This document shows positions 1 through 64,000 of a stretch of DNA of 64,000 bases, piece by piece; the stretch's first letter is position 1; each line of letters begins with the position of its first letter. The position numbers and the translations under genes were made by a program. This stretch comes from Nitrospirales bacterium (GTDB lineage Bacteria; Nitrospirota; Nitrospiria; Nitrospirales; UBA8639), in contig OY820905.2 in assembly GCA_963555755.3 (NCBI GenBank), positions 960,001 to 1,024,000 of the forward strand. Reading direction: 5' to 3'. The notes beneath the pieces are model-generated. The model was not told the origin of the DNA. It saw only the letters and a program-made list of their open reading frames with translations, and made no database searches.

Positions 1-2697
1 CCCAGCTAGCATGCTCTCGGCTTGTTTGAGTTCCGTGATGTCAGACAACATTCCGTTCCACACAATGCTGTTGTCTTCCTTCTGTTGGTCCGGAATCGAG
101 CTCCCACGAAGCCATTTAACCTTCCCTGTTGCCGTACGAATCCGAAAATCATAGCTCCAAGGCCTCATGGTCTTGCCCGAAACTTGGATGCTGTCCCACA
201 GGATCGGCTGGTCCGCAGGAAGAATACGGTCCCATACCCGACTGAAATCCTCTTGGGCTTCAGCTTGAGTTAACTCAAACAGCTCTTCCACACCACCACT
301 GATAAATTGGAAGCTCTGCACGCCATCCTCGGTCAGCTTGTATTGATACACAGCCCCTGGGACAGCATCCGTGATCTGTTGAAGTTTCATCTCGCTTTCC
401 CGTATCGCCTTTTGAGCAAGTTTCTGTTCTGTGGTATCCACCATGACCCCTTGCAACTTTCTTCGTTCCCCTTTGTCCCATACCACCGTCACCAGATCCC
501 GAAGCCATACCACATCCCCATTAGCGGCTATCATGCGATATTCAAACTCGTAATAATCATTCTGGGCTGAGTGTTGGATACAATATTCTATAGCCCAGTC
601 CCTATCCTCAGGGTGAATATGGTCCTGCCAGAAGGTGGGCTCCTCGATCCAGCGTGTACAAGGGTAGCCGAGCAATCGTTCAGCCTCTTGGCTGACCAAT
701 GTAAATTGAAATGTCCGTAAATCAGCTTCCCAGACAATTCCCTTCACAGAGTTGACAAGTTGTTCATATTCCCTCTGTGTTTCTCCAAGCGCGATTTCCG
801 ACCGCTTGCGTTCGGTGATGTCCGTGGAAATTCCACAGATGGCATAGGGCGTCCCATGGTGATTGCGAAGTGGAAACTTGTTAGAAATAAAGGTATGAAC
901 CCCTTCCTCGTGAGGGATCACCTCTTCCGACACCAAGGGCATGCCAGCTCGGAGCACCTTCTGGTCGTTCTCCTGATGCGCCTCTGCGACCTCAGGTGGA
1001 AATAGGTCATAGTCTGTCTTCCCAGCAATCTCTTCTGTTTCGATATTACAGTACGTTTTATGTTTCTTGTTGCTGAGGATATATCGCCCTCGGAGGTCCT
1101 TGACATAGATAGCCGCTGGGCTTTCCTCGATGATCGCCTGGAGTCTTGCTTCCTCCTCCAACAGTTCTATCTCCACGTTGTGGCGTGCAATGTATTCCCC
1201 TAACACATTGGCGATCCCCTGGAGAAAATGAATGTCCTCTTGGTGGAAAGATTGGAGCTTGCGGGTACACACTCCCAACACGCCCAAGGGCTGTCCAGGG
1301 CCAGGTATAGTGACCCAAATGCCGCTCCGAATGTCTTGATCATCCAACAACGGCTCTATCTGAAACCGCTTTTCCGTGTGGAAGTCCTCCACGATCACTG
1401 GCTCATGAGAGCCTAGGGTATAGCCCGGGTAGAAACGGGATTCAGCATCTATTTTCGCAGAGCCCACGAGTCCCTCTCGCCACCCAATGCCTGCTTGTAA
1501 TAGAAACATATGGCTCTCAGGGATGTATTCCAGAACCTGACTGTATTCGGCCTCAAGGAGTCCGGCGATCAGGATGGCCGATTCTTTCATCAATCCAGAT
1601 ACTAGGGCTCCCCCCAGGGCCTCTGTCCCCAACGTGGCCACGCCGGCTTGTTGGCTCGCTCGTGTTCTCAGTTTCAGTTCCGCCTGCTTCTGTCTGTTGA
1701 TATCCAGCAAAACACCACTCACCTGCTGCAGACTGCCCTCTTCATTGAAATGCAGGACGCCTCTGTCGTGCATCCAGATATAGTTCCCATTCTGACGTTG
1801 GAAACGATACTCTACATCGAAAAGACGCCGTTCGGTTTGGGCCTGTGCAAATTCTTCCATGACTCTCTGGTAATCCTCAGGGTGGATTCTGGAAAGCCAA
1901 CTGGCTCTATTGGTTCCCATCTCCTCCACATTGTATCCCAGAAGTTTGACGTAGACGCCATTCCACCCAATGCGGTCCGCTGAGACATCGTAGTCATACA
2001 CGATCTCGCCTAAGGCCTGAACGAAGGATTCGTTTCGGCGAATCAAGTCATCCTTCAAGATTTCCAGCTGTTGATTCGCTCGCTTAAGCGCCATTTCCGC
2101 CTGCTTACGTTCGGTGATGTTCTCCATAGTGGCTACTATAAGTGTTGGCTTCCCTTCCCTATCACGGACCACGGAGGCAGCGACGTTGCACCATATGATG
2201 GTTTGAGATTTTGTGAGAAATCGGTTTTCAAATTGAAAGTTTGGAAGTCCACTCTTGAACACTCGGGTAGTCAGGTCCACCGATTGTTCGACATCATCAG
2301 GGTGGGTGATATCCTTGATGGTTCGCCTCTTGAGCGCCTGCTTGGTATATCCAAGCAGGTCACAGAAGGCGCGATTTACTTGGACGAGTTGAAGGTCAGG
2401 GTTGAGAGTGGCCATGGACACCGTTTCACCTTCCAACGCTACCCGAAATTTCGCCTCAGTATCCTCAATAGCCTCTTGGACTTTGCTTGTGCCGGATGGC
2501 GGATATTTCTTTCCTCGTACCGGCCCGGCTGTGGCCTTTTTTTTGTCCACCAATCCGGTGCGGTTTACCCTTGCAACCGCCGGAATGACCTTCTTGCCAT
2601 TTCCCTTTTCATAGCGTTTCTCCAGCTCGGCCACATGCGAATGGAGGCCTGATAATTCCTCAAGAAGCTGGGCTTTAGTTTTGGAAGTATTTTTCAT
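1..2697 (-). CDS. Multi-PAS/PAC plus GAF sensory protein (probable kinase or cyclase N-terminal region); runs off the left edge
   Basis: ATG at 2697 after AGGGAAGAG. My translation gives PAS motifs (VNRAFCDLLGY..ITHPDD..ENITERKQAE) repeated several times and a GAF segment (GYTLGSHEPVIVEDF). Absent from the ORF track because the stop lies outside the window. Confidence 0.8.
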   Translation of the reverse strand, partial: MKNTSKTKAQLLEELSGLHSHVAELEKRYEKGNGKKVIPAVARVNRTGLVDKKKATAGPVRGKKYPPSGTSKVQEAIEDTEAKFRVALEGETVSMATLNPDLQLVQVNRAFCDLLGYTKQALKRRTIKDITHPDDVEQSVDLTTRVFKSGLPNFQFENRFLTKSQTIIWCNVAASVVRDREGKPTLIVATMENITERKQAEMALKRANQQLEILKDDLIRRNESFVQALGEIVYDYDVSADRIGWNGVYVKLLGYNVEEMGTNRASWLSRIHPEDYQRVMEEFAQAQTERRLFDVEYRFQRQNGNYIWMHDRGVLHFNEEGSLQQVSGVLLDINRQKQAELKLRTRASQQAGVATLGTEALGGALVSGLMKESAILIAGLLEAEYSQVLEYIPESHMFLLQAGIGWREGLVGSAKIDAESRFYPGYTLGSHEPVIVEDFHTEKRFQIEPLLDDQDIRSGIWVTIPGPGQPLGVLGVCTRKLQSFHQEDIHFLQGIANVLGEYIARHNVEIELLEEEARLQAIIEESPAAIYVKDLRGRYILSNKKHKTYCNIETEEIAGKTDYDLFPPEVAEAHQENDQKVLRAGMPLVSEEVIPHEEGVHTFISNKFPLRNHHGTPYAICGISTDITERKRSEIALGETQREYEQLVNSVKGIVWEADLRTFQFTLVSQEAERLLGYPCTRWIEEPTFWQDHIHPEDRDWAIEYCIQHSAQNDYYEFEYRMIAANGDVVWLRDLVTVVWDKGERRKLQGVMVDTTEQKLAQKAIRESEMKLQQITDAVPGAVYQYKLTEDGVQSFQFISGGVEELFELTQAEAQEDFSRVWDRILPADQPILWDSIQVSGKTMRPWSYDFRIRTATGKVKWLRGSSIPDQQKEDNSIVWNGMLSDITELKQAESMLAG

Positions 2698-3001
2698 CGG
2701 ACTCTTCCCTTACGTCACGAAGTTTCTGAATTAGGCTGTGCCGTTATACGGGGAACCGGGCATTCAATTTTTTATCAGTTTTTGGGGTAGTGACTACTCC
2801 AGCCTCTTTCATTATTGGGATTTTTCGTTCAGAAAAACTCCCTGTGTCTTTTATGAGCGGTGACCCTTTACAATCCCTCGATAGACGACCAACCCGTACT
2901 CAGTGACAAAGCCAATGAAGATTTTTTACCATCCGACTTCTATCGTTCCATACTATCAATCCTGCCCCTGGACTGCCTATTTCCAGAAGTGAAGAACCTA
3001 A

Positions 3002-3306
3002 GGGTTCGCGCAAAAATAACTTCTTTATGTTGGGGTGTTGAGGCCCCGGTCTAGCAAGGCGCGAGGGCTGCACACACTCCTCGGTATGGAAAGGACGAGC
3101 AACGCCGCCAGACAGGATGGACCGACGCCCAAACAATAGGAAGGGCACCTCTAAAAACCGTCCTTTTCCGTGATGGCGGGGTCAGCCGCGTGTTCAAATC
3201 CTCATGTATTCGCCCATACACTCCGGTTTTCCGCGCGCGGCTTCCTTGCCCTCACAAAAAATGCCGGGTTTGTAGAGGTGCCCGGAAGTTATTTTTGCGC
3301 GAGCCC
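3002..3306. mobile_element. IS5-like MITE (family B) containing a second MITE at 3143-3283
   Basis: TIR GGGTTCGCGCAAAAATAACTTC / GAAGTTATTTTTGCGCGAGCCC with TAA on both flanks. Inner TIR GGGCACCTCTA / TAGAGGTGCCC with GGAA duplicated. Confidence 0.8.
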
Positions 3307-3524
3307 TAAGCGGCAGGACCAACTCCACGGTCAGATACTTGAGAACGATAGACACACTAATAACGAGCGTGGCAAACATCCGTTCCCCACTCCCTAAGTG
3401 AAGGCCTCATCCATTAGGTCTCCTCATTTTATGAATCACCGAAGGGAAGTAACGGCCCTATCTTGATGGTTATGAATGGGGCAACACAAAACGGAATTTT
3501 ATACTCTAATTTTTTATACTCTAC

Positions 3525-4848
3525 CACTAGTGTCCGGTAAAAGTGACCAACACCCGCGCTAACTCCCTGTTCTAACAAAGGAAATCACGATTTAATGGGT
3601 GTTACCGATTTCGATTGTGAAAAATGCTGTGCTGAGGCACTCTCCGATATTTGGGGGGCACACCATGCACGAGGGGCAACTCATTTTTTCACAAGTCACC
3701 GATCATTTACCCCTGCACACCTTTCGTCGATCTGTTCAGCGTTATCAAGGCGAACGCTATGTGAAGCAGTTCCGTTGTCTCGATCAGTACCTGGTCATGG
3801 CGTTTGCACAGTTGACCTATCGCGAAAGTCTTCGCGATATCGAAGCCTGTCTTCGTGCTCACCAAACCAAACTCTATCATATGGGGATTCGCACCACGAT
3901 TTCCCGGAGCACCCTGGCCGAGGCCAACGAACAACGAGATTGGCGAATTTATGCCGACTTCGCTCAGGCCTTGATCCAGCTGGCCCGTCCCTTGTATGCC
4001 AAAGAGGACTTGGGGCTCGATCTCAACCATACCGTGTACGCGCTCGATGCCTCCACTATCGATCTCTGCCTGTCTCTTTTTCCCTGGGCACGGTTTCGTT
4101 CCACCAAGTCCGCCGTGAAACTCCATACCCTGCTCGATTTACGCGGCAATATTCCGACCTTTATCCATATCTCGGACGGCAAGCTTCACGACGTCAATGT
4201 TCTCGATATCCTTCTGCCAGAGCCTGGAGCATTCTATATCATGGATCGAGGGTATCTGGACTTCGAGCGACTGTTCACCCTCACGCAATCGGGAACATTT
4301 TTCGTCATTCGAGCCAAGAGCAATACGCAGTACAAACGGCAATACTCCCATGCCATCGACAAAGCTCATGGGTTGCGATGCGATCAGACAATCGTGCTGA
4401 CTGGAGCCAATACCAAGCACGCCTATCCTCAGCCATTGCGACGAGTCAAATACCACGACAGCAAGACCGACAAGACGTTCAACTTTCTCACCAACAACTT
4501 TGCCACGCCGGCACAAACCGTCGCCGATCTCTATCGCTATCGCTGGCAAGTGGAGCTCTTTTTTAAATGGATCAAACAGCATCTCAGAATCAAATCGTTT
4601 TTTGGCACCTCCGAGAATGCCGTCAAGAGCCAGATCTGGATCGCCATCTCGATCTATGTGCTGGTGGCAATCATCAAAAAACGACTCGATCTCAAGGCAG
4701 ACCTCTACACAATTTTACAGGTGTTGAGCCTGACCCTGTTTGAGAAAATTCCATTGAATCAACTCCTTACGGATAAGCGCTACAATGAGGCGGCCTATGC
4801 CATGTGCAACCAATTGAATTTGTTCGATAATTTAACCGGACAGTAGTG
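3525..4848 (+). mobile_element. IS4-family insertion sequence
   Basis: TIR CACTAGTGTCCGGT / ACCGGACAGTAGTG; 9-bp TSD ATACTCTAC at 3516-3524 and 4849-4857. Confidence 0.93.
3665..4846 (+). CDS. IS4-family DDE transposase (DUF4372-type N-terminus)
   Basis: LDASTI, MDRGY and YRYRWQVELFFKWIKQ motifs. Confidence 0.93.
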   Translation: MHEGQLIFSQVTDHLPLHTFRRSVQRYQGERYVKQFRCLDQYLVMAFAQLTYRESLRDIEACLRAHQTKLYHMGIRTTISRSTLAEANEQRDWRIYADFAQALIQLARPLYAKEDLGLDLNHTVYALDASTIDLCLSLFPWARFRSTKSAVKLHTLLDLRGNIPTFIHISDGKLHDVNVLDILLPEPGAFYIMDRGYLDFERLFTLTQSGTFFVIRAKSNTQYKRQYSHAIDKAHGLRCDQTIVLTGANTKHAYPQPLRRVKYHDSKTDKTFNFLTNNFATPAQTVADLYRYRWQVELFFKWIKQHLRIKSFFGTSENAVKSQIWIAISIYVLVAIIKKRLDLKADLYTILQVLSLTLFEKIPLNQLLTDKRYNEAAYAMCNQLNLFDNLTGQ

Positions 4849-5192
4849 ATACTCTACCTTAATTCTGGAAGAGTCAATCTCCCATGCATCTCTTTATTCT
4901 TCTGCGACATTGTCAAACGACCCTATCAGATAATCCACGGGAGCAATGGGGCTAGGAGCAGAGCAGAAGATTTTCCGATGTGTTGAGGCTTGCACGGAAA
5001 TCCACGGGTCATACACTCCTACTCAGGAATGCCTTTCTCTTCAGGAAAAAACGTGACGATCTTAAACTGGAATTCGGAGGTACAATAGGGAATGCCTCCC
5101 GATGTGTAGAATTTCCAGGAATGAGGCGAATTGACTCTGCAGTGGAGTGGAAGGAAGCGATCGTTCAATCATTTTAGGTGGGAGAAAACGCT

Positions 5193-5864
5193 CTACCCTT
5201 TGTCCTGACCCATTGCGTTGAGAAACGAATCAGCTTCTTTGATGGAAGCTTCCATGTCCTTGATAAGGGAAGCAATGTCATTCTCCACGGACACTAACTC
5301 TTGTTTTAACGAGGCAATGGCTTGCGCATTCAAGTTGTGTTTGAGAAAAAGCACTTGATCCTTGAACGCGGCGATTACAGGACCCATCTTCTTTTCTGCC
5401 CGTTTCATGGCCCTAATCAACTGGGAATATTGCTTGCGTGTTTGGTCTAACTTTTGTTGACTGACACGGCGAAGATTCTTATTGGAATACTGCCCCAACT
5501 CAATTTCCCATTCATTGAACAACGCTTCAGAGACATCCTCAACGGAGGCAATGCGATCATGAACAGCCTGCGCTTTGCTCTCGCTGCGTTCATACTCAGC
5601 ATTCAACTTCTCGTATGTGTCCTGCAGCGCCCCACCTTTGAAATTTAACACCGTGGAGAATTGTTCAAACGCCGTTTGAAATTGTTCTTTGGCTTCTTCC
5701 TGTGCATCCCGCGCTTTTTGCACATCAGACACCAAGAGGTCTCGCTTGTGATACCCCAACGTTTCCATCGCCCCGTAATACGCGGTGTGACAGCCGACCA
5801 AAACCATGACGAGCACAAACCCTAGAAGAACAAAATTCATTTTTCTCACCGAAAACTGATGCAT
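5193..5864 (-). CDS. DUF2959-family coiled-coil lipoprotein
   Basis: Lipobox-like LVGC; YYGAME.LG.HKRD and VLFLKHNLNAQAI motifs; AGGAG upstream of ATG 5864. Confidence 0.85.
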   Translation of the reverse strand: MHQFSVRKMNFVLLGFVLVMVLVGCHTAYYGAMETLGYHKRDLLVSDVQKARDAQEEAKEQFQTAFEQFSTVLNFKGGALQDTYEKLNAEYERSESKAQAVHDRIASVEDVSEALFNEWEIELGQYSNKNLRRVSQQKLDQTRKQYSQLIRAMKRAEKKMGPVIAAFKDQVLFLKHNLNAQAIASLKQELVSVENDIASLIKDMEASIKEADSFLNAMGQDKG

Positions 5865-6098
5865 ATTTGTCACTCCTCTAACCAGCCGCATGATGCCACA
5901 AACCTTACCCCTTAACCGCTCACTCCCTGGGCACCAATGACAATGGGATCTTCTCTGTTGAAAGTTCGCGCATCCTATCCTCTCGAACATATGCATTCAA
6001 GAAAAATTTCCATTTGTGTCGACCCGACACATAGACAAGAAGAAGGGCCAACTTCATAATACCAAGCTCGTGACATTTATTGTGGGGAGGAAACTGAA

Positions 6099-6428
6099 AT
6101 GACTATTCCCGTCTCACTTGGTTTGTTTGTCTTAGCCGGGCTGTGCGAAATTGGCGGCGGCTACTTGGTGTGGCAATGGATTCGCGAAGGAAAACCCTTG
6201 GGCATCGGTATACTCGGCGGCCTCTTACTCATGACCTACGGCGTCATTCCCACATTTCAACAGGCACACTTTGGGCGAGTCTATGCGGCGTACGGCGGCA
6301 TGTTTATCGTCCTGTCCCTACTATGGGGATGGGCACTCGATGGGACCCGCCCCGATCGATTCGATGTGGTCGGAGCGTTACTTTGCCTTGGCGGAGTCGC
6401 CATCATCATGTACAGCCCACGCCCATAA
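6099..6428 (+). CDS. ynfA: YnfA/UPF0060 small membrane protein
   Basis: [14 protein letters not shown] and [10 protein letters not shown] motifs; 109 aa. Confidence 0.92.
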
Positions 6429-6527
6429 AAAGAATGTGAACACCCATGATCATCTTTCATTCGCCGAAAGATTCAACAATAACCCTCTCATTTGTGCAGC
6501 TGAATGGTCACACCATTTAGAAACAAA

Positions 6528-6649
6528 GGGGCCTGTTCAAAATGGTCGTCCAGCAAGGCCGCAGGCCCTTTGGCACGCGGAGCGTACAGCAGTACGTGAG
6601 CATGACAAAGGGCCGAGAACGCCGCTGGCGAGCATTTTCAACAGGCCCC
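6528..6649. repeat. IS5-like MITE; related copies at 20010-20155 and (degenerate) ~25700-25897
   Basis: TIR GGGGCCTGTT.AAAAT / ATTTTCAACAGGCCCC; shared core GTCCAGCAAGGCCGCAG...GAGAACGCCGCTGGCG. Confidence 0.75.
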
Positions 6650-6665
6650 CGGAAGGAGAAGATCC

Positions 6666-7409
6666 ATGATTAGTTGGTTGGCCGACCCACAAGCCTGGCT
6701 GGCACTCGGTACTTTAACAGCCCTTGAAATTGTACTGGGAATCGACAACATCATCTTTATTTCCATCCTGGCCTCGAAACTTCCTAAAGCCGAGCAGCCA
6801 CGTGCCAGGTTCTGGGGACTGACGGTCGCGATGGTCACACGATTGTTGCTTTTGTTTTCGTTATCGTGGCTGATGAGCCTGACCGCTCCACTCATCACGA
6901 TCTTCGCTTATGAAATATCCGGACGCGACATCATCCTGCTAGTCGGCGGCCTCTTTCTCTTGGGGAAAAGCACATTGGAGATTCACGACAAACTCGAAGG
7001 CGAAGAAGAACATACCTCGACACGGGGAGCGGCAACCTTTGGAGCCATCATTTTCCAGATTGCCCTTCTCGATATTGTGTTCTCTCTTGATTCCGTGATT
7101 ACGGCCATTGGAATGGCGGATCGCGTGAGCGTCATGGCCACCGCCATCGTCATTGCCGTGTTGGTAATGATGGCGGCCTCAGGAGCCATTAGCGAATTCA
7201 TCGACCAACGTCCGACAATCAAAATGCTCGCATTGAGCTTTTTGTTACTGGTAGGAGTCATGCTCATTGGTGAAGGGCTGCACTTCCATATCCCGAAAGG
7301 CTATGTCTATTTCGCCATGGCCTTCTCAGTCTTTGTGGAAATGCTCAATACGAAGATCCGTCGTCGTCGGATGCCACCACTCAAACTCAGGCAACGCTAT
7401 GTGGAATGA
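6666..7409 (+). CDS. TerC-family membrane protein
   Basis: LEIVLGIDN and DIVFSLDSVITA motifs. Confidence 0.92.
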   Translation: MISWLADPQAWLALGTLTALEIVLGIDNIIFISILASKLPKAEQPRARFWGLTVAMVTRLLLLFSLSWLMSLTAPLITIFAYEISGRDIILLVGGLFLLGKSTLEIHDKLEGEEEHTSTRGAATFGAIIFQIALLDIVFSLDSVITAIGMADRVSVMATAIVIAVLVMMAASGAISEFIDQRPTIKMLALSFLLLVGVMLIGEGLHFHIPKGYVYFAMAFSVFVEMLNTKIRRRRMPPLKLRQRYVE

Positions 7410-7456
7410 TGCAGATGACTGGAATGCAATAGGTAGGGATGAAAAAAAAGGGCAAA

Positions 7457-8220
7457 TCACAATTCAGTCGTGGCTGCCTGGTCGTGACAATCAGGACAGA
7501 TGACATAGTGAATCGGCATAATAGGTTTAAGAAGGTTGTATTGCCAACCCAGTGTCACCCAATCCTTCCATCTTTGAGAGAAACCCTTGACTCGCAAACA
7601 CAAACTACACTGGCAAATTATTACTTGCTCAAGAGAAATCTCTTTTTCATGGCTGGGAGTAAAGGTTATTGGTCGTTCAACTAATAACCGGCCATCGAGA
7701 CACAACGCGTTATTGGGCAAAGCCGAAATACTTAAAACCAAATGGCGTTCGATTAAACCTAGAAACGGCAGTTGGGCGCAAAAAAGACGTGTAAGATATT
7801 GGTGTGCATGGTGAAATACAAAAAGTCGTGTCACCTCTCTGGTGATGAGACCTTTTTGTATTTTGCCAGGTGCGCCAAGGGCTTGCGCGGACTTTTGTGA
7901 TCCAACTGCCGTTTCTAGGTTAAAGGAGAATCACCTCTAAAGGCAACCTGCATATTTCGATGTTGGGTTCGCACGGACTCAAAAATCTGTTCATAAAAAG
8001 GTCTCGTCTCTGGGCCATAGATAAATTTCCACAGGGTTTGGCCAAGCACTGTTGTTTCGGTAAGATCAGGGGTTCCGTTGGCGACAGCAAAGTCAAGCCA
8101 ATCCTGATTCACGAAGGCAATGAAATCCGAAGCATCCAGATGATACAAATAGCGAGATGTGTAAGGAGCTTCCAAACCCTTACCCCCCAGTTCGGTATTG
8201 AGGAGAATTCCAAAATTCAA
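7457..8220 (-). pseudogene. Hypothetical PAS-like protein with C-terminal CxxC...CxxC, split by the MITE at 7758-7919
   Basis: Removing the MITE and one TTAAA joins ...FRGDSPL to IERHLV...CSLC...ICPDC in frame. Confidence 0.75.
7758..7919. mobile_element. 162-bp MITE family A (CCTAG ends, TTNAA duplication)
   Basis: TIR CCTAGAAACGGCAGTTGG; TSD TTAAA; identical by eye to 12777-12938. Confidence 0.92.
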
Positions 8221-8461
8221 ACATTTTGAACCTGGAAAGAAAACAACCCCGGAACCGTTTCAGGCTAAGGGTTTTTGATGGGTGTAACCTGTGTAATCCA
8301 CAAGGAAAAAGGGAAAGGTGGGGAGACAGGATTATCAGAGACGGCGTATACTTCATACTTCTTTTCTCGGACAATTCAATCCCAAACCGTCCATCTCTAA
8401 TAGGAAGCAGAGTATGAGGGGATTCCAATATTCTTCCACAAGAAAATCCAGAGTTAGTTAA

Positions 8462-9463
<1,002 letters not shown>

Positions 9464-10136
9464 GGACCTGAGAGAAAATAACTTGAACAATTTCGCGCCA
9501 AGATTTGGGTTGGAGTTGGACAGAACGATTGAGAAAAACCCGAGGCATAGCACAGCTATGTTGAAGGTTTTTCGATTGAGGCCCGTTCAACCTAGAAACG
9601 GCAGTTGGGCACAAAAAAGACGTGTAAGATATTGGTGTGCATGGTGAAATAAAAAAAGTCGTGGTCACCTTAGGGCTCGCGCAACAATAACTTTCCCTGT
9701 TTGGGCGTCGATCCATCCCGTCTGGCGGCGTTGCTCGTCCTTTCCATACGAGGAGTATGCGCAGTCCTCGCGCCTTGCCAGACAGGTGTCTCAGCACCCA
9801 AACAGGGAAAGTTATTGTTGCGCGAACCCTCAGTGGTGATGAGACATTTTTTTATTTTGCCAGGTGCGCCTAGGAGCCTGTCCGAGATTAGGGATCGTTG
9901 CGAGGGGGTGCTGGTTTGAGTCAGATGTTTCGATCGTTTGAGGCGAATAGTAGTGCCTATTTAACGAAAAGGATCGGGAGATCTGGCCAAATCCAGCGCA
10001 CCCACAGTAGATCCGTCTAATCTTGGACAGGCTCCTTGAGCTTGCGCGGACTTTTGTGATCCAACTGCTGTTTCTAGGTTCAAAGATGGCCCGAAGATTG
10101 GATGCGAAATTGTTCAAGTTATTTTCTCTCAGGTCC
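9464..10136. mobile_element. Nested MITE stack: outer IS5-like MITE containing family A (9591-10078), which contains family B (9673-9829) and family C (9874-10034)
   Basis: Outer 33-bp perfect TIR GGACCTGAGAGAAAATAACTTGAACAATTTCGC with TAA duplication. Family A has TSD TTCAA. Families B and C each have their own TIRs. Confidence 0.9.
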
Positions 10137-10236
10137 TAACTGAGCGCCCACTCACATGGGTGACATTGAGAGACAGAGGATTGAAAACACCAGGCTGGTT
10201 CCCTATCCTAAGAATTGAGGAGGAGATCCCAGGACC

Positions 10237-10551
10237 ATGACATTACGAGCCCATGCCGAAGCTCTCTACGAAGCCCTTCGCCCGATCTTGGGCGACCATG
10301 AGGCTTCCCAAGTGCAAACCAAACTCGAACGAGAGCTGCGTCATGTGGTTCCAAATTGGAATGAGGCAATTCCAGATTGCCCAGGATGGTATTGGTTCAA
10401 ACCACCGGGCATTAGTGAACCTCAGCTCTTGCTCGTGAGTCACGGACGGATAGACACCAAACTCATGGCCGACCTCGGACCGCCCAACAATTTGGTAGAT
10501 GTGCAACGAGTCAAAGGACAATGGGCAGGACCACTGCTCCCACCAACCTAA
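10237..10551 (+). CDS. Hypothetical protein
   Basis: GAGGAG RBS; 104 aa; PGWYWF...WAGPL motif. Confidence 0.7.
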   Translation: MTLRAHAEALYEALRPILGDHEASQVQTKLERELRHVVPNWNEAIPDCPGWYWFKPPGISEPQLLLVSHGRIDTKLMADLGPPNNLVDVQRVKGQWAGPLLPPT

Positions 10552-10602
10552 AGATGAAGGAAGGCATTGACATCGTTTCGAAGCAGACAAAAGACATCAA
10601 CC

Positions 10603-11055
10603 ATGACGAGCACCAAAAGATGGATAACGATTTTGATTGTGGTCGCATGGAGTTTGGCTGGGCAGGTCGGCATCAACCAAGCGAAAAAACCGTCAAATAC
10701 ACTGACGATCCAAAACGATTCAGGCCAATTCGTCTTAGTCAAAATCGTGGGTCCCACCAGAGCTGTCATGAAGATCCCCCTTGACCGAAAAAAGAAAATC
10801 CATCTTGCCCCTGGCGAGTACTATATTCTCGTGAGGTTTGGGTTCGCACCCAAAGAATATATCTACACCAAAGGTGAACCCTTTACCCTGACCCAAGAGC
10901 AAGATCGATTTTCACACACCAGCATTACCCTACACCGGGTAATCCCCGGAATCGAGAATCCTTATGAGGCATCCGGAGAGGAATTTAAGAACTTTATACT
11001 TTCGAAAGGAAAGAAAAATTCACCATCACACGGAACACATGGAGCCGACGAATAA
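10603..11055 (+). CDS. Hypothetical exported protein
   Basis: N-terminal hydrophobic segment; beta-rich LAPGEYYILV region. Confidence 0.65.
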   Translation: MTSTKRWITILIVVAWSLAGQVGINQAKKPSNTLTIQNDSGQFVLVKIVGPTRAVMKIPLDRKKKIHLAPGEYYILVRFGFAPKEYIYTKGEPFTLTQEQDRFSHTSITLHRVIPGIENPYEASGEEFKNFILSKGKKNSPSHGTHGADE

Positions 11056-11069
11056 TTCCTCCCTGTTGG

Positions 11070-11858
11070 TTAGGTGGCGAGCACGACCAGCCCCATCAGC
11101 ATCATTCCTCCACCAGCCAAACGCCCGCCATACACCCCAAAAGGCAATACCTTTTCGAGAAACACAAAAACTGCAATCCCGGCAATCCAGAGCAGGTTCA
11201 TCACACCTCCGACAAAGAGCAAACCCATCAACGCCCAACAGCACCCAAGGCAAAACGCGCCATGTTCCACCCCCAATCGAAACGCCCCACCCACTCCTGG
11301 TCGCCAATGATGCGAAAAAAAATGCGCTGGCGAGCGGCAGTGATCTAAACATACATTTTTCCATGGGGTCAGTTGATAGAGCCCTGCGATTATTAGAAGC
11401 CCCCCTCCCAGCACGTGGCTCTTGGTCATCATCATTGGCGAAAGCAACGACGTTTCATGAAGTCCCCATTGCAACAGCGTCGCACCCACACTAAAGAGAC
11501 ACCACATCACCAAATAGCCGGAGACGAAGGCTGCGATTGGGGCCATCGGCGTTCCTTGCCGCTCGGCTTTGCGCACCATGCCCGCATACAAGAGCGTCAT
11601 AGGCGCGGCGCTCGGAACCATCATCCCCACCATCATGATCGCCCACATAAAAAACATGAACACGAAATCCGCCGGCATCCAGGGATGCATTTGCATCATA
11701 GAGTCTGCCGCCTTCATATCCATCGCCGGCATCCGTGCCCACAGATAAATCACATACGCCCACGCCAAGGCCGTCACCCCAGCCAGCGCCGCCAAAATCG
11801 CAATCCGATCACGTCGAGGAAGCGGATGAGGGGAAGTAGCGGGCAAAAGCAAATCCAT
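11070..11858 (-). CDS. DUF2182-family Met/Cys-rich membrane protein
   Basis: MW.IMM.GMM.PS, YQLTPWK..CL.HC and CLGCCWALM motifs; usual partner of DUF1326. Confidence 0.88.
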   Translation of the reverse strand: MDLLLPATSPHPLPRRDRIAILAALAGVTALAWAYVIYLWARMPAMDMKAADSMMQMHPWMPADFVFMFFMWAIMMVGMMVPSAAPMTLLYAGMVRKAERQGTPMAPIAAFVSGYLVMWCLFSVGATLLQWGLHETSLLSPMMMTKSHVLGGGLLIIAGLYQLTPWKNVCLDHCRSPAHFFSHHWRPGVGGAFRLGVEHGAFCLGCCWALMGLLFVGGVMNLLWIAGIAVFVFLEKVLPFGVYGGRLAGGGMMLMGLVVLAT

Positions 11859-12032
11859 AAATGAAAAATATAAGGAGGGTCGAAGAAACCAGCAACTCAC
11901 CGAATCAATCCAATGCCACAAAAACCTGGATTCCCGCTGACAACCGCGGGAATGACGCGACTAAAATTGATGGACCGCATCTGGACCAACCGATCTCTAG
12001 AATTCTAAACGTGGAAAACGCATTTCCCCTAA

Positions 12033-12246
12033 TGCCTTGGGTGCGGCGGAGCCGCAGCCCCGAATTGACTTCTTTGGCGAGGGCTGTTTGAGCGCAGCGA
12101 GTTCCCGAGCCATCTTATTCGGGGCGGAGGCGGAGGGACCCGTAGAGCCTGCCCCCGCGGAGGCGGGGGGCCGCGCACGGGCAAAAATGGTTTTGGGCAC
12201 TTTTGCCGAAACAAAAGGGACTCGTCGCGCGGGGACGAAACCCCGC
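12033..12246 (-). repeat. ~200-bp structured repeat family D; other copies at ~52907-53100, 53507-53698 and 56257-56494, partial at ~47393, ~52010 and 54040-54820
   Basis: Shared hairpin CTTTTG-TTTCGG-CAAAAG followed by CAAAACCATT, and CCCCGAAT.A.GATGG...CTCGCT.CGCTCA.ACAG..TCGCCAAAG..ATTCGGGG. Confidence 0.85.
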
Positions 12247-12321
12247 ATATCATTTTTTGTAGAAATTTAAATTGCTGAGTTAGGGAGGGAAAACCTAGAT
12301 TGAAAGCTTCGCTGAAAAAAA

Positions 12322-13124
12322 TCAGTCCCGAATCACCCCATCCTGATTCATGTGCAGAATATTAAACTGCCCGTAGCTATCGGTTAAATTCAACGTGACA
12401 CCAGCCTGAACCCGACTCGATCCATTGCCTATCTCGGCAACCGTGTATTCAAACCCATCCGGCAAATTAATGCGCGCACGGTAAGGACCGCCGGTAAATG
12501 GATTCGTAATCGGCATACCCTTAGACTCTACCAATCCCGGCACGGTGACCTTCGCCTGCCGTGCATCTACATCAATATCAGCCTCGATCGGCACATACTG
12601 AGGTTCTAGCACTTCCGACATCGTACTGTTGTAAACAAAAAAGTGCGTGGAACCAGGCTTCGTTGATTCCCCATGCAGAATCTTGCGCAGGGCTTCGCGT
12701 TGAGCCGCATCGGCCCGCTCATCAATCAAGATCTGTTGCTTGCCATTGCCTGCAGCAACCTCCCCTGGCCATTGAACCTAGAAACGGCAGTTGGGCGCAA
12801 AAAAGACGTGTAAGATATTGGTGTGCATGGTGAAATACAAAAAGTCGTGTCACCTCTCTGGTGATGAGACCTTTTTGTATTTTGCCAGGTGCGCCAAGGG
12901 CTTGCGCGGACTTTTGTGATCCAACTGCCGTTTCTAGGTTGAAGCAACATGACAAAGTTCAGCCCATCCAACCGCGTGTCATTGAAATAACCTTCCTCAA
13001 TATGCCCCGAGGCAACCGCCTCACAAAACCCATTCGTCGACGGCGCATTGAACTGACACCCACACCCATACGAACAATTGCAGTTCGAAAACTCGACTCC
13101 CCGAATCATCCATTGATCAGACAT
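12322..13124 (-). pseudogene. DUF1326-family protein interrupted by MITE A (12777-12938)
   Basis: NCNC..GC.C motif; removing the MITE plus TTCAA restores MLLQ|WPGEVAAGNG...IDERA. Confidence 0.9.
12777..12938. mobile_element. 162-bp MITE family A
   Basis: TIR CCTAGAAACGGCAGTTGG; TSD TTGAA. Confidence 0.92.
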
Positions 13125-13141
13125 CGGTTACCTCCCTCTTA

Positions 13142-13298
13142 GGGTTCGCGCAAGAATAACTTCCCCTGTTTGGGCGTCGATCCATCCCGCCTGGCGGCGT
13201 TGCTCGTCCTTTCCATACGAGGAGTATGCGCAGTCCTCGCGCCTTGCCAGACAGGCGTCTCAGCACCCAAACAGGGGAAGTTATTCTTGCGCGAACCC
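13142..13298. mobile_element. IS5-like MITE family B
   Basis: TIR GGGTTCGCGCAAGAATAACTTCCCCTGTTTGGG; near-identical to 9673-9829; immediately upstream of the DUF1326 RBS. Confidence 0.85.
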
Positions 13299-13451
13299 TA
13301 AGCCTGTGGTTATAAGCCGGAGCTATTCTTTTTCCTATCCTTCTACCACGACTTCCTAGACAATTTCCACAGTCAAGAGAGACAAAAAGTCTTGGTTTCA
13401 CCGTCATCCGGTTGGGTCTGGCCGACATACAAGCCTTTGACCTTAGGACTC

Positions 13452-13594
13452 ACGAAAAAAGCTGTGTAAGATATTGGTGTGCCTCATGAAAGAGAAAATG
13501 TCGTGATTGCCTTGGTGGTGATGAGACATTTTTCTGTTTTGCGAAATGCCCCAAGAGCTTGCGGAACTGTTGTGATCCCACTGCGGTTTCTAGG
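13452..13594. repeat. Degenerate, left-truncated MITE family A
   Basis: TGTAAGATATTGGTGTGC...TGTGATCC.ACTGCGGTTTCTAGG. Confidence 0.75.
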
Positions 13595-13722
13595 TTTAGG
13601 AGAAAAACTGTTTTTCTACGCTTAACATCAGAATGGGTTTGGCCAAACCCTTGCAAAATGATGAATCTCCTGGTACCAACAACCAATCACAGAAACACAT
13701 TCACCCAAAAGGAGTAGCACTC

Positions 13723-13821
13723 ATGGCTAAAGGCCAAGACTCACGCAAAGAAGCCAAAAAACAACCTACCAAAACAACCAAGGAAAAACGCGCTGAAAAA
13801 AAGGCCAAGAAAAAGGGATAG
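13723..13821 (+). CDS. Small Lys-rich protein (32 aa)
   Basis: AAGGAG RBS; MAKGQDSRKEAKKQPTKTTKEKRAEKKAKKKG. Confidence 0.7.
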   Translation: MAKGQDSRKEAKKQPTKTTKEKRAEKKAKKKG

Positions 13822-14142
13822 ATTTTTCATATTTCACTTTTTCATTCTCGGCTTCGTTCTGTCATTCCCGACGTGTTCAATCGGGCATCCATACCCTTTT
13901 TGTCACCCCCACTGTCTCTAGCACAACCCTGGAAGCCTCCGTCGATAGTCTTGCAGTACGTATTCACATGGATTGAATCCAGGAAAGAGTTTATACTGGA
14001 AGTATACCCGGGAACACATAAGGTACCTCCCGGCCACCACCGCTCTTCAAAGAGCGAAGACGCGTGGTCACTATAGCTTAACTTTCTGTTACCTGCGCCT
14101 CTCACCCCAACTTGCTCCGCAAAGGGAGGAGGGAGAATTAAG

Positions 14143-15024
14143 ATGTACGAGTTGAAAGTTAAAACCCCCTCTTCCAACCTTGGAAGCACTCCTCTCCGCG
14201 ATTCCGTGCGCAACATCGATCATGCAATTCCCGACCAATTAGCTATTGAGGAACCCTTAGAAATCCGTTTGGAGTATTGGGCGAACAACGAGCCCCAGCG
14301 CAAAAGTGTGTCCATCACAATGCGGACACCGGGGAACGATGCGGAATTGGCCACAGGGTTTCTGTTTACCGAAGGCATTATCACGGGTTGGGACGATATC
14401 AAACAGGTGCGCCCGTGCGGACCTAACGTGGATGGTCAAGACTTTCACAATATCGTGCGAGTGGAAGTGCATCCCACGGTCGCCGTAAAGACCGATTCGA
14501 TGGATCGAAATTTTTACACGACTTCCAGTTGTGGAATTTGTGGAAAAACCTCTCTCGAAGCGCTCAAGATCCATAACCGCTATGGGAACAATATTCAAAA
14601 CCTGCCTCACTCCACCATCCCTCGAAAAGTGCTACTAGGTCTCACAGATCAAATGAAGGCTTGCCAACAGCTCTTCCAGGAAACCGGGGGGTGCCATGCC
14701 TCGGCGTTGTTTGACGAACAGGGCAATCTTCTTTGCTTGCGCGAGGATGTGGGGCGGCACAATGCGTTGGATAAAGTAATCGGATGGGCGCTGAGTCAGA
14801 GATACCTGCCCTTGCACAATCATATGGTTCTGGTGAGTGGACGAGCGAGTTTCGAGTTGATGCAAAAGGCATCGATGGGAGGTATTCCTCTATTGGCCTC
14901 GGTAGGCGCGCCCTCCACTCTTGCGCTTCAAGTTGCTGAAGATTTGAATATGACGCTCGTGGGTTTCTTAAACCAGAAACGGTTTACCATTTACCACGAT
15001 CCTGGAAGAATTCAGGATCGGTAG
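14143..15024 (+). CDS. fdhD: Formate dehydrogenase accessory sulfurtransferase FdhD
   Basis: EEPLEI, MRTPG, SSCGICGK and EDVGRHNALDK motifs. Confidence 0.95.
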   Translation: MYELKVKTPSSNLGSTPLRDSVRNIDHAIPDQLAIEEPLEIRLEYWANNEPQRKSVSITMRTPGNDAELATGFLFTEGIITGWDDIKQVRPCGPNVDGQDFHNIVRVEVHPTVAVKTDSMDRNFYTTSSCGICGKTSLEALKIHNRYGNNIQNLPHSTIPRKVLLGLTDQMKACQQLFQETGGCHASALFDEQGNLLCLREDVGRHNALDKVIGWALSQRYLPLHNHMVLVSGRASFELMQKASMGGIPLLASVGAPSTLALQVAEDLNMTLVGFLNQKRFTIYHDPGRIQDR

Positions 15025-15046
15025 TAGTCCCAACAGGGGAACCATT

Positions 15047-17401
15047 ATGGACGAAAAACCCAACCAACCATCCGAACCGTCCAAGCCCTCATGGGAAGTT
15101 CCGATCGAAGATCCACATGCGCTGAAGGTTGAGGCCCCATCCACCTGGGCCGGGGGCATTCCAGCCATCATGACTTCGCTCTCACACACCACGCATGAAA
15201 TGGGTATCATCCGAGGCGGGAAAGCGCTGCTCAAGATCAATCAGAAAGGTGGATTTGATTGTCCGGGATGTGGCTGGCCCGATCCGGACGACGACCGCGC
15301 CATCACCGAGTTTTGCGAAAATGGCGTAAAGGCTGTTGCGCATGAAGCCACCACCAAAGTCATCACCAAAGATTTTTTTCAACACTGGTCTATTGAGGCC
15401 TTAGGCCAACAATCCGACTACTGGCTGGGCCAACAAGGGCGTCTCACCCACCCCATGGTCAAGGAGGCGGCCAGTACCCACTACCGTTCCATTTCATGGG
15501 AAGAGGCCTTCACCAAAATGGCCACCCACCTCAATGCGCTGGAGGACCCCAACGAAGCCATCTTTTATACCTCGGGTCGAACCAGCAACGAAGCCGCCTT
15601 CCTCTATCAACTTTTCGCGCGATTGTATGGGACCAACAATTTGCCCGACTCCTCCAACATGTGCCACGAGTCTAGCAGCGTGGCCATGAAAGAAGTCATT
15701 GGCATTGGCAAGGCCACAGTCACGCTCGACGATTTCCAACATGCCGATGCCATCTTTATCTTGGGACAGAATCCCGGCACTAATCACCCACGCATGCTGG
15801 CTACGCTGCAAAAAGCTGCACGGCGGGGTTGTCAAATTGTCAGCATTAATCCCCTGCCCGAAGCCGGCACCACGCGGTTTATCCATCCGCAAGAATTCAC
15901 CACCTGGTTAGGTCAGGGGACTCCACTGGCCACACTATTTCTTCAAGTCAAAATTAATGGAGACGTGGCATTGCTCCAGGGAATGATGAAAGAACTATTG
16001 GAACGAGAAGCTCAGCATCCCGGCACCATCCTCGACAAGACGTTCATCCAACAATACACCGACGGATTCGAGAACTTCGGCGCAGCCTTACAACACGTCT
16101 CGTGGGACGACATAGTTGAAGGCAGCGGCATCTCAAAAGAAGACATTCAAAAAGCCGTAGACATCGTCGTACAGGCCAAGAGCATCATCTGCACCTGGGC
16201 CATGGGCATGACCCAACATAAAAACGCCGTGGCCAATATGCAGGAGATCATCAATTTCCTTTTGTTGCGCGGGAACATCGGTAGAAAAGGCGCAGGAGCA
16301 TGTCCCGTTCGTGGACATAGTAATGTGCAGGGCGATCGCACGATGGGGATTACCGAAAACCCCGCGCCAGAATTTTTGAATCGTTTAGAACTGGTCTTTG
16401 ACTTTCAGCCACCCACACAGCGCGGACATGACGCGGTGCGAGGCATCAAGGCCATGCACGAAGGACGTGCTAAAGTCTTCATCGCGCTCGGCGGTAATTT
16501 TCTATCGGCCACCCCGGATACTAGTTACACCGCCGAGGCCATATCGCGTTGCCGGTTAACAGTGCACATCTCCACCAAACTCAACCGTGCGCACCTAGTC
16601 ACAGGCAACGAAGCACTCATCCTGCCGGCCTTGGGACGAACCGATCAAGATCGCCAAGCCGGGCACCTCCAATATGTCACTACCGAAAACACCATGGGCG
16701 TGGTCCAAACCTCACAAGGGCAACTCGAACCCGTCTCTCCCGACATCAAAAGTGAAGTGAACATTGTGGGGAACCTGGCCAAGGCCACCTTCGCACATCG
16801 AGAAGAAGCGGGGCGGCACATCAACTGGGACACACTCATGGAAAACTATGATGAGATTCGACACCTCATCAACCAGGTGATTCCCGGGTTTGAAAACTAT
16901 ACGGCACGCGTTCAAAAGCCCGGAGGCTTTTACCTCTTCAATCCAGTCCGGGATGCCCGGCGATTTCCTACTTCGACGGGCAAAGCCAATTTCACCGTGC
17001 ATCCGTTGCCCAGAATTCCACTCCAGCCCGGGCAATTGCTCATGATGACTATTCGAAGTCACGATCAATACAACACCACCATTTACGGGTTGGATGATCG
17101 ATACCGTGGAGTGAAATCGGGCCGACGCGTCGTGTTCATGAATCAGACCGATATGGATGACCGAGGATTAGCCAAAGGTGACCCTGTAGACCTTGTCAGC
17201 CATTACCAGGGTCAAACGCGAAAAGCCGAACAATTTACAGTGATCCCCTACCCCATTCCCCGCACCTGTGTCGCCACCTATTTCCCCGAAGCCAACGTGC
17301 TCATCCCCATCGACAGCGTAGCCGACAAAAGCAACACCCCCACCTCCAAATCCGTCGTCGTCACCATCCATCCCTCTTCTACTCATTCCCGACATCCTTA
17401 A
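15047..17401 (+). CDS. FdhF/YdeP-family molybdopterin oxidoreductase
   Basis: GFDCPGCGWPD, EFCENG.KA, YTSGRTSNE, SNMCHES and IRSHDQYNTTIYG motifs. Confidence 0.93.
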   Translation: MDEKPNQPSEPSKPSWEVPIEDPHALKVEAPSTWAGGIPAIMTSLSHTTHEMGIIRGGKALLKINQKGGFDCPGCGWPDPDDDRAITEFCENGVKAVAHEATTKVITKDFFQHWSIEALGQQSDYWLGQQGRLTHPMVKEAASTHYRSISWEEAFTKMATHLNALEDPNEAIFYTSGRTSNEAAFLYQLFARLYGTNNLPDSSNMCHESSSVAMKEVIGIGKATVTLDDFQHADAIFILGQNPGTNHPRMLATLQKAARRGCQIVSINPLPEAGTTRFIHPQEFTTWLGQGTPLATLFLQVKINGDVALLQGMMKELLEREAQHPGTILDKTFIQQYTDGFENFGAALQHVSWDDIVEGSGISKEDIQKAVDIVVQAKSIICTWAMGMTQHKNAVANMQEIINFLLLRGNIGRKGAGACPVRGHSNVQGDRTMGITENPAPEFLNRLELVFDFQPPTQRGHDAVRGIKAMHEGRAKVFIALGGNFLSATPDTSYTAEAISRCRLTVHISTKLNRAHLVTGNEALILPALGRTDQDRQAGHLQYVTTENTMGVVQTSQGQLEPVSPDIKSEVNIVGNLAKATFAHREEAGRHINWDTLMENYDEIRHLINQVIPGFENYTARVQKPGGFYLFNPVRDARRFPTSTGKANFTVHPLPRIPLQPGQLLMMTIRSHDQYNTTIYGLDDRYRGVKSGRRVVFMNQTDMDDRGLAKGDPVDLVSHYQGQTRKAEQFTVIPYPIPRTCVATYFPEANVLIPIDSVADKSNTPTSKSVVVTIHPSSTHSRHP

Positions 17402-17411
17402 TCGGGAATCT
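17384..17411. repeat. REP-like hairpin (G)TCATTCCCGAC-N-ATCGGGAATC; copies at ~13861, 18294, 21471, 23135 and 55390-55465, reverse type at ~11927
   Basis: Recurring ATTCCCGA...TCGGGAAT palindrome. Confidence 0.85.
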
Positions 17412-17547
17412 ATCTTCAACAGCCTGCCTTTTGTAAAATGGACAGTGCCAATTAAATACAAAATTCTATCTATACATTTTTCGAGGGTTTGGGTAGCATG
17501 GAAGTGAAGAAAACCAGGCAAGGAACACAGTTGGAAAGGAGCCGAAC

Positions 17548-17754
17548 ATGTCAGAAATAATTTTTTTGGTAGAAGAAGCACCAGAGGGAGGATACACGGC
17601 ACGAGCCTTAGGGGAATCTATTTTCACAGAAGCCGATACGTTTGCTGAACTCCACGACAAAGTTCGCGACGCGGTACGGTGTCATTTTGAAGAGAATAAC
17701 GTTCCCAAATTGATAAGGCTTCATCATGTCAAAGAAGAAGTCATTGCTGTATGA
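17548..17754 (+). CDS. HicB-like antitoxin
   Basis: EIIFLVEEAPEGGYTARALGESIFTEAD; ATGA overlap with the HicA gene. Confidence 0.8.
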   Translation: MSEIIFLVEEAPEGGYTARALGESIFTEADTFAELHDKVRDAVRCHFEENNVPKLIRLHHVKEEVIAV

Positions 17755-17999
17755 GATTACCTCGTGACCTTTCGAGTGAAGAATTATTCCAAACCCTCAA
17801 AAGCTTGGGATATCGGATCACTCGACAGACCGGCAGCCACATCCGGTTAACGACTGACCAACATGGTGAACGTCACATCACTATTCCTCAGCACAACCCT
17901 CTCCGAATAGGCACCTTATCCACAATCTTGAATGATATTGCAGATCACTTTGAAATGAGCCGTGAGGCATTAGCCAAAAAACTTTTTGAAAAAAAATGA
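17751..17999 (+). CDS. hicA: HicA-family toxin
   Basis: GY..RQTGSH.RL and ITIP.H..L..GTL motifs. Confidence 0.88.
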   Translation: MRLPRDLSSEELFQTLKSLGYRITRQTGSHIRLTTDQHGERHITIPQHNPLRIGTLSTILNDIADHFEMSREALAKKLFEKK

Positions 18000-18069
18000 T
18001 TATAATGATGATGGCCTCATCAGGACATTATAACTTTATCACCCCCTACCGTGACTTTTGTGATGTTCT

Positions 18070-18285
18070 GCCAAAGGCGACCTCGTAGACCTCGTCAGCC
18101 ATCACCAAGGCCGCACGCGAAAAGCCGAACAATTTACAGTGATCCCCTACCCCATTCCCCGCACCTGCGTCGCCACCTATTTCCCCGAAGCCAACATACT
18201 CATCCCCATCGACAGCGTAGCCGACAAAAGCAACACCCCCACCTCAAAATCCATCGTCGTCACAATCCATCGCGCTAAAAATTAA
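18070..18285 (+). pseudogene. Displaced, diverged 3' end of the YdeP-like gene (copy 2)
   Basis: Encodes AKGDLVDLVSHHQGRTRKAEQFTVIPYPIPRTCVATYFPEANILIPIDSVADKSNTPTSKSIVVTIHRAKN*; aligns to 17171-17371. Confidence 0.92.
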
Positions 18286-18557
18286 ACTTCTCGGTCATTC
18301 CCGACATCCTTAATCGGGAATCCATATTCATTCCTCCGTCCTCTAAAACCTACTCCGGTGAAAACGTTCCGTTGGACCGGTGACATTTCGTTGCAAAATT
18401 CTGCCCGCAAACTTCACCAAAGCAGTTAATGCATAAACACTCCTACGCCACGTTTCCAAAAACAGAATGAGTACGGGCTGCACACCAGCGGGCGAGGATG
18501 CTATGATAACGCGGCTCGACACGCCACATCTCTATACCCACATGCTGAGAGGAAACT

Positions 18558-18968
18558 ATGGCCACAAATCTAACACGCATTCTTATTGGAATCCCTTTTG
18601 GTCTCATGCTCTTCGTAGGAGCTGGACTTGCGGCAGAACCGGCTGAAGTGGAGAAGTTCGTAAACGCTCGCATTGAGATCGGCGAGATGATGACCGATTA
18701 TTTTTCTGGCGGAAGACAATTCGGGAGTGGACAACGACCCGCACCCGACCAAATGAAAAAAATGGGAGAGGATATCAACGCAAAACTCAGCACGCTTTTG
18801 GCAACACATGACCTGACGATCGAAGAGTATCGCCAACGCAGCCATGAGGTGTTCGCCGACGACGCGGCGGTGAAGGGCTATCTCAGCCAGCATCCCGATC
18901 TAAAGGAAAGATATGAGGCGCTTCCGTTCTCACGGATGGGACGCGGCGGCAGCGGGCGAGGATATTGA
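18558..18968 (+). CDS. Hypothetical exported protein
   Basis: GAGGA RBS; signal peptide ending in GLA-AE. Confidence 0.75.
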   Translation: MATNLTRILIGIPFGLMLFVGAGLAAEPAEVEKFVNARIEIGEMMTDYFSGGRQFGSGQRPAPDQMKKMGEDINAKLSTLLATHDLTIEEYRQRSHEVFADDAAVKGYLSQHPDLKERYEALPFSRMGRGGSGRGY

Positions 18969-19012
18969 ACCGGAAGCGATAAAAAAAGCAGGAATGAGCC
19001 AGACTTGGACCA

Positions 19013-19690
19013 ATGAAGTATCGCTTACAAAAGACAGACAAGCACTGGCAATTGATCGATCAAGATGAGCCAGACATTGCGCCAGTTTTTATAGATTTTG
19101 TGTCCGGAAAAACCGCCTATCGAAGAAAGTATGGCCATGCGGGGGGCGAAGCCATCAGCAAGGCGATCGGCATAAAAAAAGGCAATCGCCCGAATGTAGT
19201 CGATGCCACCGCCGGTTGGGGGCGAGATGCCTTTGTACTAGCCACCATGGGCTGTCGCGTCCATATGATCGAACGATCGAAAGTCATTGCCACACTCCTT
19301 GAAGATGGCTTACGTCGTGCAGAGCAAGATGAAAAAATTGGCCCGTTGATAAAAGAAAAGATATCTCTCACCTGCGGGGAGAGTCACCAAGAATTACGCA
19401 ACATCCCATTTGAGCCTGAAGTCATTTATCTCGACCCCATGTATCCCCACAAAAAAAAATCCGCGTTAGTGAAGAAGGAGATGAGAATACTACAAGAAGT
19501 CGTGGGGCAAGACGATGACGCCGATGTGTTACTGAAAGTCGCACTGACCATTGCCACCAATCGTGTAGTCGTCAAACACCCGGACTATGCGGGCTTTCTT
19601 GGCGAGCTCAAACCAACCACCTCGATCAAAACAAAAAAACACCGATTTGATATTTATCTCATCAATGCCGAGGAGGCTGTCCGAGATTAG
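19013..19690 (+). CDS. rsmJ: 16S rRNA m2G1516 methyltransferase RsmJ
   Basis: VVDATAGWGRDAFVLA, YLDPMYP.KKKSALVKKEM and RVVVK motifs. Confidence 0.88.
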   Translation: MKYRLQKTDKHWQLIDQDEPDIAPVFIDFVSGKTAYRRKYGHAGGEAISKAIGIKKGNRPNVVDATAGWGRDAFVLATMGCRVHMIERSKVIATLLEDGLRRAEQDEKIGPLIKEKISLTCGESHQELRNIPFEPEVIYLDPMYPHKKKSALVKKEMRILQEVVGQDDDADVLLKVALTIATNRVVVKHPDYAGFLGELKPTTSIKTKKHRFDIYLINAEEAVRD

Positions 19691-20173
19691 TGATCGTTAC
19701 GAGTTTTGGTATTCAGCTTTCTTTTTTTCCTTTCAGACAACGGAGCCCGCGGATTGCCCCGGCTCCTTCTTTGGCACTTTTCTGATTCCCCAAAAACCCT
19801 GTATAAAATTCCCATTCACGACTGATTTAATGTTAATGTTGTATCTTAGAACGTTGAATGAAGGATCATGGTGCGCCTCATTGTAACCGTGTTGGAAAAT
19901 TGTCGATATTTTTTTTAAAAGCAGGTCTTCTCAACAATAAAGGGTCTGTTGAATATTTCATGCCAAGAGCCCACAAATGCCCCAGGACAGAAGACCAACA
20001 TCACGGAGAGGGAATGTTCAAAAAAGCATGCCCTGAGTCTTTCCGAAGGGTCCGTCCAGCAAGGCCGCAGCCCTTTTGACGCGCGGAGCGTACTCATAGT
20101 ACGTGAGCACGGCAAAAGGGCGAGAACGCCGCTGGCGGCTTTTTTCAACATTCCCATAAAGGTTTAAACATCC

Positions 20174-20578
20174 ATGCCCACACTTTCCAGAGTCATGAGC
20201 CGGTATCTCCAAAAAACTCAGGCTCAAACATCAGTCGTTGAGGTAGCACAAAAATTTCGTGATCATCGAGTAGGCGCACTACTCGTAGAATGGAATGGAG
20301 AAATTGTCGGAATAGTGACCGAATGGGATATCATTGGAAAAGTGGTGGCTCACGGAAAGGATTTCGCGACGACCACCGCAAAGGATGTGATGACCTCCCC
20401 TACCCATAGTATCGAGGTAACCAACAGCCTTCAGAATGCCCTCGAAATAATGAAAGATCTTGGGGTCCGTCATCTGGTTGTCCGTGAAGCAGGGAAAGTG
20501 ATCGGGATAGTCACCCTGCGTGACCTATTAGTGTACTTCGGTTGGTTTTACGAACAAAAAACTGCCCAAACTGGTTGA
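20174..20578 (+). CDS. CBS-domain pair protein
   Basis: GALLV..GIVTE.D and VRHLVV..GIVT.RDL motifs. Confidence 0.9.
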   Translation: MPTLSRVMSRYLQKTQAQTSVVEVAQKFRDHRVGALLVEWNGEIVGIVTEWDIIGKVVAHGKDFATTTAKDVMTSPTHSIEVTNSLQNALEIMKDLGVRHLVVREAGKVIGIVTLRDLLVYFGWFYEQKTAQTG

Positions 20579-20786
20579 TCTTTCCTCGCTATAATTAGTT
20601 GGAGGGTCAGGACTTATTTCATGCATGTAATTCCAGCGGAAATCTATCTCGGCATGAAGAGCGTACAATTTTAATCAATAAATTAATAAATAGGTTTGAC
20701 CCCTTTTTTGACCCCTTTTTCAGGAGCATTCATTGAAGTTCCTCTTCCTTGATTCTCTAGGCAAGAAAAATTGAAATAAAAGAATC

Positions 20787-21299
20787 ATGGACAAAGTCGC
20801 CATATTTGCAGACGTGCAGAACCTGTATTACACGGTGAAGCAACAGTATCAGTGCCATTTTGATTACGGAGCATTTTTGGAACATGCGACGGCAGGCAGA
20901 AATCTCGTCAAGGCCATCGCGTACGCGACAGACAAAGGGGACCGAAAACAAAAAGACTTTCAGCAGATCCTGGAGAGGATGGGATTTGAAATAAAACTCA
21001 CACCGTTTCTCCAAAGGCGTGATGGCTCCGCCAAGGGTGACTGGGACGTCGGGATTGCGCTGGACATGGTCGAGTACGCCAAACAGGTGGACACAATCGT
21101 TCTGGCATCAGGGGATGGGGACTTTACCGCAGTCGTGGACAAGATCAGACAGGAGCACAAGTTGGCGGTGGAAATCTACGGCGTACCGGACCTGACGGCT
21201 TCCTCATTGATCGAAGCGGCAACACGCTTTGTGCCCATTCAAGGGAACCTTTTGTTGTCGATTCCGACAACCTGGGGGCCTACCCTAAGGAGACAATAG
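20787..21299 (+). CDS. NYN-domain (LabA/DUF88) protein
   Basis: D.QNLYY, KGDWDVG and SGDGDF motifs. Confidence 0.92.
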   Translation: MDKVAIFADVQNLYYTVKQQYQCHFDYGAFLEHATAGRNLVKAIAYATDKGDRKQKDFQQILERMGFEIKLTPFLQRRDGSAKGDWDVGIALDMVEYAKQVDTIVLASGDGDFTAVVDKIRQEHKLAVEIYGVPDLTASSLIEAATRFVPIQGNLLLSIPTTWGPTLRRQ

Positions 21300-21490
21300 G
21301 GCACACCCGCAAAGCCGAACAATTCACCGTGATCCCTTACCCGATTCCCCGTACTTGTGTCGCCACCTACTTCCCCGAAGCCAACGTCCTCGTCCCCATC
21401 GACACCGTCGCCGACCAAATCAACACCCCCGCTTCAAAATCCGTCGTCGTCACCGTCCATCCCGCTACTAGTCATTCCCGACATTTGTAA
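21300..21490 (+). pseudogene. Displaced, diverged 3' end of the YdeP-like gene (copy 3)
   Basis: Encodes HTRKAEQFTVIPYPIPRTCVATYFPEANVLVPIDTVADQINTPASKSVVVTVHPATSHSRHL*. Confidence 0.92.
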
Positions 21491-21585
21491 TCGGGAATCT
21501 ATCCTTCCCTTTTTTCGGGCCTTTCTTTTTGTCTAGGGGTTGGTTAGCATGCGTGCGCAGTTCCAAAGCGTACACATAGTAGGCA

Positions 21586-22116
21586 ATGGCAAATACAAAG
21601 CAGAACAAAATCATGATTCTTGCTGGGCCGAATGGCGCTGGCAAAACAACATTTGCGCGGGAGTTTCTTCCCAAAGAAGCCGAATGCCCACGATTTATCA
21701 ATGTGGATCTCATTGCGGCCGGACTCTCTCCCTTCAAACCAGACGTAGCCGCATTTCAGGCTGGCCGGCTCATGGTTCAAGAGATGGCAACACTCGTGCG
21801 TCGTCGCGAAAGTTTCGCGTTTGAAACCACGTTAAGTGGATTGCGGTATGCTCTACTCATTCCGCAATGGAGGAAGAAGGGGTATTTTATCAAGCTCATT
21901 TTCCTCCAACTTCCTAACCCGGAAATGGCCATAGCGCGTGTGACAGCCCGAGTGACACAAGGGGGACATGCAGTAACGAAGGAAGTCATCCAAAGAAGAT
22001 TTATGGCAGAATGGCGAAACTTCCAACACACATATAAACCCCTTTTCGATGCATGGATTCTATATGATAATGCAGGAGATGTCCCAAGATATGTGGACTC
22101 AGGAGGGAAAAGTTAA
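21586..22116 (+). CDS. Zeta-toxin-like P-loop ATPase
   Basis: AGPNGAGKTT, FAFETTLSG and RV..RV.QGGH motifs. Confidence 0.85.
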   Translation: MANTKQNKIMILAGPNGAGKTTFAREFLPKEAECPRFINVDLIAAGLSPFKPDVAAFQAGRLMVQEMATLVRRRESFAFETTLSGLRYALLIPQWRKKGYFIKLIFLQLPNPEMAIARVTARVTQGGHAVTKEVIQRRFMAEWRNFQHTYKPLFDAWILYDNAGDVPRYVDSGGKS

Positions 22117-22373
22117 TGGCCAATAAACGGACGTCAATCAAAGACCCAGATCTTGCCAAAGTTGGAGTCGCGCTAAAGCGTGCCGCGTTAAAGGCCAGGC
22201 AATTAGGATTTGCCACGAACACCCCAGTGTACGTCTTTCGAGAGGGGAAAATTATCGATATCGTGGCAGAACACCGAGCGACACAATTACCTAAAAAGGC
22301 AAATACGAAAGGTTCAGGAACACAAAGGCAACGCCTTGGCCAAAAAACCGCAACCATAAAAAACAAGCGATAA
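22116..22373 (+). CDS. Small partner protein of the zeta-like ATPase (putative antitoxin)
   Basis: TAATG coupling; DPDL....AL.RAA..AR....TNTP....GKI motif. Confidence 0.65.
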   Translation: MANKRTSIKDPDLAKVGVALKRAALKARQLGFATNTPVYVFREGKIIDIVAEHRATQLPKKANTKGSGTQRQRLGQKTATIKNKR

Positions 22374-22407
22374 CAGGGGGTGTCTCGAAAAAGGGTTAGA
22401 AAGAGAC

Positions 22408-23097
22408 ATGATAAGGAACCACGATCTTTACCCAAGAAGAGGGCCGGCACCCACACAGCTTCCGGTTAAACTCACCACGCCATTAATAATTCTATGTCTC
22501 GCGATCATATTCCTCGTAGGGATCACGACCTGCACAGACATCAAACGATGGGCCTACGAAGGGTTTGACCGCGATGAATGGCAACACCCAGAGGAAGTCA
22601 TTAAGGCCCTGAAGATCCAGGCAGGAGACCAGGTCGCAGACCTCGGGGCGGGAAGTGGCTATTTTACGTTTCGATTGGCGGATGCTGTGGGACCCACCGG
22701 AAACGTATACGCCGTGGATATCGATGCGGAGATGAATGCCTACCTCGCCCAACGAGTACAGGACAAAGGATACCAGAACATTGAGGTCGTACTGGCGCGC
22801 CCGAACAACCCCGGCTTGCCGGACAACAGCATCGACCTCATTTTCTCAAGTAATACCTATCATCACCTCGAAGAAAGGGTAACGTACTTTGCCAACATCC
22901 GACAAGACCTTCAGCCCGATGGGAGCATTGCCATCATCGACTTCACTGGTGAGGGATGGTTCCAGCAACTTTTTGGCCACTACACCCCAAGCAAAATTAT
23001 CCAACGCGAATTACAAGAAGCGGGGTACACCCTCGAAGCAAAATTGGAATTTCTCCCAAAACAGGTGTTTCTTATTTTTATAAGAAATCGGCCGTAA
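22408..23097 (+). CDS. Class I SAM-dependent methyltransferase
   Basis: RDEWQ.P, VADLGAGSGYF and VYAVDI motifs. Confidence 0.9.
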   Translation: MIRNHDLYPRRGPAPTQLPVKLTTPLIILCLAIIFLVGITTCTDIKRWAYEGFDRDEWQHPEEVIKALKIQAGDQVADLGAGSGYFTFRLADAVGPTGNVYAVDIDAEMNAYLAQRVQDKGYQNIEVVLARPNNPGLPDNSIDLIFSSNTYHHLEERVTYFANIRQDLQPDGSIAIIDFTGEGWFQQLFGHYTPSKIIQRELQEAGYTLEAKLEFLPKQVFLIFIRNRP

Positions 23098-23350
23098 GAA
23101 CTCGACCCACGCGAACTTCACACTTACTTAATTTGTCATTCCCGACATTTTTAATCGGGAATCCATCTTTTCTTTAACCCCTTTCAATTCTCCCTATTTT
23201 TAAGTACATTCATATCCTAATGATAAATAAACCATAACAGCGGGCTCCCACCCATTTGAAGGCACGCCATGTTTTCAAACCCTCACCCCCGAAAATTCGA
23301 AACATGTTTCCCAAATTCAAAATTTAAATGTGGCATTGCAAGACCTGACC

Positions 23351-24819
23351 CAATACTGTTCACTTAGATATCTTCGGTGGTTTGATGGATGGTGTCCAGT
23401 CAATTTGCGCAACGGGCGGTCTCGGACGTTTGTACGGTGCGTATGGAGAGTTTCGGCGTTTCACCATCCTCGGCTTGATTTTTCCACGACTGGATTCACA
23501 CAACAGTTTCGCCGTCGCCTCAAACAGCAGCCGATACCATGTTTTTTGGCGCTCAGGGGGGAAGGGCCCCAGATTGGGGCAGGGTTCGACGCACTAACTG
23601 CACCGTGGCCGTAAAAGATACCGTGCGGTCAGGGATGTCTGCCTGGGTGGCCCCTTGATACATCAACCAGCGCACGGCGTAGTGGGCCATCACCCATCCG
23701 TAGAACTCTTGACGCACCAACTCTGGCGTTTTACTGCGCAGGACGCGACGACGTTGCCTCAGGTGCGTCTTCAGCTCATCAAACACCAATTCCACCTCCC
23801 AGCGCTCGTGATACAGTTGAGCCAGGTCCTGGGCGGGTGCGCCTTGGTCATCCAGCAGCGTGGTGACGAGACGGTACAGCGGTTCGCTATTGGGCCCCTG
23901 CGGTAAGACATACTCAATCACCCTGATGGCGATCCCATCAATTCGCTTTCTTCTGGCGCGTTCACTGGGATACAGATGGCTCAGGTACGAGCCATCGTCC
24001 AACAGCTTGTCAACTGGAAGGATCAAGCTCTTCGGCATGCGCCAGAGTAGTTGCGCTCCGGTCTGAAGGCCGGCCTGCCAATGGGCGTACCCGACAAAGC
24101 CGCGATCGGCCATGCAGAGCATGTCGGGCGTGAGGCGACGCACCAAGGGCGCGGCCACCTCCCATTCGGCCTGCTTATAGGCCCCTAGTTCGGCATCCAA
24201 AATGGCGTGACTGGCACATTCCGTCAAAATGGCGCACTGGGCTTGGGGGTAGCCGGCCTGCCCGGTTCGGCTCCCTGGGTACCCAAAGGCTTGCACATTG
24301 GCTTCCTCATCCGGGACCTCAAAGTTGGAGCCATCTATCGCGACGAGTCGGTAGCCTGCAAAAAAGGCGTGGGCATGCTCTGGACGAGCCAACGGGCGCA
24401 AGCAGCGCTGTCCAATGGCTTTCAGCGCCTTCCACGTCAGCCGTGAGCGGGCTTTGCTGATGGCTGATTTGACAACGGTCACGGGAGCAACGGGTTTGTG
24501 GTCTTTCCATGCCAGCCCTTGGGCCACAGCGGCAAACACCGCTTCGTACGCGGCCTCGCTGTATAAGCTCAACGCCATGGTGTAGTACACCACGGCAGAA
24601 GCGGGAAAGGTGCGGACACGTTCACTGTTACAATGATGTGCGTCAAGTTCTTCGTTGATGATGGCCACCGGAAAGGCACGAGCCAGTAATCCCGTGCTCA
24701 AATAATCCGCCAATCGAGCCCCCGCCCCCAAGCCGACTTTCTTTCTTGCCATGTTGCCTCCTCCCAGATTACGTGTGGAGGCGAAGTATAACAGATTTTC
24801 ATCTAAGTGAACAGTATTG
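23351..24819 (-). mobile_element. IS4-family element (1469 bp), transposase 24752->23553
   Basis: TIR CAATACTGTTCACTTAGAT; 10-bp TSD AGACCTGACC; IDGS, ADRGF and YHERWEVE motifs. Confidence 0.95.
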
Positions 24820-25077
24820 AGACCTGACCCCCAACCTGACCCCCAACCCCTCCCGGGATAGGAGTGAGGGGAGTATAGCCCAAATTGCACGTTCATGCGA
24901 CGCAATCAAGGTCACGCCATATCGGGCCTGTGAGGATTTTAGGAAACCCCGTGATTTCTACCTCACATCCGCAACACGCCTTCTTGCATAAGATGGGATA
25001 GCCAGCTAAAATCTAATTTTTTAGATGGCTATTTTAATAATTTTTTGCCATCTAATTTTCGATGATTTGGAGGCACA

Positions 25078-25272
25078 ATGAAAACGACACTTCACCTACC
25101 AGAACAGTTGCTTGAGGAAGCCATGCAGGTCACCAAGTGCTCGACCAAGAGTGAGACTGTACGGGTCGCGCTTGAAGAATTGATTCGGCACAAACGTCTC
25201 GAACAAGTGATCTCCTCGGCAGGCACCCTCTCGTTCTCTACTGATTGGGACAAAGCACGACATGCCCGATAA
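25078..25272 (+). CDS. vapB: VapB-family antitoxin
   Basis: MKTTL.LPE.LLEEA...TKSE.V..ALEELIR. Confidence 0.85.
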   Translation: MKTTLHLPEQLLEEAMQVTKCSTKSETVRVALEELIRHKRLEQVISSAGTLSFSTDWDKARHAR

Positions 25273-25681
25273 AGTTCTCATTGACACATCGATTTGGATT
25301 GAGTTTTTCAATGTAGCTCGTGGACACGTTTTCCAAGAAGTCACCCGGCTGTTACGAGAAGATCGCGCAGCATATTCAGGCATGGTGGCATTGGAGCTTA
25401 TTCGTGGAGCGAAGACCGCAAAAGAACTCAAGACGCTGGAACATTTGTTTCAGTCAATCACTCGATTTGATGAACACCCGACCTCCTATACCCAGGCGGG
25501 GCATCTTGGTTACAAACTTGCACGTAAGGGCATCACGATGGGAACAGTTGATTTGCTTATTGCCCAAATTGCCATTGACCATGCACTGGCCCTGTACACT
25601 CAGGATCATCACTTTCGCTCAATTGCGAAGCACTCGGCATTGACACTCCACCACTTCAAAGCCTCTGCATCGTCTTCCTAG
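25262..25681 (+). CDS. vapC: VapC PIN-domain toxin
   Basis: LIDTSIWIEF, ELIRG, DLLIA and T.D.HF motifs. Confidence 0.9.
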   Translation: MPDKVLIDTSIWIEFFNVARGHVFQEVTRLLREDRAAYSGMVALELIRGAKTAKELKTLEHLFQSITRFDEHPTSYTQAGHLGYKLARKGITMGTVDLLIAQIAIDHALALYTQDHHFRSIAKHSALTLHHFKASASSS

Positions 25682-27417
25682 AAACGCATGTATCAAAGGT
25701 GAATGTTGAAAAAAGCCGCCAGCGGCGTCCTTTGTAGACGTGAAGCGTGAACCGTGAGGCGTGAAGCGTATACTGGGAAAGGTGAAGAGTGACGGGTAAA
25801 AACATTTCTTTACTCTTTACTCTTTACTCAACACCCATTACGCTTCACCCATTACGAATTTGGCCTTGCTGGATAGACCCTTCGAAAGACTCAGGCAACT
25901 GTTTTTATGCTAATAGGGGCAAAACACATTAATGATGTACATACTATTTTTACTTGAAATTTAAACATGATAATGATATTTTACCCTAAAAAATACACAA
26001 AAAATGTATCTGCTATACTTATATTTAACCTTATCATATAACCCTCAGGGCCATTTCATTCTTTTTATAAGCAAGGGATTCCATGAGGTTTTTTGTGCGC
26101 TCTTTTTCAGGGCAGGGCCATGCGGATGAATAAATGGGGCTTGCCCCAGAGCAGTCTACACGCCTGCGCGATATTGGTGTAGCCTTTCAGGCGTAAGAGA
26201 CTGATGGCATAGCGTCTCAGACAGGTCATGACCATTGGGCCATTGAGACTTCGTATCTGACTCCTGTCTTCATCAAAGGTGACGTCCAACACATAGTGCT
26301 GCTTATTCTCCACACTCCCATGCTTTCGGTTTTGCGAGAGGATGGTCTTCGGCCCGTCTTGTCTTTGGACTGACTCGTGACACCGCAGACCGCTTCGACG
26401 GTCGTGAGGCCCTGCTTGAGATGCGTCACTTCCCTCTCAATGCAGAAGACTTGCTGGACATGAGGAAAGTTGCCATAGGCATTCAGGGAGTCATCGCACC
26501 AGATCCTGCGGGTCGTGATCTGCCCATGGCCTTTCTCGGTGGTGGCATAATCACACCGGCGTGCTCGCAACGCCAAGGCCTCAATGTCGTGCTTCAAGGT
26601 GGGCTGGTTTCCCTTGACGGTGAAGACGAAGTCGGCGCCGCGTTCGTGCACCAGGTACTCGGCAATCTCTTTCTGGGTGAGGAGCGCATCCGCCGTGATC
26701 ACCTTCCCTGCGATCTCGAGCGCATCTAACAGGGGCCGCACGCAGGGGATCTCATTGGTCTTGGAGTGAACTTTTTTTGGGTGAGGTGGCGCCCGGCTTG
26801 ATGGGTGACGGCGCTGAGGACATGGGGCTGTTCGCTTGGGACCTTCGACGTCCCCCGCATGGTCTTCCCATCAATGGCAATGCCCTGATCCTCCCCGCCG
26901 AAGGTGTCCAGCCACCGGCCGAGCAGGGTATCGACTTCACAGGGGTCGACGGCCGTGATAAAGCGGTAAAGAGTGCTGCGGCTCGGGACGAGGTAGCGCC
27001 CCCCTCGCTGAGTACCGCCTAGCCGCTTGCGCATCGGCTGCGATAACGGCTGGGCCCAGTCCGAGATCGCTTCCTAGCCGCGCGCGCCGCACAAGGTGGC
27101 ACAGCACATGATCGCCGTGAGGGCGCGTCGGGTGTGCCGTTGCCCTTGCAAATGGCGGGGATCGGTCAGCTGCACCACATACGTAAAGAGGGAGTCCGTC
27201 TGCTTGGCATTCAATCGCATCTGAGGTACCGCTCCTTTCTGATAGGTCGGATCAAGCATGGGGTGTGCCAGGATCGCTCGGGCTTGGGGATGGAGACTCC
27301 TGACCAGGATACGTTTTGGGCGGTCATGCGGCACATACCGTCTCTTGGCCTTGCGAAACCCTCGGGTCAGCCCGAGCTCGTGCCAGCCGGCGGCTCGCTA
27401 GCAGGTCCCGGTGAAGC

Positions 27418-29320
27418 CAGGGCTATTTCATATTAAAGTGTAACTTTATAGATAATAAGGAATAATCGATTTAGGCTGGCTTTTTCTTTTCGTTTACGGC
27501 ATACTCTTTTGCATGCCAGACGAATCGCCAAGCGGACAGCCGGACATTGATCTGAGGCAAGTCGTGGTTCGCCCAATTGTCCGAGACGAAAAGGACGCCT
27601 TCAAGACCCTTCTCGACAGACACCACTACCTCGGTCATGCCCCGCTGATTGGCCAATCGATACAATATCTCGCCTGTGTGCAGGATCGCTGGCTGGCCTT
27701 GCTGGTGTTTGCGGCGGCGGCCCTCAAATCGAGACCGCGAGACCACTGGATCGGCTGGCCCCCCTGTTTTCAATGGCAACGACTCCATTTACTGGCCAAC
27801 AACACCCGGTTTCTCATGCTGCCGGGCTGTTCGCAAAAGAACCTCGCCTCGAAAGTCCTGTCGCTCTGCGCGAAACGGATCTCGGCCGATTGGCAACTGT
27901 ACCACGGCTACCCCTTGCTCCTCTTAGAGACCTTCGTCGATCCTGCCCGCTTCACCGGGACCTGCTATCGGGCCGCCGGGTGGCACGAGCTCGGTCTGAC
28001 ACGAGGGTTTCGCAAGTCGAACACGTGTTATGTTCAGCATGAGAGACCGAAGCGCATCCTAGTCGTGCGGCTGCATCCCCAAGCCCGAGAGATCCTTGCA
28101 CGCCCGATGCTTGATCAGCCCTATCAGAAAGGAGAAGCGCCTCAGATGAGATTGAATACAAAACAGACGGACTCCCTCTTTACGTATGTGGTGCAGCTGA
28201 CCGATCCCCGCCATTTGCAAGGGCAACGGCACACCCGACGCGCCCTCACGGCGATCATGTTCTGTGCCACCTTGTGCGGCGCGCGCGGCTATGAAGCGAT
28301 CTCGGACTGGGCCCAGCAGTTATCGCAGCCGATGCGCAAGCGGCTAGGCTGTACTCAGCGAGGGGGGCGCTACCTCGTCCCGAGCCGCAGCACTCTTTAC
28401 CGCTTTATCACGGCCGTCGACCCCTGTGAAGTCGATACCCTGCTCGGCCGGTGGCTGGACACCTTCGGCGGGGAGGATCAGGGCATTGCCATTGATGGGA
28501 AGACCATGCGGGGGACGTCGAAGGTCCCAAGCGAACAGACCCACGTCCTCAGCGCCGTCACCCATCAAGCCGGGCGCCACCTCACCCAAAAAAAGTTCAC
28601 TCCAAGACCAATGAGATCCCCTGCGTGCGGCCCCTGTTAGATGCGCTCGAGATCGCAGGGAAGGTGATCACGGCGGATGCGCTCCTCACCCAGAAAGAGA
28701 TTGCCGAGTACCTGGTGCACGAACGCGGCGCCGACTTCGTCTTCACCGTCAAGGGAAACCAGCCCACCTTGAAGCACGACATTGAGGCCTTAGCGTTGCG
28801 AGCACGCCGGTGCGATTATGCCACCACCGAGAAAGGCCATGGGCAGATCACGACCCGCAGGATCTGGTGCGATGACTCCCTGAATGCCTATGTCAACTTT
28901 CCTCATGTCCAGCAAGTCTTCTGCATTGAGAGGGAAGTGACGCATCTCAAGCAGGGCCTCACGACCGTCGAAGCGGTCTGCGGTGTCACGAGTCAGTCCA
29001 AAGACAAGGCGGGGCCGAAGACCATCCTCTCGCAAAACCGAAAGCATTGGAGTGTGGAGAATAAGCAGCATTATGTGTTGGACGTCACCTTTGATGAAGA
29101 CAGGAGTCAGATACGAAGTCTCAATGGCCCAATGGTCATGACCTGTCTGAGACGCTATGCCATCAGTCTCTTACGCCTGAAAGGCTACACCAATATCGCG
29201 CAGGCGTGTAGACTGCTCTGGGGCAAGCCCCATTTAGCCATCCGCATGGCCCTGCCCTGAAAAAGAGGGCACAAAAAACCTCATGGAATCCCTTGCTTAT
29301 AAAAAGAATGAAATGGCCCG
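27418..29320 (+). mobile_element. ISAs1-family IS with N-terminal DUF4338 fusion (ORFs 27513-28640 and 28625-29260)
   Basis: CAGGG ends; 10-bp TSD CCGGTGAAGC; IDGKT.RG, KTNEIP, ADAL..Q, VKGNQ and HW.VEN..HYVLDV.F.ED motifs. Confidence 0.95.
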
Positions 29321-29330
29321 CCGGTGAAGC

Positions 29331-31234
29331 CAGGGCTATTTCATATTAAAGTGTAACTTTATAGATAATAAGGAATAATCGATTTAGGCTGGCTTTTTCT
29401 TTTCGTTTACGGCATACTCTTTTGCATGCCAGACGAATCGGCAAGCGGACAGCCGGACATTGATCTGAGGCAAGTCGTGGTTCGCCCAATTGTCCGAGAC
29501 GAAAAGGACGCCTTCAAGACCCTTCTCGACAGACACCACTACCTCGGTCATGCCCCGCTGATTGGCCAATCGATACAATATCTCGCCTGTGTGCAGGATC
29601 GCTGGCTGGCCTTGCTGGTGTTTGCGGCGGCGGCCCTCAAATCGAGACCGCGAGACCACTGGATCGGCTGGCCCCCCTGTTTTCAATGGCAACGACTCCA
29701 TTTACTGGCCAACAACACCCGGTTTCTCATGCTGCCGGGCTGTTCGCAAAAGAACCTCGCCTCGAAAGTCCTGTCGCTCTGCGCGAAACGGATCTCGGCC
29801 GATTGGCAACTGTACCACGGCTACCCCTTGCTCCTCTTAGAGACCTTCGTCGATCCTGCCCGCTTCACCGGGACCTGCTATCGGGCCGCCGGGTGGCACG
29901 AGCTCGGTCTGACACGAGGGTTTCGCAAGTCGAACACGTGTTATGTTCAGCATGAGAGACCGAAGCGCATCCTAGTCGTGCGGCTGCATCCCCAAGCCCG
30001 AGAGATCCTTGCACGCCCGATGCTTGATCAGCCCTATCAGAAAGGAGAAGCGCCTCAGATGAGATTGAATACAAAACAGACGGACTCCCTCTTTACGTAT
30101 GTGGTGCAGCTGACCGATCCCCGCCATTTGCAAGGGCAACGGCACACCCGACGCGCCCTCACGGCGATCATGTTCTGTGCCACCTTGTGCGGCGCGCGCG
30201 GCTATGAAGCGATCTCGGACTGGGCCCAGCAGTTATCGCAGCCGATGCGCAAGCGGCTAGGCTGTACTCAGCGAGGGGGGCGCTACCTCGTCCCGAGCCG
30301 CAGCACTCTTTACCGCTTTATCACGGCCGTCGACCCCTGTGAAGTCGATACCCTGCTCGGCCGGTGGCTGGACACCTTCGGCGGGGAGGATCAGGGCATT
30401 GCCATTGATGGGAAGACCATGCGGGGGACGTCGAAGGTCCCAAGCGAACAGACCCACGTCCTCAGCGCCGTCACCCATCAAGCCGGGCGCCACCTCACCC
30501 AAAAAAAGTTCACTCCAAGACCAATGAGATCCCCTGCGTGCGGCCCCTGTTAGATGCGCTCGAGATCGCAGGGAAGGTGATCACGGCGGATGCGCTCCTC
30601 ACCCAGAAAGAGATTGCCGAGTACCTGGTGCACGAACGCGGCGCCGACTTCGTCTTCACCGTCAAGGGAAACCAGCCCACCTTGAAGCACGACATTGAGG
30701 CCTTAGCGTTGCGAGCACGCCGGTGCGATTATGCCACCACCGAGAAAGGCCATGGGCAGATCACGACCCGCAGGATCTGGTGCGATGACTCCCTGAATGC
30801 CTATGTCAACTTTCCTCATGTCCAGCAAGTCTTCTGCATTGAGAGGGAAGTGACGCATCTCAAGCAGGGCCTCACGACCGTCGAAGCGGTCTGCGGTGTC
30901 ACGAGTCAGTCCAAAGACAAGGCGGGGCCGAAGACCATCCTCTCGCAAAACCGAAAGCATTGGAGTGTGGAGAATAAGCAGCATTATGTGTTGGACGTCA
31001 CCTTTGATGAAGACAGGAGTCAGATACGAAGTCTCAATGGCCCAATGGTCATGACCTGTCTGAGACGCTATGCCATCAGTCTCTTACGCCTGAAAGGCTA
31101 CACCAATATCGCGCAGGCGTGTAGACTGCTCTGGGGCAAGCCCCATTTAGCCATCCGCATGGCCCTGCCCTGAAAAAGAGGGCACAAAAAACCTCATGGA
31201 ATCCCTTGCTTATAAAAAGAATGAAATGGCCCTG
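29331..31234 (+). mobile_element. Second tandem ISAs1/DUF4338 copy (ORFs 29426-30553 and 30538-31173)
   Basis: Near-identical to 27418-29320; CCGGTGAAGC on both sides. Confidence 0.95.
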
Positions 31235-31827
31235 CCGGTGAAGCGGGCAGGGTCGACGAACGTCTCTAAAAGGAGTAAGGGGTAGCCATGACACTGTTGC
31301 CAATCGGCCGCGATCCGTTTCGCGCAGAGCGCCAGGACTTTCGAGGCGAGGTTCTTTTGCGAGCAGTCCGGCAGGATGAGAAACCGGGTGTTGTTGGCCA
31401 GTCAATGGAGGCGGTGCCAGTGAAAACAGGGAGCCCAGCCGATCCAGTGGTCGCGCGGTTTCGATTTGAGGGCCGCCGCCGCAAACACCAGCAAGGCCAG
31501 CCAGCGATCCTGCACACAGGCGAGATATTGGATCGAGGGGCCAATCAACGGGGCCGGGCCGAGGTAGTGATGTCGGGCGAGGAGGGACTTGAAGGCGTCC
31601 TGCTCGTCCCGGACAATTGGGCGAACCACGACTTGCCTCAGATCAATGACCGGCTGTCCGCTGGGCGATTCGTCTGGCATGCAAAAGAGTATGCCGTAAA
31701 CGAAAAGAAAAAGCCAGCCTAAATCGATTATTCCTTATTATCTATAAAGTTACACTCTAATATGAATTAGCCCTGTATAACCCTATTGTCTGGCATACGA
31801 AAACCTTCAAATGGAGCCTATACCCTC

Positions 31828-34368
31828 ATGCGCTTTCCCGCTTCGGCCCCTCAGCCGAGATTCGTACATCCCATGCTATTCAGATTTGCAAGGCCCGCCA
31901 CAGCAGCCCGTCATCGGCTTCGTCACCGAGCCACAATAGCGTTCAGCCTCTTACTATTGAGCTTGCTGCTGCCAGGGGGGCACGTGCTGGCTCGGGATCT
32001 GCCCTCCGTCCAGCTGATCGCCGCGTCGGCTGATTCTGCGGAGGCGCATGTAGATCTGTCCACGCCGATCGCTATTTCCTCTAGGCCCAAATGGACCGGC
32101 TATCTGGAATTCCTCGGCAAACCGGGCACGGCCCGCAGCATCGGGCAGCCCGACCTCTTTCTCCCCGTGCTCCAGGATGCCAACGACCTGACCTTCTTCA
32201 ACCTGCGTGGCCAATTGCAGTTTGATCATACCGACAACAGCGAGTACAACGTCGGTCTCGGCCATCGCCATATGTTTCAGGAGTGGATCTTCGGGGGCTA
32301 CGGCTACTTTGACCATCGTAACACCCAATACGGCAGTCAGTTTAATCAGTTCACCGGTGGGCTGGAAGCCTTAAGCGTCAACTGGGCCATGCGCGTCAAC
32401 GGCTATCTCCCCGAAAACAAGACCACCACCTTCACCGGCGATGCGAACATGAGCGTGATTACCCCCGGCGATCAGATCAAAATCCAGGTCAACGGACTCA
32501 TCCAGGAAAAAGCGTTGCCGGGGGTGGATGGGGAGGTGGGCTACATGCTCCCGCTGCCGTGGGCGACGGACGACCAACTGATTCACGAAACCTGGCTGTT
32601 TGTGGGGGGCTATCACTTTTTTGGGCAAGACCAGTTTGCGTCGATCTCGGGTCCGCGGGGGCGGCTGGAAATGCGGATCTATGATCTTCCCGTGCTGGGC
32701 CCGGGCTCGCGGTTTATGATGGGGGTGGAGGGGCAATACGACGAGCCGCGGGGCGGCCAGGCCTTCGGGCTGGTGTCGTTGCGGATCCCGTTCGACGTGT
32801 TTGCGGACACGAGCCGTCGGCGGGCGCTGACCGGGCTGGATCGCCGGATGGTGCAACCAATCATTCGGGACGTGGATGTGGTGGCCGGGGAGGTGGATAT
32901 GCCGATGGAAACGTTGCCGGCGCTGAATCAAGCAGGGGACGCGTATACGAAATACGTGGAGGTGGATGTCACGGATCAAGCGGAGGTGCAGGGGGCGCTG
33001 AATACTGCCAACGACCCGGCGGAGGTCACCCTGATTATCCCCAAAATGAATGGCGGGACGATCTCGCTCGACAGCCTCCTGACCCTGCACGAGGGCCAAA
33101 CGCTGGGGGGTGAGAATTTGACCGTGTCTTATAATAGTTCGACGCTGGGGTTCGGCAAGATCGGGTATAACCCGGGTGGGGCGATAGCCGGGTTAAAGGC
33201 AAGCGAAGTTTGGGTGGGGAATCGTCTGATTGACATGGCGCCTGACACTGAAATCAACGGGCTGACGCTGGATGCGACCGAGAAACCAGACTACGTCTTG
33301 CGGGTTAATATGACTGGCAACAAGGATGCCCCGGGGACCCGGTGGGTGGCCTATAGCCACCTCAAAGATTCCGTGGAGCAGGTCCTCTGGGCCCGAGGCC
33401 TTGGCGCCGACATCAGAATTGACTACAGTCGGATCTCTGGTGGTCTGAGAGGCGTTCAGCTCTGGGAGGCCACGGTTCACATCAGCAATAGTCGCATCTA
33501 TGACAATGATCAGCAGGGCCTAGTGGGCTACAAGGATAGTCAGCTAACAGTCTCTGACAGTCGCATCTATGACAACGGTACCGATGGAATAGAAGTCTAT
33601 AACGGTGCCACGGCCAACATTTTTAGAAGTTATATCTACGACAATGGTCACCGTGGCGTAGACAGCCACAGTGGCGGTACCACTATCAACATCTTTAATA
33701 GTTATATCTATGACAATAGTCACGAAGGCGTATTCGTCACCGCTGGCGCCATGGCGAATATCGAGGACACCATCATTACTCAGAATGGGTGGGACGGCGT
33801 GAGTACCTACATTGGTGCCAATTTCCTCGCGGGTAATATCAGCATCAAAAGGAGCGTCATCTCCAACAATGGCCGCTATGGCGTAGCCTCCCGATATGGG
33901 AGCACCGTGACTATCGAGGACAGTGTCGTGACCGGCAATGGATACTATGGTCTGCTCGCGGAGTCGTGGGCGGGCGACGTGTTGCCGGTTGACGGGTCGG
34001 GGGGCAACCCGCCTTTGGGCCCTGAAAGATTTCAGGATCTCCCCAGCAGCATCCTCAAGGCTACGAATGTGATCGTATCCGGGAATGGCAGGAAGAAGGC
34101 CGGCGGCGGGTATGGCGTGCTCAACCGAGGTGGGGAGATAACGCTCATCCAGAGCCGGGTCTTTGACAATGAGGGTGAAGATTATCGGAATGAGGCAGGT
34201 CTCCTTCGCCAGGACAGCCCGGAGTTTGTGGATTTCCTAGGCAAAAGAGGGGATGACAACGATGGCTGTCTCCGGCACGATGGCACAATAACGGTCGATG
34301 GGCACTTAATTGGTGCCCCGCTCATTGTGCTCCCTGATCCTGGTTGTACGGTGTGGCCCTCCCCCTAA
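31828..34368 (+). CDS. Inverse-autotransporter beta-domain protein with right-handed beta-helix passenger
   Basis: NVGLGHR...GGYGYFD...Q.T.GLEAL...NGYLP, G.DGE.G, GQYDEPRG and RMVQPIIRD motifs, then tandem IYDN..G repeats. Start codon uncertain. Confidence 0.8.
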   Translation: MRFPASAPQPRFVHPMLFRFARPATAARHRLRHRATIAFSLLLLSLLLPGGHVLARDLPSVQLIAASADSAEAHVDLSTPIAISSRPKWTGYLEFLGKPGTARSIGQPDLFLPVLQDANDLTFFNLRGQLQFDHTDNSEYNVGLGHRHMFQEWIFGGYGYFDHRNTQYGSQFNQFTGGLEALSVNWAMRVNGYLPENKTTTFTGDANMSVITPGDQIKIQVNGLIQEKALPGVDGEVGYMLPLPWATDDQLIHETWLFVGGYHFFGQDQFASISGPRGRLEMRIYDLPVLGPGSRFMMGVEGQYDEPRGGQAFGLVSLRIPFDVFADTSRRRALTGLDRRMVQPIIRDVDVVAGEVDMPMETLPALNQAGDAYTKYVEVDVTDQAEVQGALNTANDPAEVTLIIPKMNGGTISLDSLLTLHEGQTLGGENLTVSYNSSTLGFGKIGYNPGGAIAGLKASEVWVGNRLIDMAPDTEINGLTLDATEKPDYVLRVNMTGNKDAPGTRWVAYSHLKDSVEQVLWARGLGADIRIDYSRISGGLRGVQLWEATVHISNSRIYDNDQQGLVGYKDSQLTVSDSRIYDNGTDGIEVYNGATANIFRSYIYDNGHRGVDSHSGGTTINIFNSYIYDNSHEGVFVTAGAMANIEDTIITQNGWDGVSTYIGANFLAGNISIKRSVISNNGRYGVASRYGSTVTIEDSVVTGNGYYGLLAESWAGDVLPVDGSGGNPPLGPERFQDLPSSILKATNVIVSGNGRKKAGGGYGVLNRGGEITLIQSRVFDNEGEDYRNEAGLLRQDSPEFVDFLGKRGDDNDGCLRHDGTITVDGHLIGAPLIVLPDPGCTVWPSP

Positions 34369-34373
34369 CGGGC

Positions 34374-34515
34374 CAATGGCATTCGGTTAAGGCGAAATCA
34401 CAAAAAATTATAAAAAGTAAAAAAATTTTATCCTAATAAAACAACATGTTATAAAAATAGAAAAAGTTAAAAGTATCGACTTTTAGGCGATTTTACGCTT
34501 AAGCGAATGCCATTG
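34374..34515. mobile_element. AT-rich IS4-type MITE (142 bp)
   Basis: TIR CAATGGCATTCG.TTAAG; 10-bp TSD CCTAACGGGC. Confidence 0.88.
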
Positions 34516-35381
34516 CCTAACGGGCCTCCCCAACGGGACGACCCGCGTGTCGTTTTCACGTCTGGTCGAGCACCGGCTACAGCCCTCCCTATCGTACAGG
34601 AGGACGGCCTGGGAACATGCTGCACCGATGTGCCAGCGGCCTCGGACCCACCTTTGGGCCGTGTGGCATGATACCCCTTGACCCTGAATGACTCACCGAG
34701 TTGTTACTGTTGGCGTGGCAACGGGAATAGGAATTGTAAAAGGCCTTTTTGAGTCAACAGCAAAGTGCCAAAGATCCCGTTGTGGGGTTAATCTCCCACC
34801 TCCAGAGCCTGCCAGGCGTGAGTTCACCCTGCGCGAAGGGCCTGACTGGCTCTTTTCCGGATCAATCTCAATTTTGGTGGAGGTAGGCTAAACTCTATTA
34901 CGCATGGCCCGTAGCACACGTTGTCCGTTGTCATTTCGACCCTTGGAGGAACTCTCCCCCATTCCAACCCGGGTCACGTTCTCTCGGGCCAAGAGATTTC
35001 TCCTTGCACTCAAAATGATAGAAGGGAGCCTTCTGGTTGTTCCTCCAACCAGACTTGCTTTTTATCCCTTCCCCCTCTTGTCATTTCGACCCTTGGGAGA
35101 AATCTCGCCATTCCCGCCACACCTGAACAGGCTGTGCCCCCTCAACACGATCCCCATGACCTGCGGCGGGCCATGGAATAGGTCCCAATTCCACCAAAAT
35201 TGCAACTGGTCCTCTTTTCCCATGAATCAGGCCCAGCATGTGGCTGGCCTGTCTGCCGTAGCCGCGCCGTCGGCAAAGCAACTATGGCGCGTCGGCGACC
35301 TGGCGAAGGCTGGCGGCTTTATTCAACATCCCCCCCCCACACCTAGTGAAGAGTCAACTGCCCGATTCAATTCCGACAGGG

Positions 35382-35665
35382 TTAACTGTTTTGTGACTGT
35401 TGCCTCAATTTGTTGATGGCTTTGTGGCGAAAGCAGTCGGTGGTGTGGTCGTTGACCATTCCGGTGGCTTGCATGAAGGCGTAGCAGATGGTGGTGCCGA
35501 CGAAGGAGAAGCCTCGTCGCTTGAGGTCTTTGCTCATCGCGTCGGATTCGGTGGTATGGGCAGGCACGTCTTGTAGAGATTTCCATCGATTGTGGATCGG
35601 TCGGCCTTTGACGAATTGCCAAATATATTCATCAAAGCTTCCGATTTCCTGTTGGGTGGCTAGGA
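35382..35665 (-). pseudogene. tag: 3' part of DNA-3-methyladenine glycosylase I, truncated by an IS4 end
   Basis: SF..YIW.FV, SKDLKRRGFSFVG.TICYAFMQATGMVNDH...CF. Confidence 0.9.
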
Positions 35666-35748
35666 CTGCCATTTCCCCATAAATAAAGACTGGACAATCT
35701 CATTCATCCTCCAGCAACGCGAACCCCAGGCACATGAACTAAAACTCC

Positions 35749-36747
35749 CCTGCATACCCGGTTGACACCACTAACCACAAGGGATAGTATTTAATGTACG
35801 TATGCGGCAATATCCGAGGACTATTGGAGAATTGCTAAAGCGTTTTCCGGACGAGGCATCCTGCCGTGATTATTTGGAAAAGATCCGGTGGCCAAGTGGA
35901 GTCCAATGTCCGCGATGTCAATCTCTGCGTCTGTGGAGGAGAATGAACCGCCCCGTTCTCAAGTGCGCTGATTGCGATTTCCAAATTTCTATCTTGGCTG
36001 GAACAATGTTCCAAGACACCAAAATTTCCCTGGCAATGTGGTTCCAAGCCATCTGGTGGCTCACGAATCAAAAAACGGGTATCAGTGCGATTGGCTTACA
36101 GCGGGCAGTGGGAATGACGCGCCACGAAACGGCATGGAGAATATTGCACAAACTACGCATCGCCATGGTTCGCCCCCATCAGGATCGTTTGTCTGGAGCA
36201 ATAGAGGTAGATGAAGTGTGCCTCGGTGGGGAAAACAATAAGCAGCTTATCGGAGTTGCTGCGCAAATTGATGGCAAGAAGACGGGCAGAATCCGCATGG
36301 AGAAAATTACCGATCGATCAGGCCCTGTACTACAGGGCTTTGTCGCAAAATACATCAATCCAGGAAGCACCGTCGTCACCGATGGACTGAATAGTTATTG
36401 GGGGGTGACGAATCAGGGCTATATTCATATGCCCATGAAAAAACCATATTCGTGGGAAGAAAAAGGGGGCGATGCCGATGAACTATTGCCGCGCGTTCAC
36501 CGGGTTGCCTCGCTCCTCAAGCGCTGGTACTACGGAACATATCACGGCAGAATTGATCCTATGAACCTGGATACCTATCTCAATGAATTCACGTTTCGAT
36601 TGAACAGACGCACCTCCACTTCGAGGGGCTTGCTTTTTTACCGTGTCCTTGAAAATGCCGTTGCCAAAGATCCCAGCCCCTATGCACCCCAAAAGATGCG
36701 CTAAGATACTACCCCTTGTATGTAGTGGCGTCAACCGGGTATGCAGG
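35749..36747 (+). mobile_element. IS1595-family element, transposase 35802-36704
   Basis: CPRC/C..C zinc ribbon; EVDE, TDG and YLNEF.FR.NRR motifs; TIR CCTGCATACCCGGTTGAC; 8-bp TSD (A/G)AAACTCC. Confidence 0.92.
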
Positions 36748-36881
36748 GAAACTCCGTATATCCCCGCCACAGGAGTTGATGACCTGGTGGCGGGTCGTTG
36801 TTACGTCCGAGATAGCCTCCGATCTTCGCAACCAGTCGCACCGCGTCACCCAACAGCAACGGAGGCTTCAATCGTTTTTTT

Positions 36882-39294
36882 GTAACTACTCAGGTCAATT
36901 TTCTATAGCCTGATTTTTTTCTGGACTAACGGCTCCACCCATGGCATAATCGGGGCCATGAATGAAGCGATTACATGTCAAGGTCGTCGCCTCCCCCAAT
37001 CTGATCTGTGCTGGTTACGCCATCTGGTTTGCCGGCACCCTGACTGGAGCCGCCATAAAATAACCCAGCATATTTGTCGGCACTGGGGCTGGCAGACCCC
37101 GTCCGGACAACTGAAAACCTTTGCCGCCCGCAGCATGATCGACAAACTCGAACATCGCGGGCTCCTGAAGCTGCCCCCGATTCGTGTCGCCTCTCGACGC
37201 AACATCTTCCCCCCTTTCCGAAAGGGGTTTATGCCTCCCGAAGCCCCGCACATCGACGCAGCTCTCAAGACCCTGACGCCCCTGTCCATTCATATTCCAA
37301 CCTCACATTCCTACGAAGCCAGTTGTGTGGGATATTACCTGAGCCACCATCACTACCTCGGGTTCACCCGAACGGTCGGTGAACATCTCAAGTACCTGGT
37401 GCGGGATCGCTCCGGGCAGGATCTGGCCTGCCTCCTCTTCGGTTCCGCCGCCTGGAAAACCACCCCGCGCGACACCTTTATCGGCTGGGAGCCGGACACC
37501 CGAGCCGCCAACCTCAACTTCATGACCAACAATACCCGCTTTCTCATCCTGCCCTGGGTGCGTGTGCCGCATCTGGCCAGCCATCTCCTGGGCCGGGTCA
37601 TGAGACGTCTCCGGCAGGACTGGATCGAGAAATACGGCCATCCCGTCCACTTGGTGGAGACCTTTGTGGAGCGAGACCGCTTCAAAGGTATCTGCTATCA
37701 GGCCGCGAACTGGCTCTATGTCGGGCAGACCAAAGGCCGGTCCCGGCAGGACCGTGACAAGGCTCTGCGCGTGCCGGTGAAGGCAATTTATCTCTATCCC
37801 CTCATCCGCCACTTCCGACAGGCCCTCTGCCGGAGCAAGCCATGACCTTCACCCGCGACGCACTCCTCATCCTGGCCAAGAGCAACCCCGAGGCGCTCGT
37901 CGAACTGATCCTGGCGCTGCAGGAACAGGGGCAGGCGCTGACCACGCATGTCACCGAACTGGCACAGCGGCTCGACCAACACAGTCGCAACAGCAGCAAA
38001 CCGCCCTCGTCCGATGGACCGGCCAAGCCCCGAACCAAGAGCCTGCGCATACCTTCCGGGAAAAAGCCGGGCGGCCAACAGGGACATGCCGGCCAGACGT
38101 TAAAACAGGTGGAAACCCCAGACCACCTGGTCCACCTGCCTGTTCACTCCTGTTCCTGCCATGCCGACCTCACCAACGAGACGGTCACCGGCTATGAACG
38201 CCGGCAGCTCTTTGAACTGCCGGAGCCAAAACTCGACGTCACCGAATATCGGGGAGCAATCAAAACCTGCCCCCAATGCGGCCGCTCGGTCACGGCGTCA
38301 TTTCCTGATGACCTGCCTGCGCCGGCACAGTACGGTCCCAGATTTCGCAGCCTCCTGGTCTACCTCCAGAACCAACAGTTGATCCCCTTACGCCGTGTCA
38401 GCCAGATGATGGCTGATCTGTATGGCGCCTCGGTCAGCGACGCCACCATTGACGAGGCCTCCCGCCGAAGTTATGAGCACCTCGCGCCGTTCGAGACTGC
38501 GGTCAAAGAAGCGCTCGGCAAGAGTCCCATCCTCCATGCCGATGAAAGCGGCGTCCGCACGGCCGGGACGCTCCACTGGCTCCACAGTGCCAGCACGGCC
38601 ACGTTGACCTTTTACGGTGTGCACGCCAAACGGGGAAGAGAGGCGATCGAGCAGTTCCAGATCCTCCCGGATTTTGCTGGCCGCCTGATCCACGATTTCT
38701 GGAAACCCTATCTCTCCTATGACTGTGCCCACGGCCTCTGTAACGCCCATCATTTGCGGGAACTCACGTGCCTGTTCGAGCAGCACGAACAACCATGGGC
38801 CAAACACATGTTTGACCTGTTGCTGACGATGAACGTGTTTGTCAGCAAGCAACTCGCACAGTTAACGGAAGAACAGAAAACCCCCTGGCTGAAACAATAC
38901 AGGGATCTTCTCACCCTCGGATGGCAGGCCAACCCCCTTCCGGCACCGCCACAGAAAAAGTCACGAGGCCGGCCCAAAAAGACCAAGGCCCAAAATCTCC
39001 TCACCCGTCTTGGCGAGCATGAAGCCTCCGTGCTCGCGTTCCTCCATGACAGACAGGTTCCCTTCACTAATAATCTGGCAGAACAGGATATCCGCATGAT
39101 CAAGCTCCGCCTCAAAATATCCGGGTGTTTTCGAACGCTTCAAGGCGCGAGGCAGTTCGCCCGCATACGAAGCTACCTTTCTACCGCGAGAAAGCAGGGC
39201 GGCAACATGCTGCAAGCCATTTCACAAGCCATGATCGGCCACCCCTTTATGCCTGCACAATTCACTACAAAGATCATCACACCTGAGTAGTTAC
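36882..39294 (+). mobile_element. IS66-family element with a DUF4338 ORF (36958-37845) coupled to TnpC (37842-39290)
   Basis: TIR GTAACTACTCAGGT; 8-bp TSD GTTTTTTT; SRNSSKPPSSD, HADES, C.AHHLREL and FTNN.AE.D.R motifs. Confidence 0.95.
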
Positions 39295-41209
39295 GTTTTT
39301 TTTAGCGTAGGCGTGCAAGGTCCGCAATTCAATGTCCGAGAACAGCACCTCGGCCGGCAATTCCGGGGTTTCTCTCCCCAGAAGGGTCATGAGCATAATC
39401 CGCCAGGCAATGACAAGGTTAATGGCAATCGCCCGACACAAACGTTCTGCACTCTCGTGAGCGATCTCCTCAATGCGACAGCCGGATTTCAGCACGCGGT
39501 GCCAGTCTTCGATACGCCATCGCAGAGCGTACCAGCGCAGGCACTGTTCGGCCTCCGCGGCCGAGGAGATATCGATCGTTGTCAGCAGGAACCACTCAAC
39601 GGGCTCAGCCGTTGCCGGCGGGTGCTCTTCCAGCGCATGAACCACCCAGATATCGATGGGTTCCTTGGCGGCGTGGTCGTGTGCCGGACGAAGTTGGATT
39701 CGCCTAGCGCGTACCGCCATATCCGCCGTACGCCCGGCCCGCTTGGGTCGAGCCTGTTGTTTGCTTCTCTTAGGCCGGGCGCTCTGTCGTGGGAGGTGTA
39801 CGCGAATCCGACTCTGAACGGGCGCCTGACGAATGGCGGTGAACAGTTTGAAGGGTTCTTCGGTGATGGTGCGGTTCTGCTTGGCACGGACCAGTAGGCC
39901 AACGCGAGGGTGTTGGCGTTGCTCGTCGAACATGTCGAAGAAGTCCGCTTCCCGGTCGCACACGTCGATCAGGCGCGTCTGAGGCATTTCGGACGCCAGT
40001 TCAACCAGATCGCGGTGCTGCGCAATCCAGTTGAAGGTCTTCTTCTCCTCGATCGGAATGGCGAACGCGGGCCGATCATCTTCCGGTGCTCTGCTTTTGG
40101 GGGCTGTGCACTGAGCACGCAGCACTCCCAAGGGTAGTCCGTTCGGGGCGATCGCCAACATGGAGTGCAAATGGAGTCCGCGGCTCTTTGCACCGGTCTG
40201 GTTGGTGCCAATCTCACCCAGCCCTTCACAGTGATCCAGGTTGGTGTATTCCAAATCGCTGCCGTCCTGCACACACAGCACGGTCTTTTGTCCCTTCATC
40301 CGCCGCACGGTGCGCCTGCGGTGCGGCCTCAGGATGTTGGGCATGGTGATTGCCGAGTCCTCCGGCTGGTCGATCATGCGGTAATAAGCCTTGACCGCCG
40401 CCCAATCGCCCTTGGCCACGCCGCTAAAGGCGCGGCCCGGCACTTCGGCTTTGGCTGCCGCCACGGTTACCAGCCTTTTGCTCAGCCGAGCATCGCCTAG
40501 GGGGGCGCCGCCGAACTCGTGTTCCGCCCAAAGATCTCCCCCCAAACCGTCTGCCGGATTCAACGGACTAAGCCCGGCATTCGGGGGCAACCCCATTCGC
40601 TCCCGAAAGTCGGTCTCGATGGGGTAGACATAAATCGCTTTGGCGCTCAGCGCCGACTGTTTGAAGCGATCTTGTCTGCCGCGCCCCTTGGTCTTCCCCA
40701 CCGCGATCCAGTTCGCCGCCCGATAGCAGGCCCCCGAATAGTGACGGGTGTCGACAAAACTCTCGACCAACCAGGGCTTATAGCCGAACTGGCGCTCAAA
40801 ATCATCGGGCAAAGTCGCAAGACTCATACTCAGCACTTTCGAAGCCAGGTTGCGGCATGGCACGCTCGGACGAAGCAGAAAACGGCTCATCCCCACCACA
40901 CAATGCAGATGGGCTCGGCGCTGCTCGGCATCCCAGCCGATCCACGTGTCACGGTCGGCCAGCTGCAGAGCCGCTGCGGCAAATCCAAATCCGCCCAGCC
41001 AACCATGGTGTGACCCGATGAGGTAGCGCAGCTGCCGCCCGACGAGAGGCCCCGCCCCTTGAGGATGTTCGTTGATCATCAGCTCATTCCATATCCGCAT
41101 CTGCTCGGATGTGCTCACCCGTACCAGCTCCAATCCTTGGACCTTCCCGGCTTGAGACGGAACCGCTACGGCCAAAGGTACCGGCGCCAATAAACGCCGG
41201 GGAGAACTG

Positions 41210-42585
41210 TGTAGTGGTCTAGTTGAATGGGACACCTGGAAAAGGGACAATACCCATCAGGAGGGGTTCAATGGAAACAAGACGACGACAGTACACAGCC
41301 GCGTTCAAGCGCGACGCCGTGGCCCTGGTTATGGAACAAGGCTATACCCTGACCCTAGCCGGCCAGAATTTAGGGATCACGGCCAAATTGCTCTCGCGCT
41401 GGAAGCGCGAACAGCAGCACCATCAGGACGCGGCCTTCCCCGGCCAGGGGCATCAGACGCCCGAGCAATCCGAATTACGCATGTTACGCGAGGACAATCA
41501 GCGCCTACGGATGGAGCGCGACATCTTAAAAACAGCGACGGCCTTCTTCGCCACCCACAACATCTGAGATATCCCTTCATTCACCGTGAACGGCAGACGT
41601 ATCCTGTCCGGCTGCGCTGTGCCGTCTTCGAGGTGAGTGCCAGTGGGTATTATCGGTTTGTGCAACGTGGAGGAGGCCGGGCGCAGGCAGATCCAGCGCT
41701 GATTCTTCAGGTTCAGCAACTCCATCGGGCCTCTCGTCGCAGCTAGGGCTCGCGCCGACTGAGTCAGGCCTTGCAACAGGCTGGGCATGCGATCGGTCGC
41801 GATCGGACACGGACCCTGATGCGCCAGGCGAATCTGAAGCCCACGGGCACAGGGCGGTGTCCGCAGACGACGGATAGCCGCCATGCCTTGCCCCTTGCCC
41901 CTAATATACTCAACCGGCAATTTACGGTCGCGGCGCCTAATCGAGTGTGGGGCAGTGATATCACCGCCCTCTGGACCCAGGAAGGGTGGCTGTATCTCGC
42001 GATTGTGGTGGAGCTGTTTTCCCGCAAAGTCGTGGGCGGGGCCTGTGCGGCCTCCATGGCGACGTGCTGAGTCTCGCAGGCCTTGCAGATGGCCATGGGG
42101 CAACGTCACCCCAAGCCAGGGTTGCTCCATCACTCGGATCGCGGCAGTCAGTATGCCAGTGCGGAGTATCAACAGCAGCTCCGGAACGCCGAGATGGGGT
42201 GCAGTATGAGTCGGAAGGGCAATTGCTATGACAATGCGGTTGTGGAACGGGTATTCCGGAGCCTGAAAGAAGAAGGCTTCACGGAGGAACCACCCGACAC
42301 ACGGGCCGAGGCCACGCTAAGCGTGATTGATTACCTGGCGATGTTTTATAATAGTGAGCGGCTTCACTCGACCTTGGGCTATCAGAGTCCCAATACGTTT
42401 GAGGCACAGGCGGCGAAGACCGATCAAGGGAATACTCCAGTATCAACCAAACCGTGATCGGCCAGTGAGAGGCAAATAGGGACGACAAATTTTTCCCACA
42501 CCCAGGCCAAATCCTCAGCGAGGGCCGTCTGGGCTTATTCACACAATCCCCTTTTCTCCCTGTCCATTTTCACTGGACCACTACA
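41210..42585 (+). mobile_element. IS3-family element, decayed (orfA 41271-41567; orfB with stops)
   Basis: TGTAGTGGTC...GACCACTACA ends; W.SDIT, HSDRGSQY and GNCYDNA motifs. Confidence 0.92.
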
Positions 42586-42638
42586 TGCGGTCAAATCTTT
42601 GGTTGAGAGTTTCAGATGGAAAGAGGGAGACTATTCGG

Positions 42639-42776
42639 ATGCCCCGACCTCTCCGCATCGAATATCCGGGCGCGGTCTATCATGTAATGAACCGTGGGCT
42701 AGCCCGACCGCCGGTCTTTCGCGACCCCACCGATTATGACGCCTTTCTTCGGGTGTTGAGTGAGACCCAGAATTAG
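42639..42776 (+). pseudogene. REP-associated tyrosine transposase (RAYT) N-terminal fragment
   Basis: MPRPLRIEYPGAVYHVMNRG. Confidence 0.85.
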
Positions 42777-42890
42777 GGACACTGATAAGTTAATAACTTA
42801 ATGGACAACGAGAGGCGACCGGGGCATCGTCCGGACGATGCCCTGACAAGGACGACTGTCCATTGTGGGCAGCAGCTACCACGTGAGGGG
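42774..42890. repeat. IS-end-like ~110-bp repeat; second copy at ~47183-47297
   Basis: TAGGGACA..GATAAGTTAATAA.TTAAT...CCATTGTGGGC...CCACGTGAG is shared by both. Confidence 0.7.
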
Positions 42891-43730
42891 GCGTGGCCTG
42901 AAACGGCGGCGGCTCTGCAGTACGACGGACGAGAAAGAAGACCTGGTAGCAGGGCTGGCCATCGGCCTCCACGCCAATCATAGTCAATGTCTGGCCTGGG
43001 CGATCCTGCCCCATCATTACCACGGAAGGGGCTTGGGATTCCTTGATTGAATGTCTAACTTTGAGGATGGCGTCAGGATGAGAGAGGTCCATTGGACCAC
43101 ATATGAAGTTGGCCCGTTTATGGAATGAGGGTGGGCTTTGGTTACGGTTCACCATTCATGTATGAATACCCTGACCACATTGGAAAGAGCCGAACACTGT
43201 ATGAATGAATCCACTGTACCAATCAATCCACGAGGACAACTACCCAACGGCCGTCGCCTGGTCCGACTCCGAAAGACGATGGCGACAGGAATACTCTTTA
43301 TGGCGTTTGCTGGTGGGGTGGTCTTTGGCGGCTTACTTTTCCTGGCGGTGGCCCTCCTTTATGTTGGGGGCAGGATCTTCTGATTCGTGAGGTGAAGCAA
43401 TGGGATGTGGGATGGGAATCGGAGATTTCCATTTGGTTTGTAGGATCGGGATGTCTCCCTGGTGCCATTATCGGATGCCTACTCTGGAAGTATGGGGTAA
43501 TAAAATGGGGGTTACTGACCAAACAAGAATATCGAGAGATGGATTGGGCCACCAGTAAATGGGGAGCCCTAGGCGCCTGGAAAATACCACCGGAATCTTG
43601 GAAGGATGAAAATGAGGAAGAAGAAGATCCAGCCAACTACCCATTTTCCCAGCCACCCATACAGCAAAAATTCAACAAGGTAAAAAGCAGGATAAAAAAA
43701 GATTTTGACTTGGAAATAGGTACAATTGTA

Positions 43731-46143
43731 GTAACTACTCAGGTGTGATGATCTTTGTAGTGAATTGTGCAGGCATAAAGGGGTGGCCGATCATGGCTTG
43801 TGAAATGGCTTGCAGCATGTTGCCGCCCTGCTTTCTCGCGGTAGAAAGGTAGCTTCGTATGCGGGCGAACTGCCTCGCGCCTTGAAGCGTTCGAAAACAC
43901 CCGGATATTTTGAGGCGGAGCTTGATCATGCGGATATCCTGTTCTGCCAGATTATTAGTGAAGGGAACCTGTCTGTCATGGAGGAACGCGAGCACGGAGG
44001 CTTCATGCTCGCCAAGACGGGTGAGGAGATTTTGGGCCTTGGTCTTTTTGGGCCGGCCTCGTGACTTTTTCTGTGGCGGTGCCGGAAGGGGGTTGGCCTG
44101 CCATCCGAGGGTGAGAAGATCCCTGTATTGTTTCAGCCAGGGGGTTTTCTGTTCTTCCGTTAACTGTGCGAGTTGCTTGCTGACAAACACGTTCATCGTC
44201 AGCAACAGGTCAAACATGTGTTTGGCCCATGGTTGTTCGTGCTGCTCGAACAGGCACGTGAGTTCCCGCAAATGATGGGCGTTACAGAGGCCGTGGGCAC
44301 AGTCATAGGAGAGATAGGGTTTCCAGAAATCGTGGATCAGGCGGCCAGCAAAATCCGGGAGGATCTGGAACTGCTCGATCGCCTCTCTTCCCCGTTTGGC
44401 GTGCACACCGTAAAAGGTCAACGTGGCCGTGCTGGCACTGTGGAGCCAGTGGAGCGTCCCGGCCGTGCGGACGCCGCTTTCATCGGCATGGAGGATGGGA
44501 CTCTTGCCGAGCGCTTCTTTGACCGCAGTCTCGAACGGCGCGAGGTGCTCATAACTTCGGCGGGAGGCCTCGTCAATGGTGGCGTCGCTGACCGAGGCGC
44601 CATACAGATCAGCCATCATCTGGCTGACACGGCGTAAGGGGATCAACTGTTGGTTCTGGAGGTAGACCAGGAGGCTGCGAAATCTGGGACCGTACTGTGC
44701 CGGCGCAGGCAGGTCATCAGGAAATGACGCCGTGACCGAGCGGCCGCATTGGGGGCAGGTTTTGATTGCTCCCCGATATTCGGTGACGTCGAGTTTTGGC
44801 TCCGGCAGTTCAAAGAGCTGCCGGCGTTCATAGCCGGTGACCGTCTCGTTGGTGAGGTCGGCATGGCAGGAACAGGAGTGAACAGGCAGGTGGACCAGGT
44901 GGTCTGGGGTTTCCACCTGTTTTAACGTCTGGCCGGCATGTCCCTGTTGGCCGCCCGGCTTTTTCCCGGAAGGTATGCGCAGGCTCTTGGTTCGGGGCTT
45001 GGCCGGTCCATCGGACGAGGGCGGTTTGCTGCTGTTGCGACTGTGTTGGTCGAGCCGCTGTGCCAGTTCGGTGACATGCGTGGTCAGCGCCTGCCCCTGT
45101 TCCTGCAGCGCCAGGATCAGTTCGACGAGCGCCTCGGGGTTGCTCTTGGCCAGGATGAGGAGTGCGTCGCGGGTGAAGGTCATGGCTTGCTCCGGCAGAG
45201 GGCCTGTCGGAAGTGGCGGATGAGGGGATAGAGATAAATTGCCTTCACCGGCACGCGCAGAGCCTTGTCACGGTCCTGCCGGGACCGGCCTTTGGTCTGC
45301 CCGACATAGAGCCAGTTCGCGGCCTGATAGCAGATACCTTTGAAGCGGTCTCGCTCCACAAAGGTCTCCACCAAGTGGACGGGATGGCCGTATTTCTCGA
45401 TCCAGTCCTGCCGGAGACGTCTCATGACCCGGCCCAGGAGATGGCTGGCCAGATGCGGCACACGCACCCAGGGCAGGATGAGAAAGCGGGTATTGTTGGT
45501 CATGAAGTTGAGGTTGGCGGCTCGGGTGTCCGGCTCCCAGCCGATAAAGGTGTCGCGCGGGGTGGTTTTCCAGGCGGCGGAACCGAAGAGGAGGCAGGCC
45601 AGATCCTGCCCGGAGCGATCCCGCACCAGGTACTTGAGATGTTCACCGACCGTTCGGGTGAACCCGAGGTAGTGATGGTGGCTCAGGTAATATCCCACAC
45701 AACTGGCTTCGTAGGAATGTGAGGTTGGAATATGAATGGACAGGGGCGTCAGGGTCTTGAGAGCTGCGTCGATGTGCGGGGCTTCGGGAGGCATAAACCC
45801 CTTTCGGAAAGGGGGGAAGATGTTGCGTCGAGAGGCGACACGAATCGGGGGCAGCTTCAGGAGCCCGCGATGTTCGAGTTTGTCGATCATGCTGCGGGCG
45901 GCAAAGGTTTTCAGTTGTCCGGACGGGGTCTGCCAGCCCCAGTGCCGACAAATATGCTGGGTTATTTTATGGCGGCTCCAGTCAGGGTGCCGGCAAACCA
46001 GATGGCGTAACCAGCACAGATCAGATTGGGGGAGGCGACGACCTTGACATGTAATCGCTTCATTCATGGCCCCGATTATGCCATGGGTGGAGCCGTTAGT
46101 CCAGAAAAAAATCAGGCTATAGAAAATTGACCTGAGTAGTTAC
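43731..46143 (-). mobile_element. Second IS66/DUF4338 copy (ORFs 46067->45180 and 45183->43735)
   Basis: Same 2413-bp length and identical proteins; 8-bp TSD CAATTGTA. Confidence 0.95.
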
Positions 46144-46250
46144 CAATTGTAAATAGTTAACAGGAACCTTTTCTGTTTTTTTTGTGATCACCTTGCATTA
46201 ATTTTTTCTGTGGGCGCCCCCCCTTAGGCACAACTAAGCAAAATGCGCGA

Positions 46251-46574
46251 CTAAGCCAAATGAATAAGTTGTCCTGGTTGGATCTGGATCAACGCCTTCT
46301 CCACTTTGGCCATGAGAGGCAAGACATCGCCGTAGCGGTTGCTTGGCGCGTTGAGACACAGGATAGCGAGGGAAAAGGTAGGAATGTTCTGTTGAAATGC
46401 GAGATGCTGATCCATGGTCAGAAAGACATCAAACTGTTGTTCGGCTAGGCGGAGCAACTCGCCATTCTTCTTGCTCGCCCAGCCCATTTCCGGCACCGTC
46501 ATGACATTATGATCACATAGATCATTTTTCAACCGGCGCGGCAGGCATTCATCCAGCAGAATGCGAATCGGCAA
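46251..46574 (-). CDS. DUF5615-type PIN-like toxin
   Basis: ILLDECLP, H.V.TV..MGW...KNGELL and LT.D motifs. Confidence 0.85.
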   Translation of the reverse strand: MPIRILLDECLPRRLKNDLCDHNVMTVPEMGWASKKNGELLRLAEQQFDVFLTMDQHLAFQQNIPTFSLAILCLNAPSNRYGDVLPLMAKVEKALIQIQPGQLIHLA

Positions 46575-46776
46575 GGAGCGCCTCCTTCGCTTCTTCCAAG
46601 GCTAGAATGGTCTGTTCTTTTGTGACGGTCGGAAAATCACGAAGAAACTCATCGAGCGAGTCCCCGGCTTCGAGGTAATCGAGCAATGTTTGAAACGGCA
46701 CCCGCGTCCCTTTAAACACGGGAAGACCACAGAGAATATCTGGATCACGTTGAATAACCGAGTCTTTGGTCAGCAT
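46549..46776 (-). CDS. DUF433-family antitoxin
   Basis: DPDIL.G.PVFKGTRVP..L..YL..G..LDEFL.DFPT. Confidence 0.88.
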   Translation of the reverse strand: MLTKDSVIQRDPDILCGLPVFKGTRVPFQTLLDYLEAGDSLDEFLRDFPTVTKEQTILALEEAKEALLADSHSAG

Positions 46777-46939
46777 ACCAATTCCTCCCTCCTTGCATTT
46801 CTCATCCGCCCTCCTCACTTATGAAGCCGATTGCTACGTACTTTGTTTGAACCACCAGCGTCTCCACCACCTCAATACTCTTTTGGTACTGATACTACCC
46901 GAATAGGAGATGGTTTCAAACACCTGTCGGGCACGTCTA

Positions 46940-47162
46940 GCCGGGAAGCCTCGTTGAGTATGTCTACAATGGCTCACAATTGGCCCAAGTCACGGAAGGC
47001 GCCACGACTAATGCGGCTTATTGGGGCTTTGATGCCCAAGGCTCACCCGGCACATTCACCCACGAGAATGGCGTGGTCACCACCAATACGTACGATTCGA
47101 CCGATTATCACCTTACAACCCTCAGACAGTCAAAGTGGGCAGTACCGTGCTCGAAGATTTAA
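46940..47162 (+). pseudogene. YD/RHS-repeat protein fragment
   Basis: YVYNG.QL.QV...T..NGVVTTNTYD....HLTTL. Confidence 0.45.
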
Positions 47163-47631
47163 CCTATTTTTAGGGACAGTTTTTAGGGACAAGGATAAGT
47201 TAATAATTTAATTGGCAGCGAGAGGTGACCGGGGTAGAGGACGGACGATGCCCCGACAAGGACGGCTGCCCATTGTGGGCGGCTGCTCCCACGTGAGTGT
47301 TTGGGGTTAGGTTTTTCAATACGACATACTTGGTAAAGGTAGCTGGAATCTTAATCGAAGTATTTTTGCCTGGGTTCGTCCAGGCAGCCGAGGCCCTTTT
47401 GTTTCGGCAAAAGGACCCAAAACCATTTCCACCCAGGTCGGCCACATTGAATCGTGCTGGCGCAGGCAACGGAAGGGCGCCCCAACTCGCAGGCTCAGAC
47501 AAGGGCCGCCCCTGGATTTGAGCGTCAGCCGGTGGGCCAACCTGCAGGCGGGGGGGTATCGTTTTTGGCCTTTTGCCTTACATGGAGTTTCTTGGCCATG
47601 GCGTTGCTTCCTGTGAGCGTTCTTGCTTGTG

Positions 47632-49665
47632 ATAGGGGTAGGGAGGGCGCATTGAGTTGCGCTCCCCCTCCCTCCGAACCGTACGTGCAGTTCTCCCGCA
47701 TACGGCTCTCCAGTCAGTAGGTTCCTATGGAGTGGACGAAACGAATATGGGCATCATTCAGGCTCGTGAACCCATGATCCGCAAAGAAGGCGTTCGGCCA
47801 CCGTTGATTGCGTGCGAGGCGTTGTCGATTCCTTCGGTTCCTTTTCAGAAGCATCCGGCGCAACCGCCGACGGATCATTCCATCGTAGGCCTTGAAGATG
47901 TTCCAAAAACAGTGCCGAAAGTAGTTGAACCACCCTTGCGTCGAGCGAGTGAGCCGGTGGAGAATTACCGCCAGCGAGTCGCCCGATTTCTGCGGCGTCA
48001 GCTCGCGGATGCGGGCGATGAACTTTCGGTGGCTCTTCGCTCGTGGAAACCGCAGCCGGCCTCGGAACGAATAGCCCAGAAACGAAAAGCTCTTCTCCCG
48101 CGAGTCCACGATGTGTGTTTTCTCGGGATGCAGTGTCAGCCCCTTGGCCTCCACCCACCGGCGCACCTCGGCCAGCGCCGCTTCGGCTTCTTCCGGCGTG
48201 CGACACAGGATGACACAGTCATCCGCGTAGCGCACCATCTGAAATCCGAGATCGGACATCCGATGGTCCAGGGGGTTGAGATAGACATTCGACAGCATGG
48301 GAGACAGCACCGCGCCTTGCGGCACACCGGCTTCCGGCGTCCACTCCCGCAGTTCTTCCAGAATCCCCTGGTTCAGACACTTCTTCACCAGGCCCACCAC
48401 ACGGCGATCCGAGATCTTCTGTTGCACTCTGGCCACCAGTCGATCTTTCGGAATCGTCTCGTAGTACTCCTGCACATCCGCGTCGACAACATACACATAC
48501 CCGGCGTCGAGCCATTCCTCGACGCACCGCAGGGCATCATGGCACCCGCGTCCGTGGCGAAAGCCGAAGCTTCGCGCATGGAACATGGCGTCCATAATCG
48601 GCTCAAGCACGTGGACCACTGCCGTTTGCACGACGCGATCCCGCACGGTCGGAATTCCCAACGGGCGCTTCGCCGACCTGTCGGGTTTGGGAATCCACCG
48701 CCGCCGCCCCGCTGCCGGACGATAGGTTCCGTCACCCAGTTCGGCTTGCAACCGATCGAGTTCCGCCCGCTCATGCTCGGCGAACTCCGAACACGTTTGC
48801 CGGTCAACGCCCGCAGCCCCGTTCTTGCCCAGGACCTTCTTGGCCGAGCAGGACAGGTTCAGGCTGCCAGACACCTTATCCCTCAACGTGTGCCATTTGC
48901 CTCCTCTCACGTTGTCTGCCATCAGTGTCGCCACCATGCGATCTGTCCACACCGCTCGATGAGCCCACTGGTCGATCCCAGGAAGCTCCCCAGCCGGGGT
49001 AGCCGAACACGGCACTGTGACGGGGATGTCATCTCGACGCGGGGTCGAGGCTTGACGTGTCGGCGGTTGAGGCATTTCACATCTACCTTCCTGCTCCCCT
49101 TCGCGCCACCGCGTTCTGGTGCACGGCTTCCCCGCTATTATGAGAGCTCTGACTTCTGTCGAGCCGCTTCATCCAACGTCATCGGTATCGCTTCGTTCGT
49201 TCCCCTGCGGCACGCGATACGGCACCGAGGGGCCTGGGCCATTGATCACGCAGCGTCCCCCACTGCGAATGGTCACGACACGGCGTCCACGTCCTTCACC
49301 CGACAGATCTCCCTGCTTAGCTCGTTTGACCTTCCGACCATTCCATCTCCAACCACCACCTTGCCATTTCGCCACGGTCGCTTTCCCACGTTACGTCACC
49401 GCCGTGACTTGCCGCGTCTATCCCCCGGGCAGACTCTCAGGTCGAAGGGATCTGCCGTCGCGCGATCAAGGGTTCGGACATCGCTAGGAGCCTCCCCGAC
49501 AGGCTTGGCCGAATCGAGTTCACGTTCGTTACGGACTGGTCGTTCGTCTCAGATTGCTCTCCACCCTTCCTCACGGAAACGCAGTGACCACTGTCGACTT
49601 CAGGCTGGTAACGTTCGCCTGAGAGGGACTTGCACCCTCCTGATCAAACGCCTTCACAGGCGCAC
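47632..49665 (-). mobile_element. Group II intron with RT/maturase ORF 49075->47714 (no endonuclease domain; missense decay)
   Basis: 5' GTGCG; domain V GAGCCGTATGCGGGAGAACTGCACGTACGGTTC; 3' end CCCCTAT; RPLGIP, PQG.VLSP and YADD motifs. Confidence 0.93.
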
Positions 49666-49850
49666 TCGCTGCAGCATCTCATGCTGCCTCTTCCTGGCGT
49701 CAGAGCCCCTTGGTCCGTGGGAAGAGGGCACGATACGATCGTGCAGCGACACAAGCAAGAAAGCTCACAGGAAGCAACGCCATGGCCAAGAAACTCCATG
49801 TGGCCAGAATTGGATGGCGGTAGGATAGAACCATATATTCTGTATGATCC

Positions 49851-50492
49851 ATCCTTACTCGCAGAGTCGGCCAGACCATCAGAATCGGAGACGACGTGTC
49901 CATTACCGTGCTCGGCGTTAAAGGCACTCAAGTAAAGGTCGGAATCAACGCACCAAAAACTCTTCCAGTACACCGCGAGGAAATCTACAGACGGATTCAG
50001 CGGGAGTTGAGCAGAAGCGGCAGAGTCAATCCCGCAAAAGCCATCAGGGGGTTGGTCAATATGGAAGAAGATGATTTCGATGAGTTCGTAGACACGGTTC
50101 AGGAAGTGACCAACAGGGGAATATCCATAGCTTGGACACCGGCTGGAAGCGACGACGTGTCGATCCAAACTCCTGTAGACGACGATGAAGCAAAATTGAT
50201 CGAAGACATAGCGGACCAATCGCAATTTTGGTGGAGTAAGACTACCTTGATCTATTTCTGCGCTGTCAATTGTGAGGAGGCTTTAAGCCAATCCCCCTTT
50301 CGCAAAGGGGGGCAGGGGGGATTTGAAGCGGGGCCAAGTGTGCGCGACACCCACGATAGTCAGAGGGAAAATCTCCCCCAACCCCTCTTTGTCAAAGAGG
50401 GGAGTTCATCCGACTTGGCTAGCCCGCATCGGTACGGCTCATCCGCGTTAATATCCTGCTGCTTCGTCATTATCCACAACATTTGCAACTGA
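49851..50492 (+). pseudogene. csrA: csrA lacking its start codons (found at 62129-62142), with a long C-terminal extension
   Basis: [36 protein letters not shown]...VHREEIY. Confidence 0.9.
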
Positions 50493-50716
50493 TCCGACAT
50501 AGCCAGTCATATGGGCATCTCCATCATCAGTTGGGCATACTAGCCAAATCCGATTTGGAATGCTGCCGGGAGGTTGAGATAATTGTGGTGTGAAAGATGA
50601 GCGACAACATTCTTACGGAAGAGGCAATGACTGCGCTTGATCGAGCCAAACAGATCGTCGCGGATATGGAAGAAATCAGCATCCCACACTCTGTCCGGGA
50701 AGAGTGTTCTGAGTTC

Positions 50717-50970
50717 TGTAGTAGTCGCGACTTAATCTGACAGTTACCGGTTAGAGTCGAGTGACTGTCAGGTCAAGTTTAAGCGATCAACTTTTCCCTC
50801 CAGATTTGTTTGCCGTCTTCCAATGTTTCCATCGGTGTTCGACCACAACACATCTTACCCTGATGAGTTCGTTGCGTGTTGTATTTCACCAGCCACTTAA
50901 CCAAGTCAACCTGAAGCGATTCTAGATCGCCGTAGAGCTTCCTGCGGAAAGTGGCCTGGTAAAAGGTCTT
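50717..50970 (-). pseudogene. IS481-family transposase C-terminus and right end
   Basis: FYQATFRRKLY...LQ.DL..W...YN..RTHQGKMCCGRTP; terminal TGTAGT. Confidence 0.8.
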
Positions 50971-51072
50971 TTTGACGCCTTCCGTCCCTATCGGGACGGC
51001 AAAGGAGCCACCAACTTCAACTCATGTTTTTAGCAATGAATGGGACATCCCCTTCGCCTCAACCCATTCGAA

Positions 51073-51558
51073 TCACCAGCTCGAGAAACCCCGCGACTTG
51101 CACCGGTTGTTGTTGAGGCTCGTGCCGCCCGAGCTGAATTTCGCACCCTTTTTAATTCCGAATTTGTAGTATAGCCGGCTACTCTTGCGGCAGCTCTTGA
51201 TGTCGCCTCCCTGTATCTCGATCACGAGCCAGACCTCGTCTCCTTCGTTGGGCCAATCATCGTATACATCAAGCTCGCAAAGTGCCTTCTGGCCACCGTT
51301 GTACCAGTTTTTCTCTCCATCGAAGATCGCGGAGCCTATCAACTTTGCGCACTTGGCACCGTATGTCTTCACGTTGCCAGTGTTCTTGTCCTTTACTTTG
51401 ATCTTGACATGCGCTCTATAGTCACCGTTGTGCTTCCATTCCAAAACCGATACCTGGTCTGCTAGAGCGACGCTGGCGGGCACCAGCAGAATCATCGTCA
51501 CAACCAGCATCAGGCACCAGTTGACCGACCCTGTCATGCAGTTCTTGTGTGTATTCAT
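51073..51558 (-). CDS. Small secreted Cys-containing hypothetical protein
   Basis: AAGGAG RBS; signal peptide ending ALA-D; paralogous fragment at ~60880-61055. Confidence 0.75.
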   Translation of the reverse strand: MNTHKNCMTGSVNWCLMLVVTMILLVPASVALADQVSVLEWKHNGDYRAHVKIKVKDKNTGNVKTYGAKCAKLIGSAIFDGEKNWYNGGQKALCELDVYDDWPNEGDEVWLVIEIQGGDIKSCRKSSRLYYKFGIKKGAKFSSGGTSLNNNRCKSRGFSSW

Positions 51559-52095
51559 CACCTTCTCCTTAGTGAAAATGTGAGTGTGTGCTAATGTTAG
51601 TTGGAAATTGAAGTGGCTCCCCCACCTGTGGTGAGATGGCGTTCGACAAAGAATCGACATCTCGTCAACAGAACAAAGGAGCCACTTCATGAGCAGTATT
51701 GCGGAAATCAAGAGACGAAGCAAGAAGGAGTCTCTTCCAATATGAAATGATACTGAAGGGAGAGCATGATTCTACCATGAAATGATACTGAACAGGGTCC
51801 GGGTTCTGTTCATGATGAGGAATGCACATCATCATGAACGACACAACAATTCATATTGGAAGAGACTGGGATCCCTTCACTTGGCGAATGGGCATCTGTG
51901 CGGCTCACCCTGGCAGATATTCTGCGGCTTAGTCCCCTTCCCCCAAGATTTCAAATGCGAGAACCATAAATTCTGTATGATCCGTTTATTCTGAGTCTTT
52001 TGTCGAAGGGCTCAAACAGTCTTCGCCAAAGTGTCGGATTCGGTAAAACGGTGAAACCGCGTCCGATGGCGGGAAGAAAAAAACATTCCAATTTT

Positions 52096-52410
52096 TTATG
52101 CAGCTGATAGAGGCGAGATACGGTCAATCTTCTTCTTGCTGGATTTTGCCGTCTCCCAAAGATCGGTGGCGTGTTGGGCGTTCAACCAAAATTCTGGTGA
52201 ATTGCCGAACAAACGAGAAAGTCGCAACGCCATTTCTGGGCTCACTGCACGTCGTTCCCGTAACAACTCATTCACGGTTTGGCGTGACACGCCCAACGCT
52301 TGGGCAAAACTAGAAACCGTCAGCCCGTAGTCAGGCAAAAAATCCTCTCGCAACATTTCACCCGGGTGTGTCGGACGAACCTTTCGCTCTTTTCGTCTAG
52401 GAATACTCAT
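52096..52410 (-). CDS. higA: HigA antitoxin
   Basis: PTHPGEMLREDFL and MALRLSRLFG.SPEFWLN motifs. Confidence 0.93.
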   Translation of the reverse strand: MSIPRRKERKVRPTHPGEMLREDFLPDYGLTVSSFAQALGVSRQTVNELLRERRAVSPEMALRLSRLFGNSPEFWLNAQHATDLWETAKSSKKKIDRISPLSAA

Positions 52411-52423
52411 GGGAGACCTCATC

Positions 52424-52705
52424 TCAGTGATAATCTGTTAACTCGACATCATACGCATCGCCATCCACAAATCGAAAACAAATTCTCCATTGATCATTGA
52501 CCGAGACGGAATATTGCCCAACTCGATCTCGTCCTAATTTGTGAAGCCGATTACTGGGAGGCACCTTCAAATCTTCCAACCGAACAGCCAAATCAAGGTA
52601 CTCTAATTTTCGTAAGGCTCGTCTCCAAATATCTGATGGGAATGGTTTCGATTTTCCATTCGAAAACAACTCTTCTGTGGCTCTATCAGCAAAGGTGCGA
52701 ATCAC
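52424..52705 (-). CDS. higB: HigB (RelE-like) toxin
   Basis: MI.TF, L..PP.NRLHKL and S.SVNDQWRICF...DYH motifs. Confidence 0.93.
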   Translation of the reverse strand: MIRTFADRATEELFSNGKSKPFPSDIWRRALRKLEYLDLAVRLEDLKVPPSNRLHKLGRDRVGQYSVSVNDQWRICFRFVDGDAYDVELTDYH

Positions 52706-53319
52706 AGCTCAATTGTAATCTGTCACGTGACAAACGTCAATTTTGATATATTCAGGCGTCATGAACCCTGGCTCTGGGATTTTAAAGCGCTCATCCTCAA
52801 AAAGCCCGGCGGCTCAACCGCCCTTCCTACCAAGAATCCGGCGGCTTTCGCTGGTATAGTCAGCGGCAATCCCTTTCCCAACCGAGTTTGGATTTTTTTT
52901 ATATGCGAGGTTTCGCCCCCGCGCGACGAGGCACTTTTGTTTCGGCAAAAGTGCCCAAAACCATTTTTTACGCATGCGCGGCACGACGGGGAACTGGTCC
53001 ACCGCCCCGAATCAGGATGGCGCAGAAACTCGCTGCGCTCAGACAGTCTTCGCCAAAGAGGTAGGATTCGGGGCTGTGGCCCAGCCGCGCCCAACGCAGG
53101 AGACGCCGTGCTAAATGAAGCCGTGGGCATCACCAATTGAAAAGGCAACGGTTCCGGCGTATTCTTCAGAAATATGGATGGCGTGTTATCCAGACAGAAA
53201 CCCGAAGATCTTTTTCTTACGCGGATCCATCTAAACATTGTTAGGCGCTCAGATATTTGTCGGCACACTTTCTTTGCCCGGTGTACTACTAAGTTGAGAC
53301 GTAAACTCGTTAAGCAAAA

Positions 53320-53432
53320 CTGGCCGACTGACTCGGCGACCTCCGCACGAATGAAGCTCGTACGGCAAACCGCAACTGCGCCAGAGAAGAGAGTTCAAGG
53401 GGCACTTCGTGACATTGGTGTGCGCTTTAGTG
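53320..53432 (+). pseudogene. Possible Vsr-like endonuclease N-terminal fragment
   Basis: SARMKLVRQTATAPEKRVQGALRDIGVRF resembles the Vsr start (S..M..+R...T.PE..+...L...G.RF). Confidence 0.5.
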
Positions 53433-53771
53433 TTGGACTGGGGTCAGTCTTGGAACACCGGACCTTTGGAACAGGGGACGCTACCCTTTTTAGGAGTGAA
53501 AGATGCAGGGTTTCGTCCCTGCAGACGACCTCCTTTTGTTTCGGCAAAAGGAGGCAAAACCATTTTTGCCCGTGCGTGACCCCAAGGGGGTCCCTGGACC
53601 AGCACCCCGAATCAAGATGGCTCAGAAACTCGCTACGCTCAGACAGTCTTCGCCAAAGAGGTGGGATTCGGGGCACTGGCCCAGTCGCGCACGAGGGCGA
53701 TGAATTGCCAAGAACAAAATTTTAGAGAAAAAGAAACGTGGATGGGGAAGCGTCCCTTTTTGTTTTTCTTT

Positions 53772-53971
53772 GTCATTTCGACCGGAGGGAGAAATCTGTG
53801 GTTCGGCCACAATAAAAGATCCCCGCAGCAAGCTGACGGGGTATTCAGAGGAACAATATGATTTTGAAAATCCCCCTACCCCCCTTTTCCAAAGGGGGGA
53901 CCTAAGCGGGAACCCCGTAGCAAGCTACGGGGAATACAAAGTTCAAGATTTCTCGTAAGACTCGAAATGAC
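53772..53971. repeat. Nested REP-like pairs: GTCATTTCGA outer pair, CCCCG.AGCAAGCT.CGGGG hairpins, and a central CCCCCTTT..AAAGGGGG
   Basis: Concentric palindromes; related units at ~34930-35107 and ~50290-50402. Confidence 0.7.
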
Positions 53972-54102
53972 AGGGCGGATGCGTGTGGCGCGGTCCGAGA
54001 AACAAGAAACATTGGAGTTCGTCTTTGGAGTTTTTTTTCTGTGGGCACCCCCGCCTTCGGATGCGGCGGAGGAACCCCCTTGGGGCCGCATACGGGCGGA
54101 CA

Positions 54103-54762
54103 ATCGACATAGGTAGGCGGTCACCCGCTTTCCCTGTCACACCACCGTACATATGGGTCCGTATACGGCGGTTCGGTGGGTTAAGCGATTGGCCACCAGG
54201 AGAGACTTCTCTCAACTGGTCACCCCTCGCCGGGCTTTCAACTGGGCGGTTCGCCGCGAGCGATTCGACACTTCCTCGTCAGTCCTTAGGGCTTCACCCC
54301 TATCCTCTGTCGGGAAGGCCAGGGTTAACTGGTTATTCAGCCGCTTGTCGCTCGTGAGTTCCGCTGCCTACATACCACTCCGCACCATTCAGGCCTTCAT
54401 CCCTGTCGGGACTACTATGCCCTCTGCTGACTCCTCCCGCCCGCTCTGAACTGATCACTCAGTCCTCAGTCTTGCTGCCAAGACAGACGAGAGGTCTCCC
54501 GAGGTACGCTCAACCGCCTTCAGCGCACGACCGCCAGATTTACACCCCGCCCCCTTGATGGATATGGACTTTGCGAATCCATGCTCGCTCGTCCGGAACG
54601 GACTGCCTCGTATCTGGTTCTTGTCCATCGGCCCGCGCCTTTGCTCTACGCTTCCTTCAGACCCCGCCTCACGACGACGCCCTTGCGCTTCGCGATGACT
54701 TCACCTCCATCAGGTTGTCAAAGGGACTTGCACCCTCAAGCTGTTGAACATGCTCGGCACAC
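54103..54762 (-). ncRNA. ORF-less group IIC intron (660 nt)
   Basis: 5' GTGTG; class C domain V AACCGCCGTATACGGACCCATATGTACGGTGGT; 3' ATGTCGAT; no room for an RT ORF. Confidence 0.85.
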
Positions 54763-55587
54763 TGGTTTTGGACACGTTTGCCGAAACAACAGTGCCTTGT
54801 CGTGTGGGGGCGACACCCCTTAAAAACATTCGGCTCTTCAGGAAAATTTGTGGGTCGAGCACCTAACGAATCCTTTCCAAGGCACTGAAAAACCAACGAA
54901 TTTTCCCACCGGGGACCGGTTTTATTTCGATGCTCATATTCAATTGACTCATGGGGAAGTTTCGGATCAGTTGCAATTTTGGTGGAGTCGAGGCCTATGG
55001 CGATGACGGACATACTATGCGAGGGGCTCCTGTTCTGATTTAGGCGTCCAATCCCGTTCCGTTCGTGGTGAGCTTGTCGAACCATGAATGGTACACATTG
55101 AAGTTTCTGACCCTTCGACAAGCTCAGGGCGAACGGATTCTGTCAAGGAAGGTCTGACTCAAGACGCGAGTCTCACTCCACCAAAATTGCGATTGATCCG
55201 AAGTTTCCCTCAGGGTCCACAAGCCGATTAAGCCTACGGTGCAGGGGCTATGGCATGTGGCCTTGTGGGAAACCTCCTGAGTAGCGCCCTTATGGGGCGC
55301 GGCCCACCCAGACGACGGAAAGTAACTCGTGAGGCAACTGAGGAGGCACAGGAGAGAAGAAAGGCCGAGGTCTGGTGAACCTGAATCCGTCATCCCCGAC
55401 GTTGGTTATCGGGGATCTATCTTAAGAACGAACCTGGATTCCCGATAACAGACGTCGGGAATGACGCGGGGAGGTACCTAGCGCCCTTATGGCGCGCGGC
55501 GCACCCGGACGACGGAGGATAGCATGAAGTTACTTAGGAGTTACCTGAGAAGTACCCACAAATTCTTCGGAGGAGCCAAACATTCTT

Positions 55588-55887
55588 CTACGAGAGACGT
55601 GGTTTCCAGGTATCAGGGTGACGGAAAAGGTGAAGAACTGCTAGGACTGTGACTTCTTCTCCAGTGGGGTTGAAATACACACCATATGGAAATCGGTGCA
55701 GTAGCGCACGACGAACTGGATCGTCAATGGCAGGAAATTGAAGCGGCATGGTGGCGACACGCTCGAAAAGAACAGACAGTTGGTCCAAAAACTCTACGCC
55801 CAAATTGCGACGCTGTTCTTCATACCATAGCGTAGCATTCACCACATCAAGATCGGCTTCTGGATGGAACCTGAGGGGAAGAGGCAT
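55588..55887 (-). CDS. RelE/ParE-family toxin
   Basis: F.PEA..D.....WYE, LG.EF, RRALL.RFPY and VLAV.H..R.P..W motifs. Confidence 0.88.
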   Translation of the reverse strand: MPLPLRFHPEADLDVVNATLWYEEQRRNLGVEFLDQLSVLFERVATMPLQFPAIDDPVRRALLHRFPYGVYFNPTGEEVTVLAVLHLFRHPDTWKPRLS

Positions 55888-56135
55888 TAATTGGATTGAC
55901 GGGCTTGGAGCTGCTGTTCGATTTCAGCCCGCACCTCGTCCCAAGATCTCCCTGCTTCAGGATGTTGCTCGAAATCCTGCAGCCGTCGACGAATGATATC
56001 AAGGTGCCAGTCCGGCGTGGATACCGCTTCGGGCGAAGTGGCAATTTGTTCCCAGAGGCTCTGGACATATTCGATCTGCTCGGGAACGGAAAGTTGAGCA
56101 AAGCCTGGTGGAGGACTGAGAGTGCGCTTTGGCAT
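55887..56135 (-). CDS. Addiction-module antitoxin
   Basis: LS..EQI..VQ.LW..I....P.WH..II.RRL and SWDEV motifs; TAATG coupling. Confidence 0.85.
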   Translation of the reverse strand: MPKRTLSPPPGFAQLSVPEQIEYVQSLWEQIATSPEAVSTPDWHLDIIRRRLQDFEQHPEAGRSWDEVRAEIEQQLQARQSN

Positions 56136-56643
56136 TATTGTGGATGCTCCTTCAAATAAAAGACTAGTGTACCGGAGATTCCTTCTGGGTTCAATCTGAG
56201 ACAAACCCCGAACTTTTTGGGAATGTTGTCAATCTTTTGGGTGTTTTTTTGTAAGCAGGGATTCGCCCCCGCAGACGACCTCCTTTTGTTTCGGCAAAAG
56301 GAGGCAAAACCATTCTTGCCCGTGCGCGGCCCCTCCGACCTTACTCAGAAGCAAGGTCTCCGGGGTCCCTGGTCCACCACCCCGAATCAAGATGGCTCAG
56401 AAACTCGCTCCGAGGTGCAAAGCCACCTCTCCACTCAGACAGTCTTCGCCAAAGAGGTAGAATTCGGGGGGGCGGTCCAGCCGCGCCCAAGGCAGGAGAG
56501 GAAAGGGAAATGGAGACAGAAACAAATTTTATTTGGAATGATCCAAGCCATTTGAGGCTTTTGCTTTCTTTGGGCATCACCGCTTTCGGATGCGGCGGAG
56601 CCGTAGGCGGAGGGACCCTCTTGGGGCCGCATACGGGCGGAAA

Positions 56644-56805
56644 ATCGACATAGGTAGGCGGTCGCCCGCTTTCCCTGTCACACCACCGTACATACGGGTC
56701 CGTATACGGCGGTTCGGTGGGTTAAGCTATCGGCAAACAGTCAATCGTGGAATCCCGAGTGAGTCGAAGTAGGCCTTGGGTAACGCAATCGTCAGGGCGG
56801 GACTC
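56644..56805 (-). mobile_element. 3' remnant of a group IIC intron (RT C-terminus, domains V and VI), cut by IS256
   Basis: SPALTIALPKAYFDSLGIPRL*; domains V and VI nearly identical to 54103-54185. Confidence 0.88.
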
Positions 56806-58140
56806 GAGGGTGTACGATTAACTGTGTAACTGGTTATCATGACCGTTCCATTGAATAAGGAGGAATGATGACCAGAGGTAAGACCCCAAGCCAAACGGAC
56901 GTGCTGCTCGATGAATTGGTGGAGGGCTGTGAGTCGTCCGACGATCTGTTCGGGAAACATGGGCTCCTGGAACGCCTGACGAAACGCCTGGTGGAACGCG
57001 TCTTGCGGGCGGAACTCACGGAGCATTGAGGCTATGCACCGCATGCCCCGGAGGGCCGGGAATCTGGCAATGCTCGCAATGGGTGTACGCCCCAAACGGT
57101 GCAAACCGCGAGCGGAGATCTTCCGCTCCAGGTGCCTCGTGATTGCCAAGGCAGCTTTGAGCCGATGGTGGGGCCCACACGCCAGCGGCGCTTGGACGGG
57201 TTTGATGACACGGTCCTGGCCTTGTATGCCCGGGGCTTGACGACTCGGGATATTCAGGGGCATCTGGAAGAGCGCTATGACGTGGAGGTGTCGCCCACGC
57301 TCATTTCGACGATTACCGATGCGGTGGTGGAGGATGTTCGAACTTGGCAGAGTCGGCCCTTGGACGCCGTGTATCCGATCCTGTATGTCGATTGCCTGTT
57401 TGTGACATCTCGGCAAGAGGGTGTTGTCAAGAATAACGCCGTGTCGGTCGCCTTGGGAGTGAACCTGCAAGGGGAGAAAGAACTCCTGGGACTCTGGGTG
57501 AGTGAGACGGAAGGCGCCAAGTTCTGGCTGTCGGTCTTTACGGCACTCCAGGGCCGCGGGGGCGAAGATGGCTTTGTGGCCTGCGTCGATGGGCTCGCGG
57601 GGTTGCCTGCCGCCTTGGAAACGGTGTTCCCCCCCACTCAGGTGCAACTGTGCATTGGCCATAAGGTCCGTCAGTCCTTGCGGTATGTGGTGTGGAAAGA
57701 GCGGCGGGCCGTGGCGCGGGATCTACGGGCCCTCTATGGCGCCGCGACGTTGTCGGAGGCGGAAGCCGCATTCGAGCGATTTGCCCCGACGTGGGATGCG
57801 AAATATCCGACGAGCAGTGCGACGTGGCGACGGGATTGGGCGCGGCTGACCGTCTTCTTTGACTATCCCCCAGCAATCCGAACAGTCAGCTATACGACGA
57901 ATGCGATTGAGTCACTCCATTTTTCATTACGTAAAGTCCTGAAAAGTCGCGGGGCCTTTCCGACCGATGAATCAATCCTGAAAGTGTTGTATCTCGGGAG
58001 GCTGCGGATTGCCAAAAAATGGACGATGCCCATTCCGGACTGGAAGCGAGCCCTCAACCAATTCGCCATCCTTTTAGGAGATCGGGTGCCAAGACGCTAA
58101 GCAAAGAAAGAATCAGTTACACAGTTAACTGGACAGGCCC
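56806..58140 (+). mobile_element. IS256-family element; transposase is a pseudogene
   Basis: IR G.G..TGT.C..TTAACTGTGTAACTG; EGAKFWL, VDGL.G and YTTNAIES motifs; in-frame TGA near 57028. Confidence 0.92.
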
Positions 58141-58281
58141 AAAATACTCTCGTTCGAGGTTGCCCCACACGCCACGATCGCCTCGCGACCCATACTCACG
58201 TATCCCTCCATTTCCTCACCCACCCGGTTCTTCCGCCTCCCTCGCCTGAGCTTCAAACTCATTGGGTCCGGGGTCAGGTCT

Positions 58282-59750
58282 CAATACTGTTCACTTAGAT
58301 GAAAATCTGTTATACTTCGCCTCCACACGTAATCTGGGAGGAGGCAACATGGCAAGAAAGAAAGTCGGCTTGGGGGCGGGGGCTCGATTGGCGGATTATT
58401 TGAGCACGGGATTACTGGCTCGTGCCTTTCCGGTGGCCATCATCAACGAAGAACTTGACGCACATCATTGTAACAGTGAACGTGTCCGCACCTTTCCCGC
58501 TTCTGCCGTGGTGTACTACACCATGGCGTTGAGCTTATACAGCGAGGCCGCGTACGAAGCGGTGTTTGCCGCTGTGGCCCAAGGGCTGGCATGGAAAGAC
58601 CACAAACCCGTTGCTCCCGTGACCGTTGTCAAATCCGCCATCAGCAAAGCCCGCTCACGGCTGACGTGGCAGGCGCTGAAAGCCATTGGACAGCGCTGCT
58701 TGCGCCCGTTGGCTCGTCCAGAGCATGCCCACGCCTTTTTTGCAGGCTACCGACTCGTCGCGATAGATGGCTCCAACTTTGAGGTCCCGGATGAGGAAGC
58801 CAATGTGCAAGCCTTTGGGTACCCAGGGAGCCGAACCGGGCAGGCCGGCTACCCCCAAGCCCAGTGCGCCATTTTGACGGAATGTGCCAGTCACGCCATT
58901 TTGGATGCCGAACTAGGGGCCTATAAGCAGGCCGAATGGGAGGTGGCCGCGCCCTTGGTGCGTCGCCTCACGCCCGACATGCTCTGCATGGCCGATCGCG
59001 GCTTTGTCGGGTACGCCCATTGGCAGGCCGGCCTTCAGACCGGAGCGCAACTACTCTGGCGCATGCCGAAGAGCTTGATCCTTCCAGTTGACAAGCTGTT
59101 GGACGATGGCTCGTACCTGAGCCATCTGTATCCCAGTGAACGCGCCAGAAGAAAGCGAATTGATGGGATCGCCATCAGGGTGATTGAGTATGTCTTACCG
59201 CAGGGGCCCAATAGCGAACCGCTGTACCGTCTCGTCACCACGCTGCTGGATGACCAAGGCGCACCCGCCCAGGACCTGGCTCAACTGTATCACGAGCGCT
59301 GGGAGGTGGAATTGGTGTTTGATGAGCTGAAGACGCACCTGAGGCAACGTCGTCGCGTCCTGCGCAGTAAAACGCCAGAGTTGGTGCGTCAAGAGTTCTA
59401 CGGATGGGTGATGGCCCACTACGCCGTGCGCTGGTTGATGTATCAAGGGGCCACCCAGGCAGACATCCCTGACCGCACGGTATCTTTTACGGCCACGGTG
59501 CAGTTAGTGCGTCGAACCCTGCCCCAATCTGGGGCCCTTCCCCCCTGAGCGCCAAAAAACATGGTATCGGCTGCTGTTTGAGGCGACGGCGAAACTGTTG
59601 TGTGAATCCAGTCGTGGAAAAATCAAGCCGAGGATGGTGAAACGCCGAAACTCTCCATACGCACCGTACAAACGTCCGAGACCGCCCGTTGCGCAAATTG
59701 ACTGGACACCATCCATCAAACCACCGAAGATATCTAAGTGAACAGTATTG
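58282..59750 (+). mobile_element. IS4-family element (1469 bp), second copy; transposase 58349-59548
   Basis: Same TIR as 23351-24819; 10-bp TSD GGTCAGGTCT. Confidence 0.95.
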
Positions 59751-59792
59751 GGTCAGGTCTCACATTCCTACCGGCCCTGTTGTACGCAAGCC

Positions 59793-59954
59793 ATGGCCAG
59801 ACCATTGCACCTGGAATTTGCGGGTGCGGTGTATCATGTCACCTCAAGAGGAGACAGACGCGAGGTCATCTCTCGGGCTGCTGACAATAGAGAACACGGG
59901 CTGGAAGTCTTTGCCAGCGTCTGTGAAAGTTTCAACTGGGTCGTGCAGGTGTAG
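59793..59954 (+). pseudogene. RAYT N-terminal fragment flanked by inverted GGTCAGGTCTCACATTCCTAC motifs
   Basis: MARPLHLEFAGAVYHVTSRGDRRE; motif at 59751-59771 is inverted at 59951-59971. Confidence 0.85.
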
Positions 59955-60353
59955 GAATGTGAGACCTGACCTAATACTCCGGACCCTTGTCATTGGATGA
60001 ATATCACCGACGCTCTCAGAGGAGAAATGAAGCGATAACCAGGCTTATCTATCAGGTGCTTACACAATGGCGGAATTCGGCGGTCATTTTTGTCTACACT
60101 GTATGGCGGTGAGTCGAGCCGTGCAACAATTTGAAGGAACACAGCATCCCATGTAGGAATGTTAGAACTGCCCCCCAACCGACCCCCAACCTAAAATCCC
60201 CCGCAGCGGGGGTGGATACGCAAAAACCAAGCTATCCTTCCTGGGCAATGACTGCTGTGGCTGGCTGCGACGCCGGTTGTAGGGTTTGCTCTGGTTTTTG
60301 TCCCTACGAGGTGGTATATTAGTACTTAAGGTATCAACCAGAAAGGAGCAATT

Positions 60354-60845
60354 ATGACTTACAAAAATGCAGTAGTGATCACGATCGCGATTGTTGGGTT
60401 TCTGCTGACGGCGTGGATGGCCCCGGTGGCCTTTGCCGGAAAATGCGACTTGACCGACCTTGACTGCTGGGGCCCGGATCAGAAGTGCAACATCAAGTTC
60501 AAGAACGAGACGGGCATGGGCTCAGGTTCCGGTGGCCGGACGGGCTACGAACAGATATCGAGCGCCGCAACGATCAAGCTGTCGGCCAGGAAGGAAGACG
60601 GGACGAGAGCGGGGAGAAACACGCTGCAGATTCTCGCAGGAGCCGACAAGACCATGAATCTCGACAAGAAGAATGATTTCAACAGCATACGGATAGACAG
60701 GCTCGGGAGCCAAGCCCAGCTATTTTGCCAAGACATAAAAACAACCTTGAAAGGCAACGGTGTCTGCAAGGTCTTCGTGGGCCAGATATTCGGCAAATCA
60801 CAAACAGTCGTCAACTGTGACAACGGCAACGTCCTTGGCGGGTGA
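60354..60845 (+). CDS. Secreted Cys-rich hypothetical protein (paralog 1)
   Basis: AAGGAG RBS; signal peptide ending AFA-G; CDLT.L.CWGP..KCNIKFKNETG. Confidence 0.8.
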   Translation: MTYKNAVVITIAIVGFLLTAWMAPVAFAGKCDLTDLDCWGPDQKCNIKFKNETGMGSGSGGRTGYEQISSAATIKLSARKEDGTRAGRNTLQILAGADKTMNLDKKNDFNSIRIDRLGSQAQLFCQDIKTTLKGNGVCKVFVGQIFGKSQTVVNCDNGNVLGG

Positions 60846-61116
60846 GAGCAAGACGCTCAAGCTGGTACCGGACCACATTAACTACGGGAGCGGTGACGAG
60901 CCCGTCTGCAACCTCACCGAGTACACCGAGATCTGGCTGCGAGTAGAGATCGCAGGCGGCGATATCGAATCGTGCCGCACGGATGGCAAGAAGTTCTCTT
61001 ACGCGCCGGAGGGCGGCAAGCGGCGGCACCACCCTGAACAACAACCGATGCAAGCCCGGGACCTACACACCCCTAGGGTGCATCCCTGACGAGAAGATCT
61101 CTAAGAGGAGGAGAAA

Positions 61117-61614
61117 GTGATGAAGACGCTCGCGATTTCTGCGTTTCTGCTGACCGGCTTGATCTCCTCGGCGGCCTCCGCCCAATGCGACCTGACCGGC
61201 TTGGAATGCTGGGGTCCGCACAAGAAGTGCAACATCAAGTTCAAGAACGAGACGGGCATGGGCTCAGGTTCCGGTGGCGGGACCGGCCACGATCAGGTTT
61301 CATCCGTGGCAACGATCAAAGTGTCGGCCCGCAAAGGGGATAATACGAGGGCGGGGAGCAACACGCTGCAGATCGCGGCGGGAGCCAACAAGACCATGAA
61401 TCTCGACAAGAAGCAAGGCTTTGACAAGATACGGATAGAGAATGTGCTCGGGGGCCGATCCCCCAAACTGACATGCGACGATATAAAAAAGACCTTGAAT
61501 GGCAGTGGTATCTGTAAGGTCTTCAAAGCACTGGATCCGGATGGGATACTATGGCTGGCCGTCACTTGCAATAATGCCGAGGTTGTTGTAATTGCCGAGA
61601 AGTTTCCCGAATGA
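61117..61614 (+). CDS. Secreted Cys-rich hypothetical protein (paralog 2)
   Basis: GAGGAG RBS; signal peptide ending ASA-Q; six Cys aligned with paralog 1. Confidence 0.8.
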   Translation: MMKTLAISAFLLTGLISSAASAQCDLTGLECWGPHKKCNIKFKNETGMGSGSGGGTGHDQVSSVATIKVSARKGDNTRAGSNTLQIAAGANKTMNLDKKQGFDKIRIENVLGGRSPKLTCDDIKKTLNGSGICKVFKALDPDGILWLAVTCNNAEVVVIAEKFPE

Positions 61615-62265
61615 CAACGATCTCGACGACCCACTTGCAGGCCTACCAGGCCGAGGGTATGAGCCACCGGCACCGTGCCGGTCTCTCCCGACGAAAGACC
61701 GCACAGTTCACTGGGCTATGGCCCGATCTGGTTAAATGAAGCTGCTAGACAACACCACCAGATTTAGGAGAGCCTCCACCAAGCGCAAGGTTGCAGTTCT
61801 ACGATGACGGATTTAGTGGACATAAAAGCCACCCCAAATCCTTCGGTTGGACTTTCGTTGAGATTCTTTTGATTCGGCACTGCTATGCTCGTCGCTCCAA
61901 AGTTCAGATTGCGGCATAGCGAGCGGGTGCCACGCATGTCGCAAGGGCACGTTATCTTAGATAGTGATATTCAACATTCTGTGTGATTCGACTCCTGGGG
62001 TTGCCCTCCTTGCTCCTGTCCTGGGTGCCACCTATGGCTAATTCAAGCTTAGGGACGTTCACCTAACTAGCTGTTTTGGTTGCACGCTCGATGATCTATA
62101 TCCCCTGAGAAGAACGAGGGACGCGGCGATGCTCATCCTTACGGATCATGCAGAATGTAGGGTTCTGGCAGCACAATACGATCAGGTGCACATAAAGTTA
62201 TGGCACTCCTCGTGGGTGATGTCGCCTCTCCTTTTGAGCGAATGGCGTCGTCTTGTATTTTTAGG

Positions 62266-62310
62266 ATAGGGGTAGGGAGGGCGCATTGAGTTGCGCTCCC
62301 CCTCCCTCCG
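62266..62310 (-). mobile_element. 3' end (domain VI) of a second copy of the 47.6-kb intron, acting as host for a nested intron
   Basis: 45 nt identical to 47632-47676. Confidence 0.88.
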
Positions 62311-64000
62311 GTAGGGTCGAGGACTGGCGCGCCAACGGTAGGGGTCGGTGGCTCCTCCACCCCTTTCAGAGTGGGCCTCAATCCGACTCCCCTGGTCACG
62401 GTTCCAGTCCCCGCCACCTCAAACCCGGCGTGCTGATTTCCAGCACCGGGCTTTCCTGGATGCTTCACCTCAAGGGTTATGTGACCTCTCAGCCTGGAAG
62501 GACTTTCATGCCGACCCGTTGTACCGCACTCGGTAATCTCCATATAAGCCGAGTACCGTGTAGAGCCAAACCTTACTCCACCTCTTCCAGCCAAAACCTC
62601 GACGGTGGCGCACTCGCATCATGTGCCGCCGGACCTTCCGCTCCACCCAATCCTTCACGTAGGAGAAACACCGACTCGCATGCCCAATCCGAAAGTCGTT
62701 CACCCAGCCCCGTACGATCGGATTGATCATCGCGATCATCCGTCCCACCGGCTGGGATTGTCCGCGTCGGAACACTGCCTTGAGCTTCCGCAGCCACGCG
62801 GTGCGCCGCTTCACCTTCGGTATGTACTGCGGGCGCCACACCCCACGCCGCGACCGCACACGCCGAAAGTCAAAGCCCAGAAAGCCGAAGCTGCCTCCCT
62901 GACTCAGGTCCACGATCCGGCTCTTCTCCTCATTCACCTGAAGGGCTCATTGGGCCAACGCCTCTCGCAGCTTCCGCTCCGCGACCTGCGCCAGTTGTGC
63001 GTGGCGGCGATAGCCATCCACTAACACGACGAGGTCATCCGCAAACCGAACATACTCGAGATACGTATACTGGCCCTGCCGGGTTGTCTCCTTCAGCTGC
63101 TCCAGCCTCTCATCCACTTCCGTGAGATAGAGGTTGGCCAGCAGCGGGGCAATCACACCCCCTTGAGGCACCCCACGCGGGCCGGACGCCTTGACGATGA
63201 GGTTCACCAGCCGCAGGATCGCGGGATCCTGGATGCGTCGGGCCACCTTCGCCAGCAGCCGGTCATGCCGCACCGTGTCGAAGAAGGCCGCCAGATCCAC
63301 ATCAATCACTCGCGTCTTGTTCTGCACCATCGCCTGAGCCACCCGGCCAATCGCCTGGTGGGCTGTCCGTTTCGGGCGATACCCATACGACCCATCACGA
63401 AAATCCGCCTCAAAGATCGGTTCCAGCAGGAGCTTGAGCGCTCCCTATACCACGCGGTCCCGAATCGCGGGTATCCCTAAGACGCGGACTCGTCCACCGC
63501 CTTTCGAAATCTCCACGTGCCGGTTCCGCATCGGTCGGTAGGTCTGCGTGACCAGTTCGTCCCGCAGTCGTGCAAGAAAGGGCTCCACCCCCGTGGCCTC
63601 GATGACCGCAAACGTCACCCCATCAATGCCGGGGGCTCCGTTGTTTTTCTTGGCCATCGCATAGGCCGCGCGTAGCGTCGCCTCTTTGCACACGTGGACG
63701 TACAGGCCCCACACCCGCCATCGCTTCTCAGCCTTCGCCTTGACGTAGAGCCGCTGTCGCAGGTCTTGCAGTGTAATGGACGCCGTTGTCATCTCGTCCC
63801 TGCCTCCCATGTTGATCACAGCCTACAGCCAGTAGGGCTCCTTTGCTCCACAGGCATTACCCTGCTTCCTCGCTCCTACGAGCCCCTCCGCCACCCTCTC
63901 GTCTTCGACTCACTTCCCAGAGAGCTGGTTATAGAGCCGATCTTCCTCCAGGGATTTCGCCCTGGGACAAGGAGGGCTTCTCCAGTTGCGTCGTCTGTCC
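62311..64000 (-). mobile_element. Group II intron (5' end beyond the window); RT pseudogene 63792->62506
   Basis: Domain V AAGCCCGGTGCTGGAAATCAGCACGCCGGGTTT; 3' GACCCTAC; LGIP.IRDRVV, PQGG and FADD motifs; stops at 63445 and 62947. Confidence 0.9.

Follow-up and report, generated by a model that had tools for sequence, protein, structure and literature searches.

Small cargo and second versions of gene 3′ ends in a Nitrospirales genome: a pattern consistent with entry by single-crossover integration

A gene end repeated among small cargo blocks

How did small gene blocks come to lie behind an intact oxidoreductase gene, with further versions of that gene's own 3′ end among them? The arrangement occurs in the window, the whole 64,000-nt stretch of a marine Nitrospirales bacterium's genome analysed here (G000; GCA_963555755.3, OY820905.2:960001-1024000; positions are counted from its first letter, and features lie on the plus strand unless stated otherwise). 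The target gene (15047..17401) encodes an FdhF/YdeP-family molybdopterin oxidoreductase (TIGR01701, 933 bits vs a cut-off of 582), is preceded by its partner fdhD (14143..15024; PF02634 and NF001943 above cut-off), and has its stop codon within the first of several hairpins. Its functional 3′ end with hairpin 1 (17171..17410) is a native-like allele (197/207 identity to relatives L100 and L079). Repeats of this end in the same orientation, described in the initial annotation at 18070-18285 and ~21300-21490, are real, at ~87% identity each. Copy 2 (18070..18285) is a displaced 3′ fragment that stays open for 71 codons up to a stop of its own (18283-18285) and has a C-terminal tail that differs from that of the target gene; with its hairpin, it matches the gene end at 87.0% identity over 261 nt (18070-18330, same strand). 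Copy 3 (21299..21499, including hairpin 3 at 21472-21499) is an older displaced fragment in open frame, with neither stop nor indel, at 86.8% identity over 205 nt (21299-21503, same strand). A genome search added a fourth, decayed gene-end copy at G000:C1:101578-101743, absent from the initial annotation. Differences from the gene number 9 synonymous and 8 non-synonymous in copy 2, and 14 and 8 in copy 3; the synonymous-bias test is weaker for these two copies taken alone (p 0.01-0.05). Their open frames and mostly synonymous differences bear out the earlier reading of the copies as former functional allele ends rather than decayed duplicates, and the genome holds no second full paralog that could have supplied them, only distant relatives of 22% identity.

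Hairpins of the form TCATTCCCGAC-N7-ATCGGGAATC begin at 17383, 18295, 21472 and 23136 (8-bp stem, folding z -2.8 to -4.1), and a weaker fifth lies at 13862. By sequence and folding, hairpin 1 (17383..17410, no strand assigned) is a CGTC/dRS3-like REP. As far as the relevant parts of PMC3733652 describe CGTC-tagged REPs and Neisseria dRS3, the likeness comprises a GTC tag, an 8-bp stem from ATTCCC, a CCA-like tail and dispersal; the window loop is 9 nt against 4-5 nt in the CGTC family (stem 8-9 bp there), and tag and stem fit. The hairpin had been regarded as part of the inserted unit. The genome, however, holds 62 matches, a count not given before, and just 2 of 35 displaced copies precede one, both at the ydeP locus; hairpin 4 (23136..23163, no strand assigned) has no displaced gene end ahead of it. 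A role as defining att-like site is rejected on these counts, and among gene-end copies the REP hairpin is an incidental feature.

Cargo 1 (17548..17999) consists of a 68-aa hicB-like ORF and HicA, has 42.5% GC vs 53.6% in the target gene, and recurs at another locus of a relative (G008:C206, 85%); the hicBA insert measures 668 bp, with a repeat of ~240 bp. Behind copy 2, hairpin 2 and an ancestral flank (18295..18371), the flank lying directly 3′ of the gene in L098, L100 and L079, lead into what had been taken for a single second cargo. This block is composite. A hypothetical 136-aa gene and an RsmJ-like methyltransferase (18558..19690; the latter with a SAM_MT match, under the RsmJ cut-off) are neighbours conserved across the genus, in G002, G003, G006 and L098, and a MITE-like repeat (high-copy, 276 genome matches) with a CBS gene (19942..20720) is a later addition within the block. 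TGACCCC motifs at 20697 and 20709 stand just before 20721, where homology to G002 and G006 resumes, and the stop of the NYN-domain gene that follows (20787..21299) abuts copy 3, a junction common to G006 and, 28 bp to the left, G002. The third block, previously counted as another displaced-end unit, has no displaced end; it holds a zeta-like P-loop ORF (partial Zeta_toxin match) with an 85-aa partner (21586..22373) and a SAM methyltransferase (22408..23097; Methyltransf_31). The zeta module also lies behind ftsX in G003, bracketed there by a displaced ftsX end, and the methyltransferase directly follows the target gene in L099 and occurs with a displaced end of its own in G005. The family search gave no match for the hicB-like ORF, the hypothetical ORF or the zeta partner. 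As the earlier remark on a missing integrase had it, no integrase family was matched in 14 + 30 window ORFs (2 duplicate IS ORFs of the 33 listed were omitted), the only such matches being DDE transposases.

Consistent with the successive insertions first proposed, the locus varies among related genomes. An empty site with one copy is found in L098, L100 and L079, and the corresponding joint (17414 to 18327) in sequencing run X1. Because these three relatives have the current end type with, directly behind it, the flank that in the window comes after copy 2, the crossover would have fallen in or near the hairpin, with hairpin 1 the likely zone for the hicBA insertion; the fragment that arrived was then probably copy 2, and the old end stayed where it was. 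The initial view that incoming DNA pushes the old end downstream holds for older layers, which were pushed back at ftsX (G003 has a zeta-pair layer ahead of a vapBC layer; G000 has the vapBC layer), but the polarity of copy 2 looks reversed. Judged by plain identity, polarity is mixed; ydeP copies 2 and 3 are both farther than the working end from the empty-site relatives. At the shared NYN junction, G000 and G006 have different alleles, each of working type (14 synonymous, 11 non-synonymous). A tree of the 169-column ends, with 2 of 26 branches supported, is uninformative on the donor. In L079, a metagenome bin, the gene body has ~70% identity to the window gene and the end ~96% from 17057 on, a switch that lies ~780 bp from a contig end and may be an assembly chimera. 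At the loci examined in other genera, no further ydeP end lay less than 10 kb from the gene, which places the ydeP hotspot mainly in the window's genus.

The pattern across the genome and the order

What had been read as a locus-specific array belongs to a pattern that spans the genome and the order: around two dozen ordinary genes carry small cargo and then a second version of their own 3′ end. The genome scan found a 3′-end copy downstream of 29 of 3041 genes, the mirror 5′ pattern at 9 and upstream 3′ copies at 5 (29 vs 9, p=0.0017; ORF starts were set mechanically, and 5′ cases may be undercounted), and a looser, chunked scan gave 23 vs 12, a weaker 3′ bias. Once 7 transposase, paralog or island genes were dropped, the filtered set comprised 26 pairs at 22 genes, with identities of 75-100%, a median fragment of 189 bp (53-875) and a median cargo of 1168 bp; targets include nuoN, acs, gltA, der, bioB and metG. 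The youngest brackets are those at nuoN (C1:1199762-1202451), acs, a histidine kinase gene (830152) and hicBA (window 17171-18330). TA-type cargo was present in 12 of the 20 loci examined, an integrase in 1 and transposases inside 3 others, and no restriction-modification family was found among the cargo ORFs scanned. The left boundaries share no motif, and the boundary at the same gene differs between genomes. Specificity to this lineage was considered and rejected, the scan of Nitrospirales having found cases in other genomes of the order: 8 in 2.0 Mb of five genomes (0, 1, 2, 3 and 2 per 400 kb), compared with 23 in 4.4 Mb of G000 by the same count. Relatives have brackets of their own at bioB, der, ftsX, ccmH and an efflux gene. 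Among 26 pattern matches to the gene end in viral contigs, none was confirmed, and carriage of that end by phage is rejected. A genome-wide pattern of this kind at housekeeping genes was not found described in the literature covered, in which subscription papers are thinly represented.

Allele mosaics and the mode of entry

Differences between gene and copy are strongly biased: over the 27 of 37 pairs kept, pN/pS was 0.17 (416 synonymous, 235 non-synonymous), where at least 0.5 is expected if a duplicate decays beside a working gene (p=3e-40). All differences are synonymous in nuoN (20/20) and acs (9/9), and 6 of the 27 pairs have a stop or frame-shifting indel. Since the differences are mostly synonymous, both members of a pair were formerly working alleles. 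Among the pairs from other genomes, 7 of 9 lean synonymous and 2 do not. At sites diagnostic against the nearest relative, matches favoured the working end in the left part and the displaced copy in the right part (114:34 vs 80:75, 10 pairs), and a left-to-right switch reached p<0.05 in 6 of 11 comparisons, as reciprocal mosaics, for sites that are not independent and relatives that are mostly ~90% identical. Switch patterns occur in cobW, ccmH, ftsX and nuoN; the 5 of 11 comparisons with no such switch include both ydeP copies (p 0.97 and 0.10) and DsbH vs G006 (p 0.94). In six pairs selected for showing the switch, sites at which only the displaced copy deviates comprise 91 synonymous and 37 non-synonymous changes, which suggests that the left part of the displaced copy is a foreign working allele and not a product of decay. 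Sediment contigs at nuoN follow the gene at 96-99% as far as the duplicated stretch and on into it; the cargo is not covered by any of them, and their far end falls on the displaced copy and its flank.

These mosaics are what one would expect had a small circle, made of a relative's 3′ gene fragment plus cargo, been integrated via one homologous crossover with no integrase, a reading to which we give a probability of roughly 0.55. A single crossover would keep the gene whole under its own promoter, duplicate only the fragment and leave both copies as reciprocal mosaics, with a switch point that could lie anywhere in the common stretch. An early switch, as at nuoN, would push the old end back; a late one, as in the ydeP/hicBA event in or near the hairpin, would keep it in place, and later frequent recombination can overwrite polarity. 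The circular intermediate, its RecA dependence and its uptake via natural transformation are parts of this putative route; illegitimate joining, in a minority of instances next to a TIRtron-type end, may have produced the first circle, and new hosts could be seeded once a unit is excised again at its repeats. Both comEC and dprA are present in the genome; since 10 and 11 of 14 control genomes have them too, they are no proof of competence. No circle joint was seen in contigs of the runs examined, where back-joints 18272 to 17383 and 21293 to 18117 are explained by other strains' alleles, and no match to a Ku end-joining gene was found in the genome.

A possible, though clearly less probable, alternative is the linear one-sided integration first proposed for this locus, by homology-facilitated illegitimate recombination (HFIR), in which a donor anchors in the gene and brings a new end with cargo, its far end rejoins inside the recipient gene so that the whole old end is displaced, and later allele exchange blurs the picture. 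Such integration would equally account for the synonymous bias, the variable boundaries and the layered arrays; for DLH, 20 of 27 informative sites agree with the displaced copy, and the methyltransferase pair of G005, near-identical on the left and differing on the right, fits a one-sided event equally well. The linear scheme predicts, however, a displaced copy that is native throughout, which fits DLH but not ydeP, der or DsbH. In the switch pairs the left part is foreign and synonymous-rich, and ydeP copies 2 and 3 stand farther from the empty-site relatives than the working end does. HFIR, moreover, is known for deletions rather than duplications, which we count against it. The same scheme has been proposed for T6SS and Rhs arrays, as the parts of PMC5361080 on them relate.

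It is improbable that an HUH/Y1 transposase of TIRtron or RAYT type, acting in trans, made the junctions or circles via TGACCCC-type ends or REP hairpins. TGACCCC stands no more than 30 nt ahead of 6 of 35 junctions, with the same orientation each time, over a background of 0.2-0.4%; Y1_Tnp is matched 17 times in the genome, two Y1 genes have copies of their own 3′ ends with the motif in front, and two such motifs precede the window junction at 20721. Yet 3 of those 6 junctions are the transposases' own repeats, the motif is absent at 29 of 35, and no inverted ends bracket the cargo. The CGTC-type REPs, in what Di Nocera et al. 2013 (PMC3733652) state on them, are described as unlinked to transposases. 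A Y1 transposase would explain at most a minority of junctions, and is compatible with circle integration.

Less probable again are site-specific integrases supplied in trans and using att sites within coding 3′ ends, or an integron-like cassette array. Two cases with long cargo do look conventional: a PEP-CTERM gene is followed by an integrase (100% repeat), and proS by a 20-kb island. The targets, however, are 22 unrelated genes with fragments of 53-875 bp and no common core. Unlike an integrase island at a gene 3′ end, the ydeP array has no fixed att core and no integrase among the window ORFs scanned. The attC core motif of integrons is RYYYAAC...GTTRRRY; unlike integron or CALIN arrays, the five window boundary stretches hold no paired attC cores in a motif scan, lacking RYYYAAC and containing one lone GTTRRRY. 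For short-cargo cases this explanation is largely refuted. Exact target duplication or local tandem duplication with decay of the second copy fares worse still: a few pairs at 97-100% identity and the 6 of 27 with a disrupted frame would suit it, and for most pairs the synonymous bias (pN/pS of 0 in nuoN and acs) refutes it. Least credible is a strain-chimeric assembly of two alleles, a concern of the initial annotation, since unitigs 17317-18144 and 21167-23162 bridge one junction each with 0 differences in runs X22 and X23 of two studies (which may be the window's source sample), the NYN junction recurs in G002 and G006, and relatives are bracketed independently at five genes.

Known systems and biological meaning

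In Campbell (insertion-duplication) integration of a circle that does not replicate, one crossover in a cloned or captured gene fragment duplicates that fragment around the cargo, and a 3′-terminal fragment spares the gene. It is known as a laboratory method, and from translocatable or unconventional circularisable units for IS-flanked resistance units. Unlike in these cases, the homology arm here is an ordinary host gene end that stems from a different strain or species.

Insertion with long target duplication was reportedly described by Nobusato et al. in 2000. In the sections of Furuta, Abe and Kobayashi 2010 (PMC2853133) devoted to it, cargo without mobility genes lies between long, variable direct repeats, which often span the stop codon and leave the gene intact, mostly in competent species; the cargo is restriction-modification genes, repeats match at 43-47 of 45-47 bp in rows of Table 2, the event is read as target duplication following a DNA break, and a release and re-entry cycle is hypothesised without evidence. 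The Nitrospirales cases share inserts below 20 kb, rarity of mobility genes, repeats above 30 bp (hicBA 668 bp; 26 pairs of 53-875 bp) and a single-copy empty site (L098, L100, L079 and the run X1 joint). Unlike those repeats, the Nitrospirales ones are diverged working alleles (75-100%), several of them reciprocal mosaics, with a 3′ bias, and the cargo is mostly TA-type with no RM family.

C-terminal displacement in Rhs arrays was reportedly noted by Jackson et al. in 2009. For Rhs/CDI/T6SS arrays, the relevant parts of Kirchberger et al. 2017 (PMC5361080) ascribe it to HFIR. Common to those arrays and the present ones are serial additions by a conserved 5′ part that displace older 3′ ends with no integrase and, as in HFIR, one homologous anchor and a non-homologous junction of variable position, with no common motif in 29/35. 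Rhs/CDI/T6SS loci are, however, specialised toxin loci in which a new end alters function, whereas here housekeeping and accessory genes across the genome receive an allele equivalent to their own, and a circle is the better fit to the mosaics. Hotspots of transfer without mobile elements, as portrayed in the parts of Oliveira et al. 2017 (PMC5635113) on them, are filled via double recombination at flanking core genes; they resemble our loci in having variable cargo behind core genes without integrases, with flanking genes that recombine often. Double crossover accounts for turnover, but it duplicates no gene end and gives no account of first entry, for which the scars here suggest a single arm.

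The finding bears on the first chromosomal entry of TA modules and of integrase-free hotspots, where double recombination, going by the same parts of PMC5635113, covers later turnover only. What the scars offer is a signature that can be counted, namely a 3′ copy with synonymous bias behind cargo; the position of the allele switch is a test that separates circle from linear entry, and the scars bear on the release and re-entry cycle proposed in the sections of PMC2853133 cited above. Gene ends exchanged between Nitrospirales species may distort single-gene trees and be mis-annotated as pseudogenes. More tentatively, such circles may be minimal enzyme-free mobile units, in which a host 3′ end with TA or defence cargo would be integrated by RecA into that same gene across strains and genera, sparing the gene and leaving repeats for loop-out. 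If so, any gene end would be a reusable attachment site, and this would be a general, overlooked route that seeds chromosomal TA modules and MGE-free hotspots, readable in any genome through synonymous-biased reciprocal scars.

Displaced 3′ ends of ydeP and their variable cargo

The target gene, encoding a 784-aa FdhF/YdeP-family oxidoreductase behind fdhD (ydeP; window 15047-17401), belongs to a 4.6-Mb Nitrospirales genome (G000), and its 3′ end is repeated at window 18070 (copy 2) and 21299 (copy 3), with 87% identity each and the same 28-nt hairpin after both; extra hairpins lie at window 23136 and 13862. The initial annotation had described an array with no integrase adjacent, and indeed integrase families had no match among the 44 window ORFs scanned. 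A separate paralog and a strain-chimeric assembly had been named as alternatives. A sequence search of the genome found no second full-length ydeP paralog; both cargo/copy junctions are crossed with 0 differences by unitigs of sequencing runs X22 and X23, which may be the assembly’s source, and the copy-3 junction is present also in the same-genus genomes G002 and G006. Behind several ydeP ends, and ahead of different cargo, lies a common promoter-like stretch ending GGTAGCAT or TTAGCAT (window 17475-17500 and 21520-21552; loci L031:9520-9580 and L074:9760-9870).

One search yielded full-length ydeP orthologs (at least 75% amino-acid identity) for 2 out of 40 relatives, and other searches added further loci; a second ydeP end was absent from all of these loci within the locus sequence examined. 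As anticipated, the downstream cargo varies: rsmJ in loci L083 and L084, the window’s methyltransferase in L099, a vapBC pair followed by a hypothetical gene and rsmJ in L098, and different genes in other relatives. In L098, L100 and L079 the present end type leads directly into the flank found behind copy 2, and a sediment contig contains an empty-site joint (17414 to 18327); hicBA with copy 2 is therefore the latest addition, and the crossover of this event is placed by sequence comparison in or near the hairpin. The L099 arrangement suggests that copy 3 is an older end formerly ahead of the methyltransferase. The remaining cargo did not follow the proposed layout, block 2 (hypothetical, rsmJ, CBS, NYN) being composite and block 3 (zeta-like pair, methyltransferase) having no displaced end.

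Within the same genus, no full-length ydeP match was found in G002, G003 or G006 (82% complete), all of which keep end remnants; in G003 the fdhD-ydeP position is occupied by a Vgb-lyase-family gene. Identity of the L079 gene to ydeP jumps from ~70% to ~96% at window 17057: its last ~345 coding bases (L079:11984-12369) are ~96% identical, and its body groups with a different clade, reflecting either a bin chimera or the exchange of gene ends across genera. A stretch 870 kb from the ydeP locus (L031:4861-9744 = G000:C1:96860-101743, minus strand) holds a fourth ydeP end, itself decayed and with its hairpin degenerate, ~230 bp ahead of a CBASS-like operon of four genes (patatin, DncV-like nucleotidyltransferase, E2/ThiF, JAB); this defence operon may formerly have been positioned behind some ydeP gene.

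Displaced 3′ ends across the genome

The displaced-end pattern is real and wider than the single locus first described. A scan of 3041 ORFs (≥150 aa) for partial copies on the same strand, up to 30 kb away, returned 37 downstream and 6 upstream copies of 3′ ends, and 8 and 8 copies of 5′ ends; under a stricter 10-kb limit the count was 29 genes versus 9 mirror cases, and in a chunked scan 23 versus 12. Targets, named from our reading of Pfam domains, include nuoN-like, acs, gltA, der, bioB, metG, carB, rapA, cobW, ftsX-like and ccmH-like genes. Toxin-antitoxin-type cargo (PIN/VapB, PemK, HepT, ParE, Gp49 and DUF433/DUF5615, the last of which we take to be of this type) occurs in 12 of 20 loci fetched, with 2 further loci borderline, and an integrase in 1.

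Relatives have their own brackets (cargo between gene and displaced end), with different cargo, at bioB (91 genomes searched, 83 matching, 6 with a bracket, although fragment and gene are on separate contigs in 2 of these), at der (G006) and at ftsX, ccmH and an efflux gene (G003). At G003 ftsX, the window’s zeta-pair module forms an additional layer ahead of a vapBC layer shared with G000. Five 400-kb samples from two families yielded 8 cases, and the pattern is therefore at least order-wide.

In 27 of 37 gene/copy pairs (the other 10 had cargo >8.5 kb or involved a transposase, an integrase gene or a paralog), 416 synonymous versus 235 non-synonymous differences gave a pN/pS of 0.17, compared to at least 0.5 expected for a redundant copy degenerating next to a functional gene (p=3e-40). 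Each end must therefore have had its own lineage, in which it evolved as a working allele, before the two were united, upholding the earlier view of the copies as former functional allele ends.

Circular or linear entry

We favor, with a probability of roughly 0.55, entry as a circle carrying a 3′ fragment and cargo, which would integrate through a single homologous crossover and leave reciprocal mosaics. Against the nearest relative (the relatives compared being distant), sites matching the working end versus the displaced copy numbered 114:34 in left halves and 80:75 in right halves. A left-to-right switch (p<0.05) occurred in cobW, ccmH, ftsX, nuoN, DLH and DsbH (against G005); against the nearest relative it was not seen in bioB, der, both ydeP copies or, with G006, DsbH. 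Sediment contigs at nuoN agree qualitatively. Linear one-sided entry (HFIR), under which the displaced end should be native throughout, fits the G005 methyltransferase pair, but we consider it less likely overall: across the six pairs that switch, the sites private to the displaced copies split into 91 synonymous and 37 non-synonymous, and therefore reflect a foreign allele, not decay.

Circular entry would also cover both polarities and one junction reused with different alleles, and 3′ ends would dominate because a 3′ arm leaves gene and promoter intact. The circle itself was not seen. Both comEC and dprA are present in the genome, and a genome search found no Ku gene. Of 35 junctions, 6 have TGACCCC ahead of them, in a single orientation, a lead towards Y1/TIRtron enzymes for initial circle formation; the genome has 17 Y1 transposase matches. 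Two Y1 transposases (G000:C1:2166750-2174650) have their own 3′ ends duplicated (401 bp, 47 bp) directly after TGACCCC repeats.

Neighboring mobile elements and known systems

MITE-like repeat families occupy window 12034-12250, 12772-12943, 13138-13302 and 20016-20161 (103, 224, 223 and 276 genome matches, respectively). An IS4-family element (window 23351-24819; 19-bp perfect inverted repeats, GACCTGACCC motifs on its flanks) begins 190 bp past the hairpin at 23136, and each of four ORFs matching Druantia DruA (window 27513-28640, 36958-37842, 39280-41250 and 45183-46067) forms a fusion or a pair with a transposase. Elsewhere, two islands are probably of the conventional att type: one of 20 kb follows proS (G000:C1:4352701-4375216; 507-bp repeat, 98% identical), and one with an integrase follows a PEP-CTERM gene (G000:C1:4097921-4107160; 100% repeat). 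At G000:C1:318985-340000, an integron-integrase-like gene is followed by small genes with ~140-bp repeated units between them and by a piece matching the gene’s own 3′ part at 73% identity, possibly an integron.

Our literature search turned up no description of such gene-end copies at housekeeping genes, although similar cases may exist in subscription papers, in Nobusato 2000 or in the PMC2853133 supplements (Supplementary Figure 7). In its operation the pattern resembles insertion with long target duplication (PMC2853133), although repeat identity and cargo set it outside that class; it likewise resembles the C-terminal displacement of T6SS/Rhs arrays (PMC5361080), from which its targets and polarity differ. 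The double-crossover hotspot model (PMC5635113) is complemented by this gene-end pattern.

Follow-up and report, generated by a model that had tools for sequence, protein, structure and literature searches.

Insertion sequences (ISs) of unrelated families appear to share one cassette. It comprises a likely promoter and a GNAT domain that most resembles Mom of phage Mu, in most cases together with an HTH-like domain. Our best explanation, which we hold at a probability of roughly 45%, is that this GNAT is an IS-encoded DNA adenine acyltransferase that acts on or near its own element.

Elements that carry the domain

The window, the whole 64-kb stretch of DNA analyzed here, contains six copies of the domain. 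All six copies listed in the initial annotation are present, but only four belong to intact elements and the other two are relics. As that annotation proposed, a PF14236 (DruA/DUF4338) profile search placed the domain above cut-off on ISAs1, IS66 and IS50-like elements alike, with 95 bits for ISAs1 ORF1 (27513–28640), 113 bits for IS66 ORF1 (36958–37845), 121 bits for the IS50-like ORF (39277–41250) and 38 bits for an ISAs1 fragment (31402–31680). The ORFs at 29426–30553 and 45180–46067 are near-identical or identical copies of the ISAs1 and IS66 domain ORFs. The three versions are markedly diverged, with pairwise identities of 34–43%. NCBIfam agreed with all three transposase assignments: ISAs1 (NF033564, 136 bits on ORF2, with inverted repeats and a ~10-bp target duplication), IS66 (NF033517, 295 bits on TnpC, with GTAA ends and an 8-bp target duplication) and the IS50/Tn5 group of IS4 (NF033590, 292 bits, with matches to PF14706 and PF02281). 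In their transposases, inverted repeats and target duplications the elements conform to these families; what sets them apart is an additional cassette of 200–290 aa within the element.

Two tandem ISAs1 copies on the plus strand sit inside an older one. Copy 1 (27418–29320) has intact ORFs and a 10-bp target duplication (27408–27417 and 29321–29330); copy 2 (29331–31234; ORF1 29426–30553, ORF2 to 31173) is followed by a third target repeat (31235–31244). Together the pair (27418–31234) interrupts the domain of the older, minus-strand copy (26046–31775), whose 3' part (26046–27417) holds the GNAT end and transposase fragments, and whose 5' part (31235–31775) holds the GNAT fragment at 31402–31680 with an in-frame stop at its end; its 9-bp target duplication lies at 26037–26045 and 31776–31784. 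In copy 1, the 375-aa ORF1 product joins a Mom-type GNAT (residues ~14–198) to the N-terminal part of the transposase (PF13808). The reported ISAs1 fusion stands for this part, but the catalytic part is encoded by ORF2 (28588–29260, plus strand) in the −1 frame. A −1 frameshift at an A7G slippery run (28588–28595, plus strand) would join ORF1 to this DDE part in a product of ~583 aa. An A6–7G run occurs at the matching place in 16 of 16 related ISAs1 loci checked; no stable stimulatory hairpin was found behind the run (z +1.2).

IS66 copy 1 (36882–39294, plus strand) lies in the 3' A-run of the IS50-like element, flanked by an 8-bp duplication (36874–36881 and 39295–39302). It lacks tnpA and tnpB, and we take it to be of the ISBst12 type. 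Its cassette ORF (36958–37845, plus strand) is separate from the transposase gene and encodes 295 aa, comprising a three-helix HTH-like region (~1–75), a linker and a Mom-type GNAT (~105–290). It overlaps the gene for the 482-aa TnpC (37842–39290, plus strand) by ATGA at 37842, the coupling noted earlier. Copy 2 (43731–46143, minus strand) is identical and also has an 8-bp target duplication; its promoter-like signal, cassette ORF and TnpC gene lie at 46075–46103, 45180–46067 and 43735–45183. The suggestion that the domain ORF replaces tnpA/tnpB did not hold up, since tnpB sits immediately upstream of it at 17 related IS66 loci.

The IS50/Tn5-like relic (39295–41209, minus strand) does encode its GNAT (~40660–41148) and a Tn5-type transposase in one reading frame; its HTH-like start is gone. 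An IS3-family element without a GNAT (41210–42585, plus strand) removed the 5' end, which means that the ORF's true start is not the TTG at 41250. The 3' remainder (36749–36873, minus strand) is cut by IS1595 (35749–36748). With IS3, IS66 and IS1595 all cutting it, the IS50-like element is no longer intact with both ends.

Spread, phylogeny and likely promoter of the cassette

The domain is located between the inverted repeats of elements that have moved. Across the genome, 28 of 37 full-length ISAs1 copies have target duplications of 9–11 bp, and 11 of 13 IS66 copies have duplications of 8 bp. The genome carries 76 IS-borne loci with four transposase types and 72 full-length, stop-free domain copies; the family can occupy 3.5% of a genome. 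A transposase adjoins the domain at 73 of 79 genome loci, and 117 of 120 longer homologues contain transposase-type domains. Nine transposase types occur among the IS-borne copies, which bears out the proposed tie to many DDE families. The domain may be fused to the transposase, upstream of it or downstream of it (the last at seven IS66 loci). The family comprises 9,794 clusters at 50% identity (E up to 0.001), some of which will be DruA or Mom-like. Searches of 72,556 plasmid records and 50,697 phage records gave two matches and none, respectively; both collections lean to cultured hosts. The nearest non-IS relatives are stand-alone phage genes, with neighboring genes for a clamp loader, dNMP kinase, DNA methylase and dCMP deaminase. 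The identical IS66 element occurs in sequencing runs from up to 10 studies. A metatranscriptome run (X3) also yielded it as a complete assembly, although such contigs say nothing on transcription, strand or start.

The initial annotation pictured a stand-alone enzyme recruited repeatedly by transposons. Instead, all IS-borne copies form one clade in both trees (FastTree and a 53-row IQ-TREE under LG+G4, with sampling seeded with IS queries), and the partner transposase family switched at least 12–13 times. A single clade with this many switches points to one IS-resident cassette that has been passed between IS families and their nine transposase types.

A conserved layout precedes the cassette ORF: a −35 element, 17 nt, a −10 element, 7 nt and the ATG, without a Shine-Dalgarno sequence. 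In ISAs1 copy 1 it reads TGGCTT, 17 nt, CATACT, 7 nt, ATG (27477–27505, plus strand; score 10), a site for which a consensus scanner gave no promoter call; in IS66 copy 1 it reads TGGACT, 17 nt, a TG-preceded CATAAT, 7 nt, ATG (36922–36950, plus strand). Promoter-like scores of 11 or more were reached by 50 of 97 cassette upstream regions versus 4.2% of 6448 other ATGs; in a comparison set of genome ORF starts the figure was 197 of 1921. Sister GNATs on different IS families have matching −35 types (L085/L065 and L046/L029), and only one of eight cores lacking the HTH-like domain reached the threshold. The cassette likely brings its own promoter, and from sequence we infer a leaderless mRNA for the ISAs1 and IS66 copies. 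The N-terminal domain itself gave weak HTH hints in only 3 of 38 rows, and no PDB match or named Atlas match. By eye, the ends of the different IS families showed no shared motif.

Comparison with phage Mu Mom

A Mom-like GNAT fold, suggested at the outset, was borne out by structure prediction, structural comparison and profile-profile matching. The single-sequence fold was poor (pLDDT 41), and an alignment-based model (pLDDT 90) was used instead. Its best Foldseek match was Mu Mom (8bv8, E 1.5e-5), which also ranked first in VIA-align (Z 14.0, rmsd 3.7, 165 aligned), with a margin of only 1.4 over the next GNAT (Z 12.6). Profile-profile comparison with 18 Mom-family proteins gave a match at a probability of 98.9 and an E value of 1.4e-17. 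Other comparisons were negative: with Mu Mom alone as target, hhalign found no significant match, the Pfam Mom model (PF25680) gave 19.1 and 16.2 bits, below its gathering cut-off of 27.1, and PDB sequence searches returned no match.

The Mom-type active site is intact. Mom residues H58, Y59, R111, S124, D149 and Y159 have counterparts in the IS-borne domain, which in the IS66 cassette ORF are H132, Y133, R194, S208, E238 and Y247, as mapped through a sequence profile rather than a 3D overlay. Among 166 IS-borne cores, H is retained in 166, Y in 155, R in 166, S in 164, D/E in 162 and the last Y in 166, this last residue having been part of the search pattern used to collect the genome loci. 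These are residues that Mom needs, according to PMC13219725. Mom R151 has no certain equivalent: the aligned column is variable in IS cores, which have a conserved R one column further, and at Mu's own column R is present in only 5 of 18 Mom-family rows. The domain is under purifying selection comparable to that on the transposase, contrary to relaxed selection: in six in-genome ISAs1 comparisons, dN/dS was 0.25–0.31 for the GNAT versus 0.21–0.25 for the DDE part.

Mom and the IS-borne domain have a similar order of C-terminal strands, yet differ in several respects. Mom is the product of a phage late gene, forms a dimer and carries out Gly-tRNA-dependent modification of dA in double-stranded DNA. 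Its HTH-like insertion (residues 175–209) is missing from the IS-borne domain, where the profile has a ~25-residue gap; deleting this insertion abolishes Mom activity (PMC13219725). The IS-borne domain has in turn an extra conserved RD..IGW segment and an N-terminal HTH-like domain or transposase fusion.

Possible functions of the enzyme

On the reading we favor, the enzyme would acylate adenines in double-stranded DNA at its own element or close by. The donor would be either an aminoacyl-tRNA, which Mom uses, or an acyl-CoA, and the resulting IS-encoded mark would gate or shield transposition. A leaderless mRNA beginning at the ATG would carry the transposase too (fused, frameshifted or ATGA-coupled), so that both would be made together. 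The N-terminal HTH-like domain, or the DNA-binding part of the transposase, may stand in for the missing Mom insertion and keep activity local, while the separate IS66 gene could allow action in trans. That the domain's position is free and its partners switch repeatedly is easier to reconcile with a substrate common to all, such as DNA, than with a fitted contact between proteins. A complex prediction for TnpC and the cassette protein scored 0.00, settling nothing on contact. As the nearest working analogy, Dam controls the promoters and ends of IS10 and IS50, and adenine modification may likewise gate the IS promoter and ends here, with the difference that Dam is a host methyltransferase and the putative acyltransferase is supplied by the IS. 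A further proposal, that the enzyme marks its own −35 in Mom's SAS context, failed as a general rule on inspection: TGGACT has SAS, neither strand of the CTTGCGTTC type contains one, and the TTGCGT-type −35 lacks the context.

Genome-wide adenine modification, as by Mom, could instead make the cassette anti-restriction cargo, with IS-bearing DNA better able to survive horizontal transfer. The Mom fold and residues would suit this, as Mom protects DNA from endonucleases (PMC13219725), as would the phage relatives among DNA-metabolism genes and the recurrence of the identical IS66 element across studies. We nevertheless consider it rather unlikely: Mom overexpression is toxic according to PMC7261163, yet the genome holds 72 complete copies; plasmid and phage records, with their lean to cultured hosts, contain almost none; and Mom's DNA-binding insertion is absent.

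It is similarly doubtful that the GNAT acylates protein or tRNA, whether the transposase itself or a host factor limiting transposition. A GNAT's substrate cannot be read from its fold (PMC13219725), many protein and small-molecule GNATs score Z 11–12.6, the Mom insertion is missing, and a protein target would go well with translation alongside the transposase. Against this, the conserved residues (H-Y, R, S, D, Y) are those of Mom, the R among them is conserved in Mom homologues but not across GNATs (PMC7261163), and nine unrelated transposase types would not be expected to offer a common acceptor site.

A role as a non-catalytic helper that binds nucleic acid, or as a passenger retained only for its promoter and start codon, is still less probable. 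The promoter-like signal does lie in the cassette and would drive the coupled transposase, and relatives such as IS50 work without the domain; but the catalytic-type residues are near-invariant, dN/dS resembles that of the transposase, and at the seven IS66 loci the domain has been kept although it follows the transposase and provides no promoter for it.

Host defense of the Druantia kind, with DruA acting alone against phage, is very improbable given the PADLOC score, the separate clade and the lack of PF09369. The IS-borne domain shares Pfam family PF14236 and the RD..IGW region with DruA, but matches only profile positions 45–228 of 297 (95–121 bits), whereas DruA is 380–410 aa long and matches the entire profile. 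PADLOC DruA1 (PDLC00002) gives it 17 bits over ~55 positions, compared with 280–606 bits for seven full-length DruA proteins. Full-length DruA forms a clade apart (support 100/100), and neither the H nor the S of the Mom type occurs in any of 13 such proteins. PF09369 (DUF1998), presumably the DruE helicase marker, had no match in the 99% complete genome, with a control positive in 8 of 14. A DruB search found nothing, though its control was silent too, and a DruC search gave one weak match (E 3.5e-4) far from these elements. PF14236-type GNATs do occur fused to DndF defense proteins (PMC10853773). In a sample of the phylum, 38 of 50 PF14236-positive genomes had a short IS-type match only; databases label the domain anti-phage, and PF14236 matches get read as Druantia defense.

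IS-borne DUF4338 was the subject of no paper in a literature search whose scope did not extend to Iyer 2009 and 2013. Iyer et al. (2009, Cell Cycle 8:1698) reportedly linked Mom-like proteins to bacterial transposases, and are said to have suggested transposon-encoded DNA modification. This analysis adds the swapping of a single clade, the promoter cassette, the contrast with DruA, the coexistence with tnpB and the lack of Mom's essential HTH insertion.

Returning to the adenine acyltransferase, a broader version that we advance tentatively is a portable epigenetic writer, common to at least nine transposase types and combining a leaderless promoter of its own, the HTH-like domain and the Mom-type enzyme. 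It would hypermodify adenines in the promoter or ends of its own element, timing and shielding transposition with no need for a methylase from the host. Because the 295-aa ORF stands free and its catalytic residues are mapped, the question can be put to a direct test. Should the enzyme modify DNA, simple ISs would write their own base modification, a layer of control over transposition for which host Dam has so far been the known example. If the portable-writer reading is true, the family's thousands of lineages among environmental bacteria would make this DNA base modification by transposons a widespread and so far unrecorded one.

An insertion sequence cassette in the window and the host genome

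Unrelated transposases in this genome share a Mom-type GNAT cassette that is resident in insertion sequences (ISs), under selection and, by gene layout, co-expressed with its partners. The initial annotation placed the domain (PF14236/DUF4338, database label DruA) on three IS types, and the ORF listing and profile scans of the window bear this out: it occupies ORF1 of ISAs1, ORF1 of IS66 (36958–37845, +, 295 aa; identical copy at 45180–46067, −, in the second IS66 element, 43731–46143) and the N-terminal end of an IS50/Tn5-like transposase. These versions have indeed diverged, with 34–43% mutual identity. Inverted repeats enclose the domain at element boundaries derived from genome copies. Four window copies lie in intact elements, two in ISAs1 (27418–29320 and 29331–31234, +) and two in IS66. 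The third ISAs1 copy (26046–31775, −) is older; the tandem pair splits its domain, and a stop is present. The IS50-like copy (39295–41209, −) is a relic whose 5' end was removed by IS3 (41210–42585) and whose 3' A-run received IS66; its remainder (36749–36873, −) was cut by IS1595. The catalytic part of ISAs1 is reachable only via a −1 frameshift at A7G, a slippery run that all 16 of the related loci examined also have; without that shift, translation would yield the GNAT and the N-terminal part of the transposase.

Several other features accompany these elements. In the IS50-like transposase gene an A8 run lies close to the 3' end (window 39295–39302; genome contig C1 23176–23183) with a Tn5-type C-terminus in the −1 frame, and both genome copies are cut 5' by an adjoining IS3 at differing points. 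The window also holds an 860-aa ORF (31786–34368) with an inverse-autotransporter beta domain and a right-handed beta helix, and a multi-copy group II intron (47631–49900; RT/maturase ORF 47714–49075).

Together, 76 cassette loci make up about 3.5% of the 4.62-Mb genome: 45 window-type and one divergent ISAs1, 14 IS66, 14 of a fourth, IS4-type element encoding a 790-aa fusion, and two IS50-like. The domain is full-length and stop-free at 72 of them. Target duplications at 28 of 37 ISAs1 and 11 of 13 IS66 copies show that both elements moved recently. Four other genomes, chosen for holding a match, have 4–24 matches each. ISAs1 forms head-to-tail tandem pairs, separated solely by a target duplication, in at least three places (window 27418–31244; C1 89411–93234 and 1120295–1124112). 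The IS4-type element (2,582 bp; C1 575944–578525 and at least 11 further copies) targets G/C runs, often adjoining palindromic repeats. A 14-kb contig (C2) that starts within one copy and carries housekeeping-like genes is probably an unplaced chromosome piece, and record 1 of sequencing run X1, with both IS66 ends and only 49 other letters between, is a possible MITE of the IS66 element.

Partners and history of the cassette

Homologues form at least 8,000 clusters at 90%, and 9,794 at 50% (E no greater than 0.001), the latter including some DruA or Mom-like proteins; for the ISAs1 form there are 2,827 clusters, with PF13808 in 119/120 among the matches listed. Transposase-type Pfam domains occur in 117 of 120 longer homologues. 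Among 51 long proteins, NCBIfam named IS50-type, IS4, IS701, IS630, ISAzo13, ISAs1 and IS66 partners and one RT, leaving 18 unnamed. A transposase adjoins the cassette gene in 73 of 79 genome loci, drawn from the best 80 of 592 confirmed, in order of similarity to the IS66 ORF: IS66 downstream (51) or upstream (7), ISKra4-like (7) and IS1182-like (4), both under the NCBIfam cut-off, IS4 (3) and IS50 (1). Two of the remainder end at contig edges and four have no transposase match. Of 26 additional loci, 19 match our transposase set and 7 do not. Cassette genes without such a match (eight loci, L045, L053, L095, L199, L200, L203, L211 and L279, have none nearby) may be remnants, may belong to other IS types or may have been domesticated. 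At loci L212 and L216 the cassette gene, scoring 224 bits on PF14236, far over other IS-borne copies, follows a DDE-like ORF that by eye represents a further type, and a group II intron adjoins the gene.

The suggestion that the cassette ORF stands in place of tnpA/tnpB did not hold: tnpB lies directly upstream in 17 IS66 loci (16 over the cut-off), so the cassette was added to the accessory genes, not substituted for them. PF14236 occurs in 50 of the 401 host-phylum genomes sampled, 12 with a full-length match and 38 with the short type only. Matches are found in only 2 of 72,556 plasmid records and in none of 50,697 phage records, collections weighted towards cultured hosts.

Nor did the trees favor repeated capture of a stand-alone enzyme. 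FastTree (207 rows) and IQ-TREE (53-row subset) each give one IS-borne clade (support 94 and 99/95) with 13 and 12 partner-family changes, respectively, from rows of IS-seeded searches that would under-sample non-IS members. DruA, Mom and the stand-alone phage GNATs, outgroups joined by long branches, fall outside this clade, and IS66-linked copies are never monophyletic (0/200 IQ-TREE bootstrap trees).

Fold, active site and likely chemistry

The proposed Mom-like GNAT fold was supported by modeling. The IS66 ORF (143-row alignment, pLDDT 90) has an N-terminal domain of three helices, followed by a linker and the GNAT, and Mom (8bv8) ranks first in both Foldseek and VIA-align (Z 14.0; runner-up 12.6). 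Compared with an alignment of 18 Mom-family rows, the IS profile scores probability 98.9 and E 1.4e-17. The IS alignment also picked out Mom-family proteins in viral contigs, and 6/6 tested pass PF25680. DUF4338 is already termed a GNAT, in DndF fusions, in PMC10853773. PMC13219725 gives the Mom active-site residues as H58, Y59, R111, S124, D149, R151 and Y159, and an HTH-like insertion as essential. Counterparts in 166 IS-borne cores (three partial rows dropped) are H 166/166, Y 155/166, R 166/166, S 164/166, D/E 162/166 and Y 166/166; Mom's insertion is missing. At the site of R151 itself, R occurs in only 5 of 18 Mom-family rows; the IS-borne cores vary there and have a conserved R in the following column. 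Relaxed dN/dS, named initially as counter-evidence, was not seen; GNAT ratios lie near those of the DDE part in ISAs1 (0.25–0.31 versus 0.21–0.25; six comparisons to one reference, hence not independent) and are 0.07–0.12 versus 0.08–0.18 for the transposase in IS66, where dS is saturated.

Stand-alone phage relatives keep H, Y, R, S and Y and carry a long insertion where Mom has its own; they adjoin genes for a clamp loader, dNMP kinase, methylase and deaminase. Those with Mom-type residues in large phages (viral contigs L151–L163) have replication and nucleotide genes around them and in some cases another PF14236 paralogue close by; they are candidates for unrecorded phage DNA modification.

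We consider DNA adenine acylation, local and genome-wide jointly, the probable activity of the cassette enzyme (probability about 0.65). Local acylation, at slightly under even odds, ranks over genome-wide acylation, which is unlikely, because Mom overexpression is toxic (according to PMC7261163), 72 domain copies are intact, Mom's insertion is missing and the cassette is often fused. A protein or tRNA target is doubtful for an enzyme with these Mom-type residues, and a non-catalytic role is improbable alongside them. A Druantia-like defence role is very improbable: PADLOC DruA1 scores 280–606 bits for 7 tested of the 13 full-length PF14236 proteins (assigned by sequence), and these 13, unlike IS-borne cores, have H in 0/13, S in 0/13 and R in 7/13.

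A promoter-like signal

Many loci show, 5' of the start codon, a −35-like hexamer, 17 nt, a −10-like hexamer, 6–8 nt and ATG. From 170 hits (43 without ATG in range, 3 too short, 19 duplicates) we scored 97 non-redundant upstream regions. On our own score, with a threshold of 11 fixed after a first look at upstream regions, 50 of 97 reach it, compared with 4.2% of the 6,448 ATGs elsewhere in these loci and 197 of 1,921 genome ORF starts. Shine-Dalgarno-like words are rarer (13/97 versus 28% of ORF starts). Regions scoring at least 10 (n = 65) have a spacer of 17 in 56, with −35 TGGACT in 31 and TTGCGT in 12. The window IS66 site was also called by a consensus scanner, which made no call at the identically spaced ISAs1 site; elsewhere in the window, six mobile-element starts score 6–9. 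Where tnpB precedes the GNAT gene, the signal lies between the two, and it tracks the GNAT tree from one IS family to another.

Iyer et al. 2009 (Cell Cycle 8:1698) reportedly linked Mom-like proteins to diverse bacterial transposases, so the association was probably predicted in print. A literature search on IS-borne DUF4338 found no report among the records listed, and the passages on Mom in PMC7824862 and PMC4738411 place it in genomes of phages and bacteria, not with transposases. The IS-borne cassette is a variant of the Mom kind, and its promoter-like signal is new in this analysis. Judging from sequence, the cassette may come with a promoter of its own and give rise to a leaderless mRNA, in which case read-through transcripts would also be poorly translated.

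Follow-up and report, generated by a model that had tools for sequence, protein, structure and literature searches.

The window, that is, the whole stretch of 64,000 nucleotides analysed here, contains decayed mobile elements next to intact ones, and it raises the question whether the decayed copies carry a one-way A:T>C:G substitution signature and, if so, whether this reflects a general mutator or a process confined to mobile DNA. In the initial annotation about 23 A:T>C:G changes against about 1 reverse change had been counted in part of a decayed ISAs1-type element, and a recount in the same span yielded 23 against 1 among 52 differences. For the full comparison, the two minus-strand parts of the decayed copy (31235-31775 and 26048-27417) were compared with the intact copy (27418-29319) as the reference. 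They differed by 95 substitutions, and 39 of them were A:T>C:G; the others were 22 C:G>T:A, 15 A:T>G:C, 11 C:G>G:C, 4 C:G>A:T and 4 A:T>T:A. The exchange between A:T and C:G was one-way in 39 of 43 cases (p=3e-8). The two stop codons and the YADDF>YADDC change that had been named from the sequence were verified (Table 1).

Table 1. Features of the window; positions are counted from its first nucleotide.
Feature	Position	Strand	Observation
Decayed ISAs1-type element, 3' part (element positions 532-1902)	26048..27417	-	23/55 differences A:T>C:G; private 10/16
Decayed ISAs1-type element, 5' part (element positions 1-541)	31235..31775	-	16/40 differences A:T>C:G; private 2/4
Stop codon TAT>TAG via T>G change	27074	-	in decayed ISAs1
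Stop codon TTA>TGA via T>G change	31403	-	in decayed ISAs1
Intact ISAs1-type copy, 1902 bp	27418..29319	+	identical to consensus of 33 young copies; sits inside decayed copy
Second intact ISAs1-type copy, tandem	29331..31232	+	1 difference from consensus
IS1595-family element	35748..36748	+	6 A:T>C:G, 0 reverse among 11 differences from other copy, without outgroup polarisation
Young IS66-family element	36879..39294	+	separate DruA/DUF4338 ORF 36958-37845; inverted twin 43731-46146; 0 private changes
IS50/Tn5-like transposase fused to DruA/DUF4338 domain	39277..41250	-	
Group II intron with RT (47714-49075)	47631..49850	-	YADDC at 48229; one sister copy YADDF
Diverged IS256-family copy	56811..58140	+	46 A:T>C:G against 11 reverse relative to nearest copy (84% identical); old mixed background
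Young IS4-family copy	58265..59771	+	twin 23330-24836, minus strand; 0 private changes
Decayed group II intron	62260..64000	-	12 A:T>C:G against 1 reverse among 28 differences from nearest copy; private 6/10

The decayed ISAs1 element had been read as one-way decay of the intact copy. The excess of A:T>C:G stood, but the copy turned out to be a mosaic, as 70 of the 95 differences were common to other subfamilies, 5 were ambiguous and 20 were private to it. Among the private changes 12 were A:T>C:G and one was the reverse, and the two stop codons were included; two of the 12 private A:T>C:G alleles were also present in some young copies. The other elements of the window were compared as changes from the nearest other copy to the window copy, with A:T>C:G counted against the reverse. 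An excess elsewhere in the window, which had also been proposed, was found for the IS256-family copy and the intron at 62260, but for the intron at 47631 the 17 to 2 ratio against one copy was reversed to 4 to 5 against the closest copy. The excess was absent from the elements at 52900-54060 (0/17) and 54065-55600 (4/21), and the IS4-family copy represents an unaffected amplifying element inside the window.

The A:T>C:G excess was found in many IS families and in group II introns of the genome. Of the 790 private changes in 77 single copies of IS and introns, 245 belonged to this class, with a load of up to 5.1 per 100 A:T sites, and the counterpart figures for pairs more than 99% alike were 82/179 and 135/277. 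Some single copies were nearly pure (22/24, 12/13 and 19/29). The load was very uneven, with no such change in 23 of the 77 copies; its mean of 0.93 per 100 A:T sites approaches what core sites could hide, and only heavily loaded copies exceed it. Sister branches differed in A:T>C:G beyond chance (p=2e-6), and other classes did likewise. Families with low copy numbers carried the highest shares, the signal was weak in short high-copy hairpin repeats (8-20% in most), and non-mobile duplicates had about 20% outside non-synonymous sites. A polarised count over the whole genome gave 1001/5726 (17%); it pools short hairpins with old divergence under selection and with three-copy families whose polarisation is faulty.

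The excess was also found in other genomes. ISL3 copies of three congeners had A:T>C:G fractions of 33/69, 41/67 and 34/58, and the sites differed among the three separate assemblies. In another genus (G016) one decayed IS copy showed 19/46; the pooled private changes of this genome (142/1237) were dominated by old paralogues, while IS-like pairs more than 98% alike gave 13/31. Further relatives gave little information for the most part: genome G025 yielded 5/6 in young and 20/187 in old pairs, and the copies of G210 scarcely differed from one another. ISL3 relatives at E 1e-100 were found in none of 400 other genomes across the phylum, an E. coli IS comparison set was free of the excess (8/90), and the literature searched yielded no report of an A:T>C:G pattern confined to mobile DNA. 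The alleles are known from assembled sequence, and errors of the A>C and T>G type are frequent in short reads. However, loads of 5 per 100 A:T sites, differing sites in three separate assemblies, alleles inherited by several copies, clean core genes and a G-run context in only 5 of 380 changes make sequencing or assembly error in repeats hardly credible.

A genome-wide mutator had been proposed as one of two readings, together with its own test, the spectrum of core genes. At core four-fold sites 20 A:T>C:G and 23 C:G>A:T changes were found among 181 on the branch of this genome, and 37/266 were A:T>C:G on the branch of relative G005. The core load was 20 per 1039 A:T sites, whereas the copies with the heaviest load reached 4-7 per 100, and the least diverged genes had 4/78. 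The share of A:T<>C:G was ordinary in non-ORF DNA (227/911 and 578/2352; 25-26% with codon-flat DNA) and in codon-flat single-copy windows (84/329 and 109/416). By these spectra a general mutator at the level of the loaded copies is out. Selection that masks an excess at four-fold sites was rejected as well, since in a simple mutation-selection model A:T>C:G was at least 1.6 times the reverse in all 24 settings, none of which fitted the observed value of 1.1. The status of the repair genes was checked as had been suggested: mutT appears intact in G000, where its 135-aa ORF contains the complete Nudix box and scores 99.7 bits for TIGR00586, just above the cut-off of 97.9, and also in G005, and, as judged from sequence, mutM, mutS and mutL appear intact too. 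MutY is short, its 252 aa covering only positions 2-212 of the 277 of the family model, and the best MutY matches in 30 relatives were likewise all below the model cut-off.

A weaker version would be a mutT-like mutator that acted in the past or in sub-lineages, with traces kept only in neutral blocks, while the core was purged along with the harmful changes linked to it, or recombined, and dead IS were kept or imported. The class, the weak context and the leading-strand lean (see below) fit replication errors expected in all DNA, the load is uneven between copies, and a gene adjoining a loaded IS cluster had 12/49 on this branch, compared with 6/70 and 6/58 in relatives. Furthermore, the mutY-mutT pair shares 90% identity with its G005 counterpart, compared with 94-97% for its neighbours, which could mark a past replacement. 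However, the IS signature recurs in three congeners and another genus, both polarisable branches lack a core-gene excess, and the core load, the model and the apparently intact mutT speak against it, so that such a mutator is considered unlikely. Eight non-mobile pseudogenes with at least two lesions, too few and too young for the direct control that old ones would give, had 28 A:T>C:G and 16 reverse changes among 151 non-synonymous ones, and a rapA fragment had 8/27 against 4 reverse. No halo was found in IS flanks (14% within 500 bp and 11% beyond in G005, none in G006).

The distribution over codons differed between the classes. In ISL3 copies of three genomes A:T>C:G amounted to 5.1% per non-synonymous chance, compared with 0.5% for A:T>G:C, and made up 87 of 133 non-synonymous changes. 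At ISL3 four-fold sites it reached 8.5%, compared with 3.1% in core genes, and ISL3 transitions were fewer than in core genes. In single copies 179 non-synonymous and 29 synonymous A:T>C:G changes were counted, compared with 184 and 221 for the other classes (some copies counted twice). In the mobile copies A:T>C:G is spread nearly neutrally over codon positions.

The alternative to a general mutator had been mutagenesis directed at mobile DNA by a RIP-like, adenine-targeting process. Confinement to mobile DNA was borne out, but an enzyme of this kind was not, as neither a motif nor clustering nor strand coordination was found and the bias tracks the replichore. Around the changes GATC, G-runs (5/380, no GGGT enrichment) and longer motifs were not enriched, and an ATTAA signal was discarded, because an ISL3 background had been counted three times and only one event lay outside ISL3. 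Adjacent changes fell on one strand in 192 of 361 cases (196 expected), excluding coordinated bursts. The loaded set had a weak trinucleotide lean (TAA 2.45x, AAA 1.5x, AAC 1.23x, GAC 0.79x, CAC 0.67x), but the TAA lean was absent from the wider set (WAA 57/474, background 10.7%). A 3'-A context was found for 114/380 changes compared with 25% (p=0.03) in the loaded set, and was not significant in the wider set (1.10x); mutT errors are described as favouring a 3' A (10.1101/2022.10.21.513255). The signature described for Pol IV with oxidised nucleotides, a 5'G/3'C preference with avoidance of TAA and AAA (10.1101/2024.10.22.619742), was rejected on the GAC, CAC, TAA and AAA values. Adenine mutagenesis of the DGR type (A to any base, one strand) was rejected too, because on the coding strand of single copies both A>C (138) and T>G (107) were found and A:T>G:C and A:T>T:A were low. 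On the leading strand T>G exceeded A>C by 1.2- to 1.5-fold, a lean that persisted after stratification by element strand (p=0.02) and was absent from the youngest groups (58 vs 54). It points to G inserted opposite A in replication.

An adenine-modifying activity aimed at mobile DNA, with an adduct that miscodes as C:G, might be supplied by the putatively Mom-like DruA/DUF4338 domain (PF14236), and a link to this domain had been suggested as speculative. The domain is carried by four unrelated transposase types; in the intact ISAs1 copy it is fused to DDE_Tnp_1_assoc in ORF A. DruA matches number 53 in G000 and 5 in G006, the Mom family was found on 12% of members in one look-alike cluster, and Mom is described as acylating adenine N6 of double-stranded DNA (PMC13219725). 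However, no effect in cis was seen (0.83 per 100 A:T sites with and 0.94 without the domain), and in G016, a single-contig genome of 98% completeness, DruA had no match although one IS is loaded. The SASNY preference was likewise absent (53/380 against a background of 16.0% in the loaded set, 16.2% against 15.1% in the wider set), as was any other motif, and if the enzyme acted in trans, core genes would somehow have to be spared. The suggested link found no support, and adenine modification is regarded as very improbable. Argonaute was considered as a repeat sensor, and a Piwi match was found in none of 9 genomes.

Biased gene conversion would require no higher mutation rate: copies would pair often, and MutY might resolve A:G in the hybrid DNA to C:G. 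Such alleles would then withstand erasure or even spread, whereas active copies would overwrite private changes of other kinds, and single-copy genes lack a partner. This would explain the selected look of the other classes, the neutral look of A:T>C:G, the replichore lean and the absent halo. MutY is present, and copies swap very short patches: 36 of 79 young-group variants were common to an older copy (4.2 expected), often without a neighbouring difference, and at ISAs1 sites 468 and 1122 all four allele combinations exist. MutY has been described to act on transformation heteroduplex in H. pylori (PMC2582958). However, sharing did not appear class-specific (11/18 A:T>C:G, 9/15 A:T>G:C, 5/6 C:G>G:C, 2/7 reverse), although numbers are small and some cases are retained ancestry. 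Because half of the hybrids form A:G, the bias should be about two-fold, too little for the 12/13 or 22/24 of some copies. Low-copy families have the highest shares, and ISL3, single-copy in G000, is strongly hit. Conversion is considered unlikely.

Every affected element class gains copies through element-length synthesis away from the regular replication fork (copy-out, rolling circle, retrohoming, or repair of the gap that excision leaves), which might be carried out by an error-prone polymerase drawing on an oxidised or uracil-rich nucleotide pool. Two Y-family polymerase genes are present, and in the IS1595 family some sets of A:T>C:G changes map to internal branches with later duplications. 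However, the amplifying lineages are the least affected (6/90 changes, some copies counted twice), the 33 young ISAs1 copies have only 2 variant sites of the A:T>C:G class, and flanks beyond 500 bp have no halo. The context is also unlike the 5'G/3'C preference described for Pol IV (10.1101/2024.10.22.619742; GAC 0.79x here). This origin appears quite unlikely.

The preferred explanation, put forward tentatively, is that resident mobile copies gain the one-way excess spared in core genes through errors of the oxidised-dGTP type, which are fixed by MutY and persist in silent mobile DNA. Errors of the mutT type are A:T>C:G, and MutY excises A from G:A pairs (PMC12606429). During chromosome replication G, probably as oxidised dGTP, would be put opposite template A, and the mispair would be left standing and then fixed into C:G by MutY. 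From this known chemistry, misinsertion and fixation by a MutY without the C-terminal 8-oxoG-recognition domain are probable. Compared with expressed DNA, persistence in silent mobile DNA would have to be several- to ten-fold commoner. Perhaps a transcription-linked correction reaches expressed genes and amplifying master copies and is missed by silent copies; this part, for which silence is assumed, is the more doubtful one. Bacteria are not known to have a pathway for correcting A:G or A:8-oxoG pairs that serves both strands of transcribed regions, and repair of the template strand only would leave a coding-strand excess of T>G, which core four-fold sites lack (A>C 12, T>G 8).

Fungal RIP also leaves a one-way signature, found mainly in mobile repeats, which it breaks and whose base content it shifts. 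In contrast to RIP, the changes here are A:T>C:G instead of C>T, GC is raised, and dinucleotide motif, clustering and strand runs are missing. Judged by present copy numbers, single-copy ISL3 is strongly and short high-copy hairpins are weakly hit. Short-patch A:G correction by MutY was reportedly described by Au et al. in 1988 for E. coli and by Samrakandi and Pasta in 2000 for the pneumococcal case. The H. pylori system resembles the present case in direction, presence of MutY and very short patches, but it is described for transformation and not for IS copies, and the exchange found here did not appear class-specific (PMC2582958). The mutT mutators of E. coli and P. aeruginosa share the one-way class, the weak context with perhaps some 3'-A lean and scattered single changes, but are described as also hitting core synonymous sites and non-ORF DNA, compartments without excess here, where mutT appears intact (PMC12606429, 10.1101/2022.10.21.513255, 10.1101/2024.10.22.619742, PMC7523724). 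In repair-proficient wild-type Burkholderia cenocepacia A:T>C:G is likewise given as the commonest transversion, but genome-wide and about equal to transitions (10.1101/011841), whereas here it reaches ten times A:T>G:C and is found in mobile DNA only. The putatively Mom-like domains on IS resemble phage Mu Mom, but SASNY preference and cis link are absent here, and the cited passages do not describe Mom as mutagenic or tied to IS (PMC7261163, PMC13219725, PMC7824862). T>G hotspots at G-runs share class and leading-strand lean (10.1101/2022.10.28.514265), but GGGT is not enriched here; uracil-driven SBS17 shares the T>G class, and its uracil or abasic-site route is a possible chemistry (10.64898/2026.08.21.746158).

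Bacterial mutation spectra are usually taken as one per genome and read from dead IS or pseudogenes. Here a single chromosome holds two spectra: genes show an ordinary one, rich in transitions, and resident mobile DNA shows one rich in A:T>C:G. Dormant mobile DNA is likely to mutate by rules other than those of the rest of the chromosome. Dating and spectrum estimates drawn from IS would be biased, and the excess could help to explain why the elements are GC-richer than the host (75% and 62% at four-fold sites). It points to an unrecognised transcription-tied repair, to MutY acting as a drive among repeats, or to a defence by which mobile elements are aged. A heritable, selective mutation of resident mobile DNA, a bacterial counterpart of RIP in which a short MutY acting on A:G mispairs gradually kills IS and introns and spares expressed genes, is an unlikely, more far-reaching form of this idea.

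Beyond 26 kb the window consists chiefly of mobile DNA (ISAs1, IS66, IS50-like, IS1595, IS4 and IS256 elements and group II introns), and repeats make up about 850 kb of the source genome (4.62 Mb, two contigs, 99% complete). The initial annotation had claimed a one-way A:T>C:G bias from a decayed, minus-strand ISAs1-type copy, which is interrupted by two intact copies. This was borne out by a computed alignment of the same span, which contained 23 such changes versus one reverse change (C:G>A:T) among 52 differences. Altogether, the decayed copy differed at 95 positions (39 A:T>C:G, four reverse) from the intact copy, the sequence of which is the consensus of 33 young ISAs1 copies. The decayed copy was revealed to be a mosaic, as 70 of the 95 differences are common to other subfamilies (27 A:T>C:G, three reverse). 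Five of the remaining differences were ambiguous and 20 were private to this copy; 12 of the private changes were A:T>C:G, and two private T>G changes created stop codons. In all young ISAs1 copies the transposase is split across two frames around an A run, which suggests programmed frameshifting. Young IS and intron copies were also found to swap very short patches, some below 20 bases, with older copies.

The bias was widespread in the mobile DNA of this genome. Between nearest repeat pairs, unpolarised A:T<>C:G differences amounted to 82 of 179 changes at an identity of at least 99.5%, 135 of 277 at 99-99.5%, and 445 of 1317 at 90-92%. Single IS and intron copies differing from a relative by no more than 10% numbered 77; of their 790 private changes, 245 were A:T>C:G. 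Per 100 A:T sites they carried 0.93 such changes on average, with none in 23 copies and a maximum of 5.1, and strongly biased copies included IS256, IS91-like, IS1380, IS30-like and IS1595 elements and introns. A cruder tally over every repeat type yielded 17% A:T>C:G, and the old divergence between IS subfamilies was ordinary at four-fold sites (283/1336). With some copies counted twice, the A:T>C:G changes in single copies were 179 non-synonymous versus 29 synonymous, compared with 184 versus 221 for the other classes, and A:T>C:G contributed only six of 90 changes in amplified lineages. Therefore, the excess looks unselected and seems to belong to resident copies, not to spreading lineages.

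A general mutator, one of the two readings raised by the initial annotation, was contradicted by the core genes. These were compared with 291 kb of the congener G005 (about 13% of the assembly; 94% identity) and 550 kb of the congener G006 (about 23%; 90% identity), and changes were polarised at those four-fold sites for which all three genomes had coverage. On the source genome branch, 181 changes included 20 A:T>C:G, 39 A:T>G:C and 23 C:G>A:T, and thus no excess; on the G005 branch the A:T>C:G fraction was 37/266. Unpolarised, 763 of 3317 core four-fold differences were A:T<>C:G, without asymmetry. This share was 25% in non-ORF DNA, and 25.5% and 26% in 20 single-copy windows with differences flat over codon positions. 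When 229 windows were scanned against G005, the top two outliers (65% and 70%) turned out to be one single-copy ISL3 element. In a simple model of the IS spectrum filtered by selection at core sites, A:T>C:G did not equal the reverse class in any of 24 settings. Taken together, the excess is real, it is not a simple mutator, and an artefact is extremely improbable.

The ISL3 element is common to all three congeners, with a different insertion site at least in G005. A:T>C:G changes accounted for 33/69, 41/67 and 34/58 of the changes on its three branches, and their ratio to A:T>G:C was 108:17, versus 125:210 in core genes (p = 3e-22). The evidence beyond the genus is a single decayed IS in G016, a member of another genus, with 19 of 46 changes A:T>C:G versus three A:T>G:C (7/23 in its active sister). 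At IS loci of two E. coli chromosomes, eight of 90 private changes were A:T>C:G (13-19% unpolarised), so the pattern is shared by those family members tested, and not all IS carry it. Import out of mutator lineages, accompanied by linked purging, would match the uneven load, but it would need to work alike in four genomes and is considered unlikely.

Among 380 A:T>C:G changes from copies picked for high load, no SASNY, GATC or G-run signal and no strand runs were detected, spacing was mostly random, and TAA and AAA contexts showed a weak lean. In three of the four sets T>G was 1.2 to 1.5 times as frequent as A>C on the leading strand, also after stratification by element strand, which would fit the replication fork placing G opposite A in a copy that has stayed in place. 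The genome has intact mutT, mutM, mutS and mutL genes and two intact Y-family polymerases, and Argonaute was not found in nine genomes searched. The MutY protein is a short form without the C-terminal domain, which gives the preference for 8-oxoG, and its gene is immediately followed by mutT. The mutY-mutT pair is 90% identical between the source genome and G005 (neighbours 94-97%), and in each genome the mutT stop and a hairpin repeat overlap. MutY-biased conversion between copies would build on an exchange that is real (36 of 79 young variants shared versus 4.2 expected), but this exchange showed no class preference; such conversion is a rather improbable source. Because the A:T>C:G input resembles a replication error due in all DNA, the selective step must come later. 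Tentatively favoured is a transcription-tied correction that would act on expressed DNA and be missed by putatively silent mobile copies, since the bias passes over both expressed genes and amplifying lineages; we know of no such pathway.

A DruA/DUF4338 domain with shared motifs was found on four unrelated IS types, with 53 scored matches in the source genome versus none in 27 of 30 relatives. It is possibly Mom-like, Mom being linked to it through one look-alike cluster. The proposed connection to the bias was not supported: elements with the domain were no more loaded (15/1797 A:T sites) than those without (230/24561), and G016 had no match. G005 likewise had none, but its assembly is 64% complete. 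Error-prone copying during transposition is quite unlikely and a Mom-like adduct slightly more so, as both fit more poorly than import, conversion or transcription-tied correction. The repeated capture of the domain suggests a benefit to the element, e.g., shielding of its own DNA.

Locations of features in the window, the source genome (G000, contig C1) and individual loci (L)
Feature	Location	Remark
DruA/DUF4338, ISAs1 transposase	window 27513-28640	
DruA/DUF4338, IS66 element	window 36958-37845	
DruA/DUF4338, IS50/Tn5-like transposase	window 39277-41250	
DruA/DUF4338, 792-aa DDE fusion	G000:C1:576033-578411 (L127)	
Intact ISAs1 tandem pair	window 27408-31239	nested in older same-family copy
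Further ISAs1 tandem pairs	G000:C1:89411-93232; G000:C1:4163778-4167521	
Split ISAs1 transposase	window 27513-29260	A run at about 28587-28593
860-aa protein among IS	window 31786-34368	inverse-autotransporter beta domain, beta-helix repeats
Second intron RT motif	window 63045	RFADD instead of YADD
C1 ends	4607280-4609744 with 1-2091	match 34549-36935 region at 98.7-100%; may be duplication or assembly join
Short mutY, then mutT	L005:1043-2394; L035:1246-2601	

In the literature searched, which took in few subscription papers, no description of an A:T>C:G excess restricted to the mobile DNA of bacteria was found. The mutation class itself is already known; what appears to be new is that, in repair-proficient cells, it is confined to resident mobile DNA.

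Follow-up and report, generated by a model that had tools for sequence, protein, structure and literature searches.

A csrA paralog divided between two directly repeated MITE copies in a Nitrospirales chromosome, with the geometry of an integrated circle

In a window of 64,000 nucleotides from the chromosome of a Nitrospirales bacterium, an accessory csrA paralog is present in reversed order: its start is at 62129 and its body at 49851, so that the tail stands about 12 kb ahead of the head, and both halves adjoin a copy of one small mobile element. A single target-site duplication is divided here between two directly repeated copies of this element, the arrangement that an integrated circle shows. 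The most likely history is that the element, a MITE designated M, landed in csrA while the gene was on a circle, and that homologous recombination afterwards brought this circle into the chromosome in an Hfr-like manner; the chance that this reading is right is considered to be about even.

The reversed order of start and body, with all coordinates, had been described in an earlier note on this DNA and was confirmed in the sequence, as was the 8-mer ATCCTTAC at both junctions, on the inner sides of inverted ends. On the forward strand, the head (62116-62142) comprises the ribosome-binding site (GAGGGA, 62116-62121), the start codon ATG at 62129 and one copy of the 8-mer (62135-62142); the other copy (49851-49858) opens the body, which extends on the same strand from codon 3 to position 50543 and has no in-frame start. 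Each copy lies beside a 23-bp end (49828-49850 and 62143-62165), and these ends are mutually inverted, with 20 of 23 positions matching. Joining the halves in silico, with the 8-mer counted once, gave a product reading MLILTRR. Taken by itself, the body aligns with the 53-position CsrA profile of Pfam from position 3 on (E 1.3e-20); thus, exactly two residues, M-L, are missing from it. The paralog passes the curated cut-off of PF02599 (CsrA/RsmA; 73.5–75 bits vs. 27) and scores 93.8 bits against PRK01712 (cut-off 73). Of the 80 TIR-like ends that were scored across the chromosome, only the csrA pair has identical 8-mers on the inner sides, about 0.0015 such matches being expected by chance (10 × 10 unpaired ends). 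The 8-mer agrees with the target bias of M, which shows A/T at position 5 in all 16 distinct target sites and G/C at position 8 in 14 of them, the csrA site included. Within the body sits a second MITE of 283 bp (50213-50495) with an 8-bp duplication, GACATAGC, and TIRs resembling those of other ISAon1-type elements of the genome. For the csrA tail, a word search found no homologue, and nothing was found with this query in 60 relatives; a cold-shock domain was considered and is at most weakly indicated, with just 8 of 18 residues matching the CsrA-CSD fusion P0022 and no Pfam match.

The flanking 23-bp ends are the TIRs of M, a short, non-coding MITE of 308 bp with about 25 copies (20 two-ended and five one-ended, leaving out copies of less than about 85% identity). 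The left junction contains positions 124-308 of M (49666-49850), with the right TIR at the end, and the right junction contains positions 1-123 (62143-62265), with the left TIR at the start, both on the forward strand. Plain insertions with an 8-bp target duplication account for 16 of the 20 two-ended copies (14 exact, two with one mismatch); the remaining four have unmatched flanks. The TIRs match those of elements with an ISL3 domain (ISAon1-type), 16–21 of 23 positions being identical to TIRs of coding elements, and in other genomes related TIRs flank related transposases (similar ends at loci L028-L042, with an exact 8-bp target duplication at L040). Four other ISL3 copies in the genome also show an 8-bp duplication. 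M shares with ISAon1-type transposons (NCBIfam NF049917; Pfam DDE_Tnp_ISL3) and their MITEs TIRs starting with GGATCAT and the 8-bp target duplication, but lacks a transposase. Judged by its ends, M would be a MITE of ISL3/ISAon1-type elements, whose transposase may mobilise it. The single close transposase gene found is in an ISAon1-type element at C1:3186452-3187876 (TIR identity to M 20/23 on the right, 16/23 on the left). An ORF of this element reaches 430 bits with NF049917 and 156.8 bits with PF01610; the gene has its two ORFs in different frames, and the flanks are unmatched. The exact parent of M may be absent. A literature search by the name ISAon1 found no paper.

Two other candidates for the transposase were rejected. 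For IS1595, the check covered the gene found within a GGATC-ended MITE: it is part of an abundant IS that is nested there and whose own TIRs differ. The insert at 41210-42585 of the window, which from its sequence we take to be IS3-like, also lies inside a related MITE. The earlier note had invoked a replicative IS of the IS6 or IS1 type; on the evidence of the TIRs and insertions this was not supported, the ends being those of a non-autonomous MITE with ISL3-domain TIRs and mostly plain insertions. The ISL3 family is listed as copy-out–paste-in in PMC7986276 and PMC9333248; this assignment of the TIRs, together with the prevalence of simple insertions of M, was counted for the recombination reading.

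Alternatively, as the earlier note supposed with a different element, a transposase could have made the fusion, if a tandem M dimer or a replicative copy-in had been pasted into an intact csrA on the circle, with duplication and integration in one event. This is considered doubtful. It would yield the same geometry and flanking copies that are sisters in both MITE and intron, it could accommodate the four two-ended copies with unmatched flanks, and a precedent exists in IS30, where dimer integration yields a cointegrate-like fusion and, in PMC9333248, a possible extension to other copy-out–paste-in families is suggested. However, most M copies (16/20) are plain insertions, no abutted M-M junction is present, and no reciprocal flank pair besides csrA occurs among the ends; the close transposase gene, with its ORFs in different frames, unmatched flanks and a left TIR matching at 16/23, also speaks against it. 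Furthermore, a second csrA junction (see below), whose right side is longer and unscarred and which lacks both the intron and the 283-bp MITE, could on this view only be a subsequent copy made from an earlier state. That an intron-loaded ISL3/ISAon1-type MITE served its transposase as a means of fusion, the chromosome being pasted into the csrA-bearing circle by a tandem dimer, could be put forward only tentatively; were it so, a little-studied IS group would gain a further reaction. Literature searches found neither a natural cointegrate by a non-autonomous ISL3-type element nor a report of IR-IR-junction fusion by ISL3-type elements.

M carries an 84-bp hairpin, which was twice the landing site of introns, and both flanking M copies contain a group II intron of 2 kb, the two introns being sister copies. 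The left one, I1 (47632-49665, reverse strand, 2034 bp; RT/maturase ORF 47714-49075), has its 5' exon from M site 1 and its 3' exon from M site 2. The latter (47580-47631, reverse strand; M positions 208-259, inverted) is a foreign left flank gained via recombination within the intron. In its left part I1 resembles the site-2 copy, with which it has three SNPs in common (48530, 48691, 48911); the right part is sister to the intron of the right-hand M, with 13 common SNPs (48950-49283). The left-junction intron is thus an intron-intron recombinant, and homologous recombination took place there far from the TIRs, which was counted for the recombination reading; SNP 48143 is at odds with the crossover pattern and counts against it. 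On the right, the 3' end of I1 with further group II introns nested within occupies 62266-64000 (reverse strand); the nest ends beyond the window and is followed by M 124-308 (C1:1028918-1029102) and then by the 3' end of an IS91-type element. With the intron, the homology between the two sides grows to about 2.2 kb (2165 bp at 99.3%), a further point for recombination. The flanking copies are each other's closest sisters (seven differences in the 901 bases that follow the crossover on the right), as directly predicted by a transposase-made fusion or a duplication, and this counts against recombination. A test for a cointegrate by the donor duplication on the outer sides meets a left outer flank which was replaced via intron recombination. 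The circle proposed in the earlier note fits in its geometry; a transposase as its maker is unsupported, since homologous recombination gives the same footprint and is seen at the left junction. A literature search on intron recombination found no paper.

The order could also be an artefact, the true one being csrA start, M with intron, csrA body, with a circle opened or a crossover introduced at the 2.2-kb repeat during assembly. Short-read contigs reach just 27–29 letters into M per junction, where 31 letters were required for a bridge, and no contig crosses the whole repeat; moreover, the sample is heterogeneous, contig C2 being an alternative haplotype of C1:4141231-4153174. Nevertheless, a misassembly appears very improbable: a single contig of 4.6 Mb despite hundreds of IS copies would imply long reads, the assembly keeps the intron copies apart, each with its own ordered set of SNPs, and the structures on the left and right are unequal in length (2.2 kb vs. 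6.9 kb).

A second junction of M and csrA body exists at C1:3543577-3547623, 2.5 Mb away, with a different left flank. Such a flank is expected if a circle carrying M in csrA recombined with different M copies. The first 776 bases of flank are identical, but the M at this junction differs at 3 of 177 positions. Since a pair of M copies sharing one target site likewise shows 5 differences in 308 positions, gene conversion may explain the 3 differences, which counts against the recombination reading. The body there is an uninterrupted copy of 133 residues, without the 283-bp MITE and without the intron, and its right side is longer and unscarred. It lies, on the same strand, inside an insert of about 21 kb whose two sides adjoin in the relatives G002 and G003. 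The earlier note had named a second body and a second start as signs of a simple tandem duplication; the former exists (C1:3545914), and no second csrA start was found. A duplication without any circle would require that the csrA::M region was tandemly duplicated, that intron recombination removed the first head, and that M recombination deleted the second tail or shifted it elsewhere. Sister copies would follow from this, as would a join within the segment (scar at 51850) and a second body with a longer native right side, and trimming on the left did occur; but the position of the second body in the 21-kb insert on the same strand means that a single large exchange did not move it, and the scar resembles less a duplication join than the trace of a local loop-out, with two IS copies in inverted orientation as its ends. 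This course of events is regarded as unlikely.

The segment of 12.3 kb between the junctions (49851-62142) is a scarred mosaic and not a pristine circle, contrary to what had been supposed; 6196 of its 12292 bases are repeats present in at least two other places. A deletion scar (51850-51867) is present at 51729-51867: the left end of an IS481-like element stops at 51850, where the 17-bp tip of that element follows in inverted orientation; at the second locus the element is whole. The third inverted end noticed earlier (51961-51983) is real; it belongs, however, to a related 328-bp MITE, present with its right part only (51868-51983, forward strand), and as the far end of a composite it was rejected, no left end with a matching flank being found. 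The two toxin-antitoxin pairs reported in the earlier note are supported: higBA (HigB-like and HTH; 52096-52705, reverse strand), and a ParE-like toxin (21.5 bits, below the 23-bit cut-off) with an Unstab_antitox partner (55588-56204, reverse strand). Since higBA also occurs at an unrelated site in G002, it is likely a separately mobile cassette. Elements of the IS256 (Transposase_mut) and IS4 families occupy 56811-59750 (forward strand); the IS4 copy was dismissed as the join of the circle, the duplications being nearly alike at all 21 copies and hence uninformative. The segment also holds genes for predicted secreted Cys-rich proteins: Y (51073-51558, reverse strand), which has an allele of 90% identity at the second locus, and two paralogous genes X (60354-61614, forward strand), between which a frameshifted remnant of a Y-family gene is found (60883-61054). 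The three Cys-rich ORFs had no Pfam match. Genes for replication, partition, mobilisation or integrase were not recognised in the segment (ORF list; 13 window ORFs profile-scanned).

The best database matches to the CsrA domain of the paralog are 56–81% identical and gammaproteobacterial where named, and its identity to the native csrA is 39–42%. Together with the negative searches in relatives and family genomes, this makes the paralog and the Cys genes beside it look acquired, which was counted for an incoming circle. One Cys-protein family has members on both sides of the joined csrA, an argument which is weakened by further paralogs at C1:372-381 kb. X and Y were not found with these queries in 114 family genomes, and an atlas search with X gave only matches below 0.9. 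An intact csrA locus was not found in the 60 relatives, the 114 family genomes and two metagenome scans; among the joints listed in four of 12 runs (10 further joints unseen), none was that of an intact allele or a free circle. Allele differences between runs were not used, since the two Y copies may be collapsed into one in assembled contigs. Contig C2 was rejected as the free circle, being linear. In phage records, 88 entries match the CsrA domain alone, none with more than 80% coverage. The lack of an intact allele or free circle in these searches, together with that of recognised replicon genes, counts against integration of a circle.

By the recombination reading, M would have jumped into the accessory csrA while this gene was carried by an incoming circle of DNA, with duplication of 8 bp; recombination between this M and a chromosomal sister would then have placed the csrA tail after the left copy and the head before the right one. 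The chromosomal partner may have sat in the end of the IS91-type element, and a later intron-intron deletion could have taken away its left flank; neither this flank nor a matching IS91 left half was found in the genome. The second junction would be another integration, or a copy, of the same MITE-marked circle.

When a circle with a copy-paste IS recombines with a chromosomal copy, as in Hfr formation, a direct copy comes to stand at either end of the insert and the target duplication faces inwards. The csrA segment has the same direct copies and inner target duplication; here, however, the shared repeat is a non-coding MITE with a group II intron, replicon genes were not recognised and the left flank was later replaced. 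Cointegrates, pseudo-compound transposons and translocatable units of IS6/IS26, as treated in PMC7986276, likewise have direct copies flanking passenger DNA and a split 8-bp duplication, whereas M has 23-bp ISL3-matching TIRs, no transposase and mostly plain insertions. Dimer-mediated replicon fusion by IS30, a copy-out–paste-in element, gives the same product via an IR-IR junction according to PMC9333248, but such a junction is not present here. The csrA split is a clean natural case of a target duplication turned inside out, and a footprint of this kind on the inner sides is by itself no proof of replicative transposition. The hairpin of a MITE family with ISAon1-type ends attracts group II introns, and a 0.3-kb repeat becomes a recombination substrate of 2.3 kb. 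The rearrangement is of an ordinary kind in a genome full of mobile DNA. For the cell, the effect is probably nil, since only a spare paralog is broken and the native csrA, which is linked to fliW (C1:4482723), is intact.

The earlier note had placed the two halves of a split csrA gene correctly, as was found when the window sequence was re-checked: the ribosome binding site and first codons end at 62142, and the body of the gene, which alone matches the Pfam CsrA profile starting at profile position 3, begins at 49851. The 8-mer ATCCTTAC is present on both halves, with a 23-bp end bordering each of them; a joined reading frame was obtained by counting the 8-mer once. Among 80 chromosomal ends resembling these terminal inverted repeats (TIRs), the csrA pair alone had the same 8-mer at its two inner sides, for which the chance expectation is about 0.0015. 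In contigs of three sequencing runs from two studies (X1, X2 and X5), one of which may be the source sample, the csrA start was seen fused to the MITE end, with a depth close to that of the adjoining unique DNA; the junction of the csrA body was also present in contigs of X2 and X5. The contigs back the junctions but not the long-range order, since they extend only 27–29 letters into the repeat; a misassembly is considered very improbable, and the split csrA is a real, neat footprint of a rearrangement of a known kind. A 14.1-kb contig (C2) represents an alternative haplotype, which consists of a copy of C1:4141231-4153174 (C1, chromosome contig) fused to a portion of a 2.6-kb IS; this points to IS polymorphism within the population that was sequenced.

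The ends flanking csrA come from M, a non-coding element of 308 bp, of which they form the TIRs; 20 two-ended and 5 one-ended copies of M were counted in the genome (relatives below about 85% identity excluded). An exact 8-bp target duplication was present at 14 copies, one with a single mismatch at 2, and unrelated flanks at 4; M-like copies also occur in the relative G002. Ends of this kind belong to ISL3-domain elements, including related elements from other genomes, and an ISAon1-family transposase (NF049917, 430 bits; PF01610, 156.8 bits) is encoded at C1:3186452-3187876 in an element whose TIRs match those of M at 20/23 and 16/23 positions. In a database comparison, the closest relatives of the transposase came from Nitrospirae records. 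We infer that this transposase moves M; ISL3 is listed among copy-out–paste-in families (PMC7986276, PMC9333248). An IS1595 gene was rejected as parent of M, being a nested IS with different ends. The IS1595 DDE family has 70 matches genome-wide, roughly 40 of which are near-identical copies of a single 1-kb element, and one more IS1595 element is located at window 35748-36748. M is also inserted at the same site in two ISAon1-type transposase gene copies (C1:2522230-2522537 and 2535617-2535924); thus, the MITE interrupts genes of the very group that is its likely parent. Differences between M copies genome-wide are mostly G/T and C/A and recur at positions 55, 75, 76, 131, 214 and 220, a pattern which suggests gene conversion or a biased mutation spectrum.

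At the left junction, M 124-308 (49666-49850) is directly preceded by a 2034-bp group II intron (47632-49665). M offers this intron two landing sites, one at each end of an 84-bp hairpin, and the intron is oriented oppositely at the two. The hairpin corresponds to M 124-207 (window 49666-49749), insertion being right after it on both strands; its first 25–30 bases recur many times in two other genomes, G017 and G023. The intron copy in the window has its 5' exon from one M site and its 3' exon (47580-47631) from the other, and its SNPs are of the site-2 type up to 48911 (3 sites) and of the type of the right-hand copy from 48950 (13 sites), with one site disagreeing. The mixed exons and the switch of SNP type therefore indicate recombination inside the intron, at a point far from any TIR, which replaced the original left flank. 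At the right junction, M 1-123 (62143-62265) leads into a copy of the same intron that contains other, nested introns. Beyond it lie M 124-308 (C1:1028918-1029102) and an IS91-type element's 3' end, the left half of this element being absent from the genome; one deletion, with direct intron copies as its endpoints, would account for the loss of this half and also of the part of the site-2 M that is missing. The M::intron copies on the two sides are sisters, 99.3% identical over 2165 bp, with 7 differences in the 901 bases right of the crossover.

The most likely route, held with moderate confidence, would be insertion of M into csrA on an acquired circle, followed by integration of the circle by homologous recombination with a sister M::intron, a route analogous to Hfr formation. 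The only kinds of step that it requires, simple insertion of M and exchange between M copies, were both seen here, and it would explain a second junction in which the identical 8-bp site follows another flank. On the other side, no circle or intact allele turned up in the runs and metagenome scans, no replicon gene was recognised among the ORFs scanned, and the sister identity of the flanking copies would follow just as well from a transposase-made fusion, such as IS30 dimers can produce (PMC9333248). A fusion of this kind, which corresponds, with a different element, to the integration proposed in the earlier note, is considered rather unlikely. The one point of value here is a possible fusion of replicons through transposition of ISAon1-type MITEs.

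A genome search yielded two csrA bodies in addition to the native csrA. At C1:3543577-3547623 the same csrA body, with a further stretch of about 1.7 kb, lies after a whole M that has a left flank different from that in the window; the intron and the 283-bp MITE of the window's csrA body are missing from this copy; an IS481-like element is whole there and cut at 51850 in the window. This copy lies within an insert of roughly 21 kb, whose two sides are adjacent in G002 and in another relative, G003. A second body together with a second start had been named as the sign of a simple tandem duplication; the body was found but the start was not, since in the MITE catalogue a csrA start precedes one left end only. 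Tandem duplication with trimming would explain the second body, the position of which fits poorly, and we consider it somewhat less probable still than a transposase-made fusion. The two copies of the csrA-body region are identical in their first 776 and last 193 bases and have 34 differences between (window 50918-51657 against C1:3546690-3547430); in the Cys-rich gene there, 16 codons alter the residue and 3 are silent, which suggests diversification or allele exchange. Within M's right TIR, 8 bases from its tip, a different group II intron is located at C1:3543877-3545905, and M-like ends near C1:3024600 and C1:4119300 adjoin genes of similar introns. A 1.8-kb duplication (C1:68602-70373 and 74815-76588) terminates exactly at an M right end, its first copy being joined to a flank without other occurrence in the genome; it is a second M-bounded rearrangement.

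Repeats occurring at two or more other places make up 6196 of the 12292 bases of the segment (49851-62142); among them are elements of the IS256 and IS4 families, pieces of introns and short repeats. higBA is also present at an unrelated site in G002, and at a scar (51850-51867) the left end of an IS meets the tip of that IS in inverted orientation. Thus, a circle is a fair model of the geometry, but the 12.3 kb seen today no longer has the form of that circle. Two stretches look native: the 2 kb or so before the csrA start, which hold a remnant and two Cys-rich genes, and some 1.7 kb past the csrA body, with one Cys-rich gene related to the remnant. None of these parts was found in the relatives searched, and the whole area sits at a synteny break relative to G003. 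An array of at least six further members of the Y family of predicted secreted Cys-rich proteins, sharing a C-terminal GT(T/S)LN(N/G)NRC motif, is located at C1:372111-380771; its members were not found in 114 family genomes.

The interrupted csrA is a spare paralog into which two elements have inserted; at the native fliW-csrA locus the gene is intact. The accessory CsrA (49851-50543) has an acidic tail of approximately 80 residues, for which no homologue was found; it has a faint likeness to a CsrA-cold-shock-domain fusion protein (P0022). The database also contains tandem CsrA-CsrA proteins (P0001, P0002).
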